Below are positions 1 through 42,019 of a stretch of 42,019 nucleotides of DNA, in pieces. Source of the DNA: a virus. Its lineage: Duplodnaviria; Caudoviricetes. Location of the stretch: positions 1-42,019 of IMG/VR virus record IMGVR_UViG_3300045135_001852; one strand, given 5' to 3'. The number at the start of each line of letters is the position of its first letter. Positions within the stretch are counted from its first letter, which is position 1. The notes under the pieces were generated by a model. That model had not been told where the DNA came from and searched no databases. It saw nothing but the letters and a program-made list of their open reading frames with translations. Made by a program: the position numbers and the translations under genes.

Positions 1-99
1 GCTGGCTAAAAGAATCAAAGGGTTCTATTTAGGGGCAGATGAGCAAATCCTATTATGGGAATGTAGGCTTTGCTTGGGTGTGTGGTCAAAGAAAACAAA

Positions 100-140
100 G
101 GGAGGGGCATAGTCCCCTCCCAATTTTTTTTATTTTTTTT
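100..140. terminator. GC-rich hairpin flanked by T/A tracts; probable (bidirectional) terminator ending the late operon
   Basis: GGGAGGGG (100-107) pairs with CCCCTCCC (114-121) with a 6-nt loop. It is followed by a long T tract on + and by TTTGTTTTCTTTG on -, and lies 80 nt downstream of the last minus-strand gene. Confidence 0.65.
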
Positions 141-200
141 GAATTTGGCCTAAAAATTAGTCTATATTGCGACCTAAAACATTAGGTCTATATGGCCTAA

Positions 201-1847
201 TCAAGAAATTAAGCCACACAACTGCAAAGCATCAATCAAAGCATTAATTTTGGTCTCTAATGCTTGAATGTTTGATTGCATTCCAATTAACATGGCTTCG
301 TCGGTTGGCTCAAAACCTGCTGTTGCTGTCGGATTGGAAGCGGGAGCAGTCATAGCGGCAACAGTTAAGTTACCAACACTTTGCCTTGAAGCAGGAGCAA
401 CCCCGTAAAATCCAACATTAGAACCATCATGGTCTAAATCTCCATTAATTTCAACAGCACTAACCGTTCTAATATTTCCAACAGAAAGTTGTCCTTGAAT
501 GTGTTGTCCTAACGCCGCTATGTTTGTGATTGCGGTAGTAGCGGTAGCGGAAAAGGTTGAATACGCATTATTGTAGCCAAGACCGAGAGAACCCGTTGAA
601 GGGTCGGTTGCATCAACAACAGGTGTGATAAGTTGCCATCCTGCTTCTTGGAAATTATTTTTAAGATAAACTTCAATGTTGTTTGTAGCGTCAGTAATGT
701 TCATTTGAAGAACTGCGCCGTCATAAGTTGATGCTTCCTTAATACGGAAAGAGTCTATTCCGAGCGTTGAGAAATATGATGAATGCTCCACGCTAATACC
801 GTTTCCACTACCACCGCCGAACAAATGGCTAGCAGTTAGCATAATTGTTTGGTGGCGAGAAGAGTCCGTGTTACGAATAAGGAATGTTCCAATACCTCGT
901 TGGTCTTGACCGCCTGTTCCCGATGCGCTTCCCCCACTTGCACCTTCAATAACAGCGATTGAATGCCAGCCTGTTGCGAGGTCATCAGTTAAATCTTTGA
1001 ATTGTTGATATTGAACACCACTTACTTTCAAATCCCCTGTAATGTCCACTTTACCTGTTCCATCGGGTGTAATAGCAATATCTCTATTAGAAGTGGAAAC
1101 AATCGCATTTGTTTGAACATCTAAATTTCCCCCTAATTGTGGAGTTGTGTCATCAACAACATTAGCAATACCGCTTGATAATGAGGCAATAGACGAAGCA
1201 GTTGCCGTTTTAATTATGTCCGAATCGTCGGAATCCTGCAATAAAATTTTATCAGCACCAGCAACAGTAGCAACAGGTAAAGTATCTAATTTGTATAATC
1301 CTGTCATTGTAATACCGTTAGCATCAGCAGTTAATTTTCCTGTTTCGGTATATCCTGAACTATCATGACCAAGACTTAATGAATTTTCAGTTTTATTATT
1401 TGTTAGATATTGGACTTGTAATGGGCCTGTTGAACCAACATATGCTACAACAGCAATAATTGTATCACCAGCCGTATAATCTGCAACAACATCTGCCGCA
1501 GTAGGGTTTCTTAAAACAGCAGTTACGGGGGAAGAGCCAGTTGGTGCTACCAATAAATGATAACCATTCGTATATGTGGTTGAAAGAGTTAAAGAAGCAC
1601 CATTTACATCAATCAGGAGGCCATCTCTCATAACCTTTCCAGCAGCAACCGTAAATGTTGAAGCGGTGGCCGCAGAAATATTGAACCCGCTAACAACATA
1701 ATTTCCTTGAACGCCCAAGTTTAATGCTTTTAGCAACCCAGTATGCGGAAAATCACTTGAGTCGGTGATTGCGCTCGGTGTAAAGGCTACTGTTTCGGGT
1801 TCATCGTTTGTTCCAAATTTGTTTGGGTTGTTAATACTCTTACTCAT
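201..1847 (-). CDS. Tail fibre / receptor-binding-type structural protein (548 aa)
   Basis: Last gene of the tail module, rich in T/S/G/A. It has the fibre-type motif DTTPQLGGNLDV...IAITPDGTGKV and a C-terminal coiled coil ending INALIDALQLCGLIS, as seen in trimeric fibres. Confidence 0.65.
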   Translation of the reverse strand: MSKSINNPNKFGTNDEPETVAFTPSAITDSSDFPHTGLLKALNLGVQGNYVVSGFNISAATASTFTVAAGKVMRDGLLIDVNGASLTLSTTYTNGYHLLVAPTGSSPVTAVLRNPTAADVVADYTAGDTIIAVVAYVGSTGPLQVQYLTNNKTENSLSLGHDSSGYTETGKLTADANGITMTGLYKLDTLPVATVAGADKILLQDSDDSDIIKTATASSIASLSSGIANVVDDTTPQLGGNLDVQTNAIVSTSNRDIAITPDGTGKVDITGDLKVSGVQYQQFKDLTDDLATGWHSIAVIEGASGGSASGTGGQDQRGIGTFLIRNTDSSRHQTIMLTASHLFGGGSGNGISVEHSSYFSTLGIDSFRIKEASTYDGAVLQMNITDATNNIEVYLKNNFQEAGWQLITPVVDATDPSTGSLGLGYNNAYSTFSATATTAITNIAALGQHIQGQLSVGNIRTVSAVEINGDLDHDGSNVGFYGVAPASRQSVGNLTVAAMTAPASNPTATAGFEPTDEAMLIGMQSNIQALETKINALIDALQLCGLIS

Positions 1848-2200
1848 TATCGCACCTCCATCGTCAAAAATAGTTGAAGTTTTTCTGTTGAAGCAACTGA
1901 TGAAATACCATCAAAACTGATTCTTGCAAGCATGTTACTGCTTGAATCAAACACACCCATTTCTCTAATTGTCAAGCCTGTTAATTGGCTTCCTAAAACT
2001 TCAACAAATACTTGAAAGGTAGTATCATTTGACTTAGCGGCACTCAACTGATTAATTGAAGCCCCACTTGGGACATCAATATCCAAAGCGGCTGGACTTG
2101 TTGAGTTACCACCTAAACCAACCTTTGCTGATGCACTTGCATGGTTGATAAGGCTCACCACATGGTCTGCAATCTGCTTTCTTAATTCGTCGGTTATCAT
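1847..2200 (-). CDS. Small tail-tip / fibre attachment protein (117 aa)
   Basis: Motif IREMGVFDSSSNMLARI resembles fibre-anchoring/baseplate domains; start/stop overlaps couple it to both neighbours. Confidence 0.5.
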   Translation of the reverse strand: MITDELRKQIADHVVSLINHASASAKVGLGGNSTSPAALDIDVPSGASINQLSAAKSNDTTFQVFVEVLGSQLTGLTIREMGVFDSSSNMLARISFDGISSVASTEKLQLFLTMEVR

Positions 2201-5200
2201 AGGTTTTCCTCCAAGAGTCGGGTGTAGGTGATGGAGCCTCCGCCAAAACCAAGTGGCGTGGTTCCTGTATTTAGTGCTGTTCCGAAGCCCAAAGTGAATG
2301 CCCCCGATATGTTTCTTTTACGGGCCAAGAAGTAAATTTCTTCAACATTGATTTCAGCCATGAAGTCATAGTCGTTTTCATTTTCATTGTATTCCGACTG
2401 TCGGAGATAAGAATTTGTTTGTGAAGAAGTAACAAGAATATTAGCGAAGATGTCTTCTAAGCCATTGAAGTATCTGCCTACTCTTAATTCCACCATTCCC
2501 GAAAAGTTGTGAATTGCCTCTAATACGACATATTGGTTTCTCTCAATACCGACGAAGCGGGATTCAACACTTACAATATCTCCAATACCGATTGTTCCAG
2601 CATCCGAATTATTTACTTTGAAAGAAACAATGTTGTTTAGAGAAGTGTGAGCCTTTAACAAATTATGTGCTTCTTTGGTAACATCTTCTTGAGTGGCTAA
2701 TTTACTATTGAACACCTCTAAAGACTTTTTTCCTCTCTTTTTAATTTCTCGGAAGTCCTTTCGTGTCTCTTTGTGATTTTGTCCATAAACTGTAATATGG
2801 TTATAATAATCAAAGTTAGATTTAGTTATCTCAATATCTGTAATGTTGTCATCATCAAAAGTATATTTTGAGATAAAGTCATCAGCATCTAAGTTTTCAA
2901 TTTGAATTGTGCCAGTTACATTTATCATTTTCTTATTTTTAAGAGCCAAAAAGTAGTTTGTAATCGCAAAGAGATTCAACCCTTGAAAGTTAGGAGAAAC
3001 CACTACCTTATAGTCCTCTTTTGTTAGGGAGAATGTGATGTCATTTTCGGTCAAAACTTCTTCAACAATGTCTTCCGATTCTCTAGCAATAGAGATAGAA
3101 GACCCAATAACTGCCCTTTTCTCATCGGGAGTAACACTACCACTCACCTTCAATTCAAAGGTTTCGGAAATAGATACAACACCATTCATTTTGCCTTTGT
3201 CTGAAATTGTCAAGTAATGTCCAATATCATCACCAGCGTCTTTGCCTACAATTTCTGTATCAAAGGAAGTTTCTCCATCGCTAACACAATAGTTTCCATC
3301 AAAGTTAGCCAAAATGGTTTCACGGCCCGTAGCAGTTTTGACAATTGTTTTCTCTTCCCCACTTAGGTTATCAATATCAACCATCACATACATTGATTGA
3401 ACGCCTTCTAAATTGCAGGTTTGGTCTCTTGTTCCCGCCTTTTCGTTACTGGCAAAGGAAGGGAAGGTATCATACATATCATCGGAATCCATTTTCTTGG
3501 TGTAGCCCTTATCCAAAGTGTTTAGTCTAATTGTATTTGGGCTATTTTCCCAAAAACAAATGGGATTGGGTTGCATAATCTTGTATTTTGTATTTGCTGC
3601 TAATGCCTCATCAGTTATCAAAACACAGGAAGGGTTTCCAGCCGCCTTCGTTAAGTCATATTCATGGGAAACAACATAAATAATTTCATTATCGTCAATT
3701 GTCACTTGATGGTTACTGTTAATGCTACTACCCGAAGCGACATCATTCCCATCGTAATATTTTCCTTTTTCTGCGGGAACCAAATAACAACCAGTTAAAT
3801 CCATAAATTGTAAAATAAATCTTAAGTCTGTCAAATCAATGCTACATCTTTTTAGCGTAGTATTATTGATTGATTTTACATCGGTAGTTGTTAGCCCTGA
3901 TGGGGTATGTAAATGTGGTTTAAATCCTAAGTATGTCCCTGCGGCAGTATTGGTTTGGGTTGCAAATGTTTCTAAAGTGTTGTAAAAAATATGGCTTTGG
4001 AATCTTCCACTTAAATCATCAGCAGGACTATGATAAGTGGATGCTGTTGTTCCTTGATGCAAAAATGGCGAAGTAATTCCATGTTCTGTAGTGTCTTCTT
4101 CAATGTTGTATGGTTTTAAGAATACCAATTTAAGAGCAGCAATATCATCATTTACTGATGTTGTTCCATTACCATCATCAAAACCATTGTAAAAATTAAA
4201 CAATTCCGAACTCCCATATCCTGAACGACTAAAATCTCTATTTACTGAAAAAGAACCTAAAGTGTTTGGAGAGCCAGAAGCGTGATTAAATCCAAAGGTG
4301 TAAAAGGCTTCATCAAAAGTATGGCCTCCGAACCCTAATGCGCTCACATCTCTAAAAATGCCCTCAAATGAAATCGGTAACAAAATGCTTTGTTTTTGAT
4401 GACCTGTTCCTTTTTGTAGTTTAGGAAATCCAGAACCCATAGTTACATTTGAAGGAGTATAATAATCAGTCCAAGTTGAAGGGTCATCATCGTTAGTTAC
4501 TACCCCCTTTAGCATGTGAATATTGCTTCCAGCAACACCATCTCCAGTAGCCTCAAAGTAAATGTCCCCTCCCTCTTGCTTTCCAATAACTCTCATTGTT
4601 TCGTCTAATCTTTCATGTGGGAAGAAATAAACATTATCCCCAATGTTGAGTCTTGAACCACCGTAGGCTCTATAAAAAGTAAAATTGAGTTTATCATTTG
4701 AGTTTGTTACAGTAGTGATGCTGGAAACTACACCAACAATACCCAAGTATGTAGGGTCTAAAATGAAGTCCCCAACTGAAACATTTGTAATTGTGTTGTT
4801 CATTTGAATACCAGTATTATCAACAGCAGCAATTGTTAGAGCAGTTGCTCCGTTTTTCACTTGGGTTTTTTCGTGGAAAAACACAGTAGGGGATTCAACA
4901 ACTCTATCATCGGGAACATTAAACTCTGGATTAATCGGATTAAAAGCCCAATCATAAACAACATCAGTTAATCTCATTAATCCAAATCTCTTGAGGCCCG
5001 ACAAAACTTTGTTACTGCTAATAATTGAACTATGTCTGTAATCTTCGTCTAAGTTTGTGATAGTTTTTGTTTCTCCTACAAATTCATCCTTAGTGGATGA
5101 AGAGTCTGTTTTTCTTGGTTCAGCGATAGATAACATGCCTTGAGATTGCAAAAAAGAATTAGCAGCATCATCGCTTGCCTTCGCAACCATGAGACTGTCC

Positions 5201-8200
5201 TTTCTTGTGGAGGAATACAAAAATCTGTCCGAGTTACAAAATAAGAATAGTCTTCCCGCCTTTGCATCAATTTGGTAAAATTTATCTCTTGCATCTAATG
5301 GATTCGGATAGTTGTCTATGGTTGCGGAGCCAAGCCTAACATCGGGTTCGGGGCTCCTATACACAGTCCCTTCATCAACTGCGCTGATAAATTGCCTATC
5401 AGCGTATGCTGACCCAATAATAGGCCGATGCCCTCTTGTGGAAATTGCATAGTGGTTGTTATTGGTTGTTCCTGTTTTTGAATCAATGGTGAGATTGTTG
5501 GGATGCCCTTGATAGGCTTCTGCATAGTATAGATAAATTCCCTCATCTCCATAGTATGCATTTCTTCTCCCTTTATCGGTATCTTGGGTCAATAAGTATG
5601 ACTTTGATTCACCCACTCTTCCCTTCTCAACATTTGTCAATCGTAAAATATCTGCGCCAAACTTTTGTTTGAGTGACTTCTCCGTAACGGCTACGCTATA
5701 AACCGATGTGCCAGTTAGGGAATAATCAACAGGTAGGTTATTTGGACCAAGCATATTGACAATTTTAGAACCATGAAGATGGGCTCCGTTTGTGAACATG
5801 AATGCTCTTTTCTTTCTTCCCCCATTAATTTGTAAATATGTTCCGTTTAGATTAGACGGTAAGTTTCTATCTAAGAAGATTTTGACATCGGTTATTGTTG
5901 AGTCCGACGCAACAAAAGCATTACCCAAATAAATTCCAACAAATGAACCATTAGCATATATTTTTTCACCAATTGGTAAAGAATAGTTTGTGAAGGTTGA
6001 GGCACTACAAGTAACTTCATTATCTAATGATGTAGTGGAAACTTGTGCTAAATTTGTGAATGAATCTGGAGTAATAGAATGATTGACCTTTTCTCTTCCT
6101 AAAGTAAGAGGCATGTATGGGGCCAACTTAACAGTTTTGATATTATCTCCTTTTACAGAAAGAATAGTAAAATCAATTAAGGTGTTCACAATATCCTCTG
6201 TTAATCCATCTATTTCTAAATTGAAATCCAAATCATCATCAATGTTCTTAACGCTATCAATATTATAACCAACTGCTTCTGCATTAGTATCATCCGAAGT
6301 GCCAACTAAAGTATCTCCATCAACTAATGCATCAAAATCTCCAGTTAATTTGATGCCATCTTTGAAGTAAAACCCTTTGTCACTTGTGCCAGTTAGGGAA
6401 GTAACGCTAGTTACCGACTTATTTGCAGATAAAGCCTTGTTCAAAACATATAGTTTTTCTGTTTCTTGATAGACAGTAGTGTTGCTTTCTGCTCTTGTAT
6501 ATGGATAGTCATGTAATTTATAGGTAACGCCTGTTAGAACTACTGATTCAATTTGACCAATATAACCATAATCACACCACAGGTGCGTATTTAGTGCTAA
6601 GTTCGTGGTTGTTGAAAAGGTAATATTGTAACTGTCAAAATCCCATGTGGCAGTTTTTCCTGTTGTAGCAATTTTATTATGCGGGCTTTGGCTACTGTAA
6701 ATAATATCGGATGAAAAATTCGTATCTTTATTGAGAATAACATCAACTAACTTTGCCAAAGTATTTCTCCCGCTAATATCTAAAAATGTCTGTCCTTCGG
6801 ATAGCCTTCTTTCTATTTGGTCTATTGCACCGTAAAAGACCTCATAATACAAAACAAAGTTTCCTTGTATTCTCTCTAAGCCGCTTGTGCTATCCAAAAT
6901 ATTGTTTCCAAAAGAAATGGTAAGCAATCCGTAGTCGTCATTTGCATTTGTAATTAAAGAACCAATGCTGCAATACTTAACTGGATAAGATGATGCTTGA
7001 ACAAGGCCTGACATTCTTCCTAATTTGCTCTCTTCAAAAGAAGCAGAAGTCACATAGGTTGAATCTAAGTGCGAAAGTCTCCTTCTGTAAATTTTGTCTC
7101 CTTGCGAAAACCCACTTAGCGAAGTAGTGGAAGTAAAGGCTGATTCGGTTTCTAAGCGGCTGTCTGCCTTCAAAACAATTCTATCTGTGCTGGCTACGGA
7201 ATCAATAATGCAAATTCTTGTTCCTACCTTGATTTCCATATTAGCAACAAAGAATAGGTTTGGTCTTTCTTTTAGTTGGGTTAGCGTATATGTTCTTGGG
7301 GAGGTATGAAGAGAGTCAATCTCTGCAACCTCCACCCACTCTCTCAAATCATCTTCTTGTAGTCTTTGGTAAGCACTTAACCTATCATCAACTGCAACTC
7401 TATTTGTCAAATTCTTTGTAGTATCTAAAATTGAAATTTCTGCTAAACCTGCTTTATCAAATGAATCCTCAATTTCTGCCTCATAGACATTAGACATATG
7501 GTTGTTAATTTCAGGAGAATCGTTATAATACACATATCTCTTATTTCCACTAAAGACCTTTGCAGACACATCGTCATCGGTGTCTCTCTTTGCATTAATA
7601 AAACAGTCGTTGTAATCTGTTAAAGTAGTAAATGTTCCCGATAATACTGAACTTTCGTTGCTTGTCCCAACATCGGGGTCATCCAATTCCTTCAACTCAT
7701 CTTTTAGAGTAATACTATAATTAAAACGACTATAATCAACAATTTTATTTCGGTAGTCACTAATTGTTGTAAAAGTCGTATTATCTCCACCCGTATTTAA
7801 CAGAATAGAAGAATCCGTTGAAGTGTTTGCTAAAGTCTTTGTTCTAATGAAATACTTATCGTTGTGGTCTAACTCACCCGCAGTATCAAGTTTATCATCA
7901 TAGAAATAGAAATGTGGGCGAGCGCAGACTAATTTAGACACTTCTGTTTTAATTCCAGCAGTAATCGCAATTAAATTCGTGGTTGTTGATGGCCCTTTGA
8001 AAAGCATAAACTTAACATCTTTGGCAATCTCGCTTCCGAGTCTTGGGCTAAAATGAAATTTGTCTCCATCTTGGTCTGCACCAACTCCTGTAATTTGAGT
8101 GATTTTGGCAAAGTGATGCATGTTTTCATTATCGGAATGAATAAGAACAAAATAATCATTTGTGCTTAAATCAACCGTAGCCAAATCAATACCTACATTT

Positions 8201-8463
8201 TTAAATGCATCAAAACAACGAATAGAAAAACCATCAGTAGCGTGTAGGTTAGAATACTCCGTGAGCAAATCTGCCCCACTAACGATTTCATCAAACCTTG
8301 CGGCGGCGGGTGTAGCGGCTCCACTACTTAACACTAAAGAAAAGATTCTATTTCCTGCACTCAAAACAGGGTTAAAAGTAATTAAAGGGTTGGTGGGCGT
8401 ATCGTAATTGTTATTTGCGGGAGAATTGTAAGAAGTGACTAGTCCACCAATTTCAACAGTCAT
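2197..8463 (-). CDS. Large tail tip / hub / central fibre protein (2088 aa)
   Basis: Very long, beta-rich ORF downstream of tape measure and Dit-like genes. The C-terminal part (YNHITVYG...IGIGDIVSV...YVVLEAIH) resembles tail hub proteins. Confidence 0.6.
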   Translation of the reverse strand: MTVEIGGLVTSYNSPANNNYDTPTNPLITFNPVLSAGNRIFSLVLSSGAATPAAARFDEIVSGADLLTEYSNLHATDGFSIRCFDAFKNVGIDLATVDLSTNDYFVLIHSDNENMHHFAKITQITGVGADQDGDKFHFSPRLGSEIAKDVKFMLFKGPSTTTNLIAITAGIKTEVSKLVCARPHFYFYDDKLDTAGELDHNDKYFIRTKTLANTSTDSSILLNTGGDNTTFTTISDYRNKIVDYSRFNYSITLKDELKELDDPDVGTSNESSVLSGTFTTLTDYNDCFINAKRDTDDDVSAKVFSGNKRYVYYNDSPEINNHMSNVYEAEIEDSFDKAGLAEISILDTTKNLTNRVAVDDRLSAYQRLQEDDLREWVEVAEIDSLHTSPRTYTLTQLKERPNLFFVANMEIKVGTRICIIDSVASTDRIVLKADSRLETESAFTSTTSLSGFSQGDKIYRRRLSHLDSTYVTSASFEESKLGRMSGLVQASSYPVKYCSIGSLITNANDDYGLLTISFGNNILDSTSGLERIQGNFVLYYEVFYGAIDQIERRLSEGQTFLDISGRNTLAKLVDVILNKDTNFSSDIIYSSQSPHNKIATTGKTATWDFDSYNITFSTTTNLALNTHLWCDYGYIGQIESVVLTGVTYKLHDYPYTRAESNTTVYQETEKLYVLNKALSANKSVTSVTSLTGTSDKGFYFKDGIKLTGDFDALVDGDTLVGTSDDTNAEAVGYNIDSVKNIDDDLDFNLEIDGLTEDIVNTLIDFTILSVKGDNIKTVKLAPYMPLTLGREKVNHSITPDSFTNLAQVSTTSLDNEVTCSASTFTNYSLPIGEKIYANGSFVGIYLGNAFVASDSTITDVKIFLDRNLPSNLNGTYLQINGGRKKRAFMFTNGAHLHGSKIVNMLGPNNLPVDYSLTGTSVYSVAVTEKSLKQKFGADILRLTNVEKGRVGESKSYLLTQDTDKGRRNAYYGDEGIYLYYAEAYQGHPNNLTIDSKTGTTNNNHYAISTRGHRPIIGSAYADRQFISAVDEGTVYRSPEPDVRLGSATIDNYPNPLDARDKFYQIDAKAGRLFLFCNSDRFLYSSTRKDSLMVAKASDDAANSFLQSQGMLSIAEPRKTDSSSTKDEFVGETKTITNLDEDYRHSSIISSNKVLSGLKRFGLMRLTDVVYDWAFNPINPEFNVPDDRVVESPTVFFHEKTQVKNGATALTIAAVDNTGIQMNNTITNVSVGDFILDPTYLGIVGVVSSITTVTNSNDKLNFTFYRAYGGSRLNIGDNVYFFPHERLDETMRVIGKQEGGDIYFEATGDGVAGSNIHMLKGVVTNDDDPSTWTDYYTPSNVTMGSGFPKLQKGTGHQKQSILLPISFEGIFRDVSALGFGGHTFDEAFYTFGFNHASGSPNTLGSFSVNRDFSRSGYGSSELFNFYNGFDDGNGTTSVNDDIAALKLVFLKPYNIEEDTTEHGITSPFLHQGTTASTYHSPADDLSGRFQSHIFYNTLETFATQTNTAAGTYLGFKPHLHTPSGLTTTDVKSINNTTLKRCSIDLTDLRFILQFMDLTGCYLVPAEKGKYYDGNDVASGSSINSNHQVTIDDNEIIYVVSHEYDLTKAAGNPSCVLITDEALAANTKYKIMQPNPICFWENSPNTIRLNTLDKGYTKKMDSDDMYDTFPSFASNEKAGTRDQTCNLEGVQSMYVMVDIDNLSGEEKTIVKTATGRETILANFDGNYCVSDGETSFDTEIVGKDAGDDIGHYLTISDKGKMNGVVSISETFELKVSGSVTPDEKRAVIGSSISIARESEDIVEEVLTENDITFSLTKEDYKVVVSPNFQGLNLFAITNYFLALKNKKMINVTGTIQIENLDADDFISKYTFDDDNITDIEITKSNFDYYNHITVYGQNHKETRKDFREIKKRGKKSLEVFNSKLATQEDVTKEAHNLLKAHTSLNNIVSFKVNNSDAGTIGIGDIVSVESRFVGIERNQYVVLEAIHNFSGMVELRVGRYFNGLEDIFANILVTSSQTNSYLRQSEYNENENDYDFMAEINVEEIYFLARKRNISGAFTLGFGTALNTGTTPLGFGGGSITYTRLLEENL

Positions 8464-9593
8464 AAGTCCACCTCCTCAAACCTCAAGTAAAGTAGCGAAG
8501 TATCGTAAGCGGGCAAAAGCGAATTAGTGTATGTGATGCTCTTTTTGGAATAGTCCTCTATTGCCAACTCATGCAACTCTCCCATAAATTGCATATCTGT
8601 GGATGCATCATTGTCTGCACTTGTATTTTTTCCCAAGATACAGTCCGTTCTTGAAAATACAAATTCATTTGTTTGGGTATGGGCTCCCGAAAAAACATTT
8701 CTCCTATTGTAAAAAATATTGATTGTTTTACCCACATCGTTATATGTGACCGCAACATGATGCATATTTTCAACATACTTAGGTTCTTTGAAAGTATCAA
8801 TATAAATCTCAGTATCTTGAGCAATAGCGTCTGTTGGGGGAGCAGTCAAAACAACAGAAGAAGCCCCTACGGAAACAACTGTGCCGACTAAATTAAAATC
8901 AAACCCCGACCTTGTGTAAAGAGATTGTCCAGCGTAAAAAATATCCGAAAGGGCTCTTGAACCGTGTCCAGTTGTGTTTAAATCAATCGTTGTGGAAATG
9001 CCAGTAGCGTTTGTTAATCTCGCCACGCTATCGTAAATAATTTCTCCATCTCTATTGAACCCGCTTAAGTTATTTTTAACATGTGAATCCCCATAGGCCC
9101 AATTTTTCTTTGTTGAGGCTGAAATAACAACAGGGCTCACAAAAGTTTCTTGAGTTGAGCCAAGTGTCAAATACACTTTAATTTTGTATTCTGCTGGTTG
9201 ATTGTTATTTGTGCTTGTTGAATTTAGGAGAGTAACACGAAAATTATCATTGTGAAAGATGCACATTTCATGGGTGTATCTGTTGGCGGTTGAAAGATAC
9301 GCTTCGCTGATTTTACCCGACCCGCCTTGAGGCATGATGAAGTCATTTGTTTGTTGCGCTGTTCGGCCTCTCAAACCAGCCGCACCTGTGCCGTTTATGT
9401 CATATGGGGTAACTATCGCCTCAAAGGTGAACGAGCCAGAATGCGCCCATAACCCATGCGGAACATCATCAGTTGTGTCGCTTGGGGTTGAAAAAATGTC
9501 GGGAATGTTTTCGCTGTATCCGATGTTAATATGAGCATTACACATAATCGGAAAAACAATACTTTTTTGTTTTCCAACATAAATGTCATACAT
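8460..9593 (-). CDS. LamG / concanavalin A-like domain tail protein (377 aa, start corrected to MYDIYVG)
   Basis: Motifs SFTFEAIVTP, HHVAVTYN, INIFYN, FMGELHELAI. RBS GAGGTG precedes the ATG at 9593. Confidence 0.65.
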   Translation of the reverse strand: MYDIYVGKQKSIVFPIMCNAHINIGYSENIPDIFSTPSDTTDDVPHGLWAHSGSFTFEAIVTPYDINGTGAAGLRGRTAQQTNDFIMPQGGSGKISEAYLSTANRYTHEMCIFHNDNFRVTLLNSTSTNNNQPAEYKIKVYLTLGSTQETFVSPVVISASTKKNWAYGDSHVKNNLSGFNRDGEIIYDSVARLTNATGISTTIDLNTTGHGSRALSDIFYAGQSLYTRSGFDFNLVGTVVSVGASSVVLTAPPTDAIAQDTEIYIDTFKEPKYVENMHHVAVTYNDVGKTINIFYNRRNVFSGAHTQTNEFVFSRTDCILGKNTSADNDASTDMQFMGELHELAIEDYSKKSITYTNSLLPAYDTSLLYLRFEEVDL

Positions 9594-9603
9594 AAATAGC
9601 ACC

Positions 9604-10266
9604 TCAAGGAAAAATACGGGCCACTTTGAAAGACATACTAAATGAAATTTCAACGGGGGAATCCGCTTCAATGTTGAAACTAAAACTCTCAATGTATCCT
9701 TTAATCCCAGTTTGTTTGTCTAAGTCTTCCTGTGTGCTTCCTTGCGGGAAGTCGGAAGGTAAAGGGACTCCCTTGTTGTCTTTTTCCAAAGGGTCGCCTC
9801 TTGAAGCAAAAGTAAAGGGAATATCTAAAGGCGCACTTCTTTCGTTATATTCGTGGTCTATGTTTGATTCTATTTTGAAAACCAATTCGTTCATGGTTTG
9901 GTGGCGGGCCAATCCCGAAGAATCAACGCCCGAAGCAATCAATTGGGCTATTTCTGCCGCCGTCATTTCAATTCTAGTAAAATTTGGCTGTGTTCCTGTG
10001 TGGCTTCTCTTAATGGATTGATTTGTGATAATTCCCGAAATTTCAATAGATTTGTCACCAAGACCCAAATCAACACCGACTCTTTCTGCTTCGCCACGAA
10101 CAAGGCTGGAAAGAGGAACGGGAAGATTCGGAACTGTTCTTGTTACGCTGACACCTATGGAAGTAGCCTTCAAAGGGATGGTATTGACATCTAATCCATA
10201 CTCTTCATCAAATTCTCCCGTTTTAAGATAAACATAATGAGTAGTGTCCAAAACCTCAATCGCCAT
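9604..10266 (-). CDS. Putative distal tail (Dit-like) protein (220 aa)
   Basis: Lies directly after the tape measure gene; KSIEISGII and KGYIESFSFNI...ISFSMSFK fit a tube-like beta fold; RBS GAGGTGA. Confidence 0.5.
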   Translation of the reverse strand: MAIEVLDTTHYVYLKTGEFDEEYGLDVNTIPLKATSIGVSVTRTVPNLPVPLSSLVRGEAERVGVDLGLGDKSIEISGIITNQSIKRSHTGTQPNFTRIEMTAAEIAQLIASGVDSSGLARHQTMNELVFKIESNIDHEYNERSAPLDIPFTFASRGDPLEKDNKGVPLPSDFPQGSTQEDLDKQTGIKGYIESFSFNIEADSPVEISFSMSFKVARIFP

Positions 10267-10275
10267 TTACTCACC

Positions 10276-12171
10276 TCAAACAATGTTTGCTCCTGTCTTT
10301 CTATTGATTTTTTGGTTGATTTGTCTGCCAATCTCATCAGCGATTCTTCTCATCTCAGCCTTAGAGGTATCCTTTGCATTGATGGTAATGTTGAAGTTAT
10401 TGACAACAGAACCACCCATCATTTTTGCTGAGGCTTTGTTAGAATGAACTCTTGAACCTGCTGGCAAACTTAAAATTTCTGGCCCTCTTTCTCCAACAAT
10501 ACTCATTCCAGTAGGCGTTGTTCCACCATCTGCAAAGAACCTCTTTTTGAAGAATTTGATAAGAGCAACAACACCCCCGATAATTGCGGTAGCGATAACA
10601 AAGGGCCATCCTATGAAAATAGCCGCTAAGACAGCAACACCCAATGCAATTTTTTTAACTGCATTTTGTAAATCCCCTGTAAGAATACTTGTCCCCCAAG
10701 CAATAATCCTATCAAAAATGTTTGCTACAAATGCTTTGCCAATAGTAAGTAAAACCTCAATGCCAAGTTTCAATGTAGTAAATGCTATTTCTAACAAACT
10801 CCATGCTATTCCCCAAACACCCATTAAAACCTGAATTAAATCACCATCTTTAAAGCCGTTATAAATATCCATAAAACTTTCTTTTAGAAGGGTTAAACTA
10901 CCCGAAAATGCTCTTCTAAAATTAGGCCAATCGTTCTTAATAAACTCACTAAGTTTAGTTAAAACATTCTGTATAGGTTTTCTAAAGAAAAACATAAGCA
11001 TAAACAACGCTGTCATGTATATCATGATAGTGAACATAAACTTCATAGCCATCTTTAAGTAGCCAAATAGCCCTTTAATTAGACCATCTGGAAAAGCCTT
11101 AGCCCACGCCTTGAAAATAAAATTGGAAGAAGTTTCTAAAATTTTCTTTGTGCCACTCAAAATAGCAGTAAATGGGCTATTTAGCATACCTGTTAAAATA
11201 GCATCACTTAAAAATCCTTTTGTTCCAAGAGGGGCTAAAATTTCTGTTAAACCTTCTAATTCGTCTCTTTGTTGCTGAGTTCTTCTTGCTGAAGGTATTG
11301 CCTTAAGAGACCTTAATTGTGTTTCTCCTTCTTCTATGGTATTAAACCTACCTCTTGAAATAGTGGCTAAATTTGTTTCAACGGCTCTTTTAGTATCTTC
11401 TCTCTCTTGTTGAAACCCTTCTTTAAATTTGCCTACTCTTGGAATTTTACCCAACGCTTTAACAGCGGTTCCAATAATATTTCCGCCACCCTGTTTCATA
11501 TCTTCTCGCATTTTATTAATTGTTTCTTGAAGATTTATATAATCTTCACTTTCTTCACTTAAGCCCTTTTGCTTTTCTTTTAATGCATCAATATCCTTTT
11601 GATAATCTTCTGTGCTTCTTGAGGCTCTTCTTGTAGCACTACCAACTGCTTGTAAAATAGAAGCAGTTTTGTTTAATGCCCTAAAAGTGCCTGGAGGAAA
11701 GAAACCATACATGATTTTTCTAATTTTAGCACCTTCTTGACCAAAAATAGTAATTTCTTCTCTTGTTCCCGAAATACCTTCCGCAATAAATTCAAAAATG
11801 TTTCCTCCAGCCTCCATATAGGCTTTACGAGCATCTCTTGAAAATATTTCAAAGGACTTCCCTTGAGAGTTTAAATCCTCAATAGCCTTTGTTAAAACGG
11901 TGGTTCTTTTGTTGAAGTTTGATACAACTTCTCCTACTCTATTTACTTCTTGTCCAAATTCATTAACAAGAAGTTTTCCATCTCTTACCAATTTACCCTT
12001 TTTATTATAGGTAATATTGAGTGCTTTCATAGTTGCAGTCTCTTTTTTAAGAGCCTTTTCCGCTTCTTCGCTTGCTTTAGCAGCATCTTCTCTTGCTTGA
12101 TTTTGTAATTTAATGAATGCCTCAAACTGTTCGTTGAGTTTTTGCATTTGTGCAACCATTCGGGCAGACAT
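10276..12171 (-). CDS. Tail tape measure protein (631 aa)
   Basis: Helical/coiled-coil N-terminus, two hydrophobic segments, typical C-terminal FADGG...VGERGPE...P.GSRVHSN motif; follows the tail chaperones. Confidence 0.85.
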   Translation of the reverse strand: MSARMVAQMQKLNEQFEAFIKLQNQAREDAAKASEEAEKALKKETATMKALNITYNKKGKLVRDGKLLVNEFGQEVNRVGEVVSNFNKRTTVLTKAIEDLNSQGKSFEIFSRDARKAYMEAGGNIFEFIAEGISGTREEITIFGQEGAKIRKIMYGFFPPGTFRALNKTASILQAVGSATRRASRSTEDYQKDIDALKEKQKGLSEESEDYINLQETINKMREDMKQGGGNIIGTAVKALGKIPRVGKFKEGFQQEREDTKRAVETNLATISRGRFNTIEEGETQLRSLKAIPSARRTQQQRDELEGLTEILAPLGTKGFLSDAILTGMLNSPFTAILSGTKKILETSSNFIFKAWAKAFPDGLIKGLFGYLKMAMKFMFTIMIYMTALFMLMFFFRKPIQNVLTKLSEFIKNDWPNFRRAFSGSLTLLKESFMDIYNGFKDGDLIQVLMGVWGIAWSLLEIAFTTLKLGIEVLLTIGKAFVANIFDRIIAWGTSILTGDLQNAVKKIALGVAVLAAIFIGWPFVIATAIIGGVVALIKFFKKRFFADGGTTPTGMSIVGERGPEILSLPAGSRVHSNKASAKMMGGSVVNNFNITINAKDTSKAEMRRIADEIGRQINQKINRKTGANIV

Positions 12172-12175
12172 AAAA

Positions 12176-12367
12176 TCACTTCTTTTTACTTGCTTTTTCC
12201 ATTTCTTCTGCTTTTAATAATTCTATATTTCTGTGAACTATTAATAGGTCTTTTACCAAAGATGCTGGCATTTTGTATATTTCTAGGGGGCTTATTGCTA
12301 ATGCTTTCGCTAAAGTATATACGATGATTAAAGAGTAGTCGTCATAAGAGGCTTTACCTCCCTTCAA
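12176..12367 (-). CDS. Tail assembly chaperone C-terminal extension (gpT-like), probably reached by -1 frameshift
   Basis: In the -1 frame relative to the upstream chaperone and open from the A AAA AAC site; motif LAISPLEIYKMP is typical of gpT-like segments. Confidence 0.7.
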   Translation of the reverse strand: MKGGKASYDDYSLIIVYTLAKALAISPLEIYKMPASLVKDLLIVHRNIELLKAEEMEKASKKK

Positions 12368-12375
12368 AACCCTCC

Positions 12376-12747
12376 TTATTCTTCGTTTTTTTCTTCATCC
12401 TCCTGCGAATCCGAGAAAGGATTTGGAAGGACTTCTTTAAGTTGATTCCCAATGTAGGGAGTCAAGCGGAGAATATCAACCGCAGAAAGCGATGGTTCTG
12501 TCTTAACGATGAAGTTTTCAACCATGAATCTAAACATAGCGTTTAAATCAATATCCATGTCTTGACGCTTTGCATCAATTTTCATCATGGCGTTCATGGC
12601 TTTGTCCACCTCAAGCCATGTAGGTTCTTTTACCCACACTTTGAGATATTCATCACTTTCTGGTGCTACACGAATATAGTGTAGTTTTGGCTCGGTTAGC
12701 GCAAATAGCGCACTTTTGTCAGATACAGTTTTCTTATCATTTAACAT
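12376..12747 (-). CDS. Tail assembly chaperone (gpG-like)
   Basis: Acidic ~123-aa ORF between tail tube and tape measure; RBS AGGTGG precedes the ATG at 12747; slippery site near its 3' end. Confidence 0.75.
   Translation of the reverse strand: MLNDKKTVSDKSALFALTEPKLHYIRVAPESDEYLKVWVKEPTWLEVDKAMNAMMKIDAKRQDMDIDLNAMFRFMVENFIVKTEPSLSAVDILRLTPYIGNQLKEVLPNPFSDSQEDEEKNEE
12385..12391 (-). promoter_or_regulatory. -1 programmed ribosomal frameshift heptamer A AAA AAC
   Basis: Zero frame reads GAA AAA AAC GAA GAA TAA. The -1 frame continues CGA AGA ATA AGG AGG GTT TTG AAG GGA GGT into ORF 12176..12367. Confidence 0.75.
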
Positions 12748-12795
12748 ATTCTCCACCTTCTAACCAACAAACAAACAAACGGTGTTGGTGGAATA

Positions 12796-12900
12796 TCATT
12801 CTGCTAATTTGGATTTCTTTGGTTCTTCCTTAACGACCTTTTTCTTCTTGGCTTTAGCCTTTTGCTCCTCAATGTAGCGGGCTTTTTCATACTTATCCAT
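12796..12900 (-). CDS. Small Lys-rich protein (34 aa, MDKYEKARYIEEQKAKAKKKK...)
   Basis: GGGTGA RBS 4 nt before the ATG; fills the gap after the tail tube gene. Confidence 0.5.
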   Translation of the reverse strand: MDKYEKARYIEEQKAKAKKKKVVKEEPKKSKLAE

Positions 12901-12904
12901 GTAA

Positions 12905-14533
12905 TCACCCCTGCAAAACCCAATGAGTCTTAACTTCACACAGATGTAAGTCTCTTGGCATAACAGTTGCTTCAACAGTAATTGGCCCCTTATCATCGGG
13001 AACCGTGTAGTTGGCAGCGTTAATCATATAATTCTTAAATTGGAGTTTAATTTGTTCACCATTTGCCTTGTCAAAGAGCAACTGAATCAAACCGTTATCA
13101 TCAGTAAGGGCCGTTCCAGTCTGCTCTGCTTGGTCAAACAATTCTTCAAACAGTCTGTTATCTGTAACCAATGCAGTAAATGATAACTCATAGTTTCGGA
13201 AAGAGGGAATATCCGATTTAAGACCCTTATTTCCAATGCCGACGAATCTTCTTTCTTGGAGGTTATTGTTGATAGTCAAACTGAGGTTGGTAATCTTAAG
13301 GAATTGTTCACCGAAGATAGTGAAAGAACCCGAAGAGAAGAAGAATGGTTCAAGTAATTCTTCACTATCGGCAGAGTCGTTAAGGTTGAACAGGTTGTCG
13401 TTATCGCTACCTGCACCACCTCTTGCTTCATACTCTTCATTGGTCTTCAAGCGGTGGATTCCTCTTGTATTCAAATCCATCGTCATTTTCAATTCTTCGT
13501 TCTCATTTGCCGTAAGCGTGAGCGTTTGAACACGATTGCCTCTTGCGATTCGCACAAAGTTATGCGACTCGGTGGCTAAGGTTGTGTCCAATGTTCGGAA
13601 AGTGTTTGCAGATTCCAATTTGCTAAGGGTTTGTTCAAGAGCAAATGAAGGCAATTCTTCACCGTTGGCTTCGGTAAAGGTGTAAGTAATAGGGGCCGTT
13701 AAAGCAGTGGCAGTCGTCGTAGTGCGAGTTAATGTTTCGGTATTGGCTAACAAATCAAGATTAGCAATAAGGGGCGGAGTTAATGCTGTCCCTGCCGTTC
13801 CTGTTGCGCCATAACCTGTTTTGTAAAAAATTGGGCCTTGACTCAAATGGGTTGTAATGGTTCCTTCTCCTCCACCAACATTACCATTGTCAATAAAAAC
13901 TTTACCAGCCGCACCAGCAATAGTGCTGATAGGATTTGTTGCAGTAGTGGTAGCAATAACTTGAGAACAGGAACCTAAAGCATAGTATAAGAAAGCACCG
14001 TGATTAGCGACTAAATTAATGCTTCCCCCGCTTGCGGTCTCAATACCCTTGTATTGGTATTCATAATTTCTTGTTGTTCCGAGGGCTAAATTGACCTGCT
14101 TGACCTCAACATCAACATTTGGGAAGGTAGCCGATTCAACAACTCCTAACCAATTATCTGCATTTAGTCTTTTAACACTTGAATTTTTTTGCCCGATACA
14201 TGGCGCACCATAACTTCTAATAATGAAGAAATCGCTATCATCAGTCGCCAAAGTCAAGGTATGAGCAGGGGAAATGGTAATAGTATCATCGGTATTTGCC
14301 GTGATAATGTGAGAAGAAGCAGGCTCGGTAGTGGAACTGGAAGCATCGTATAAATCAAGAACACAACCAACATAAATATCTTCAACGAGAAGATAGTTGT
14401 TTTTAAATCCAGCAACGGCTTGAAGCGTAGTTGTTGCGCTTTCGCTTGCGTCAATTTCAATGTATAAATCCGTTTCTGGCACTAACGCCAGATTTGCTCC
14501 GCTTCCTAAAAATATGTCCGTATTAATCGCCAT
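12905..14533 (-). CDS. Major tail (tube) protein with inserted domains (542 aa)
   Basis: Sits between tail terminator and chaperones; tube-like motifs LPSFALEQ, LTLTANENEELKMTMDL, ITNLSLTINNNL, YELSFTALV. No sheath gene is seen, so a siphovirus-type tail is inferred. Confidence 0.75.
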   Translation of the reverse strand: MAINTDIFLGSGANLALVPETDLYIEIDASESATTTLQAVAGFKNNYLLVEDIYVGCVLDLYDASSSTTEPASSHIITANTDDTITISPAHTLTLATDDSDFFIIRSYGAPCIGQKNSSVKRLNADNWLGVVESATFPNVDVEVKQVNLALGTTRNYEYQYKGIETASGGSINLVANHGAFLYYALGSCSQVIATTTATNPISTIAGAAGKVFIDNGNVGGGEGTITTHLSQGPIFYKTGYGATGTAGTALTPPLIANLDLLANTETLTRTTTTATALTAPITYTFTEANGEELPSFALEQTLSKLESANTFRTLDTTLATESHNFVRIARGNRVQTLTLTANENEELKMTMDLNTRGIHRLKTNEEYEARGGAGSDNDNLFNLNDSADSEELLEPFFFSSGSFTIFGEQFLKITNLSLTINNNLQERRFVGIGNKGLKSDIPSFRNYELSFTALVTDNRLFEELFDQAEQTGTALTDDNGLIQLLFDKANGEQIKLQFKNYMINAANYTVPDDKGPITVEATVMPRDLHLCEVKTHWVLQG

Positions 14534-14563
14534 GTTGTTTTCCTCCCCTATTCAACAAACTTA

Positions 14564-15076
14564 CTAGGGAATACTTACTGCAAATCGTTTCGCTTCTAAA
14601 CTTACTTTATATCCAAATAATCGCTTTGCTCGGTCATTTGATTCGCTTCGTGAACCTACAAATAATTGCTGAAAACGAGAACCGTCTGTTGCGGTATAAC
14701 CTGTGCGTTTGCTCTCAAGAACCCTACGAAGTATCAAGTATATAGCCCTTAGCCTATCTTTGCCGTAGTCGGCATCCAGTCCCGACCTCTCATCATGCAG
14801 AACCCGAATGTGCAAAGTAAATGAGTAAGTCTCATTTCTAACATCGTAATGGACTGTTCCATATTCAATATTTTGTGAATCTTCAAAAACCACAATGGTA
14901 GCGGGGTATTGGTTCAAATCAACACGCACACCTTTATTTGCCGCAGTTGTCCGAATATCAATAACTTCGGGAGTAACTGCATGGGAGGCACTAATGTCTC
15001 CACTTGAAACCAACGCCGTAGCATTTGAAGACCAATTATTATTGATTAAATCTATGAGTAAAGAGACTTCATCCAT
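14564..15076 (-). CDS. Putative tail terminator / completion protein (170 aa)
   Basis: Size, position just before the tail tube, and pattern YPATIVVFE...YSFTLHIRV...LRRVL. Confidence 0.55.
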   Translation of the reverse strand: MDEVSLLIDLINNNWSSNATALVSSGDISASHAVTPEVIDIRTTAANKGVRVDLNQYPATIVVFEDSQNIEYGTVHYDVRNETYSFTLHIRVLHDERSGLDADYGKDRLRAIYLILRRVLESKRTGYTATDGSRFQQLFVGSRSESNDRAKRLFGYKVSLEAKRFAVSIP

Positions 15077-15261
15077 TTCTCCACCTCCGCCTCAAGTTGC
15101 CTGTTAATATATTTTTCATACTCTTCCATAGCAAATTTCATTACTTCTTCTTCGGAAAAGGATATGTCATAACCAAGCGAAAGTGACAATTCATCCATAG
15201 CAAGTTTTCTTTCTTTTTGAATCTGCAATATTTCATCAAACACCTTCATGTCAAACGCCAT
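15052..15261 (-). CDS. Hypothetical acidic protein (69 aa), neck region
   Basis: RBS AGGTGA; overlaps the next gene. Confidence 0.55.
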   Translation of the reverse strand: MAFDMKVFDEILQIQKERKLAMDELSLSLGYDISFSEEEVMKFAMEEYEKYINRQLEAEVEKWMKSLYS

Positions 15262-15269
15262 CGTATCAC

Positions 15270-16598
15270 CTAATCAATAAAATACACGATGTCCGATTTA
15301 CCTTTTAGAATGTCCATAGCCTCTTGCTTGAGAATATCGTATTTTTCTTTGGTTGAAATATTTGCTCCTGTTTCTGCAATTAATACACTTTGGTCATCAT
15401 GCCGAATAATTTCAGCCGCAACAAGTTTAGTAGTTGCTTCGTGAACGGCGGCGGGGACTCTTGCATTTCCAGCAACATAAGAAACCAATACTGAATTTCT
15501 TGTATGATAGGGATAATCTTGCAAAAAGAAAATACGCCCTTCTTCCCCAAGTAACCAATAGTCGCCTGTTCTTTTCATATCCTCCTTATCCGTAAATGCG
15601 GTCAAGGTGCAGACTGTTGGAATTTCATCAGTAGCCGTAAATGTTCCTGTTCCCAAACCAGTATTTGTTGCGGCGGCAGACATGGTAATGTTTGTTGAAT
15701 CCACGATTGCACTAATTGTTGTCCCTGCGGGAATGTGGTTATTATTGTCTTCAATAACCATGCCAACCTTAAGTTTAGAAGAGTCAGCCACGACAAGGTT
15801 AGTGCTGGCGTTGGTGTGTGTGAGTGCTTGTTTTGTCGTAGCCTTGATAACGCAATCGGCCCCATCATCCCCCGAAAGTAGGGAGGAAATGAGAACGATG
15901 CCCCCGTTTCCTTCCTCTTTTTGAGCAAAGAAAAAGTCCGAAAGCGATAAATTAGAAGATGTTAGGCTTTTGTTAGAGGTAGACCCAGTATATTGAGAAG
16001 TGCTTGGAAACTCCTCATTAATTAGATGAGTAATTTCTGTGGCGGTTGTTTTGATTCCAAAGGTGTTACAAAATTCATCATTTGCTATATTGTTAAGTGT
16101 ATTTTCAGCAACCATTTCAAACTCAACACCGCTATTTGGCAATTGGAGAATAATAGAATGTATGTCTCTAAAGTTTTCATGGAGTTGAATTTTTGCTTGA
16201 GCAGATGCAATCTCTTTATATCCACTACCAGACCAAACCTGTAAAGAAACAATTTTGCGAACTTTCATTTGTCTTAATTGAATAAATCCGACATAACCAC
16301 CATAAAGAGTTTGGCCTGGATGATTTGAGTATTGAAAGTTATGTATTTCTTTTTTGGTAACAATTGGTCTGTAACTTCTTTTTAGTTTGTCATCAACTGT
16401 TCCTTCAATTCTTTTAATGATAGCACCAACTTGTTTAATTGTTGGATAAGTTGTTGTCCCAAATTCGGGAACTTGGAGTAAGTGAGCAACAGATTTGTAG
16501 TCAGTATAAAATCCATAACCATCCGAATAAGATTGAGCAAATGCACTACCTGTATGATATGAGTTATCATAATCGCTTGGTGAGGTAGTAATTGACAT
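15270..16598 (-). CDS. Head-tail adaptor (connector) protein with large insertions (442 aa)
   Basis: C-terminal VLVSYVAGNARVPAAVHEATTKLVA matches the head-tail adaptor signature (V.V.Y.AG...P..V..A); RBS AGGTGA. Confidence 0.65.
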   Translation of the reverse strand: MSITTSPSDYDNSYHTGSAFAQSYSDGYGFYTDYKSVAHLLQVPEFGTTTYPTIKQVGAIIKRIEGTVDDKLKRSYRPIVTKKEIHNFQYSNHPGQTLYGGYVGFIQLRQMKVRKIVSLQVWSGSGYKEIASAQAKIQLHENFRDIHSIILQLPNSGVEFEMVAENTLNNIANDEFCNTFGIKTTATEITHLINEEFPSTSQYTGSTSNKSLTSSNLSLSDFFFAQKEEGNGGIVLISSLLSGDDGADCVIKATTKQALTHTNASTNLVVADSSKLKVGMVIEDNNNHIPAGTTISAIVDSTNITMSAAATNTGLGTGTFTATDEIPTVCTLTAFTDKEDMKRTGDYWLLGEEGRIFFLQDYPYHTRNSVLVSYVAGNARVPAAVHEATTKLVAAEIIRHDDQSVLIAETGANISTKEKYDILKQEAMDILKGKSDIVYFID

Positions 16599-16607
16599 CT
16601 ATTTCAC

Positions 16608-18002
16608 CTACAAAGTAATACCAAAAGAAAATTCTAAATCGTAAAGCCTTTCCCTCAAAAGGTCAATATTTTCAGTAAAGTCTTGAGACACAGGTGCTTG
16701 TTTTGAATAAGGAGAAAATTCCCATTGGGCTTTCTTAAAAGTATATCTTTTGAATTGCATTTCCGCATTCTCTAAAAAGGCAATGATTTTCTTTTTTGTA
16801 TTTTCAAATTTTTTGTATTGGTCGGAACCGTCGTCTTCACCCTTTTCTTTTTTGGGGGCTTTGATTTTAGCAGTTATTTTCCGAAGATAAATCTCATCTA
16901 ATCTTTCAGTTGTGCCAACTAAATTATCTTCTAATTCTTTTTTTGGGAGGGCTCTATCAAATCTTTCAAAAGCGTCAAGTTTTATTGTCCCTAAAGTTAA
17001 TTTATCAACTTCCCCCAATAAAAAATCATTCATTTTAATTGCTTGACCGATTTTGTCAATTTTATCCACGACTTCTTTGGTTCTAATATTGAGTTTAGAG
17101 ACCCCTACTTTCTTTGAGATGTCCACACCCTGCCCCCACGAAATTTTAGGAACCTCTAACCATTCACCAGAAAAAACATCATACTTACCTATTTCTTCTT
17201 GCTTTGCCATTTTTAATTTATCATAGTAGTCATCTAAATCACTACTTGGTAAAATTTCATACTCTTTTTCTTGGCGAAGATTATATCTATATTGAATCTT
17301 TTCTAATAAAAGCATTTCATTCACTTCTTCAAGAAGGGGAATTTCTTTGATTAATTGCCTTTGTTGTTGATTTGTTAATTCATTAAATGGTTTTTTAAAT
17401 TTTGATTTTGCTGCCTCTTTTCTGTTAATTTCCACGCTTTCTTTTATCTTTTTTAATAAAGGTAAAAATCCTTTTGTTTTTTCGGCAGAAATTGTAATAT
17501 AAACGGGAGTATCATATACAACAACTCCTTCTTTCATTTCTTTTTCATACCAATCCTTTACATCAAAAGAAGGTATTTTTTCCATATCCCTACCAAAAGT
17601 TAAACCCGACCACCCTCTTAGGACATCGTAATCTTTTTGGTTTTTATATGCCTCATACAAAGTAACTTCATCAATATATTCTATTAACACAGTATTTGGG
17701 GTTTTGCTTCCTTCCTTTGTTAATTGCTGCCAACCTTCAAGGCTTCTATAAAATTTCTTAGAAATTTCTTTATTGTTGATAATCTCTTTGGAAAATTCAC
17801 TTATAATTCCTTTGAAATTTTCTTGCTCATCGGCATTTAATTTCTGCATCCCTTCTTCTAACATTTCAACAGTTAGAGTATTATCGTCGTGTTCCTTTAA
17901 GTTTGAAGAAGTAATATAAGTTTCTAAAATTTTCTTAATGACATCTTTTTGCTTAGGCAAGGTATATACCGCACCTAATCCGAGGTCAATAGAATATTGC
18001 AT
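16608..18002 (-). CDS. Hypothetical K/E-rich protein (464 aa)
   Basis: Long ORF in the operon with a GAGG RBS; no recognisable motif. Confidence 0.7.
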   Translation of the reverse strand: MQYSIDLGLGAVYTLPKQKDVIKKILETYITSSNLKEHDDNTLTVEMLEEGMQKLNADEQENFKGIISEFSKEIINNKEISKKFYRSLEGWQQLTKEGSKTPNTVLIEYIDEVTLYEAYKNQKDYDVLRGWSGLTFGRDMEKIPSFDVKDWYEKEMKEGVVVYDTPVYITISAEKTKGFLPLLKKIKESVEINRKEAAKSKFKKPFNELTNQQQRQLIKEIPLLEEVNEMLLLEKIQYRYNLRQEKEYEILPSSDLDDYYDKLKMAKQEEIGKYDVFSGEWLEVPKISWGQGVDISKKVGVSKLNIRTKEVVDKIDKIGQAIKMNDFLLGEVDKLTLGTIKLDAFERFDRALPKKELEDNLVGTTERLDEIYLRKITAKIKAPKKEKGEDDGSDQYKKFENTKKKIIAFLENAEMQFKRYTFKKAQWEFSPYSKQAPVSQDFTENIDLLRERLYDLEFSFGITL

Positions 18003-18012
18003 TTCAATCCTC

Positions 18013-18660
18013 TCACATTAACCATTTAGCCCAAGCCGCCCCTTTTTGGATAGCAGAACCTAAATGAAGACCACTTGAAGGGGGCTCATAACTCATTTGT
18101 CCTTGAGCATCAATCCAATATGGCCTTCCATAGCCGTCTGTTCCACTTGGAGGGACAGGGTAGCCTGTTCCGTTGTTCATAGCACCCTGCATTTGCTGGT
18201 ATTGCTGTGTTTGTCCCGTAATACCTGCGATAGCCATACCTGCTGTTGGTTGGCCCATTCCACTACCAAACCCTTGAGACTCAAGATACTGTTGTTTTGC
18301 TAACTTTCTTTGATTTACTACTTCCGTATTAATAGCGGCATTTAGAATCTTTTGAATATCTAAATCAATATTTTCTTGAGTAATCTTTTCAAACTCTCTC
18401 ATAGCATCTGAATTGATGGTAATGTTACCAGCGTTGGTTGTAAAAGATAGTTGAGCGAGCATTTTAGAAACAACTCTTTCAACGACATCTTCCATCATTT
18501 TTTCAAGAGCAGTTAAAAACATCTCCCCATGATATTGGAAAAACTCTTCCACATGGTTATCCTGTAAAGAAAGTAAGTTATTTACATTCTTAAACTGCTG
18601 GTCATTTTGCGCTTGAACCGCATTTAAAACGGTTCCATTACTTGTTCCGAATACTCCCAT
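18013..18660 (-). CDS. Hypothetical protein with Q/G-rich region and amphipathic C-terminus (215 aa)
   Basis: ORF with GGAGG RBS; ends LGSAIQKGAAWAKWLM. Confidence 0.7.
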   Translation of the reverse strand: MGVFGTSNGTVLNAVQAQNDQQFKNVNNLLSLQDNHVEEFFQYHGEMFLTALEKMMEDVVERVVSKMLAQLSFTTNAGNITINSDAMREFEKITQENIDLDIQKILNAAINTEVVNQRKLAKQQYLESQGFGSGMGQPTAGMAIAGITGQTQQYQQMQGAMNNGTGYPVPPSGTDGYGRPYWIDAQGQMSYEPPSSGLHLGSAIQKGAAWAKWLM

Positions 18661-18662
18661 AT

Positions 18663-19316
18663 TTATTCCTCCGTTTCCTCAACTTCCTTTGCCTTAACTT
18701 CGCCTTGAATCATCAAATAGTTTAATCTATCTGCCAAGATATTGATTTGCCCGACAATTTCAATGGCCTCATTCGTGGCCGACCTATTATCTTGTAGGGT
18801 GGGTGGTTTAATAAAATAACCTGCGGCGGTGAGTGAAGCGACATCGTTCTTGCTTAGGTGAGTGAGGGGCTTTCCCGACAACGCCTTAGGCATTCTTGGC
18901 TTGAAAGCCTTGAAGTCCAAACCATGCTTCTCAGCAAGAATTTGTTGCTCAAGCATTTCCAACTGTTTGAACATAGCAGAGTGTTTAGGGCAATAGGTTC
19001 CTCTCAATGGTCTTCCTTTTGTTACTCTTTCTAAAGGAATTGGAGGCCTCAAGAAATCCCCCGATTCCCAAAGGTGATGCATTCCACAAACAACGCAACG
19101 GTCTTTGAGATTAAATTTCTTTCCGAACCTAAAGAACAAAAATGATTTCGGTTCAGGCAAAAGAACCTTAATGAGTTCTTTTTCTTTCTTTTTTGGTTTA
19201 ATAGCCATAAACTGGTATTCAACCACTTGTCCTGTTGTTCTTGCTTGTTCAATTGGATTCAACAATGGGTTGAATGCCATTGGTGCGTTCTGTCCTATAA
19301 TTTGTTGTTGATACAT
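18663..19316 (-). CDS. Putative Zn-binding protein (CVVCGMHH...YCPKH)
   Basis: Cys/His ligands and a helical C-terminus; probable start MYQQQ overlaps the upstream stop (TGATG). Confidence 0.65.
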   Translation of the reverse strand: MYQQQIIGQNAPMAFNPLLNPIEQARTTGQVVEYQFMAIKPKKKEKELIKVLLPEPKSFLFFRFGKKFNLKDRCVVCGMHHLWESGDFLRPPIPLERVTKGRPLRGTYCPKHSAMFKQLEMLEQQILAEKHGLDFKAFKPRMPKALSGKPLTHLSKNDVASLTAAGYFIKPPTLQDNRSATNEAIEIVGQINILADRLNYLMIQGEVKAKEVEETEE

Positions 19317-19858
19317 CACATAGTCCCCCATCTATTTTTCTCTTTATCTTCTTTATCGTAGTGTCTCTGTTCAATAGGCTTTACTTTTTTAACCTTTAAA
19401 TTTTGAGTATTCCAGATACAACCTGAATCCATGTCCCATCCATAAAACATATCCATGATGGCTTCTTCATCTCTGCTAACAGAATAAATTGGTTTTACCC
19501 ACGATTTATAATTTAATAATTCTATTCCATCATATGTGTAAGCAACAATATCCCATTTTATTACCACTCTATAAGGGCCAACTTTAAGGCCAAATTTTTC
19601 ATAAAAGTCTTTAGCATCTTCAAAATTTTTGATTTGTAAAATGTTTGATTGGGAAGTGTCCAAATACAAAATATATTTATATGAACGCAACCAACCATAA
19701 TCAACCATATTTCTTCTCATCCACCCACTTCCTAAACTAAACGAATACCATAAGCCTGTGGGTTTCATGCCTTCTTTTTGTCTTTTATTTTCTTTTGTTA
19801 TTTTATCGTTTTTACTAAGAGCAATTCTTTGAAGTGCCTTAATAATATCAAACCACAT
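19316..19858 (-). CDS. Tagged accessory protein (MWFDIIK), possible ADP-ribosyltransferase-like fold
   Basis: N-terminal W-x-x-I-I-K tag; motifs KPTGLWYS, YDGIEL, GWDMDSGCIWN. The fold assignment is tentative. Confidence 0.5.
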   Translation of the reverse strand: MWFDIIKALQRIALSKNDKITKENKRQKEGMKPTGLWYSFSLGSGWMRRNMVDYGWLRSYKYILYLDTSQSNILQIKNFEDAKDFYEKFGLKVGPYRVVIKWDIVAYTYDGIELLNYKSWVKPIYSVSRDEEAIMDMFYGWDMDSGCIWNTQNLKVKKVKPIEQRHYDKEDKEKNRWGTM

Positions 19859-19863
19859 AATAA

Positions 19864-20532
19864 TCAATAATCCTTTATCATTGTGGTGATTCCTCTATAA
19901 ACCATTTCGGGTTCCGACTTTGCTGATACAATATATTTAAAGCAAGGTATTCCTTTATCATTTAACTTTCTCATACCGTATTTGAATGGTTCAAAAATTT
20001 CATGTTTATCAATATCTTGTCCTTCTGCTAATGGATATTTCTTTCCCCAAATATCATATTTATTGGCCCAAATACCTACTGCCATTGGATAATCTGAGTC
20101 TCTTTTCTTTTTACCATTAGACCATGTGTTTGAAATAACTGTATCCACTAAAAATTTCCATGCTAATTGGTGGTCTAAATTTGCTTCACTATCTAAATGT
20201 CGGTGGTCTATCATAAATATTAGATATTTAACACGGCGGTCTTTCATGTCCTTTTCCCATTCTTTCCAATAAATTGCTTCTCCACCAATATCTGCGCTTC
20301 TTACTGTGTGTGAATTTCCATCAATTTTAATGTTTTTTCTTGATGCTCTATGCAAACCAACTGTTCTTTCATTAATTTGCGGCACTTCTCCTCTTGTTCT
20401 TAATTGATGACTAAGCGTTGTTTTGCCAACCATTGTTGCTCCATAAACCCCAAAGTTAATTGCGTGAACTTTTTTGTAAAATCCTATGATTGCTTCACCG
20501 ACTAAAATAGCAAAACCTGTCATTAAGGACAT
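19864..20532 (-). CDS. Ras-superfamily small GTPase, Arf/Sar-like (222 aa)
   Basis: All five G boxes in order: G1 GATMVGKT, G2 RTVG, G3 DIGG, G4 NKYD, G5 SAK. Hydrophobic N-terminal helix; RBS AGGTGG. Confidence 0.9.
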   Translation of the reverse strand: MSLMTGFAILVGEAIIGFYKKVHAINFGVYGATMVGKTTLSHQLRTRGEVPQINERTVGLHRASRKNIKIDGNSHTVRSADIGGEAIYWKEWEKDMKDRRVKYLIFMIDHRHLDSEANLDHQLAWKFLVDTVISNTWSNGKKKRDSDYPMAVGIWANKYDIWGKKYPLAEGQDIDKHEIFEPFKYGMRKLNDKGIPCFKYIVSAKSEPEMVYRGITTMIKDY

Positions 20533-20544
20533 TCATTCAACCAC

Positions 20545-21096
20545 CTAAAAATATTTATTTAACATATGTTCAAAATGTATTTTTGCTTCTTTAAACGACA
20601 CTCTAGCCGAACTCATGATTGCTTCTTCTTCATCATAAGATAATTCATACCTGCCTTCAATTTCTGCTATTAAATTCTCTAGTATTTGTTCTGCTAACTC
20701 TTTAACTCTTGAATCGGGCAAATATTTAAAATCAAAATTATCAGTTGCTATTCCTCTTGGAGTTACTACATCATCCTGTAGGGAAGTTTGGGCGGGCGAA
20801 CCGTATTCGTCATCATATTCTAGTAATTTTTTTTCTTTTGTCATCAAAGCCTGTTTTATCATGGGTTTAGCGACATCTTTAGTTTTTCCTGTATGTGAAC
20901 CTAAAAAGGCATAAACTAATGCTTCTGTCAATTTCGGAGTCCAATATCCTGTATCTTCCTCTCCTTGAGAACCTTGATATAATCTATTAAATTTCCATGA
21001 CTGTTTAGGAAAATTAGAATAGCCAGTATGAGTCAATCTGGGTTTATTTGCATCTGTTTCAATAATATATGGTTTCTTCAAAATATTCCACCACAT
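20545..21096 (-). CDS. Tagged accessory protein (MWWNILK), possible ADP-ribosyltransferase-like domain
   Basis: N-terminal tag; RLYQGS...GYWTPKLTEALVYA resembles the ART strand-1 / Y-x-T...A..YA pattern. Confidence 0.5.
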   Translation of the reverse strand: MWWNILKKPYIIETDANKPRLTHTGYSNFPKQSWKFNRLYQGSQGEEDTGYWTPKLTEALVYAFLGSHTGKTKDVAKPMIKQALMTKEKKLLEYDDEYGSPAQTSLQDDVVTPRGIATDNFDFKYLPDSRVKELAEQILENLIAEIEGRYELSYDEEEAIMSSARVSFKEAKIHFEHMLNKYF

Positions 21097-21097
21097 A

Positions 21098-21316
21098 TCA
21101 ATGCCCCCACCCGTTTAACAAAGTGTCAAACAGGAAACCCATGATGTTAATATCAAAAACACCAAGAATGTTTCCAACAAGGAAACCTGCGAGTCCAGCA
21201 CAAGAACCCCAAAACCATGCTCTCATTTTCAAAAAGAAAATGTCAGCAGAATGCGCTCTTTGTTGATTATAGGCATAATCCGAATCGGAAAAGCCCATTA
21301 AGTCGCCAAACACCAT
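21098..21316 (-). CDS. Small membrane protein (72 aa)
   Basis: Gly-rich hydrophobic segment WFWGSCAGLAGFLVGNILGVF; RBS AGGTGG. Confidence 0.7.
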   Translation of the reverse strand: MVFGDLMGFSDSDYAYNQQRAHSADIFFLKMRAWFWGSCAGLAGFLVGNILGVFDINIMGFLFDTLLNGWGH

Positions 21317-21326
21317 TTAACCACCT

Positions 21327-21716
21327 TCATTGTAGTGTGGCTAAAAATTCACTCCCGACAGTATTTTCTTCTGCTTCAACGGTTTGTGTGTATGTGAAAG
21401 GAGAGACTTGGAATTGCTTTGCGCTTTCTCGCATCTTTTGGCGTTGTTGTTCATCCCTCGCCTTTCTCTCCCAAAATGCTGCAATTTTCCTATCAAGTAG
21501 CCACATCTCAATTTTATCATTAAGGGATAAGTCAAATAGAGCCTTAACAACCATAATTGCACCAATAGTGCCTAAACCGAATAAAACAGCGTGAGCAAAC
21601 GGCCCATAAGGGAAACTTAAACCAATCATGGCATAAGTATATACATTTGCTCCACTTAATGCACCAACAAACAAAATCGTCATAATTAGACGAGTATCTT
21701 GATTCAAAGCCGCCAT
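21327..21716 (-). CDS. Two-TM membrane protein with charged C-terminal tail (129 aa), holin-like architecture
   Basis: Hydrophobic segments LIMTILFVGALSGANVYTYAMIGL and AVLFGLGTIGAIMVV; RBS GAGGTGA. Confidence 0.7.
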   Translation of the reverse strand: MAALNQDTRLIMTILFVGALSGANVYTYAMIGLSFPYGPFAHAVLFGLGTIGAIMVVKALFDLSLNDKIEMWLLDRKIAAFWERKARDEQQRQKMRESAKQFQVSPFTYTQTVEAEENTVGSEFLATLQ

Positions 21717-21725
21717 TTTATCACC

Positions 21726-22049
21726 TCAAGCAAACTCAACCGAAACTGCGGCACTTTCACCTGTTCCCGAAGAAATACTCAAGTATAGACCATTTGATGC
21801 TAAAACACCATGCATATCAAATTCAATAATAGCAGGAGCATCTTGTGCGGCAGGGTCGGGAGGGTCTTGTGGTTTTGCTACAATCAAGCGAGCCAATTCC
21901 TTTCCGCTTGCGGCGGAAGCATTGTCAAAAACCTTCACAGTTGTCGGAGCAGTCCCCGTCAAAACAGCATGAATTGAAACCAATCTGCATTGGCCCGAAA
22001 ATACTGCGGTGCTTGATGTTTGGACTCCACTTGAACGGCATTGAGACAT
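21726..22049 (-). CDS. Small beta-rich virion protein (107 aa), possible capsid decoration/spike
   Basis: Pattern RLVSIH...VKVFDNASAASG...GVLASNGLYLSI is typical of small jelly-roll virion proteins; near the MCP. Confidence 0.45.
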   Translation of the reverse strand: MSQCRSSGVQTSSTAVFSGQCRLVSIHAVLTGTAPTTVKVFDNASAASGKELARLIVAKPQDPPDPAAQDAPAIIEFDMHGVLASNGLYLSISSGTGESAAVSVEFA

Positions 22050-22101
22050 AGTAACAACCTCTTCAATAGACCGATTTGGGCGGCACTATTTAGGCTTTCC
22101 C

Positions 22102-22419
22102 CTACTCTTTGAGAGCAGAAGAGGCCTTCTTAGTGGTCTTTGTGGTTCTTTTTACTTTTGGGAGCAAAAGACCGCAAAGAGCCTTTGTATCGGGCAAATC
22201 CTCGCCTAGTTGCTTTCGCAGAATAACCAATTGTTTATCGGTTGTTTCTGTTAATCCAGCCCTATCGCTTTCTTGGAAAGTGAACATGAGGTTTCTGTCA
22301 CCAATTTTAGCAACAGCCCACCATGTTTTAACCTCTAACTCGCCGTTTCTTCGGAGTAATCCAAAGGGTGTTTGTAATCTGCCGATATTTGCTGTATCGG
22401 AAAACTTGACTAACGCCAA
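22102..22419 (-). CDS. Hypothetical protein (105 aa)
   Basis: TTG start with GAGGTG RBS; basic C-terminal tail. Confidence 0.65.
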   Translation of the reverse strand: MALVKFSDTANIGRLQTPFGLLRRNGELEVKTWWAVAKIGDRNLMFTFQESDRAGLTETTDKQLVILRKQLGEDLPDTKALCGLLLPKVKRTTKTTKKASSALKE

Positions 22420-22428
22420 ATTAACACC

Positions 22429-22767
22429 TCAAAGGTTCCCATACACACGAACCCGCACAGTTCCTTCATTTGCTGTTCCTGTTTGTTCGGAAGCACCGAC
22501 ATTCAGCAACAGTTTGAAACTGCTTGAGGATTCATAAGCACCCGTTACAGCAGTAGCAACTGCTTGAGCAGAATGAGTTTCCTCTTCAACTCCAGTAACA
22601 AATGCGGCAGTAATCGTGGCTAAACCCAAAGAGGCGGCAGTAACAGTAATTCCGTTTTGAACATATGCAGTAATATCAATTGCTGCATCAACAAAGTATT
22701 CGTCACCACTCACTCTTGGAGCAGTAAAGCCCTTATGGTCTTCAATAATTGTAACTGTATGTGCCAA
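22429..22767 (-). CDS. Putative minor capsid / decoration protein (112 aa)
   Basis: Immediately after the MCP, A/T/V-rich, ends VRVRVYG; TTG start with GAGGTG RBS. Confidence 0.55.
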   Translation of the reverse strand: MAHTVTIIEDHKGFTAPRVSGDEYFVDAAIDITAYVQNGITVTAASLGLATITAAFVTGVEEETHSAQAVATAVTGAYESSSSFKLLLNVGASEQTGTANEGTVRVRVYGNL

Positions 22768-22777
22768 TTAAAACACC

Positions 22778-24112
22778 TCACGAAAGGTTGGTAATCTTGC
22801 CTTGACCCTTGAAGTAAGAACAACCCATCTCAGCAATTGTGCGATACAATGCTCTGTTTCCGAGTTGTCCCACACCGAATGGGTTTCCGTTAGAAATACC
22901 GTCTTCAAAGTATTGGGTAGGCTTCATGACAGCGAGCCAAAGATGGTCAGTATCAAGTAGCAACATATCCGAAATGGTTCCCGAATCAGCCGAAGTGCTT
23001 TGCATTTGAGCAACAGGAATCAAAGGAATATCGTAGTAGGTAGCCACACGGAAACCAACTTCTGCACCCTTAACACCACGAACACCGTTCACAGTTGGCA
23101 CAATTTCCTTTCTATCCATAAATCGCTCTTGACTCTGTAAGAGGTCAGAAAGCGTTTGAAGGGTATCATATCCAGTTAGAATGACCTTTGGAGAACCACC
23201 GTTCTGTCGCAATTCACGGAGAGTAGCGTTAAGAATACTCAAAGTGAATGGGCGAGAACCACCCGAAGCGTAACTGTCAGCACCATTAACGACACAATCA
23301 AGGAAAGAAGCATCATCACGGTTTGTTCCGTAAATGTGGTATGCTTCCGAAATGTCGTTGGTAATAGACGAAACAGGGAAGTTATCGCTGTCCATTTGGT
23401 CTAATTCAGCGTTAGACGAAATAATCTTGTAAAGCGAGGTGTAGTTTCGCTCAATATCTGCGGCGGCGTTGGTTTTATCTGCTTGAAGGTATGCTTCAAG
23501 AGGTGCGAGCATCATAAGGTTTTGAGCCTCTGCATGGTGCTTACCCATATCTTCTCGCATTTGCGCTCTAATGTCACCAATTCCATCGTCAATTTGAGCC
23601 ATTTCCATAGCCAATTCGCTGAAATCAAACTGATGAGCGACGGTTTTTGGACTCATAAAGAGCGTTGAGTATTCGGGAGCAATAGCGATTAAGCCATCAC
23701 CCGAAGTTGAAAGTGATGCATTTTCAGGCACACCACCAATATGGTCAAGGCGTGGAGCATCAGTTCCAGCCAAATCCGTTCCCGTTTGGGTGAAAGAGTG
23801 AGTGTTGCCCGTTCCACCAGCAGGTCTCTTTGAAAGGACTCTCCAACCGCTTGAAGTGTATGGTCTCTTTGCCATAACAGAAAGTGCATTCACTTCACGG
23901 TTAAGCATAGACCAAACTTTTTGTCCATAAAGGACATTGTAAAGATTTCCTGCAATTCCAGTTGTTGGGGAGGTTTGGGTTGCGGCATCATGACCACCAT
24001 GAATACCACTAACGGCCCCTGCCGTCTTCAAGAGCATGTTGTTTGCTCCATTGAAGTTTAATCCGTATGTTTGTGCTTCTAAGTCTGCAATAGTGTTAAT
24101 ATATCCTACCAT
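22778..24112 (-). CDS. Major capsid protein, HK97 fold (444 aa)
   Basis: Follows protease/scaffold; size and motif order fit HK97-type capsids (GGVPEN, PKTVAHQFDFSE, GGSPKVILTG, VATYYDIPLIP, MLLLDTDHL); RBS GAGGTGA. Confidence 0.85.
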   Translation of the reverse strand: MVGYINTIADLEAQTYGLNFNGANNMLLKTAGAVSGIHGGHDAATQTSPTTGIAGNLYNVLYGQKVWSMLNREVNALSVMAKRPYTSSGWRVLSKRPAGGTGNTHSFTQTGTDLAGTDAPRLDHIGGVPENASLSTSGDGLIAIAPEYSTLFMSPKTVAHQFDFSELAMEMAQIDDGIGDIRAQMREDMGKHHAEAQNLMMLAPLEAYLQADKTNAAADIERNYTSLYKIISSNAELDQMDSDNFPVSSITNDISEAYHIYGTNRDDASFLDCVVNGADSYASGGSRPFTLSILNATLRELRQNGGSPKVILTGYDTLQTLSDLLQSQERFMDRKEIVPTVNGVRGVKGAEVGFRVATYYDIPLIPVAQMQSTSADSGTISDMLLLDTDHLWLAVMKPTQYFEDGISNGNPFGVGQLGNRALYRTIAEMGCSYFKGQGKITNLS

Positions 24113-24121
24113 GTTATCACC

Positions 24122-25312
24122 TCAAAGGTTTCCTCCGTAAGCCATCTTATGGATTTCATTCCAGTCCATTTCGGCTAATTCATCCATAGATGGGAGTGTA
24201 ATTGTGGCTTCTTCTTGAGCCTTTAGGATTTGCTCCTTTTCGCTGGTCAAGGACTTGCGAAGAGCAGTAAATTCATCCTTAAGAGAAGCAATCTCGGAAG
24301 CCGCATCATATTGCGACTTTGCGAGAACATCTTCTCGGTTGTTCTTTTCAGCCGCAAAGCGGGCCTCAAATTGCTTTTGGAGGTTGTCGTAAGCCAACTT
24401 CTCAAGTTGTTCTTGACGGAAAGCCTCGTAAGCCTTCTCAATGTTACCAACACTCAAGTCAAGAGTTTCTAATTCCGTGTTTTCAAAGGCCTTGACAACA
24501 GGCATATCGCTTGCTCTTGGCTTTCCGTTATCAATAACGATTCGGTCAGCAGGTTCACCAATTTCAACGCCAGCACCATCAAGAGTGGAAACATAGGCCT
24601 TTGCCTCTCTATCCATTTCTTCGGTGTCCATCGCTTCTAATTCATCATCTGCGCTTTCCATCATGTCATCGCCTTTTTCATAATCCAACTTTTCGGACAT
24701 GTCTTCTTCCTCTTTTCGGAGAGTATTGACTTCATTCATCAATGCGTCTAACTCTTCCAATGCTTTTTCCAGTTTGCTCATATTTTTCACCTTTTGGTTT
24801 TCTTGCTTTAAAATGTCAAATTTTGCTTCGGGGTTAATTCCTTTTTCACAAATAGTGACTTCATGTAGTTCAAGTTTGCTAATTTCATTATATTGACCTA
24901 ATTCGGGATGGCTTTTCTTTACTTTATGAATTGCTTGCCCTCCAATACTAAATGACCTTAGCGAACCTTTTCTAATTCCTCTATTGATTTCCTTTGCTTT
25001 TTCAATATCATCTCTTAATTTGATTACCACAAAGAATCCGACATCATCAACTTCTGTTTTCCATAACTTTCCGTTTTTGTCTCGGTATGATTTTACAACT
25101 TCTCCTACTTGAACATTTGAATGATTTGTCATTACATTTCTAAACTTTGGATTCTCCATGTATTTTTCAACTGCTTCGTTTAATGCTTTGAGTGTGATTA
25201 AATCATTTTGTTTATCCACGATTTCAATACTTGCATATCCACCAATCATTAGGTCATCGCTTTTTAGAATCCGAAAATCATGTTGTGTATCTCTCTTGAG
25301 TAGGAGGGACAT
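24122..25312 (-). CDS. Prohead (maturation) protease fused to scaffold domain
   Basis: HK97/U35-type motifs IGGYASIEIVDKQNDLI, catalytic H (TNHS), S (SFSIGG) and LHEVTIC..GINPEA, followed by an acidic coiled-coil scaffold. Confidence 0.9.
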   Translation of the reverse strand: MSLLLKRDTQHDFRILKSDDLMIGGYASIEIVDKQNDLITLKALNEAVEKYMENPKFRNVMTNHSNVQVGEVVKSYRDKNGKLWKTEVDDVGFFVVIKLRDDIEKAKEINRGIRKGSLRSFSIGGQAIHKVKKSHPELGQYNEISKLELHEVTICEKGINPEAKFDILKQENQKVKNMSKLEKALEELDALMNEVNTLRKEEEDMSEKLDYEKGDDMMESADDELEAMDTEEMDREAKAYVSTLDGAGVEIGEPADRIVIDNGKPRASDMPVVKAFENTELETLDLSVGNIEKAYEAFRQEQLEKLAYDNLQKQFEARFAAEKNNREDVLAKSQYDAASEIASLKDEFTALRKSLTSEKEQILKAQEEATITLPSMDELAEMDWNEIHKMAYGGNL

Positions 25313-25341
25313 TTCCAACAACCTCTTCTTACATCAACTGG

Positions 25342-25357
25342 TATATAAAGAACATGC
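25342..25357 (-). promoter_or_regulatory. Archaeal-type TATA box (TTTATATA) preceded by GCATGTTC; probable late promoter for protease/capsid genes
   Basis: Intergenic minus-strand GCATGTTCTTTATATACC about 30 nt before the ATG. Confidence 0.55.
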
Positions 25358-27877
25358 TTATCTCGGTATTTTTTGGTTAGAATATTTGTCCTCAGCAATA
25401 TTCCATAACCCTTTATCACCTTCAATATCTGCTGGTTTTTGCTCGTAACCAGTCCAAGCCAACCACATTTTTTGCCCCCCTACAGGAAGATAGCGAACAT
25501 GAAATTTCGTTTCAAACTTGTTCCCTTCTAAGAAATATTCATGGTAGCCATCCCTTTGGATTCCAAGTTTTACAGTCCCGCTATCAACGACCTTTTCTTT
25601 GTCTATATTTTGGGCTACTTCTGCTGGATATTTTCCCGCCGCCCCGAAGAGGTCAAACATTTCTTCTTCATCCTGAATATCAATTAGCCAATTAATGCTT
25701 TCATCACCGAGTCTCATCACCATATTCAAATTATTATCTTTTCTTAAATATAGTTTAAATTTACCTTTTTGGTATTTTTCAGGTGTTTTGTATTCTGCTT
25801 TCAAAATAGCACTACCATACAACTTGTTATCCTTGAAATCAATATGTTCTCTTTGGTTAGCCCATTCTTTTAGTCCCTGTAACCCACCATCAACAACATC
25901 ACCATACAGGTCTTTATGTTTTGCAGTCAAAAAATTATGAACTTCTTTTACAGTTTTTGGCCCATTATCTTGAAGATAGTTGGTAATAGCGGTGGTTAGT
26001 GTTCCCGCCTTTGTTTTCATAATGTCTTCTGCTTGAGAATACCAATCTTCTAAATTAATGGAGGCATTTTTAGACATGAGATTATCTTCTTCAAAACCAT
26101 ACACAGTAAATCCAGACATATCCGATTTACAAATAATAGTTGCTGTTCCATGAATATGGTCGGTGATTGTTATTCCTTTCTTGAGACCCTCAACAGAATA
26201 ATTTAATGATTTCTTTGTGTCTTGAGCCAGTAATTCTAAGGTGACGATTTTATCGGGATATTCAACTTCAGGAACTTCAATAACCTTTGCAGAATAAAGA
26301 GTATATCTATCGCCAGCATTTTTAACTTCATCAACCTTGACACGAATAATTTCACCGACATCAACAGAAATTTTAGTATTGAGTGCTTTGCCTACATTCA
26401 TGTATTTGATACCATTCACTTCTTGAGTGAATTTGTTTTCTTCATCAACTGGGCCAACGCCTACGGTATAAGAATACAAATTACTCTTTGTTTTTTTCTT
26501 ATCAAGAACAATAACATCTAAATCAACAAACTTTTTCCACTTAATCCACTTAGGGTTCTTTTTTGTTCCGACATAGTATGTTGAAGTAGCATCCTTTATC
26601 ACGACTCCTTCCGATGTAGGCATTTCCATGATTTCTTTAGCATATTCTTCAATATCCTTTATGTTGTCTGCTTCTCTTGTGTCTTTCTTAGATGGAAATT
26701 TCAAAACATCTGCGGAATGCTGTGAGTAATTATTGAACATGATTGTCATTCTATCTTCTAACTCTGAATCCAAGAGGGTTTGATTTTCATGTCGCATAAT
26801 ATCAAAGACATGACACTTGAGGGTTGCTTTTGGATATTTATTTTTGAAGACATGAGCAATTGTATCGGCACGATGTAGGGATTCTTCTCCATCAAATAGA
26901 ATTAATTCTGCATCAAGAATGCAATCACCAAAATGCTTCGCTCTTAATTCTTCAACAATTTCTTTGCACTTTTCAGTAATAGGTTTTTTATTGTATGAGA
27001 AGATTTTGATATTGTTATCAATCTTATGCAGTTGGACTCTCATGCCGTCATACTTTTCTTGAACAAACCATTTGCCGCTAAATCCTTTTAATTCATTAAT
27101 GTCTTCTATGTCAAATATTCTATACATTGGTTTATTAGGGATAATAAAATCAGTTAAGGATTTTTCTTCTTCCGATTTTTTTTCCTTTTTAATTGACACA
27201 GACTTTTCTTCTTTTTCAGGTTCTAAACCCTCAATGTCCAATAATTCATTCAAGTCTTTTTCTTCGTGCCTTGAGAGCATAAGCAACTCTAACATTTCCA
27301 TAGCGGCTTTAACAGCCTTTTCAGTCCGTTTGGAGTCTTTTCCATCGCCGTAATGCTCAATAATATAGAGGGCTATGTCGTCAGGTTGTAGGTCAAGACC
27401 CTCTAAACCGAAGGTAAGGTCGTCTTCTTTCATGTCCTTAATTGCATAAATTTCCTTTGATAGAGGGTTTTTATCATTTCTTAGGGCATAATGAACAAAT
27501 TTAACCATTGATTCGGGGTTGCCTAACAACTCCTCCAAGACCTTTCCCTTGAATCTTTTAGCAAAAGGGTCGGAAACCATATCGGAAGAATATCGCAAGA
27601 GTTTAACTGCTTCATACAATTCTTTTGCTTTGATAGTGGTTGGGTCTTTGGTGTCTGTATTTTCAAGAAGGTCTTCGGGAATGAAGTCTTTCATTTCGTT
27701 GCTGGCGGCATCTGTATCGTTATAGGAATCAGTAACCATCTCAACGGCTTTTCTCCAACGACCGCCATATTCTTTTGGGTCATTGGCGGCAGAAAGGTAA
27801 GCCACTCTCGTTTTCTCAAACAAGCGAAGAATTTCTTCCGAAGGACGCTTATCCTTCTCAATGTCTGAGAGGCGCAT
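25358..27877 (-). CDS. lig: ATP-dependent DNA ligase with N- and C-terminal extensions (839 aa)
   Basis: Motif I EKYDGMR, III LDAEL, IIIa VFDIM, IV EGVVIK, V WIKWK, followed by an OB domain. Confidence 0.9.
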   Translation of the reverse strand: MRLSDIEKDKRPSEEILRLFEKTRVAYLSAANDPKEYGGRWRKAVEMVTDSYNDTDAASNEMKDFIPEDLLENTDTKDPTTIKAKELYEAVKLLRYSSDMVSDPFAKRFKGKVLEELLGNPESMVKFVHYALRNDKNPLSKEIYAIKDMKEDDLTFGLEGLDLQPDDIALYIIEHYGDGKDSKRTEKAVKAAMEMLELLMLSRHEEKDLNELLDIEGLEPEKEEKSVSIKKEKKSEEEKSLTDFIIPNKPMYRIFDIEDINELKGFSGKWFVQEKYDGMRVQLHKIDNNIKIFSYNKKPITEKCKEIVEELRAKHFGDCILDAELILFDGEESLHRADTIAHVFKNKYPKATLKCHVFDIMRHENQTLLDSELEDRMTIMFNNYSQHSADVLKFPSKKDTREADNIKDIEEYAKEIMEMPTSEGVVIKDATSTYYVGTKKNPKWIKWKKFVDLDVIVLDKKKTKSNLYSYTVGVGPVDEENKFTQEVNGIKYMNVGKALNTKISVDVGEIIRVKVDEVKNAGDRYTLYSAKVIEVPEVEYPDKIVTLELLAQDTKKSLNYSVEGLKKGITITDHIHGTATIICKSDMSGFTVYGFEEDNLMSKNASINLEDWYSQAEDIMKTKAGTLTTAITNYLQDNGPKTVKEVHNFLTAKHKDLYGDVVDGGLQGLKEWANQREHIDFKDNKLYGSAILKAEYKTPEKYQKGKFKLYLRKDNNLNMVMRLGDESINWLIDIQDEEEMFDLFGAAGKYPAEVAQNIDKEKVVDSGTVKLGIQRDGYHEYFLEGNKFETKFHVRYLPVGGQKMWLAWTGYEQKPADIEGDKGLWNIAEDKYSNQKIPR

Positions 27878-27890
27878 TTAACACACCTCA

Positions 27891-28514
27891 TCAACGACGA
27901 CGATTTATTCTGGCTATGTTTCCACTAATTTTAACGATGAAATTGTCGTTTAATTTTCTACTTAGTCGCATTTCAATATAATTTTCAAGTCTATATTTTA
28001 GGAGAAATTCTGCTCTTTTTACATTCTCTTCATCAACTCTTAGATTTGACCTTTTTGCTCTTAAATATAAATTTGCCACTCTTCTTGAGTCTTCCCACCT
28101 TTCTTTAAGTTCACTTATATCCATTTCCATTTTACCATACAAGTCATCCATCATTCTTGCATCTAAATCACTTGATGTTCCAGCAGAAGTCATTTTATTA
28201 GATAATTTCTCAAAAGACCTATCAAATGCACTATTAATCATATCCATTTGCTGTTTCATTGGGCGCATAGATTTCTTAAACTGCGTTGTTTCACCAGCCA
28301 AACCATATCCCGAATGAGTCCCAGTATTATTCTCAATCTTGGTCTTATCCTTCTCGGCCTTTGGTCTCTTGGTCTTGACCTGCTCCATTCTGTCATCCTT
28401 TTCATCGGGCAAACGGTTTCCTTCCATAGATTCACGAAGTAATTCCTTTGCTTCTCTTGCCTTTTCAATCGTCAATGAAATGACTCTTTCTTCTTTACTT
28501 ACTCTTTCAGGCAT
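27891..28514 (-). CDS. Hypothetical head-module protein (207 aa)
   Basis: Charged helical ORF; AGGTGG RBS; coupled to the upstream gene. Confidence 0.7.
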   Translation of the reverse strand: MPERVSKEERVISLTIEKAREAKELLRESMEGNRLPDEKDDRMEQVKTKRPKAEKDKTKIENNTGTHSGYGLAGETTQFKKSMRPMKQQMDMINSAFDRSFEKLSNKMTSAGTSSDLDARMMDDLYGKMEMDISELKERWEDSRRVANLYLRAKRSNLRVDEENVKRAEFLLKYRLENYIEMRLSRKLNDNFIVKISGNIARINRRR

Positions 28515-28756
28515 TATTGTCCACCTACCTTTTCAACCATTTTATGAATATCCGACCAGTCCATTGAATTGACATCAACCCCTACCGAGGCTCCAATGCT
28601 GTCAATCATAGGAGTAGGAGTTTCAGCAACAACAAAGCCCGACTTCATCAATAAGTTATCCTTATTATATACTGCTCTTTCAAGGGTTTCAATCTTTTCA
28701 GATAGAGCCTTGATAATTTCCAGCATTTCTTGATTGATTGTCTTTTCTTCGCTCAT
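28514..28756 (-). CDS. Small scaffold-like protein (80 aa)
   Basis: Coiled-coil N-terminus; C-terminal MDWSDIHKM matches the scaffold C-terminus MDWNEIHKM. Confidence 0.65.
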   Translation of the reverse strand: MSEEKTINQEMLEIIKALSEKIETLERAVYNKDNLLMKSGFVVAETPTPMIDSIGASVGVDVNSMDWSDIHKMVEKVGGQ

Positions 28757-29118
28757 TTTTCATCATCTCGCTTTTTCTGTGGATAAACTAAATCTCGGAG
28801 TTGTCGGTAAAGGAGTTCATACTCCTTACGGAGTTTCGTAGCGGTAGCCACTATGTCAATGTTGCGCTCATCCATTGACTTCATCTTCTTGTTCAGTTTC
28901 TTGTCCGACTTGGTAAGGTCAAGTTCTCGCAAAGTCTCAATTAATTCCCCAAGTTTCGTAAAATCTTGACCAAAAAACTCCGTAGGTTCTGCGGCTTGAA
29001 GTGTCTTTTTGAGCCTCTTTTTTTCTTTTGCGCCTAAGGAATCTAATATTTCCTTAGGTGCTATTTTATCCTTTTTGAGAACAAATTCTTCTCCAGTATT
29101 ATAGTAGTCCCATGTCAT
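28753..29118 (-). CDS. Hypothetical helical protein (121 aa)
   Basis: ORF coupled to the downstream gene (ATGA overlap); GAGTGA RBS. Confidence 0.7.
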   Translation of the reverse strand: MTWDYYNTGEEFVLKKDKIAPKEILDSLGAKEKKRLKKTLQAAEPTEFFGQDFTKLGELIETLRELDLTKSDKKLNKKMKSMDERNIDIVATATKLRKEYELLYRQLRDLVYPQKKRDDEK

Positions 29119-29122
29119 AATA

Positions 29123-30976
29123 TCACTCTTCCAAAATGCTTTTTGTTTCTTCTTTTAAAGTTTCTAAGCCTTCTATTTGGTTTTCTGTTTTAGCAGACAA
29201 AATAACTAACTTGTCTAAAATGTCCAAAGACTTAAGGGCTTCTTTATCATTCAAAATCATCTCATAGTCGCCCTTTTCATTTTCTCGTAAATAATTAGCA
29301 AGAGTTTTTGTAGTTTCTTCTTCAAAAGATTCGGCATACATTTCTCTAAAGTATTCGTTGGTTAATCCCATAAGGCTCAATTGATATAGTTCATTAATTG
29401 CTTTTTGATAATTACCAGTAGCAATAGCAAGTAGGTCTTTGTCATCAATTAAGGCATTAAGTAAGTCTAATGAGTCATTTAAATCCTTAAGATTTTTTAG
29501 GAGTTTTTTCTTATTGTCAAATAATCTTCTATAATAATTTTTATCTTCCTCCTCTAAGTCCTCAAAGAAATCCTTCCCTAAAGATAATAAGTTCATTTGA
29601 ATTAATTGTCCAGATTCCAGCCTATATGACATTTCTTTATCTAACAGTTTGTCGTAACTATCCAAATTAAATTGCAATATTTCATCACTTGCCCTAAAGA
29701 GAGTAGGGTAAAGTTTTGTTATGGCCTTGAGTCGTGCTTCTTCTTTTTCATATTCCATTTGTAACTCTTTTTGTATTTTGACAACTTTCTTTCTTGTTCT
29801 CTCCGAACCCTTTTGGTATTCTTGAGCCATAGCCAATGCTTCTTTAGGGCTCAACTTCGGTTCGCCCTCTTCGGGAGGAGAGCCTGTTGCTTGTGCAAAA
29901 TATTTCTTTGTTAGGTTTCGGACAATATCTTGAATAGCATCGGGGCTTGACCTTATCTTTAATTCTTCAACTCTATTGTTGAGAATATCAATAATATCTT
30001 GATGCTTCTTATATTTTTTACCAAACTCTTCCATGTTTTGTTTTAACTTAGGAAAAATATTAGGTTGAGTATATTGTGGTAATTTTAATTTATACCTTTC
30101 AATAATATCTCTCGCTCTCTCAATTGATTTTAAGTCTTGATTTTTATTTCTTGCTCCTGTTGGGATTTCCCCAAATCTGTTAGCGTGTAAAAATTTAAAT
30201 GCGTCTATGAATAGTAATGACTCATCACCAACTTCAATTTCTTTCTTTGCTAAGTCCAAGTATTGGTTTGCCAGTTCCAAAACATCAATTTCTGGCAATT
30301 CATCATATTTTCTTGGTCTTCCCTTTGAATCGGTATCTGCTGGTGGGACAGGCTGAGTTAATTTGATTCCAACAGTTTTTTCTTCATCTTCTTCATCCTT
30401 AATAATTTCAAAAAATTTAGACAGGCGTTCTAAGTTTTTTGGGTAATTCACTACAAGGTTCATAAAATTGTATAGACTGTTTGAGATGGTTTTGTTTTGA
30501 ATATTGTTGTAATCCAATGCATTGGAAAACACATATCCACTCGCCATTTTTTTGCTTCTTGCGACTTCAATATTTTCTGCAATATTTTTCATATTAGGCA
30601 GTAAGTCTTTTAGAGAATCCAAACTATTGTAAATCCTCTCAAACGCTTTATACTCATCCCTTCTTAATGCCTCTAAATCTCCTTCTTCATCATCGGAAAC
30701 AACTCTCTCCATAGCCTCTCGGCTTCCTGTTTCTTTACCCAACGCAATTTGGAATGCTTCCTCTTCTTCTTTGGTTGCTTTCCGTATTTCTTCTTGTGCT
30801 TTTTCAATGTATCTTCTGTATTGCACAAGATTAGAAGAATCCATATTTTTCACAAGGGATTCCTTGATGGCAAAGGGGGTTGCATTTTCCTTGACCAAAA
30901 TTTTTGTTTCCGTATCCAAGTCTGCCTTTGCCAAAATACTCAACAAAGATTTGTCCTTAGACAATTCGGAAAACAT
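29123..30976 (-). CDS. Hypothetical K/E/L-rich coiled-coil protein (617 aa)
   Basis: Long ORF in the head module; GAGGT RBS. Confidence 0.75.
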   Translation of the reverse strand: MFSELSKDKSLLSILAKADLDTETKILVKENATPFAIKESLVKNMDSSNLVQYRRYIEKAQEEIRKATKEEEEAFQIALGKETGSREAMERVVSDDEEGDLEALRRDEYKAFERIYNSLDSLKDLLPNMKNIAENIEVARSKKMASGYVFSNALDYNNIQNKTISNSLYNFMNLVVNYPKNLERLSKFFEIIKDEEDEEKTVGIKLTQPVPPADTDSKGRPRKYDELPEIDVLELANQYLDLAKKEIEVGDESLLFIDAFKFLHANRFGEIPTGARNKNQDLKSIERARDIIERYKLKLPQYTQPNIFPKLKQNMEEFGKKYKKHQDIIDILNNRVEELKIRSSPDAIQDIVRNLTKKYFAQATGSPPEEGEPKLSPKEALAMAQEYQKGSERTRKKVVKIQKELQMEYEKEEARLKAITKLYPTLFRASDEILQFNLDSYDKLLDKEMSYRLESGQLIQMNLLSLGKDFFEDLEEEDKNYYRRLFDNKKKLLKNLKDLNDSLDLLNALIDDKDLLAIATGNYQKAINELYQLSLMGLTNEYFREMYAESFEEETTKTLANYLRENEKGDYEMILNDKEALKSLDILDKLVILSAKTENQIEGLETLKEETKSILEE

Positions 30977-30985
30977 GAAAAAACC

Positions 30986-31216
30986 TCAAAATGGAATGTT
31001 TTCTTTTCGGCCCCTTCGCTTAGGAGGAAGCGTCACAACATCGGGAATGTCACGACTTGAAGGTGCTGGCTTTGGTGTAGTATCCATAGGAATACCAGCA
31101 ATATCCAAATTTCTTTCGGGTTTTCTTTGCATAGCGGCGTTTTGGTTCAAAGCCTTAACTTGTGCTAATTCCTTTCTCAACCGCATTTCTTTTTGTTTCA
31201 TGTCTTCTTTCGTCAT
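30986..31216 (-). CDS. Hypothetical basic protein (76 aa)
   Basis: Start overlaps the portal stop (TAATG). Confidence 0.65.
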   Translation of the reverse strand: MTKEDMKQKEMRLRKELAQVKALNQNAAMQRKPERNLDIAGIPMDTTPKPAPSSRDIPDVVTLPPKRRGRKENIPF

Positions 31217-32865
31217 TATGGTATTCTCCTTTCGTTTCTTCTATCCACATTTTGATTTCCAGCATCTCTTGGTAGGCCAGCCATTCGCTTATCTGGCCCT
31301 ACGCTCATTCTGCTTTTATTTCTTGTGGCTGGAGGGTTTTCTTGAGGCTTTGAACCACCGCCTTCTGCAAACTCTCTTTGCATTTGGTCTAAATCTCGCT
31401 GGTCTAAGTTTGAACCTGCGAGAGGGTCATTCTTTGCTGGTTCTTCACCCGTTTCGGGAGAAGGTGCGGCATCAGGTTGAGGTTCAGGCTTTTTGAAAGT
31501 AAAGTTTCCGTCTTCATCCATTTCAACCTCAAAGCCTAAATTCTTTGTTGATGCTGCAATATTAACTTCAATCTCACGCTTACGAAGAACAGCAATTTCA
31601 TCTTCCTCTTCGCTTGGCGGTAGTTTCAAATCCCAATCAGTAATACCAAATTGCTTCGTTAAGAATGGAAAAACATAATTGTTATAGACATTTTGAGCCA
31701 TTTGGACTGCACGATTTGTTACAAGAATCTGCATACCCTCGTTATTCAAACCACCACTTGTAGTGTTGTCAGCCATGAATACCTTGCTAACACCATAGAA
31801 AGCAGAAATTCTGTCTCGTAAATCATCCTTTACTGAAACATAATCCATTTCCTTGAGGCTATCCATGAATTTAATCCACTCAACAGAGCCCTTTCCACCT
31901 TCTGCTTCAATACCCATCACAGGAATAAAATGCGGGTCTGTCTCCATCTTTTCTTTTACAGACCGCCAAAAGGAACGCATTGAATCCATGTTGCGAGTTT
32001 GGACTGCCAATAGTCCTCTCGGCATACGGCTTTTGGTATAGGAAGAATTGACATAATTCTCCATAGCGAGAAGAGTTGTGATGTGATTATAGAGGGTAAT
32101 GATAGGCGATAACCCATAGAGTCGGGAAGGACTATACTTGCTGAAATGAAGCACCTCTCCCTTGATGAAATACTGGTCTTTGCCTCCGACACGATTCACA
32201 TAATGAACAGGGTGCAGGGTGCTTCCACATTCCTCACAGTTTTCATGAGGCTCAATTGAAAGAAAACTTCTATGATTGACACAAGTAAATCCTTTTGTTC
32301 CTCTTTGTCCCAATTCATCAGAATAAATAGCCATAGTAACTGGGTCGCCACGATAAACTTCTTTAATGCGATGCATTCTAATTTTTTGATTCCCGTCAAT
32401 AAAATACTCTTTAACAAGAACAATATAAGCATCATCCATAATGTTGAGGTCATCTTCTAATTCTCTCAAAACATCAATAAATAATTGTTCGGACTTATTT
32501 ACATAGCCTTCAATAAACTTTTCAGCATATTGTAGTTGTTTAACATCGGGTGTTTTCAAGTCTTCGCTTTCACAGCGAGAACATTGTGAAACTGGCCTTT
32601 GGTGTTCCTTTCCACAAGAATTGCAAAGTGCTTCGTATGATTTCTCCCAAACATATCCTCTTCGGAAAATTTCTTGTTTAAGTTGTGTTATACAAGTTCG
32701 GGCAATAACAGAATTTTGAACAATATGATAAATAATTGGAGCAGTCATTAAATTGTTTTGCTGCCTTTCTTGAATACCAATGTTATAAATAGACCTATCT
32801 TCGGGTCTTGGGGTTGTTCTCCTAAATAGATTTGAAAAACTAAAGCGGCGTTTTTGCTCAACCAT
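31216..32865 (-). CDS. Portal protein with two Zn-ribbon insertions (549 aa)
   Basis: Portal motifs DDLNIMDDAYIVL, EVLHF...LYGLSPI, PRGLL, RISAFYGVSKVFM; lies between terminase and protease. Confidence 0.88.
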   Translation of the reverse strand: MVEQKRRFSFSNLFRRTTPRPEDRSIYNIGIQERQQNNLMTAPIIYHIVQNSVIARTCITQLKQEIFRRGYVWEKSYEALCNSCGKEHQRPVSQCSRCESEDLKTPDVKQLQYAEKFIEGYVNKSEQLFIDVLRELEDDLNIMDDAYIVLVKEYFIDGNQKIRMHRIKEVYRGDPVTMAIYSDELGQRGTKGFTCVNHRSFLSIEPHENCEECGSTLHPVHYVNRVGGKDQYFIKGEVLHFSKYSPSRLYGLSPIITLYNHITTLLAMENYVNSSYTKSRMPRGLLAVQTRNMDSMRSFWRSVKEKMETDPHFIPVMGIEAEGGKGSVEWIKFMDSLKEMDYVSVKDDLRDRISAFYGVSKVFMADNTTSGGLNNEGMQILVTNRAVQMAQNVYNNYVFPFLTKQFGITDWDLKLPPSEEEDEIAVLRKREIEVNIAASTKNLGFEVEMDEDGNFTFKKPEPQPDAAPSPETGEEPAKNDPLAGSNLDQRDLDQMQREFAEGGGSKPQENPPATRNKSRMSVGPDKRMAGLPRDAGNQNVDRRNERRIP

Positions 32866-32920
32866 GCTTGCCGCCCCCTCTTGTGTGCCTATGATAAGTC
32901 CTCTTTATGAACATGCCTCT

Positions 32921-33379
32921 TCATTCTTCTTCGGGGTCTTGCGTTCTCAATGGTTGCGGTAGGGTTTGGCGGTAGTATTCAGGACTTCTCCTTTCTCGCA
33001 TTTTTGTATCTCTTTCTCTTCTTTTCTCTTGTCTAATTCTCATTAACTCTTCATCTAATTCTGCATCTTTATCTGCTTCTTCTTGTCTAAAAGAATACAT
33101 TTTCTTATATTCTTCATATGATGGAATCGGCATTTCTAAAAATGTATCCTTTGCATCGGGCTCCATGTTCAAAAGGTAATTATACGCTCTTTCTGAAATA
33201 AAAGGGGTAGGTCTTATGCTATTCCATTCATTAACAAATTCTTGAAAATCAAATCGTTCATATCCCGAAACTCCATATTGTATTTTTTTATTTCTTCCAT
33301 ATTTTTTTCTTTCCAAATTGGCCTTTGCTTGCATCAATTCGGGAGGAATCATTTTATATTTTAGAATATCTTTCCACAT
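32921..33379 (-). CDS. Tagged accessory protein (MWKDILK, 152 aa)
   Basis: Start corrected using the AGGTGA RBS 4 nt upstream; R/E-rich C-terminus. Confidence 0.7.
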   Translation of the reverse strand: MWKDILKYKMIPPELMQAKANLERKKYGRNKKIQYGVSGYERFDFQEFVNEWNSIRPTPFISERAYNYLLNMEPDAKDTFLEMPIPSYEEYKKMYSFRQEEADKDAELDEELMRIRQEKRRERDTKMRERRSPEYYRQTLPQPLRTQDPEEE

Positions 33380-33387
33380 GTAATCAC

Positions 33388-33555
33388 CTAATATGGCTTG
33401 GCCCAGTTCATGGCCTGTTCTATTTTGCAAGTTAAACAAAGGTCACTTATTTTATTGGCTTTTTTACACCCTCTGCAAACTGTAGCGAACCTGATGTTTT
33501 TTGGTAGTTTGGTTCTAACTTTGTGCTTAAACACATCGTAATGCTTTCTTGGCAT
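33388..33555 (-). CDS. Small Zn-finger protein (55 aa, not in ORF track): MPRKHYDVFKHKVRTKLPKNIRFATVCRGCKKANKISDLCLTCKIEQAMNWAKPY
   Basis: Translated by hand; CxxC-x9-CxxC; exactly fills the gap between its neighbours. Confidence 0.65.
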   Translation of the reverse strand: MPRKHYDVFKHKVRTKLPKNIRFATVCRGCKKANKISDLCLTCKIEQAMNWAKPY

Positions 33556-33556
33556 C

Positions 33557-34561
33557 TTACCGCCTTCTCTCTCTGTCTAATTCATCCAACCTTCTTGCCC
33601 TTCTCATGGCCTCTGTCGCCCGCTTTGTTCTTTCAATTTCTTCTCTCTTTCTTGCTTCTGCGGCTCTCTTTTGTTCGGCTCTTTCCGAAGCAGATTTTCT
33701 TCCTCGCTTTTGTCGGGCTTGCTTAGGTTGTCTTTGACCTTTTTTTCTTGGAGACTGTCTTGTAGCAACTTGTCTCATTCTTTGTTGCTCTAACTTTTTT
33801 CTTCTTTGCATTTCTGCTTCTTGCTCTTTTTTCTTTTGTGCGGGAGACATCATTCTTTTTCTTCTTCGTTCTCGCACCAGTTCTCTTTTGTATGGATTTG
33901 ACATTCCCGTCATTAATTTTTGATGTATTGCATTTAATTCAATTTCGTCGGTTAATGATTTTAACCAATCCCTATCAATTATTGAAAGATAATTCTCATT
34001 TGGTAAAAGGCTTACAGATTTATTTGACTTTGAGCGCGCCTTAATAAAATCATAATAATTAAAACCTAAATAATGTTCCATAAGAGGAACCAATTGAGCC
34101 ATAATTTTTCTGTTTAATTTAATTCTTGTCTTTCCATATTCAAAAAGCCTTCGGGCTTCCGAGAGAACATACTCACTATATTTACCTGTTTTTTTACCAG
34201 TTACTATTGGTCTTTTCTCTTCAACTATATCTTCCCAATATTCTATATCTCTTTTTTTGTCTAAATAGTTTTTAGCATACGATTTAGCCCACCTTAATAT
34301 AAAAATTCTATCTAAATCATCTTGAGTAAATTCACCATAATATACATCAAGGAAAAAATCTTCATCTTTATATTTCGCAGGAATTTCGCTATTCAATCTT
34401 TTATATAGTCTTATTTCATCGGATAATTTCATAAGCCTATCTTCAAAGCCCTTAGCGTAAGAAGGAACAGGTTTTGCAAATTCATCCCATTTATTTGGTC
34501 TTCTTAATATAGGCGTATTTTCAAAATCAAATCTTTTCTTCTTTAGGGTATCAAACCACAT
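33557..34561 (-). CDS. Tagged accessory protein (MWFDTLK, 334 aa) with very basic R/K/Q-rich C-terminal third
   Basis: N-terminal tag; start overlaps the end of the LAGLIDADG gene. Confidence 0.7.
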   Translation of the reverse strand: MWFDTLKKKRFDFENTPILRRPNKWDEFAKPVPSYAKGFEDRLMKLSDEIRLYKRLNSEIPAKYKDEDFFLDVYYGEFTQDDLDRIFILRWAKSYAKNYLDKKRDIEYWEDIVEEKRPIVTGKKTGKYSEYVLSEARRLFEYGKTRIKLNRKIMAQLVPLMEHYLGFNYYDFIKARSKSNKSVSLLPNENYLSIIDRDWLKSLTDEIELNAIHQKLMTGMSNPYKRELVRERRRKRMMSPAQKKKEQEAEMQRRKKLEQQRMRQVATRQSPRKKGQRQPKQARQKRGRKSASERAEQKRAAEARKREEIERTKRATEAMRRARRLDELDRERRR

Positions 34562-35891
34562 TTTGCATTCCCCCAATTTGTTCAATAGAGTCCATTACCG
34601 ACATTTTACAATTGTCTTTGTATTTTTGAATATCATCAAGAACGATATTCTCCTTAGCCCAATCAAAACCTACATGGTCTTTATGGTTTTCCCACTTCAT
34701 GAGTTTGAAGATTTCATCACAGCGACTTTTATACCAATCAGCCTTCTTGTAAGATTTTTTCATACGAATCAATTCCAATAGTAATTTTGCATTTCCTTTC
34801 TTTAAACGAAAGTGAGGCAAGCATTTCGTCAATAGATTCACTACATCATCTTGAGAGTAAAAATTCAACCTGTTGATAAGCCGTGTGTCTTGGGGAGATT
34901 TTTGGTCTAAGTGCATACGGCCAAAACCAATTGATTTATGCATCTCGGTCATAAATGCCTTCCCTCTTTCTCCTGTTGCGACCAATCCTACTCTTGGATT
35001 CATCTTGCGGTCAAGAGTAATATAGCCATCGGAGTCAATAAATGCGGCAGTATAAGCCCAAATATTTTTCTTAATTTCATCAGGTATTTTGTATAACGAA
35101 CCCTTTACCGAAACAATACCCAACTTTTTAATTTCTTGAGAAATAACACTTGGACTACAACTCTTGTGTAAATCGCTTGGCATTCGGTCGTGAATTTCGG
35201 AAGCGGTGATGCCATGCTTCTCACAGACTGCTTTCAAAATAAAATCTCTTTGCCTCTCTTTCTTTGATTTGTTCAAAGACTGGTTGGTGATTTTAGCGAT
35301 GCACTCTCTAAAATTTCTCTTGGCAAAAGACATCTCTTTTGAAAGGCGGGAATACTCCTGTCCATAGACCATTCCTTTCTGTTCTGTTTCTGCTTCCCAG
35401 TATTTACAAAGAGCATCAACAACTTCCCTTCTTTCCTCAAGGCTTTTCATCTTGTTTAATTTTTGCAAATCCTTTTCATTGAACCTCATTTTAAGAAGAG
35501 ACTCTTTGTAGGGTGCTAACCAATAAATGGAATCAATGCACTTAAACAAATGGTCTGAGTAGGCATCAATCATTGTATCAATTGCCTTTGACATTTTATC
35601 TCTATTCTCACCCTTCAACTTTCTTCTTGACATTCTCATTTGCTTCACAAGGTCGGGAATGTTTCTTTCTTGCACAACATATTCGGGCGGAAAATTTTCT
35701 AAAGCCTTTCTTGCCTCAGTAGCATTAATTTTCAAAACATCACAAAGCGTTGAAATTTCTTCATTTTCGGACATCACATAATCCGAATAAAGAGTTTTGG
35801 AAAGCATTTTTTCTTCTTGAAAAATTTCGGTATCGGCATCCCTATTTGCCTCCTCTTTGATTTCTTCCTCTCTTCTTTGAAGTTCGGCCAA
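34551..35891 (-). CDS. Helical + HTH + LAGLIDADG endonuclease-domain protein (possibly starting at ATT 35939)
   Basis: WAYTAAFIDSDGYI motif, then LLTKCLPHFRLKK; HTH-like GITASEIHDRM...SVISQEIKKL precedes it. Confidence 0.8.
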   Translation of the reverse strand: MAELQRREEEIKEEANRDADTEIFQEEKMLSKTLYSDYVMSENEEISTLCDVLKINATEARKALENFPPEYVVQERNIPDLVKQMRMSRRKLKGENRDKMSKAIDTMIDAYSDHLFKCIDSIYWLAPYKESLLKMRFNEKDLQKLNKMKSLEERREVVDALCKYWEAETEQKGMVYGQEYSRLSKEMSFAKRNFRECIAKITNQSLNKSKKERQRDFILKAVCEKHGITASEIHDRMPSDLHKSCSPSVISQEIKKLGIVSVKGSLYKIPDEIKKNIWAYTAAFIDSDGYITLDRKMNPRVGLVATGERGKAFMTEMHKSIGFGRMHLDQKSPQDTRLINRLNFYSQDDVVNLLTKCLPHFRLKKGNAKLLLELIRMKKSYKKADWYKSRCDEIFKLMKWENHKDHVGFDWAKENIVLDDIQKYKDNCKMSVMDSIEQIGGMQNVV

Positions 35892-35948
35892 CTCTTTGGC
35901 CTTTTCCGAGATTTTATCATACTGTTCGGCAGTTGGAATAATCTCACC

Positions 35949-37373
35949 TCAAAAATTTAAACCAAGACCACGATAAACTTGCCTCGTTGGTTTGGCCTCC
36001 TCAAAGAGTCCCAAATCGTCTAATAGTATGAAGTTATCCGAGGCTTGGTAAGTGGCCGCATTTGCCAAAGCAAGGCTCATCACCATATCGTCATGCGCCC
36101 CAATACCCTCAAACTTTCCTCGTTCTGTGATGGCAAACATGGATAACTCCTCAATCAATGTGGAGGTAACTCTCCTACTTTCTTCGTTGCCATAAGGGAA
36201 ACTCATCTTTGAGTTTTCTAAGGTCATCTGCAAGTTGAGGATGATTTCTTGTTTCTTCTTTCGGGTAGTGTTGAAGTCGTGAATATTAAGGTCTGCCACT
36301 TGGCGCAACTCTTGAGTGAATGATTTAGCGAAAGTATTCGTTTCAAAAAGAATAACTTCGGGTCTAAACAGTTGTCCAATAATTTTGACCTTTTGTATAT
36401 TTTCTCTAAACTGAACATTCTTTGCTCGGTCAATATACACAATGGATTTGTTTTCATTTTCATCCATCTCAAGAACCGTGATAACATTGTAGTCACCATC
36501 TGTTGAAATAGCAGGGTCCACACCTACAAAATATTTCATGCCCTCCCTGCGATGGGGTTTCAAAACCAAATCCTTATTCTTCGCCGCATCTAAGTATTCG
36601 GGGTTGAATAAAGAAGTCCCTGTTGAGATTGGCACACACATATACTCTCTTGTGAACATCAAAGAACCAACTTCCGCTTTACGGGCCATCAATGCTTCAT
36701 AATTCCAACGCTCAGGCCATAACGGTTCATTGAGAGAATTTAGACAAGGATATGTCCTCACCGTATATGCTGGATTTTCTGCGAGTTGTTGGTAAATATC
36801 CGTGTAAGAAAATGGAGTCCCGATAACACGAAGAGAAGCGGTGTGGTGAAGTGTAGGAATCATGTCACCATAAAACCAATCTGTTACTTTTTGAATACCC
36901 GTCATACTAAACTCTTTCAAAGGGTCGTCAATGATAATTTCTTGAGGGTGCAGACCACGAATCTGTGAGCCAACAGAACGCTCAAGGATTTGATTTCCAT
37001 TGGTGAGGGTAATATTCCCGATAGCCCAACCCCTTGCAGGTTTGAATTTTTTAAGCATCGGATGGGTGAACATTTTATCAATATCTCTCATATGAACTAA
37101 AGTCTGCTTTTGGTTAGAAGAGATGTAAAGCATTTGATATGGGGGTTCTTCAAAGATTAATTTCCATACAACCCATGAATGCATAAATACAGATTTTCCG
37201 TGGTCTCTTGAGCAAATAATTACAGTTCTTTGAGTTTCGTTCATTAAATTATGCCACTCTTGTATGTATGAAGGAAAATCAAAACCAAGAACATTTTGAA
37301 AGAAATACGGAAATGAGTTTTTGGATAACTTCATATCCATTTCATGTTCAAAGTTGAAGGTATCTAATTCCAT
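35949..37373 (-). CDS. terL: Terminase large subunit (474 aa)
   Basis: Walker A SRDHGKS, Walker B IIIDD, motif VIGTP, nuclease GVDPA and HDDMVMSLALA. Confidence 0.95.
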   Translation of the reverse strand: MELDTFNFEHEMDMKLSKNSFPYFFQNVLGFDFPSYIQEWHNLMNETQRTVIICSRDHGKSVFMHSWVVWKLIFEEPPYQMLYISSNQKQTLVHMRDIDKMFTHPMLKKFKPARGWAIGNITLTNGNQILERSVGSQIRGLHPQEIIIDDPLKEFSMTGIQKVTDWFYGDMIPTLHHTASLRVIGTPFSYTDIYQQLAENPAYTVRTYPCLNSLNEPLWPERWNYEALMARKAEVGSLMFTREYMCVPISTGTSLFNPEYLDAAKNKDLVLKPHRREGMKYFVGVDPAISTDGDYNVITVLEMDENENKSIVYIDRAKNVQFRENIQKVKIIGQLFRPEVILFETNTFAKSFTQELRQVADLNIHDFNTTRKKKQEIILNLQMTLENSKMSFPYGNEESRRVTSTLIEELSMFAITERGKFEGIGAHDDMVMSLALANAATYQASDNFILLDDLGLFEEAKPTRQVYRGLGLNF

Positions 37374-37888
37374 TATTCTTTCCTCTCCTTTTTACGCCTA
37401 TATTGTCTAACTGGCCCTTTTTTTCTTTTAGCATACCTTTCTCTTGCTTGCCGATTTATTTTTTCTTTATATTCGGGGTCATCGGCCCGCCTTTCTTTTC
37501 TTTGACGATTTCTTTTTTCTCTAAATTCGGGGTCAGCGTGTGTTTTTTTGTTTCCTTCTAATAATTTTCTTCTAAATTCAGGGTCATTAGCATACCTTTC
37601 CCTTCTCCTTTCTTGACTTCTTTCTTTATATTTTTCCATATAGTTTGAATTTATTTCCTCCAACCTTTCTAAAAAATTTTCATATTGTTCTGCTTCTGCC
37701 AAATTTGTAAGTTTTTCAAATTCATTTTCAGTAATCTCTTCTGTTAATTTACCATCACTAATCGCTCGCATTAAACTTAGAGAGGGAGTTAATTTCTTAG
37801 TATCTGCACTTGGAATACCAAATACCTCCACAAGAAACCTTTGAAAATCACTCGGAAAATTCACCTTTAAAATATCAAACCAATTCAT
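37373..37888 (-). CDS. Tagged accessory protein (MNWFDILK, 171 aa) with three DPE[FY] basic repeats
   Basis: N-terminal tag; repeats NDPEFRRK / ADPEFREK / DDPEYKEK. Confidence 0.7.
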   Translation of the reverse strand: MNWFDILKVNFPSDFQRFLVEVFGIPSADTKKLTPSLSLMRAISDGKLTEEITENEFEKLTNLAEAEQYENFLERLEEINSNYMEKYKERSQERRRERYANDPEFRRKLLEGNKKTHADPEFREKRNRQRKERRADDPEYKEKINRQARERYAKRKKGPVRQYRRKKERKE

Positions 37889-37892
37889 TTTA

Positions 37893-38498
37893 TCACCAGT
37901 TTAAACTCTCAAGAAACTTTTTATGTTTTCTTCCATATATAGCAATCGCTTGGTCTGCCCTGTTCGGTAAAAGTTTTCTTTTAAACTTATCCGCTTTTCT
38001 TTGCCTAATCTCTAATCTAAGTATTTTTTCTCTGCTTTCTAAATCGGGGGCTAAGTTATTTACCCATCTAATTAGAGATTTTAATTCCTTAGTATTTGCT
38101 TTTTCTAAATATTTACCTAACCAACTAACAGTATTATAGGAATCTCTATTAAAAGAAGCAGGATGTTTTACTAAATTAACTATCGCTAAATAAAGACTTT
38201 CTGGGAATTGTAATCTATATGCTACTCCTTCAAGTCTTTGTATATTTCTATCTTTACCAAAATCGCTAGGTTGGGTTTTAAAATGTCCAGCATGGCCTCC
38301 TTCATGCATAAGCGTTCTTTTGATAAACTCTGTAATTTCCTTATCGGTTGGTTCTCTCTTTAGTTTCTTTTTAAGATATGCGTAAATAGAGGTAGGGTTC
38401 ACTAAAATCTCATCAAGAGCAGTATCATATTGTCCAAATTTATCGCCTAAATAGAAATCAAAATCCGCATCAGTTTTAAGAATAGAAAACCAACTCAT
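37893..38498 (-). CDS. Tagged zincin-like metallopeptidase (MSWFSILK, 201 aa)
   Basis: HEGGH (HExxH) in RTLMHEGGHAGH, with a downstream Glu (LEGVAY) as a candidate third ligand. Confidence 0.65.
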   Translation of the reverse strand: MSWFSILKTDADFDFYLGDKFGQYDTALDEILVNPTSIYAYLKKKLKREPTDKEITEFIKRTLMHEGGHAGHFKTQPSDFGKDRNIQRLEGVAYRLQFPESLYLAIVNLVKHPASFNRDSYNTVSWLGKYLEKANTKELKSLIRWVNNLAPDLESREKILRLEIRQRKADKFKRKLLPNRADQAIAIYGRKHKKFLESLNW

Positions 38499-38503
38499 TG
38501 AAA

Positions 38504-39046
38504 TCACTCCCACACAAACCAGTCAAGTTGTTTTGTAATTCGCCAATCTTTATACCTTTCATCATTTCTAAAACTGTTTAATACCTCATCAGGAATAACC
38601 TCATGTTCTGCTGGTTGTTCCCCAGTAGCAAATCTTATTGCTCCCATGTCGGTATATCCAGCAATTTTAGGTATGCCTTTTAAGTCACCAAGATATTTTT
38701 CTCTAACAACATTTGTGGGTATTCCTTTAAATTCTCTTGTTCTGTTTCCTCTAATCCCACCAATAAAAGCAAACTTCTTCCCTCCCTTTCCTTGTCTAAT
38801 AGCATAGCCGCCGATTGCCCCAAGAATAGGCTTGCCATTTACTTTCTTGATAACACCATACCAAGTGTCTATGGGGTAGTAACCTAACCCTCTTGAGTCT
38901 CTTGTTTGCATTTGCAGAGTTGGGTTACTTGCATTCCACAACTCAATGACTTCTTTTTCGTCTTTGAATTTAACCAAAACTTGAGATTTTTTACCTAACA
39001 ACTCCACCAAGCGAGGATGGTCTTTGATAATATCCCACCAAGACAT
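38504..39046 (-). CDS. Tagged accessory protein (MSWWDIIK, 180 aa), possibly GNAT-like
   Basis: N-terminal tag; beta-strand pattern WYGVI...ILGAIGGY...FAFIGGIR...EFKGI is loosely GNAT-like. Confidence 0.45.
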   Translation of the reverse strand: MSWWDIIKDHPRLVELLGKKSQVLVKFKDEKEVIELWNASNPTLQMQTRDSRGLGYYPIDTWYGVIKKVNGKPILGAIGGYAIRQGKGGKKFAFIGGIRGNRTREFKGIPTNVVREKYLGDLKGIPKIAGYTDMGAIRFATGEQPAEHEVIPDEVLNSFRNDERYKDWRITKQLDWFVWE

Positions 39047-39050
39047 GCTA

Positions 39051-39284
39051 TCACTTGTTCATGGTATTTCTAAAAATGTTTGCGAATGCTCCTTCAATAT
39101 TTGCAATCTTGCCATCAAACCCTGTGAGTAGTCTGCGAAGTTCAGCCAAATCCAAATCTTCTCCACCAACATATTCATATGCAATTTCTTTCAAATCTGT
39201 CAAAATTTCAATAGTGTTTCCTAAGTCATCAATTAATTTTTGACCATCTTCTTTCAGTCTTTCATCCGATAATTTGCGAACCAT
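39051..39284 (-). CDS. Hypothetical helical protein (77 aa), untagged
   Basis: GGTGA RBS; fills the gap in the cluster. Confidence 0.65.
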   Translation of the reverse strand: MVRKLSDERLKEDGQKLIDDLGNTIEILTDLKEIAYEYVGGEDLDLAELRRLLTGFDGKIANIEGAFANIFRNTMNK

Positions 39285-39288
39285 TTTA

Positions 39289-39744
39289 TCACCACAATTT
39301 TTTACAGGCTAAACAGCGAGGAGTTGTAATGCGCCCTTTGCATTGGTCGCAGTTGTGCCGTGATTTGAAGTTTGCTCTTCGTTTTCGGTTTTTATGGGTT
39401 CCTCCGCCACGATTCTTGCCCTTTCCTTTCCAATTGCCGTAGCCCTTTGCGCCAGCATGAATTTTCTTTCCTTCATGGGTGAGCATCATAATTTTCTTAC
39501 CTGCTCTGTCGGAAGGATAAACACGACCAACTCGCATATCCTTTTTGTCCTTCTTGGAAATAATGTCACCATCTCTATGCTCATAAATTTTATTTTTCTG
39601 CTTGAGGCTTTCCAACGCTTCTTTGATTTCTTTTTCGCTACCAAATTTGGTTAAGTTTTTCATGCCTAATGCTCCGCCTTCCTTTTCAATCTCAGCAAGG
39701 ATTTTAGATTCTAAATCCGATTTTAGTATTGCTTTCCAACTCAT
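39289..39744 (-). CDS. Tagged basic Cys-containing protein (MSWKAILK, 151 aa)
   Basis: Tag, winged-helix-like N-part, then KKIHAGAKGY...RRANFKSRHNC...LW domain. Confidence 0.7.
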   Translation of the reverse strand: MSWKAILKSDLESKILAEIEKEGGALGMKNLTKFGSEKEIKEALESLKQKNKIYEHRDGDIISKKDKKDMRVGRVYPSDRAGKKIMMLTHEGKKIHAGAKGYGNWKGKGKNRGGGTHKNRKRRANFKSRHNCDQCKGRITTPRCLACKKLW

Positions 39745-40130
39745 TGTTCTCCCCTCATTTGGTTTTCTTTTGATGTTTTGTCGTCATCAATTGGGCCACC
39801 TTTCGCCCATGTGTAGCAAGTCCTATCCTTGTGACACTTGAAATGGTGCATCCAACAATACCCTAATTCGCCTTCCATTGGCATACACTTTTCCATGCGA
39901 GGCGAAATATCAAAAGCAACACAGTTACTACACTTTGACTTCTTAGCGACTTCGGGAGTAGTATTCCAATGGTCTGCGGCTCTTACCCAATAATCTTCAT
40001 CTTCTAAATTGAGCGGGCCATATTGGATATGTTCTGCTTTGATAGAAGCATCTCGGTTTTTTGTGTTTAGTTTAAGGTCTTGTGTTGCTCTCGGACAAGC
40101 CAATTCTTTCAATATGATTTCCCAACTCAT
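39741..40130 (-). CDS. Tagged Cys-rich protein (MSWEIILK, 129 aa)
   Basis: Tag; CPRATQD..LNTKNR, YGP, CSNC, GYCWMHHFKC...TCYTW..GGP. Confidence 0.7.
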   Translation of the reverse strand: MSWEIILKELACPRATQDLKLNTKNRDASIKAEHIQYGPLNLEDEDYWVRAADHWNTTPEVAKKSKCSNCVAFDISPRMEKCMPMEGELGYCWMHHFKCHKDRTCYTWAKGGPIDDDKTSKENQMRGEQ

Positions 40131-40372
40131 GCCCCCTTCCTCCTTTTGTAAGTTTTACAAGCGGCACAGGTTGGTCTGCATCTTTGCTTTGTTCCTTTAG
40201 AAGCATCTTTACGACCACAAGGCTTTGTTCCTTTTTTGTCATCTTCGCAAGATTGACAAGAAACCCATCCCTTTTGACCTCCTCCACCTCTTCGTGAAAA
40301 CCATCCGTGAAGTCCCTCTTTCTTTTCTCTTGCGAAGTTATCTCCGCCTTTGAGGACTCCTTTCCAAGACAT
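40127..40372 (-). CDS. Tagged small basic Cys-rich protein (MSWKGVLK, 81 aa)
   Basis: Tag; GLHGWF...WVSC...KPCGRK...CRP. Confidence 0.7.
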   Translation of the reverse strand: MSWKGVLKGGDNFAREKKEGLHGWFSRRGGGGQKGWVSCQSCEDDKKGTKPCGRKDASKGTKQRCRPTCAACKTYKRRKGA

Positions 40373-40379
40373 AACATCA

Positions 40380-40685
40380 TTACTCCAAAAGTTTATTTTC
40401 TCTTTCTTTTAGAACATTTTCTATTTCTCTAATGTGCGAAAAGTATTCTTCGGGGTCTTTGCTTCTCTCTTCAATGAGGGCATTAGTAGCCATATATATT
40501 TCGTCTTTCAATTCGGGAATATCCATCTCCATTTCTAATTTATTCGCTAACTCTTTAATTCTGACTAAGGCAGACTCATAATCACTAACGGCATCTATCA
40601 GTTCTTTTTCTAAATACTTAAATTGTTGAGATAATTTATCATAGGGTTGTTCGTCATATTCTTTTAGAATTGCTTTCCAAGACAT
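40380..40685 (-). CDS. Tagged acidic helical protein (MSWKAILK, 101 aa; start corrected)
   Basis: ATG at 40685 lies 4 nt after the upstream stop (AGTGA RBS-like). Confidence 0.7.
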   Translation of the reverse strand: MSWKAILKEYDEQPYDKLSQQFKYLEKELIDAVSDYESALVRIKELANKLEMEMDIPELKDEIYMATNALIEERSKDPEEYFSHIREIENVLKERENKLLE

Positions 40686-40689
40686 AGTA

Positions 40690-40845
40690 TCACTTCTTCT
40701 TAGATTTGTTTCCCCAATTGGAAGCCCCGACTTTGCGACATTGAACCAAAGCACCCGAAGCATAAGCAGAAGGCCACTTCTTGTAGCGGCTCTTTACCTT
40801 ATGGTAGCAAGCATCCTTTTCCTTCTTGAGAATTTCTTGCCACAA
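40690..40845 (-). CDS. Tagged small basic protein (51 aa, not in ORF track): MWQEILKKEKDACYHKVKSRYKKWPSAYASGALVQCRKVGASNWGNKSKKK
   Basis: Translated by hand; TTG start after GAGGGGA; fills the gap exactly. Confidence 0.75.
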   Translation of the reverse strand: MWQEILKKEKDACYHKVKSRYKKWPSAYASGALVQCRKVGASNWGNKSKKK

Positions 40846-40847
40846 AA

Positions 40848-41144
40848 CTATCCCCTCATAATCTTGCTTGGAAACCTTTTACAATCCTCATACACATTAA
40901 TCATTTGAACCAGTCTTTCTTTGAAACCTTCGGGCAAGTTTGAACTACTTGTTAGGAAATTCATGTGTCGCAAAATTTGCTTGCATCCCGAATACTGAAA
41001 TCTTATTGAGTATTTAGGTTCCAAAGTAGGGTCATTTGTCGCTTCTCCCAAGTCTCTCATAAACTCATCTGCTTCTCTTTTTAATTCGGCACAGCAGAAA
41101 TCCTCAGTATTCATTTCCACCCTTTTCAAAATATCTTGCCACAT
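40848..41144 (-). CDS. Tagged accessory protein (MWQDILK, 98 aa; start corrected)
   Basis: AGGTGA RBS 4 nt before the ATG; CC...C...C pattern. Confidence 0.7.
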   Translation of the reverse strand: MWQDILKRVEMNTEDFCCAELKREADEFMRDLGEATNDPTLEPKYSIRFQYSGCKQILRHMNFLTSSSNLPEGFKERLVQMINVYEDCKRFPSKIMRG

Positions 41145-41148
41145 AATA

Positions 41149-42018
41149 TCACCTAAAGTTTGCCTTAATGAGATAAACCTGTTCAGCACTAATGCCGTAT
41201 TCTTTTCCAATATTTTCATGAGAATCAATTGCCTTTACGATTCTTTCCACTTCAAGATGACTTAAATCAATTGATTCTTCAAGATACATTTTATCCACAA
41301 TTTTATCATAAGAGTCATGCTTTAATCCAAGAGTCCCATAGACAACAGTTTTGTTGAGAGCCTTTCTAATTTCATCATGGGCTTTTAACAATTTGCTCAA
41401 GACTTCTGGTAATTCTTCTTCTATTTCGGATAGAACCGTTTTCAAAGAATTGTATTGTCTTTGTAAAGAATTGGTTCTTGTGAGTAGGCCTTCATTTATT
41501 TCTAACCAAAATGGCAAAATAAAGATTGGTAATTTTGCAATAAAGGACTTACTGTTCATTTTATTATTCATTTTCTTAAAACGAGCATTAATAGTAAGAT
41601 TATCTCTTGGCAATCTTCTTGAAAGGTATTCTTCGCTATCGGACTGCTCCATGATGTCTTTCAAAATCCATGCAACTGTGTTGAGATTGTCCTCTTCTCT
41701 TCCGAAAATAGAAGTTAATCCCTTAGCAGCGTCAGCAGCCCGTTGTAAAAGTGTATCTGTAACAACAACACTTGGTTCATCAAGAACAGTAAAAAATCTC
41801 GCAATTGCTCTTAATTCTCCCGAAGTAACTTTGGTCTTTGCCTTTCCAGTCATTCTTGTAGCAACATCACCCATGAAAGTATCTTGGCCCAATTCTTCTG
41901 CAATTGAAGTCAAAGCCATTAGTCCAGCACTTTTGAGATAGCGAGGATAAGCAATAGGGGTTTTTCCAGCCATTAGAGGAGTAACATAGTAGTCTTCTAA
42001 CGCTTTCAAGAAGCCTGC
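41149..42018 (-). CDS. Partial hypothetical protein (5' end beyond window) with C-terminal HTH-like motif
   Basis: Frame is open to the window edge; ends HENIGKEYGISAEQVYLIKANFR. Confidence 0.7.
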   Translation of the reverse strand, partial: AGFLKALEDYYVTPLMAGKTPIAYPRYLKSAGLMALTSIAEELGQDTFMGDVATRMTGKAKTKVTSGELRAIARFFTVLDEPSVVVTDTLLQRAADAAKGLTSIFGREEDNLNTVAWILKDIMEQSDSEEYLSRRLPRDNLTINARFKKMNNKMNSKSFIAKLPIFILPFWLEINEGLLTRTNSLQRQYNSLKTVLSEIEEELPEVLSKLLKAHDEIRKALNKTVVYGTLGLKHDSYDKIVDKMYLEESIDLSHLEVERIVKAIDSHENIGKEYGISAEQVYLIKANFR

Positions 42019-42019
42019 T

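What the first reader, a model, noticed from the sequence alone, without database searches (positions are those of the whole stretch)
19316..41144. Thirteen unrelated proteins share one N-terminal peptide tag, M-(S/N)?-W-x-x-[IVT]-[LI]-K: candidate capsid cargo-loading system
Seen: starts at 41144 MWQDILK, 40845 MWQEILK, 40685 MSWKAILK, 40372 MSWKGVLK, 40130 MSWEIILK, 39744 MSWKAILK, 39046 MSWWDIIK, 38498 MSWFSILK, 37888 MNWFDILK, 34561 MWFDTLK, 33379 MWKDILK, 21096 MWWNILK and 19858 MWFDIIK. After the Lys the proteins share nothing: an HExxH peptidase, ART-like and GNAT-like candidates, Cys-rich and highly basic domains. The two identical MSWKAILK copies use different codons (AGT vs TCT Ser, ATA vs ATT Ile), and Leu codons vary across the set, so conservation is at peptide level. 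No core structural gene carries the tag. Established: phage T4 internal proteins use a short N-terminal capsid-targeting sequence removed by the prohead protease. Inference: this is an analogous modular address label that loads exchangeable effectors into the head for injection with the DNA.
Basis: partly seen in the sequence, partly recalled or inferred. Interest (0 to 1): 0.93.

Follow-up and report, generated by a model that had tools for sequence, protein, structure and literature searches.

The report
Shared cargo tag on magrovirus proteins
Thirteen unrelated genes on the capsid strand of this ocean archaeal virus start with the same 7-8-residue peptide, which resembles the tail of the virus's capsid scaffold and likely loads a fast-changing set of proteins into the virus head, where the head protease would cut it off at its lysine; neither step has been measured.

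Summary
Confirmed. The window is the virion module of a magrovirus (host, from the literature: marine Poseidoniales archaea). All 13 tags sit at gene starts; one start is TTG. Eight complete relatives carry 141 tags on the capsid strand; the replication strand gives 2 loose matches. Codons vary, so the conservation is in the peptide.

Best reading (0.6): a capsid-loading label cut at its Lys by the head protease, working like the T4 capsid-targeting sequence without being one. Evidence: the scaffold ends in a look-alike (MDWxDIHK, 73 of 75). Similar Lys sites are conserved at the protease edges and capsid N-terminus. N-terminal tags end in Lys (413 of 438); C-terminal copies mostly do not (5 of 14) and often have the Lys in front. 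One cargo domain is 84-88% identical to a cyanophage protein found in S-SM1 virions, and other homologues put Glu where the tag has Lys.

Loading, cutting and injection are unmeasured; the 'effector' labels are weak. The claim that no core gene carries the tag is wrong. This scan reported the same tag on other magrovirus genomes at least eight times; I found it in no paper.

The parts
40848..41144 (-). tagged gene, MWQDILK, 98 aa, no family
   Evidence: cargo in 0 of 8 relatives
40690..40845 (-). tagged gene, TTG start, WQEILK, 51 aa; basic Cys domain shared with cyanomyovirus T4-GC119 (phrog_727; weak DUF5872)
40380..40685 (-). tagged gene, MSWKAILK, 101 aa, acidic
40127..40372 (-). tagged gene, MSWKGVLK, 81 aa, basic and Cys-rich; weak likeness to another GC119 module (29% over 55 aa, pairwise E 0.006)
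39741..40130 (-). tagged gene, MSWEIILK, 129 aa, Cys/His-rich; in 5 of 8 relatives
39289..39744 (-). tagged gene, MSWKAILK, 151 aa, basic; weak DUF5754 match below the curated cut-off; match in 5 of 8 relatives
38504..39046 (-). tagged gene, MSWWDIIK, 180 aa; GNAT-like lead only
37893..38498 (-). tagged gene, MSWFSILK, 201 aa; carries HEGGH (HExxH); no peptidase family match
37373..37888 (-). tagged gene, MNWFDILK, 171 aa, basic C-terminal half
33557..34561 (-). tagged gene, MWFDTLK, 334 aa, basic tail
32921..33379 (-). tagged gene, MWKDILK, 152 aa
20545..21096 (-). tagged gene, MWWNILK, 183 aa; ADP-ribosyltransferase-like lead only (Atlas 0.87)
19316..19858 (-). tagged gene, MWFDIIK, 180 aa; weakly ART/RES-like fold; residues 1-7 (the tag) lie outside the confident model
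24122..25312 (-). prohead protease (Peptidase_S78, residues 22-176) fused to a scaffold; H64 and S122 invariant in 40 of 40 aligned
24146..24169 (-). scaffold C-terminal tag look-alike MDWNEIHK (residues 382-389); W384 and H388 invariant; predicted short terminal helix
25262..25276 (-). FRILK17, candidate Lys cut site just before the protease domain
24806..24820 (-). FDILK169, candidate Lys cut site at the end of the protease domain; invariant in 40 of 40
24221..24229 (-). ILK364, candidate Lys cut site 20 residues before the scaffold's Trp motif
24026..24034 (-). LLK29 of the major capsid protein, invariant in 45 of 45; candidate propeptide cut site
28514..28756 (-). 80-aa conserved head-module protein with two conserved Lys sites (K16, K38) and a C-terminal MDWSDIHK (28541-28564); likely a small scaffold-like protein
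22778..24112 (-). major capsid protein (HK97 type, related to HCTV-1/HVTV-1); inferred docking partner
35949..37373 (-). terminase large subunit (landmark)
31216..32865 (-). portal protein (landmark)

Best explanation
Thirteen unrelated capsid-strand proteins start with the same M-x-W-x-D-I-L-K peptide, which is likely a capsid-loading label that the virus's head protease is predicted to cut after its Lys. Shown: the peptide is kept at the protein level, marks about a quarter of capsid-strand genes in relatives, and has look-alikes at the C-terminus of the scaffold and of gene 28756. Inferred step 1 (about 0.7): tagged proteins are drawn into the assembling prohead. Inferred step 2 (about 0.45): the W-x-x-I-L face docks where the scaffold's own terminal W-x-x-I-H helix binds, most likely the inner face of the coat. 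Inferred step 3 (about 0.65): the S78 protease cuts after [ILV][LIMV]K, the same rule that would trim the protease, scaffold and capsid propeptide, and frees the cargo inside the head. Inferred step 4 (about 0.45): the freed cargo, a mix of basic DNA-binding-type domains and small enzymes, partly enters the host with the DNA. New cargo likely arises when a gene start (ribosome site plus tag) is duplicated or recombined onto another domain.
For: (1) Distribution: 141 tagged starts on the capsid strand of 8 complete relatives (about 548 called genes) against 2 loose matches on the replication strand (548 called genes). Of 154 tags (window included), 108 lie upstream of terminase, 36 between terminase and portal, 3 between portal and capsid gene, 7 between capsid and tail tube genes, none after. 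(2) Peptide-level selection: all six Leu codons occur at the Leu position. (3) Portability: 154 cargos fall into 95 clusters; five window cargos are in 0 of 8 relatives. (4) Soluble cargo: 1 of 154 has a membrane-type stretch, against 47 of 446 untagged capsid-strand proteins. (5) Scaffold tail [ML]-x-W-x-x-I-H-K in 73 of 75 homologues; the same at the end of gene 28756 in 74 of 81. Precedent: SaPI CpmB binds the 80alpha coat through a copy of the scaffold's C-terminal motif (PMC5644958, passages). (6) Conserved Lys sites at protease K17 and K169, scaffold K274 and K364, capsid K29. (7) Without requiring Lys, the residue after W-x-x-[IV]-[LIV] is Lys in 413 of 438 distinct N-terminal copies but in 5 of 14 C-terminal copies (Arg in 7); 9 of those 14 have a Lys two places before the Trp. 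The Lys thus falls between label and cargo in both orientations. (8) The 40845 domain is 84-88% identical to a module of cyanomyovirus T4-GC119, listed as detected in S-SM1 virions with 13 counts (PMC3037559 Table S8). (9) Among the best 120 longer homologues of that domain, 64 have the W...K motif before it. Of the other 56, 19 of 27 distinct contexts have [ILMVF]-x-E just before the domain (0 of 23 in the W group), and 13 of 44 distinct N-termini are Glu-ended leaders such as MKIRDIVE (0.05 expected). T4 gp21 cuts after L/I-x-E (PMC9026906). (10) In the model of 19858 the confident fold starts right after the tag.
Against: No magrovirus is cultured (PMC10768690), so no virion content or cut has been measured. 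The GC119 homologue was not detected in Syn9 virions, and it is one domain of 13. A stand-alone copy of the same domain in Roseobacter phage CRP-902 has no leader at all, so it can exist without one. Conserved [ILV][LIMV]K columns also occur in terminase, portal, ligase, the GTPase-like protein and the adaptor, and one (K98) lies inside the protease domain: the short pattern alone is weak. The scaffold tail has an invariant His where tags have Leu or Ile. The residue after the Lys is free in tags (K 20%, E 12%, A 11%, N 11%, R 10%) but narrower at core sites (S, A, Q, T). The 14 C-terminal copies include related proteins, so they are fewer than 14 independent events. The Glu-leader pattern was written after seeing the sequences, and those proteins have no genome context. 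Tags also occur inside proteins (106 distinct hits, many of them probably mis-set starts). Some cargos in relatives reach 600-811 aa, large for passage through a portal. The related halovirus HVTV-1 shows no such tag.
Confidence: 0.6

Rival explanations
1. The tag does tether proteins inside the prohead, but as accessory scaffold, core filler or DNA-condensing proteins that are digested or stay behind; they are not delivered effectors.
For: 64 of 154 cargos are net basic. The closest virion-detected homologue is a string of small basic modules. The tag resembles scaffold tails. T4 IPIII affects head assembly (PMC9026906 section 7).
Against: 95 clusters among 154 cargos and rapid turnover fit a conflict role better than a structural one. 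Some cargos look like enzymes, and tagged homologues carry PF01569 domains.
Confidence: 0.17
2. The tag acts outside the head: a docking motif or degradation signal for a host protein or protease, or for the virus-encoded chaperonin, shared by late proteins.
For: An amphipathic W-x-x-I-L helix is a generic docking shape (inference). Aoguangvirids encode GroEL/GroES (PMC10768690). Strand bias shows late expression, not location.
Against: One codon-restricted form of the tag gave 100 matches in 185,579 prokaryote genomes, none titled as Poseidoniales and 18 of 100 start-like, against 143 of 152 start-like in viral contigs. The look-alike on the scaffold tail and the Lys placement point to the head. 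Tail-region genes after the tube gene never carry it.
Confidence: 0.14
3. The shared start is a DNA-level or translation-level cassette (recombination joint or initiation enhancer) and the peptide has no function of its own.
For: Some tagged genes within a genome share upstream DNA: 14 of 1,317 pairs match at 15 or more of 20 bases, against 25 of 11,069 untagged pairs.
Against: Synonymous codons are spread across the tag. Mean upstream identity is close to background (7.25 against 6.73 of 20). Copies at C-termini and inside proteins cannot aid initiation.
Confidence: 0.05

Closest known systems
Phage T4 capsid targeting sequence (CTS) of IPI, IPII, IPIII, removed by prohead protease gp21 (PMC9026906, passages and section 7)
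   Same: Short N-terminal peptide shared by unrelated, poorly conserved, often basic proteins; ends in a hydrophobic-led motif that also occurs in core head proteins; T4 also packs an ADP-ribosyltransferase (Alt).
   Different: Ends in Lys, not L/I-x-Glu; the protease matches Peptidase_S78; 11-25 tagged genes per genome rather than three; also found at C-termini; resembles the scaffold's tail, whereas the T4 CTS targets the core; archaeal host; untested.
SaPI1 CpmB / phage 80alpha scaffold RIIK motif (PMC5644958, passages)
   Same: A second protein carries a copy of the scaffold's C-terminal motif and so reaches the coat's scaffold site.
   Different: CpmB is a satellite's size-changing scaffold with the motif at its C-terminus; here the virus's own, many, unrelated proteins carry it, mostly at the N-terminus.
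phiKZ, 201phi2-1 and SPN3US head ejection proteins with Glu-ended propeptides (PMC9026906, passages)
   Same: Many head proteins processed by one prohead protease at a short motif.
   Different: Glu specificity, and no single short shared leader is described in the passages read.
T4-GC119 of cyanomyoviruses (S-SM1 gp115, S-P4 gp60)
   Same: Holds the 40845 domain at 84-88% identity; listed as detected in S-SM1 virions.
   Different: One 495-529 aa protein whose modules are separated by Glu-ended stretches; here at least one module is a separate 51-aa gene with its own Lys-ended tag.
Encapsulin cargo-loading peptides (recalled; PMC13669383 passages discuss cargo and scaffold parallels)
   Same: Short peptide at either end of an unrelated cargo, docking inside an HK97-fold shell.
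   Different: Cellular compartments, no maturation protease, cargo stays attached.

Membership tests
T4-type capsid targeting sequence | Short (about 10 aa) N-terminal propeptide shared by unrelated proteins | tested here: met
   7-8 aa, N-terminal on 13 window genes and 141 in relatives
T4-type capsid targeting sequence | Ends in L/I-x-Glu, the gp21 site | tested here: not met
   Ends in Lys in 413 of 438; the protease matches Peptidase_S78. Works like it, is not a member.
T4-type capsid targeting sequence | Carried by variable, non-core proteins | tested here: met
   95 clusters among 154; five window cargos in 0 of 8 relatives
T4-type capsid targeting sequence | Sufficient to package a foreign protein; removed by the prohead protease; cargo ejected | not testable with these tools
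   Needs proheads or virions; none cultured
Scaffold-tail mimic (CpmB/80alpha type) | Shares a motif with the scaffold's C-terminus | tested here: met
   [ML]-x-W-x-x-I-H-K in 73 of 75 scaffolds against M-x-W-x-D-I-L-K tags; one position differs (His/Leu)
Scaffold-tail mimic (CpmB/80alpha type) | Binds the coat at the scaffold's site | not testable with these tools
   Needs a procapsid structure or a binding assay
Magroviruses (Magrovirales) | Halovirus-related capsid protein with portal, prohead protease and terminase | tested here: met
   (24-25% identity to HCTV-1/HVTV-1/HCTV-5, the only 8 matches); PMC5434244 passages
Magroviruses (Magrovirales) | ATP-dependent DNA ligase embedded in the structural module (groups A and B) | tested here: met
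   25358-27877, PF01068 E 3.9e-30, between portal and protease
Magroviruses (Magrovirales) | 90-100 kb genome with replication and virion clusters on opposite strands | tested here: met
   Seen in relatives of 91-97 kb; the window itself is a 42-kb fragment without the replication cluster
Magroviruses (Magrovirales) | Poseidoniales host | not tested
   Taken from the literature
ADP-ribosyltransferase fold (gene 19858) | ART/RES core fold | tested here: inconclusive
   Best Z 5.2, rmsd 4.3, 123 aligned to MbcT; most of the top 50 rows are ART-fold chains but all are under Z 8; Foldseek PDB best E 0.058
GNAT acetyltransferase (gene 39046) | GNAT profile or fold | tested here: inconclusive
   No Pfam or PHROG match; Atlas 0.92 to a cluster with PF00583 on 18% of members, 142 shared features
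Zincin peptidase (gene 38498) | HExxH motif in a peptidase fold | tested here: inconclusive
   HEGGH present; no peptidase family match; one homologue besides itself; not folded

The most novel reading that the evidence does not exclude
Magroviruses have turned the coat-binding tail of their own scaffold into a portable, reversible label: placed at either end of any protein with a Lys cut site facing the cargo, it loads about a quarter of the capsid-strand proteome into the head. The same cargo domains move between archaeal and bacterial viruses by swapping a Lys-ended leader for a Glu-ended one to suit the local head protease, so ocean viruses would share one pool of injected proteins across domains of life.
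Probability: 0.35. Interest if true: 0.85.

Novelty: new variant of a known kind. Interest (0 to 1): 0.62.

Why it matters
If right, an eight-residue pattern assigns a location (inside the virion) to 11-25 'hypothetical' genes in each genome of an abundant, uncultured group of ocean archaeal viruses, and gives a ready list of candidate first-strike and counter-defence proteins against Poseidoniales. It would be a capsid-targeting system in an archaeal virus, with a testable origin in the scaffold tail. It can be tested without culturing the virus, by expressing capsid, protease/scaffold and a tagged reporter together. The concept itself is known from T4, which caps the surprise.

Tried and rejected
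Complex prediction, capsid protein (alignment) with a 32-residue tagged N-terminus (alignment of 52 tags): no answer, score 0.00 in both runs, controls not folded; no evidence either way. Fold of the protease/scaffold: residues 1-178 under pLDDT 50, so domain borders rest on Pfam and no fold search was run; only the long scaffold helix (288-369) and terminal helices were usable. Sequence search of solved structures with the protease: 0 matches. Foldseek PDB with the 19858 model: none at E<=0.001; the viral library gave uncharacterised proteins, several from giant viruses. The C-terminal part of 39744 had no match among annotated phages at E 1e-3. 38498 has one homologue besides itself. HVTV-1: no N-terminal tag in the 50 kb read, and no match to one DNA form of the tag in the whole HVTV-1 or S-SM1 record. 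No measured cut site for a close archaeal relative was found; Lys cleavage by the HK97 protease is recalled and was not confirmed in what I read. A first, loose count of hydrophobic-x-Glu within 16 residues (53 of 120) was set aside as too permissive and replaced by the fixed-position count. Secretion or membrane-anchor signal rejected: no hydrophobic stretch follows the tag. G003 and G007 were given handles but not fetched, so 8 of 10 genomes were counted.


Full report
Observation. All 13 tagged starts are at the stated minus-strand coordinates. Twelve are ATG; 40845 is TTG, and its close homologues read MWQEILK. Every start lies within 11 nt of the previous gene's stop. Drawing N-termini from the composition of the 44 called capsid-strand proteins 20,000 times gave a mean of 0.003 matches and at most 1. 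The parts after the Lys do not match each other (BLASTP, E<0.05).

What the window is. A 42,019-base viral record, complete as held. It encodes terminase (35949-37373), portal (31216-32865), an ATP-dependent ligase (25358-27877), a Peptidase_S78 protease fused to a scaffold (24122-25312), a capsid protein (22778-24112), tail tube and tape measure. The capsid protein's only matches among 50,697 annotated phage records are 8 halovirus records at 24-25%. That relationship and a ligase inside the structural module are described for magroviruses of groups A and B (PMC5434244, passages). Terminase relatives at 83-96% identity are many in IMG/VR. The host is taken from the literature, not tested.

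Spread. I read 8 of 10 relatives given handles, 91-97 kb. With my own simple gene caller each strand had 548 genes in total. A separate scan found 141 tagged starts on the capsid strand (11-25 per genome) and 2 loose matches on the replication strand. With the window's 13, 108 lie upstream of terminase, 36 between terminase and portal, 3 between portal and capsid gene, 7 between capsid and tube genes, and none later. Consensus M-[SNTK]-W-[KQEF]-[DNE]-[IV]-[LI]-K; all six Leu codons are used. The 154 cargos form 95 clusters, median 121 aa, up to 811 aa; 1 has a membrane-type stretch against 47 of 446 untagged capsid-strand proteins (orthologues repeat across genomes, so these are not independent). 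64 of 154 are net basic and 22 net acidic. HVTV-1 shows none.

Link to the head machinery. The scaffold ends in [ML]-x-W-x-x-I-H-K in 73 of 75 homologues and the 80-aa gene 28756 in 74 of 81. This lead came from earlier notes of the scan and I tested it here. W384 and H388 are invariant in 40 aligned sequences, and the model puts a short helix at 384-392 after a long helix (moderate confidence). In phage 80alpha the scaffold's last 16 residues bind the coat, and the satellite protein CpmB uses a copy of that motif (PMC5644958, passages). Separately, [ILV][LIMV]K is conserved just before the protease domain (K17), at its end (FDILK169), in the scaffold (K274, K364), in gene 28756 (K16, K38) and at capsid LLK29, invariant in 45 of 45. 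Against this: such columns also occur in terminase, portal, ligase, the GTPase-like protein and the adaptor, and K98 lies inside the protease domain; the scaffold tail has His where tags have Leu.

Two tests on the Lys. First, without requiring Lys, the residue after W-x-x-[IV]-[LIV] is Lys in 413 of 438 distinct N-terminal copies and in 5 of 14 C-terminal copies, where Arg is found in 7 and 9 of 14 have a Lys two places before the Trp (Fisher p 4e-8, overstated because the C-terminal set holds related proteins). The Lys therefore tends to lie between label and cargo whichever end the label is on, as a release site would. Second, the 40845 domain occurs in 365 annotated phage records, nearly all cyanophages. 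In S-SM1 and S-P4 it is a module of T4-GC119, whose modules follow Glu-ended stretches. Supplementary Table 8 of PMC3037559 lists GC119 as 'Y, 13' in the first proteomics column, absent in the second and not detected in the third. The column heads were lost in the text; I assign them to S-SM1, S-PM2 and Syn9 from the main text and gene lengths. Among the best 120 of 7,930 longer homologues, 64 have the W...K motif before the domain. Of the other 56, 19 of 27 distinct contexts have [ILMVF]-x-E at fixed positions before it (0 of 23 in the W group), and 13 of 44 distinct N-termini are Glu-ended leaders against 0.05 expected (pattern chosen after viewing, source viruses unknown). T4 gp21 cuts after L/I-x-E (PMC9026906). 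A leaderless stand-alone copy exists in Roseobacter phage CRP-902.

Cargo. None of the 13 passes a curated Pfam cut-off. 19858 folds confidently from residue 8 on, with the tag below pLDDT 50; all 17 family members found carry the tag; the best solved match is MbcT at Z 5.2, rmsd 4.3, 123 aligned, which is weak, though most top rows are ART-fold chains. 21096 (ART-PolyVal, 0.87) and 39046 (GNAT, 0.92) are Atlas leads. 38498 has HEGGH and nothing more. 'Effectors' is therefore an inference; many cargos look like basic internal head proteins, as T4's IP proteins are.

Mechanism. Shown: a portable, peptide-level motif confined to head-side capsid-strand genes, with look-alikes on scaffold tails. 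Inferred: loading into the prohead (0.7), docking at the scaffold-tail site (0.45), cutting after Lys by the S78 protease (0.65), ejection of part of the cargo (0.45); overall 0.6 for a cleavable loading label. Rivals: non-ejected core or DNA-condensing proteins (0.17); docking or degradation outside the head (0.14); DNA or translation cassette (0.05), although shared upstream DNA in a few gene pairs may show how new tagged genes arise.

Known systems and novelty. It works like the T4 capsid targeting sequence but fails its defining Glu site, so it is not filed as a member. Searches: 'magrovirus', capsid targeting terms, Poseidoniales with motif, leader and cargo terms; none listed a paper on this tag. 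'Motif' occurs 0 times in PMC5434244 and PMC10160649 and twice, for HTH, in PMC11706807 (passages only, their supplements not read and could bear on this). PMC10768690 was read whole; PMC9026906 as passages and section 7; PMC3037559 as passages plus search hits and part 3 of 4 of one supplement; PMC5644958, PMC12749128 and PMC13669383 as passages. Zhou et al. 2023 and Nishimura et al. 2017 were not read. The library lacks most subscription papers. The scan itself reported this tag in eight listed findings on other genomes; these are AI notes, not independent evidence. Verdict: real, family-wide, new variant of a known kind; interest 0.62.

Noticed in passing
window 18013-21716 (-): Conserved block between capsid and head-tail genes: two small membrane-type proteins (21716, 21316), a P-loop GTPase-like protein (20532; MMR_HSR1 E 0.007, under cut-off) and genes 19331 and 18660. 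Possibly an egress or lysis module; tagged genes are inserted within it.
   Followed up: no
window 25358-27877 (-): The 839-aa DNA ligase inside the head module has conserved hydrophobic-led Lys sites (K584, K621) beyond its catalytic part; it may itself be packaged and trimmed.
   Followed up: partly
window 28753-29118 (-): Conserved head-module gene starting MTWD[YF]Y...F[IV]LK15 in 81 aligned sequences: Trp at tag position, Lys site seven residues later than in tags; perhaps a stretched variant.
   Followed up: partly
P0084, P0087, P0089, P0091, P0101, P0117 and others: A Glu-ended N-terminal leader, M-[KR]-hydrophobic-x-x-hydrophobic-x-E (such as MKIRDIVE, MRYREILE), on 13 of 44 distinct N-termini of unassigned homologues; same length and spacing as the magrovirus tag. 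Source viruses unknown.
   Followed up: partly
P0037, P0045, P0061: Tagged proteins of 318-337 aa in which the 40845 domain is fused to a PF01569 domain (two also PF22778).
   Followed up: no
L013:1537, L021:527, L050:2622, L080:4061 and 4327: Different cargos share the upstream sequence TGCAGGAGAA[AG]TTACA before the tag, suggesting duplication of a gene start followed by cargo replacement.
   Followed up: partly
window 12176-12747 (-): Tail chaperone gene (12747-12376) followed by a 63-aa TTG-start frame; possibly a programmed frameshift pair, as annotated for HVTV-1 genes 129/130.
   Followed up: no
window 34551-35807 (-): 418-aa protein after terminase with a nuclease-like C-terminal part (phrog_5046, E 4e-5; AAFIDSDG resembles LAGLIDADG, label recalled); magroviruses are reported to carry such an insert.
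   Followed up: no
L204:3980-4150 and 5280-5537 (Roseobacter phage CRP-902): Stand-alone small basic genes related to 40845 and to the end of 39744, with no leader.
   Followed up: partly
L088 (capsid gene at 1009): The capsid reading frame is preceded in frame by WQEVIK directly before its Met; chance or a tagged capsid variant.
   Followed up: no

Follow-up and report, generated by a model that had tools for sequence, protein, structure and literature searches.

The window analysed here, the whole stretch of 42,019 nucleotides, is a linear virus record of 42 kb that is 45% complete, and it encodes a terminase, a portal protein, an embedded DNA ligase, a protease, a capsid protein, a tail tube protein and a tape measure protein. 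In the accessible part of the published magrovirus description (PMC5434244), the structural module of these viruses consists of head-tail genes with an ATP-dependent ligase embedded among them. Since the layout of the window matches this module and a close relative exists in Poseidoniales virus YSH_150918, the window is a magrovirus, the presumed hosts of which are the Marine Group II archaea (Poseidoniales), abundant archaea of the ocean. Between the head genes and the neck/tail genes, a small GTPase of 222 aa is encoded on the minus strand (19864..20532), with an ATG start that is preceded by GGTGG. This protein is 80% identical to P0070, which is gp088 of Poseidoniales virus YSH_150918.

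The GTPase contains the complete G1–G5 boxes that an earlier note had read from the letters, and the motifs listed there are all present: G1 GATMVGKT (residues 31–38), G2 R56-T57-V-G, G3 D81-I-G-G-E85 followed by YWKEW, LIFMID (104–109), ANKYD (156–160) and SAK (203–205). Across 50 close relatives, residues G31, G36, K37, T38, T57, D81, G84, E85, N157, K158, D160, S203, A204 and K205 are invariant. Of 623 candidates returned by the searches, 392 are relatives at E ≤ 0.001, and the comparison of 52 equal-length genes revealed strong purifying selection, with a median pN of 0.066 versus a pS of 0.54 (uncorrected). In the AlphaFold2 model (pLDDT 86, pTM 0.82), an N-terminal helix spanning residues 3–22 precedes a G-domain fold. 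The number of relatives, the pN/pS values and the confident model combined demonstrate that this ORF did not arise by chance. Structure prediction, suggested in the earlier note as a check, thus returned a small GTPase with confidence, and the hydrophobic N-terminal helix described there was recovered as a predicted helix, hydrophobic at first and then amphipathic (best 11-mer moment 0.55, 18-mer hydrophobicity 0.90). By sequence and by model, the protein is a Ras-superfamily small GTPase with predicted GTP binding and hydrolysis. Such a GTPase with a membrane-type helix had been considered unusual for a head-tail virus, and this view is supported.

The same note had regarded the GTPase as a stand-alone protein. 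Instead, it is the core of a block of five genes in the order TM1-TM2-GTPase-ZN-Q, all on the minus strand. The block is situated between two landmarks that are not part of it, namely the major capsid protein gene upstream (22778..24112, minus) and the gene of a probable head-tail adaptor downstream (15270..16598, minus), the latter inferred from its position and phrog_17057. The first block gene, TM1 (21327..21716), encodes a predicted membrane protein of 129 aa, in which one hydrophobic segment, around residue 43, is strong and another, towards the N-terminus, is weaker, while the C-terminal part is charged; 174 of 176 relatives have one or two predicted TM segments. TM1 belongs to no family in Pfam, PHROG or NCBIfam, and its link to the TM1 of other clades is mainly positional, the profile match being weak (Probab 21, E 0.001). 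TM2 (21098..21316) encodes a predicted single-pass membrane protein of 72 aa, one TM segment being predicted in 166 of 175 relatives, and its cross-clade link is likewise weak by profile (Probab 22) and positional.

Downstream of the GTPase, ZN (18663..19331) encodes a soluble protein of 222 aa with C-x2-[C/D]-G and C-P-x-H motifs, which form a predicted single zinc site and were both found in 184 of 187 relatives. ZN is homologous across clades by profile (Probab 94–96 to clades 2a and 3), while no convincing Pfam family was found in 80 members. We consider ZN a candidate regulator or effector of the GTPase; the predicted complex of the two proteins scored 0.01, which is no evidence either way. 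The last core gene, Q (18013..18660), encodes a Gln/Gly/Met-rich protein of 215 aa, the helical core of which is conserved and the C-terminal tail of which is rich in Gly, and it is homologous across clades by profile as well (Probab 90–95 to clades 2b and 3). Two non-core insertions of 183 aa each, also on the minus strand, interrupt the block in the window: an orphan (20545..21096), present in 4 of 80 related loci, and a member of phrog_8582, a family of unknown function (19316..19867), present in 2 of 80.

To describe the conservation of the block, 244 GTPase loci were fetched, of which 26 were set aside as largely re-fetched contigs, together with the locus L276. Of the 217 loci left, 182 had enough flanking sequence, and all five genes occur in the fixed order in 179 of these 182 loci, which were not dereplicated by species. 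In the other three, the TM2 frame is present, its start being uncalled. An independent sample was chosen by the capsid gene: among the best 80 of 598 such loci, 41 include 3.5 kb or more of downstream sequence, and the five genes are complete in all 41. In addition, the identity of the GTPase exceeded that of the capsid protein in 28 of 28 capsid-chosen loci with a capsid identity below 75% (medians of 84 and 68%). Within single loci, no paralogous GTPases were found in L082–L161. The distribution among related viruses, which had also been proposed as a check, hence reveals a block that is core in the sampled magroviruses and locked in its order.

The position of the block is not fixed, as shown by three placements. 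Magroviruses were sampled as two clades, and in the clade of the window the block follows the capsid gene and precedes the neck genes in every sufficiently long locus. In the second clade, the block is followed by a two-pass membrane gene and by a gene labelled terS-like from its position and look. The third placement, after a thermosome gene, was observed in four loci of another virus type. The earlier description of the GTPase as lying inside the virion operon is thus true in this window but incidental, since the block sits elsewhere in other viruses. In clade 2 and in G017, a genome of a second carrier group described below, the block ends with a two-pass holin-like gene of about 85 aa (L085:12314-12571 and relatives), which was not found in the magrovirus G003 or in G012.

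On the 4.7-kb contig L276, the gene of a distant GTPase is flanked by those of a membrane protein of 74 aa and a Gln/Gly/Met-rich protein of 251 aa (positions 336-2030), and downstream lie HK97-gp10-like and protease genes that belong to another head-tail virus. These neighbours were tried as homologues of TM2 and Q and rejected (Probab under 1); the likeness is compositional, and only the GTPase is demonstrably related. No match to the window GTPase was found among 50,697 GenBank phage records, and no IMG/VR locus was found for P0133.

The second group of carriers consists of ten marine records of up to 140 kb (G006, G007 and G011–G018; loci L290–L341), three of which are complete genomes of 128–140 kb with terminal repeats. 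Of six magrovirus head-tail proteins, G006 (110 kb) and G007 match none, whereas the magroviruses G003 and G004 match all. Among the genes of G006 are those for a 238-aa HerA-type ATPase, a transglutaminase-like protein, PolB, the large subunit of RNA polymerase and a thermosome. The group shares the small HerA-type ATPase, an Arg/Lys-rich membrane protein and a conserved capsid candidate of 200 aa, and its records additionally encode an archaeal thermosome and RNA polymerase subunits of the archaeal type. The capsid candidate, which is the best-conserved structural-region protein of G006, found 19 loci, comprising G006 and G007, seven short contigs, two further loci, and the eight records that were searched. 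The GTPase is present in 8 of the 8 records chosen in this way, and TM1 and ZN adjoin it in all 10 loci of the group. When the complete genome G017 was compared with the complete magrovirus G003, one protein, the GTPase, was in common, and the comparison with G004 gave four (thermosome, TM1, GTPase and ZN). G017 additionally carries Q and the two-pass gene.

Neither a terminase nor a portal matched in the 4 records of this group that were searched for them, while the positive control G004 did match, and no HK97 capsid was detected. The 98 longer ORFs of G017 yielded no head, portal, protease or tape-measure family; two large G017 proteins match tail-fibre and tail-protein families over short stretches. 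The ATPase of 238–243 aa matches Pfam HerA and also a PHROG labelled 'terminase large subunit'. The capsid candidate was modelled with a pLDDT of 33, and searches with it gave no match; the ATPase and the capsid candidate had no match among the 50,697 GenBank phage records, and a neighbouring candidate had no usable Atlas match. Because a small HerA/FtsK-type ATPase is found and terminase, portal and HK97 capsid are not, these are probably tailless, putatively jelly-roll, archaeal viruses, with the thermosome and the RNA polymerase pointing to an archaeal host. The group is probably undescribed, as literature searches returned no publication on a tailless Poseidoniales virus. In the best tree, the GTPases of this group sit with magrovirus clade 2, but monophyly of the tailed-virus GTPases was not rejected (p-AU 0.17), which is compatible with transfer in either direction. 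Two of the complete genomes contain an extra gene directly before the GTPase (L320:580-1485 and L327:729-1478), the product of which has a very acidic, Pro-rich C-terminus.

Regarding the family of the GTPase, the earlier note had called it Arf/Sar-like, and the searches agree in part. Single-sequence comparison gave MMR_HSR1 below the cut-off and a weak match to TIGR00231, and searches of solved structures with the single sequence and with a close profile reached best E values of 0.25 and 0.08, respectively. With the model as query, Foldseek listed Rabs first and Arfs at similar E-values (about 1e-9 to Rab, Arf and Ras). Exhaustive structural alignment gave Z scores in the range of 15–18.6, with Arf6 at 18.6 (rmsd 2.5, 163 aligned residues), a Lokiarchaeal Rag-like protein at 18.2, SRbeta at 18.0, mimivirus Rab at 17.9 and Sar1 at 17.4. 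The structure searches with the model thus identify the Ras superfamily and favour no single family within it. With a profile of 80 viral members, the best small GTPases of solved structure were 8OUN (E 7e-6), Arl8 (4e-4) and Rab33 (2e-3); RecA concatemers outscored them through repeated P-loop matches. As the Arf-like proteins 8OUN and Arl8 lead the small GTPases in this search, the protein leans towards Arf.

Detailed comparison with the signatures of the Arf family showed how far this lean extends. Leu-Asp at positions 2–3 of G1 is given as an Arf criterion in the accessible text of PMC11914678, and the available portion of PMC6724607 describes a switch II signature and an aromatic triad at the effector site. 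The G1 of the window clade contains no Leu-Asp, being GATMVGKT in 60 of 63 members and GSTMVGKT in 3. This criterion is not absolute, since GLD, although present in 9 of 10 Arf rows of eukaryote type, occurs in 0 of 6 ArfR-like rows. The Gly at position 3 of G3 (D-x-G-G) is present as D81-I-G-G. The switch II signature, which we take to read W-D-x-G-G-Q-x3-R-x2-W, was found in full in 9 of 10 Arf rows, while the window sequence A-D-I-G-G-E-A-I-Y-W-K-E-W retains just the D, the GG and the last W, with Trp in place of the Arg of R-x-x-W. At the positions that presumably correspond to the aromatic triad, the window GTPase has L60, A80 and D95, and the triad is therefore absent. The spacing from the switch I Thr to the G3 Asp, counted by hand, is 24 residues in the window compared with 19 in Arf and ArfR-like proteins and 23 in Rab, and the interswitch of clades 2 and 3 is longer still than that of the window. 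An N-terminal amphipathic helix is shared with the Arfs; the viral helix is longer and more hydrophobic than in the Arf rows and lacks Gly2. Pfam Arf does not match the window GTPase. As a membership test this family was discarded, since 12 of 14 control genomes exceeded its cut-off and 0 of 3 complete magroviruses gave a match.

A tree of 81 rows and 174 columns was built from the viral GTPases, bacterial rows recruited by their likeness to the viral ones, and reference rows that are unnamed or loosely named hits and include no Sar1, SRbeta, Rag, Gα, Rup or ArvA; its branches are long. In this tree, the viral GTPases form one starred clade (98/93), which is nested in a larger starred clade (96/91) that also includes bacterial and unplaced relatives; the larger clade stands apart from eukaryotic Arfs, Rabs and MglA. 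In topology tests on a 41-row subset, the grouping of the viral GTPases with eukaryotic Arfs to the exclusion of the bacterial relatives was rejected (p-AU 0.0005), while the whole viral-bacterial family as sister to Arf/Arl/ArfR was allowed (p-AU 0.51). A HMMER pass over 1.84 billion representatives retrieved only 78 family members at E ≤ 0.001, and the nearest cellular relatives that can be named are proteins of Chloroflexota (Anaerolineae). The proposed HMM and phylogeny check therefore places the protein among the small GTPases, in a clade with bacterial relatives and not within the eukaryotic Arfs. Of the Arf/Sar-like assignment, the lean by profile and structure and the helix stand, whereas the sequence signatures are missing and an Arf-only clade is rejected. 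The protein belongs to a separate, hitherto undescribed, Arf-leaning family of viral and bacterial GTPases outside Arf or Sar1 proper.

A bona fide Arf/Sar or Asgard ArfR protein that was captured from a cell and works by an interswitch toggle would account for the leading profile matches 8OUN and Arl8, for the G-domain fold with the retained D-x-G-G, the switch II Trp and the membrane-type helix, and for the allowed sister relationship to Arf/Arl/ArfR. Such a capture is nevertheless very improbable, because GAT replaces GLD, A-D-I-G-G-E replaces W-D-I-G-G-Q with loss of both the Trp before D-x-G-G and the Gln, the Arg of R-x-x-W and Gly2 are missing, the interswitch is longer, and Pfam Arf is unmatched. 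Unlike an Arf, the viral protein also groups with bacterial relatives and brings four partners of its own. The bearing on the origin of archaeal Arfs that had been suggested is slight, since the nearest named cellular relatives are Chloroflexota. These Anaerolineae GTPases resemble the viral family in profile (Probab 98, E 1e-13), in the motif D-V-G-G-E and in a long hydrophobic N-terminus, and they share its starred clade; in contrast, they are chromosomal and lack the membrane block. In the Anaerolineae loci L162–L167, 5 of 6 full-length loci have, after the GTPase gene, a conserved orphan that is about 215 aa long and matches no Pfam family, and the two genes are an uncharacterised two-gene bacterial switch. 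The orphan was compared with ZN, Q and TM1 and is unrelated to them. The Ras, Rab and Arf proteins of giant viruses are likewise virus-encoded small GTPases and gave the top matches in the viral structure library (among them the mimivirus Rab noted above), but these proteins are of eukaryote type and their viruses infect eukaryotes. The Arfs encoded on IMG/VR contigs fall with eukaryotic Arf, apart from the family of the window GTPase.

In the window clade, the position of the catalytic Gln is occupied by Glu85 in 63 of 63 members, in agreement with the Glu reported in the earlier note, although this is specific to the clade. In the second clade (n=125), the position holds Q in 76 members, E in 25, D in 17 and H in 4, with 3 unread, and in the third, tailless-type carrier group it is mostly H. 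This variation shows that Glu85 is not a fixed catalytic residue. The Arg-Thr pair of switch I (Arg56-Thr57) is more constant, being present in 63/63 members of the window clade, 124/125 of the second clade and 8/10 tailless-type loci; the Arg is absent in the remaining 2/10, and the L276 clade has K-T. In MglA, Arg53 adjoins the switch I residue Thr54 and is an in-cis arginine finger, according to the accessible part of PMC3199381, and by analogy Arg56 may play the same role. The MglA/MglB systems of Myxococcus and Thermus described there share with the window GTPase the Arg directly before the switch I Thr. They differ in the T-P-G-Q at G3 and in the lack of a membrane helix, and MglA-like rows form a distant clade; no MglB/roadblock family was found among the neighbours of the GTPase.

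The genomic position of the block varies, and its carriers can have almost nothing else in common; it is thus independent of the capsid, which argues for a role at the host membrane. Being core, locked in order, conserved above the capsid protein, rich in membrane anchors and indifferent to the capsid, it points to a host-membrane need common to its carriers. The block therefore likely serves the host membrane rather than virion building. The GTPase is predicted to be the switch of a portable five-gene module that acts on the host membrane late in infection, with virion exit as the likeliest task; we put the chances of this reading at about even. We infer the following steps for such a module. 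TM1 and TM2, together with the third, two-pass protein in some clades, would build up in the host membrane, where the GTPase would dock through its N-terminal helix. In its GTP state, it might gather the membrane proteins with Q into a lesion or a budding site, with ZN acting as a regulator. Hydrolysis would proceed through the conserved Arg56 next to Thr57, as with Arg53-Thr54 of MglA, and the switch II Gln would not be strictly required.

The accessible text of PMC10791045 describes the machinery by which tailed archaeal viruses lyse and leave their host cells as 'completely uncharacterized'. Small membrane proteins beside late genes, as present in the block, are the usual look of a lysis cassette, and phage holin cassettes and the predicted holins of Adrikavirales (PMC11706807, partly accessible) likewise consist of small one- or two-pass proteins amid late genes. 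Unlike these cassettes, the block includes the GTPase and two soluble partners as core genes and has no endolysin; no module protein matches a holin or another lysis family, and no wall hydrolase was found adjacent to the block. Holins are poorly conserved, so the missing holin match weighs little. We know of no lysis system that uses a GTPase. The chromosomal Chloroflexota relatives, with their unrelated partner and without the block, speak against exit, in that the GTPase family alone does not imply lysis.

The main rival to exit is a non-lytic remodelling of the host membrane, which might release vesicles, form a virus factory bound to membrane or block division so that the infected cell enlarges. 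In the accessible part of PMC10927574, the ArvA (OapA)-ArvB-ArvC operon of Euryarchaeota drives vesicle formation, and ArvA is described as a small GTPase with an N-terminal hydrophobic helix, a PF01926 domain of Arf leaning and a zinc partner encoded downstream. The viral block parallels this architecture, ArvA being compared by description, in its archaeal setting, its helix-bearing small GTPase and its downstream zinc-motif partner; the Arf-like helix also fits remodelling, a GTP switch would suit a reversible process better than one-off lysis, and independence of the capsid fits remodelling and exit equally well. However, the block is virus-encoded and contains two membrane proteins and a Gln-rich protein in place of ArvB and ArvC. 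ArvB (PF09846) was found beside the GTPase in 0 of 5 complete viruses, with 2 of 14 control genomes over the cut-off, and the 80 ZN members gave no Pfam match to the ArvC zinc-ribbon family. The block also lies amid late morphogenesis genes in both magrovirus clades, and remodelling without lysis thus appears rather doubtful.

A membrane-anchored device for superinfection exclusion or counter-defence, which would sense or block events at the host membrane, would likewise combine small membrane proteins with an NTPase switch and could be common to viruses that are unrelated but probably encounter the same hosts. Conflict genes are usually patchy and fast-changing, whereas the block is near-universal, locked in order and more conserved than the capsid protein, and this makes such a device unlikely. 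The GTPase and its partners could also be virion or assembly factors involved in head completion, neck joining or DNA delivery, as the block is core in the window clade and lies there between the capsid and neck genes in all loci that are long enough. This is contradicted by clade 2, where the block precedes the terS-like gene, and by the presence of the block in viruses without detectable head-tail genes, and one factor would hardly serve two unrelated capsids; an assembly role is accordingly very unlikely. Returning to exit, the more specific proposal is that a GTPase-timed module for membrane breaking or budding has been exchanged between magroviruses and undescribed large, tailless, RNA-polymerase-encoding marine archaeal viruses, which we regard as possible, with the chances somewhat short of even.

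Searches of the literature, in which subscription papers were not covered, revealed no link between magroviruses and a GTPase. The magrovirus papers, as far as they are accessible, contain no 'GTP' in the main text and no GTPase terms in the supplements, and a search for Poseidoniales viruses together with GTPase returned unrelated papers only, as judged from their listing. No publication on the five-gene block was found. How tailed viruses exit from archaeal cells without peptidoglycan is an open question in the accessible part of PMC10791045, and the block offers five clonable exit candidates from a widespread group of ocean viruses with uncultured hosts. Membrane-anchored, Arf-leaning small GTPases now extend to prokaryotic viruses and bacteria as a separate family, and caution is advisable when 'Arf-like' labels are taken as evidence on eukaryote origins. 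If the proposed exit function is true, the module would be the lysis system that has been missing for tailed archaeal viruses, and prokaryotic viruses from two capsid lineages without mutual relationship would rely on a small-GTPase switch for egress.

Further features were observed in the window. An ATP-dependent DNA ligase is encoded within the structural module (25358-27877) and a probable homing endonuclease after the terminase (34551-35891), both of which have been reported for magroviruses in the accessible text of PMC5434244. The orphan inserted in the block (20545..21096) begins with the motif M-x-W-x-x-I-L-K, and eleven minus-strand ORFs of the window, counted with no chance control, start with M-(x)-W-x-x-[IV]-[LI]-K, both block insertions among them (starts at 41144, 40685, 40372, 40130, 39744, 39046, 38498, 37888, 33379, 21096 and 19858). 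This motif is perhaps a common N-terminal tag on variable genes, serving as a targeting or packaging signal.

Follow-up and report, generated by a model that had tools for sequence, protein, structure and literature searches.

Two separate genes of a putative archaeal virus, the fused prohead protease-scaffold and a gene for an 80-residue protein (p80), end in the same short tryptophan-bearing segment, here called the W-helix tail. Because this tail is shared, changes in step between the two genes and belongs to a wider homology with the last 45 residues of the scaffold, p80 is likely a second, self-encoded (accessory) scaffold. The original prediction had proposed p80 as a mini-scaffold and had further suggested that N-terminal tags on other proteins of the virus mimic the scaffold helix. 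As a whole it is partly borne out: the mini-scaffold proposal gains support and the mimicry is weakened.

The DNA analysed here (the window) is IMG/VR record IMGVR_UViG_3300045135_001852, positions 1 to 42019. All long ORFs of this 42-kb record are on the minus strand, as are all window features described below, and they encode a terminase, a portal, an ATP-dependent ligase, an S78 prohead protease and an HK97-fold coat protein. The nearest GenBank records are Druskaviridae haloviruses. The structural module with its embedded ATP-dependent ligase and the Druskaviridae-related coat are the features expected of Magrovirales; the Magrovirales replication module (PolB, primase, MCM) is absent from the 42-kb record. 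On this basis we treat the window as the virion arm of a magrovirus, an ocean archaeal virus. Magroviruses are uncultured and their hosts are abundant ocean archaea; their assembly is therefore known only through gene names. The Magrovirales/Aoguangviridae described so far, like the window, have an HK97 coat, protease, portal and terminase and, set within the structural module, an ATP-dependent ligase (PMC10768690; accessible text of PMC5434244), and the latter source gives the ligase within the structural module as a feature of groups A and B. We found no mention of the scaffold tail, p80 or the tags in PMC10768690 or in the accessible text of PMC5434244. In the window, the ligase domain is central (about residues 260-450) in an 839-aa protein (25358-27877) that has long unannotated N- and C-terminal regions and is placed between p207 and the protease, a placement known from PMC5434244.

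One C-terminal tail in two genes

The protease-scaffold ends in MDWNEIHKMAYGGNL followed by the stop codon (24122-24169; family pattern M-[SD]-W-x-[ED]-[IVA]-H-x-[LM]) and p80 ends in MDWSDIHKMVEKVGGQ, again followed by the stop codon (28514-28564). Both peptides lie exactly where the original prediction had located them, and the M-x-W-x-x-I-x-K spacing that it described fits both tails and the tags within this genome. The two tails have 7 of 9 residues in common; pairing the C-terminal 20-mers of 46 window ORFs gives 1035 pairs, and no other pair matches as well (runner-up 5 of 9, reached by 11 pairs). The tryptophan is present in 261/261 complete protease relatives (ORFs >250 aa) and 176/176 p80s from 20 lineages (fetched loci, redundant), as well as in 120/120 among the p80 homologues listed. 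A DNA pattern for M-x-W-x-x-I-H-K-M, run over the scanned quarter of IMG/VR, gave 149 matches, comprising 81 protease-scaffold ends, 56 p80 ends, 2 truncated scaffold ends and 10 unrelated sequences; 137 of the 149 are C-ends of the protease-scaffold or p80 families and lie 13-16 codons before the stop. Exactly two genes per genome, scaffold and p80, carry the C-terminal pattern in six near-complete genomes, and in a seventh, fetched in part, the pattern matches the p80.

p80 (28514-28756) is modelled by AF2 as a monomer with a helix (residues 4-38), a Pro-rich linker and a tail helix (67-77), at modest confidence (mean pLDDT 68, pTM 0.31). It matches no named family in Pfam, PHROGs, PDB sequences or the ESM Atlas, and against PDB-sequence profiles gives weak coiled-coil matches only (E 0.01-0.25). 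When whole genomes are searched with the p80-family profile, the only other protein matched is the C-end of the scaffold, with E-values of 2.7e-4 and 5.1e-4 in two of three related genomes and of 0.006-0.023 in all four distant ones. HHalign aligns p80 residues 23-76 to the last 45 residues of the scaffold (probability figure 95.6%, E 1.2e-8, 22% identity in the aligned part) and places K38 of p80 on K364 of the scaffold, a Lys motif about 30 residues ahead of the tail. The two proteins therefore have a common ending, consisting of coil, phi-phi-K, Pro-containing tether and W-helix. An invariant central segment of p80, L-M-K-[SA]-G-x-V..P-x-P, is partly missing from the scaffold.

The gene is found in both group A- and group B-like lineages. 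Its homologue in Poseidoniales virus YSH_150918 is gp097 (63% identity). A group-A-like lineage with a 36% identical coat has an equivalent protein of 109-116 aa, laid out in the same way; loci for one distant p80 (P0253) were sought and none turned up. The p80 gene stands between portal and ligase, surrounded by conserved genes that do not encode coat. This distribution, the shared and co-varying tails, the homology to the scaffold end and the helix-linker-helix model together support by inference the earlier view of the 80-aa protein as a second mini-scaffold.

Across 16 lineages in which both tails are available, the scaffold and p80 consensus tails are more similar within a lineage than when shuffled (mean BLOSUM 36.4 versus 31.9, p=0.0003, 20,000 shuffles), a p-value that is optimistic since the lineages are related and not independent. 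Both tails of one lineage (L455) read HALA, for example, and both tails of two others (L383 and L385) have N at +4, counting from W as 0. Within the window's own clade (27 clusters) there is no such signal (48.3 versus 48.5). Position by position, the scaffold and p80 tails overlap by 0.73 at +4 and 0.77 at +6. Synonymous codons of the two tails are alike in 94/158 cases (59%) within a genome and in 3510/6157 (57%) across genomes; identical codons being no likelier within a genome, selection acts on the protein and the tails are not DNA copies. Since two separate genes keep the same surface, we infer that one binding site serves both tails.

Predicted nested scaffold and cleavage sites

The HK97-type prohead protease (S78) is fused to the scaffold in a protein of 396 aa (24122-25312, with an alternative TTG start at 25321). 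It matches PF04586 (E 2e-9) and phrog_23555 (E 5e-15), and its PF04586 score of 38.2 bits against a curated cut-off of 21 places it in the S78 family; the scaffold profile has no match in the PDB. An in-frame internal ATG after the protease domain opens a predicted nested ORF of 219 aa (24122-24781), preceded by a GGTGA ribosome-binding motif (24787-24791) that lies 5 nt ahead of the ATG, a spacing as in other genes. The internal Met is present in 46 of 47 sequence clusters and is Leu in the remaining one. A motif resembling a ribosome-binding site accompanies it in 44 of the 46 clusters, compared with 80 of the 617 remaining in-frame Mets. The motif is kept while the residues that it encodes vary; in the group-A-like set the motif is found at the internal start in 27/41. 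The protease gene thus likely yields a free scaffold as well, a product predicted from the conserved start, and with it three tail-bearing products are likely: protease-scaffold, nested scaffold and p80.

The prohead protease is predicted to be Lys-specific and to cut after phi-phi-K. Such a site stands directly ahead of the catalytic domain (K17, 25262-25270, in 46/47) and another directly past it (K169, 24806-24814, in 47/47). A third precedes the tail linker of the scaffold (K364, 24221-24229, in 47/47), and p80 has candidate cuts at I-I-K16 (28709-28717) and L-M-K38 (28643-28651), each in 44/44. The invariant phi-phi-K sites of coat, protease, scaffold and p80 are all at domain borders. 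The motif is enriched in the protease-scaffold (7 versus 2.4, p 0.003); enrichment is not significant in p80 alone (2 versus 0.6, p 0.08) or in the coat (2 versus 0.8, p 0.16). It is also invariant inside folded domains (K98 and K115 of the protease, K397 of the coat), so the motif alone is no marker of a cut. For HK97, the accessible text of PMC10275583 gives the protease cut as K103/S104.

The major capsid protein (22778-24112; PF17236, phrog_24667) has the HK97 fold, and a Foldseek search finds the Mic1 capsid as best match (E 1.9e-10). The underlying AF2 model was used for this fold search only; it has a mean pLDDT of 59 and residues 1-73 are mostly below 50, so it is uninformative on a pocket at the N-arm. 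The sequence has an invariant N-terminal helix followed by phi-phi-K29 (24026-24034, in 40/40), the predicted maturation cut, and in the lineages shown this site is kept despite a spacer of variable length. K29 aligns, via a group-A-like coat, with a Lys of the coat of the related halovirus HVTV-1. That coat (in L081:18934-22236) carries a number of Lys sites among its first 100 residues, including the residue aligned with the magrovirus site, and is reportedly processed at its N-terminus. We also compared coat columns between 10 sequences without and 121 with the tail His; four weak candidates for co-variation (columns 76, 198, 265 and 423) came mostly from one clade and are given no weight as evidence.

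N-terminal tags and models of head assembly

The window has 13 ORF starts with W-x-x-[ILVT]-x-K, the number given in the original prediction; one of them, at 40845, requires a TTG start. Eleven are in a cluster (32921-41144) where they are interspersed with the terminase and an HNH gene, their W codons lying at 41141, 40842, 40679, 40366, 40124, 39738, 39040, 38492, 37882, 34558 and 33376. The other two are downstream of the coat gene (183 aa, 20545-21096; 180 aa, 19316-19858). In three complete group-B-like genomes, 49 of 49 tags are on the capsid-gene strand. Tag codons vary synonymously, and the tags have the attributes of a capsid-targeting sequence (CTS), being short N-terminal peptides shared by unrelated late proteins and selected at the protein level. 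A split tag is seen on p121, the conserved 121-aa neighbour of p80 (28753-29118), where W and F-V-L-K are about 10 residues apart. The tag of p121 is compact in other clades, which means that a conserved core gene of the head module is tagged. Group-A-like genomes use a different form, M-x-x-F-[DE]-x-A-W-x-phi-phi-K, found in G005, G006, G007 (L473-L491) and in L394, L412, L435, L450 and L459; F-x-x-A-W-x-phi-phi-K is the form seen in 8 of 9 capsid-strand hits in group-A-like genomes and in 5 of 6 in a second such set.

Some tagged genes have a visible recent history. The short tagged ORFs 40690-40845 (51 aa) and 40127-40372 (81 aa) correspond to segments of longer, undivided ORFs in relatives, which suggests module splitting with re-tagging. 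In a relative, five adjoining tagged genes (G001:C1:62363-64977, minus strand) have a longer common N-terminus, the tag being followed by N/R-Q-x-A/S-S-T-K-G; this suggests a recent paralogue array. A DNA-level repeat or gene conversion as the origin of tails or tags was ruled out by the codon comparisons.

On balance we favour, with some reserve, a model in which the shared tails dock at one procapsid site, p80 acts as a second scaffold and the tags are a separate, cleavable label. Both W-helix tails would bind the same site inside the procapsid, most probably on the coat protein, which is the likeliest partner by analogy with the 80alpha scaffold protein (SP) and CpmB. The full protease-scaffold, the nested free scaffold and p80 would all carry the tail. 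The N-terminal helix of p80 would serve for oligomerisation and its tail helices would be displayed on a short tether, much as in SaPI CpmB; p80 could thereby link capsomers to one another or give order to the core or to the portal vertex. As the head matures, protease cleavage after phi-phi-K would release the tails, strip the coat of its 29-residue leader and clip the tags from co-packaged proteins. The tags end in the Lys motif that is invariant where coat, protease and p80 are likely cleaved; they are for this reason likely a packaging label that the protease removes, working like the CTS of T4.

If instead the tags mimicked the scaffold tail, they would recruit cargo to the same coat pocket and the appended Lys site would cut the anchor later. 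We consider this unlikely. W at 0, an acidic residue at +2 (overlap 0.56) and I/V at +3 (0.79) are indeed common to tags and scaffold tails, tags often start with M-S-W as tails do, the tags of the group-B-like genomes are confined to the capsid-gene strand, and the aromatic/+3/+4/+7 helix face of the group-A tag, F-[DE]-x-A-W-x-phi-phi-K, fits the tail of its own group if F replaces W. At +4, however, the tags have L or I (His in 3/248 W-starting ORFs) and 59 of 68 distinct scaffold tails have His, giving an overlap of 0; at +6, which is not hydrophobic in the tags, it is 0.07. The Lys differs too. It is found in 89/89 scaffold tails of the window's lineage and in 0/172 from 19 other lineages (p80 tails, 59/59 and 18/97), and a tree puts the scaffold tail-K on one branch with support of 99; the tree is a quick search in which long branches meet and was used solely for this split. 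The tags keep their Lys in 50/59 cases where the scaffold tail of the cluster lacks one and in 109/115 where it has one, and the terminal phi-phi-K is common to tags of all groups. Of the W, I and K that had been expected to be conserved in homologous scaffolds, W and the hydrophobic +3 are, and K is not; the agreement in M-x-W-x-x-I-x-K spacing between tags and tails thus appears to be partly local to this lineage. The form of the tag, with W one residue closer to Lys in group A than in the window type, changes between groups and the tail nearly does not, so that mimicry would need different registers in the two groups. W and the Lys motif have drifted apart in p121, and group-A-like genomes with tags on 0-5 genes only have full tails nonetheless. 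A broader address code, in which one aromatic amphipathic helix and one coat pocket serve the scaffold, the mini-scaffold and also 15-20 fast-turnover cargo proteins per genome, these last in a register that is lineage-specific and with a Lys cut site added, seems to us doubtful; were it true, an eight-residue tag would suffice for packaging any protein into an archaeal virion and delivering it to the host.

The tail could also dock on a head component other than the coat, such as the portal, a protease exosite or the scaffold core, with p80 as an adaptor that tethers p121, p207 or the head-module ligase and gives no shape to the head. The invariant central segment of p80, its place among conserved non-coat genes and the lack of any coat column that co-varies convincingly with the tail are consistent with this. 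We nevertheless regard it as quite improbable: an amphipathic C-terminal helix is the usual coat-binding element (80alpha; accessible text of PMC5644958), the same tail is on the nested scaffold, and the coat has an invariant N-terminal helix ahead of K29 that is comparable to the N-arm helix touched by the 80alpha SP. The homology of p80 to the C-end of the scaffold might also mean that the shared tail was left over from a gene duplication and has no common function today. This reading is very improbable indeed and is largely refuted by the co-variation of the tails, which change in step while the aligned remainder has diverged to 22% identity and there is no sign of homogenisation at the DNA level.

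Comparison with known assembly systems

The design behind our preferred model, in which tails dock and tags are clipped, is already known from 80alpha/SaPI, T4 and lambda. The 80alpha SP and SaPI1 CpmB have nearly identical C-terminal helices, which attach to one coat site next to the N-arm helix (Dearborn et al., 2017; PMC5644958, accessible text). As described there, CpmB is small and helical and oligomerises through its N-terminal region. p80 likewise has a C-terminal helix shared with the main scaffold, and its predicted helix 4-38 may be the counterpart of the oligomerisation region. The two differ in that CpmB is encoded by a satellite and hijacks its helper, whereas p80 is the virus's own gene, located in the head module and kept across group A- and B-like lineages, and in the motif itself, W-x-x-I-H in p80 and RIIK in CpmB. 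Searched against CpmB in PDB sequences, p80 gives no profile match and does not belong to the SaPI CpmB family.

An in-frame start after the protease domain, giving a scaffold with the same C-terminus, is found in lambda C/Nu3, HSV-1 UL26/UL26.5 and HFTV1 gp17/gp17.5 in the accounts accessible to us and is predicted here, where the start past the protease domain is conserved together with its ribosome-binding signal. In the archaeal virus HFTV1 the nested scaffold was shown by ribosome profiling and, as far as the accessible text goes, has no Shine-Dalgarno-like motif (bioRxiv 10.64898/2026.09.13.751334), in contrast to the conserved motif ahead of the predicted product here. A third tail-bearing gene, p80, goes beyond these nested protease/scaffold designs. 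The T4 CTS is an N-terminal leader of about 10 aa that the prohead protease removes; T4 labels variable internal proteins in this way and has further scaffold-core proteins beside the main one, the minor core proteins gp67 and gp68 among them (PMC9958956, accessible text), which parallels the predicted label and the likely second scaffold here. Compared with that CTS, the present tags have a different sequence, are paired with an S78 protease predicted to be Lys-specific and are found on 13-18 genes per genome as against a handful.

A conserved 'hypothetical' gene, p80, thereby gains a likely role. Predicted besides are the nested scaffold and a map of Lys-specific cuts, and tail and tag, which resemble each other in this one lineage, are told apart. 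If correct, a conserved, virus-encoded, CpmB-like second scaffold would extend the satellite's trick to ordinary head assembly. We did not find p80 described as a conserved second scaffold in the open magrovirus literature, including the accessible text of PMC11706807, PMC5434244 and PMC8651126.

Further afield, the protease-scaffold of HVTV-1 is without a W tail, and in 21.6 kb of vir335, a Methanomassiliicoccales virus, neither the protease nor the p80 profile had a match and there were no tags. A contig from a Thorarchaeota bin (L315:8306-11002) encodes a related coat with a helix-then-Lys leader and a protease-scaffold that ends in a W tail; p80 was not found in 21 kb of this contig and no clear tags were seen, though the scaffold has the tail. 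Magrovirus head modules are also held by contigs of bacterial MAGs (Maricaulis, Altibacter, Parvibaculum and Flavobacteriaceae; L310-L314, L316), which are probably mis-binned.
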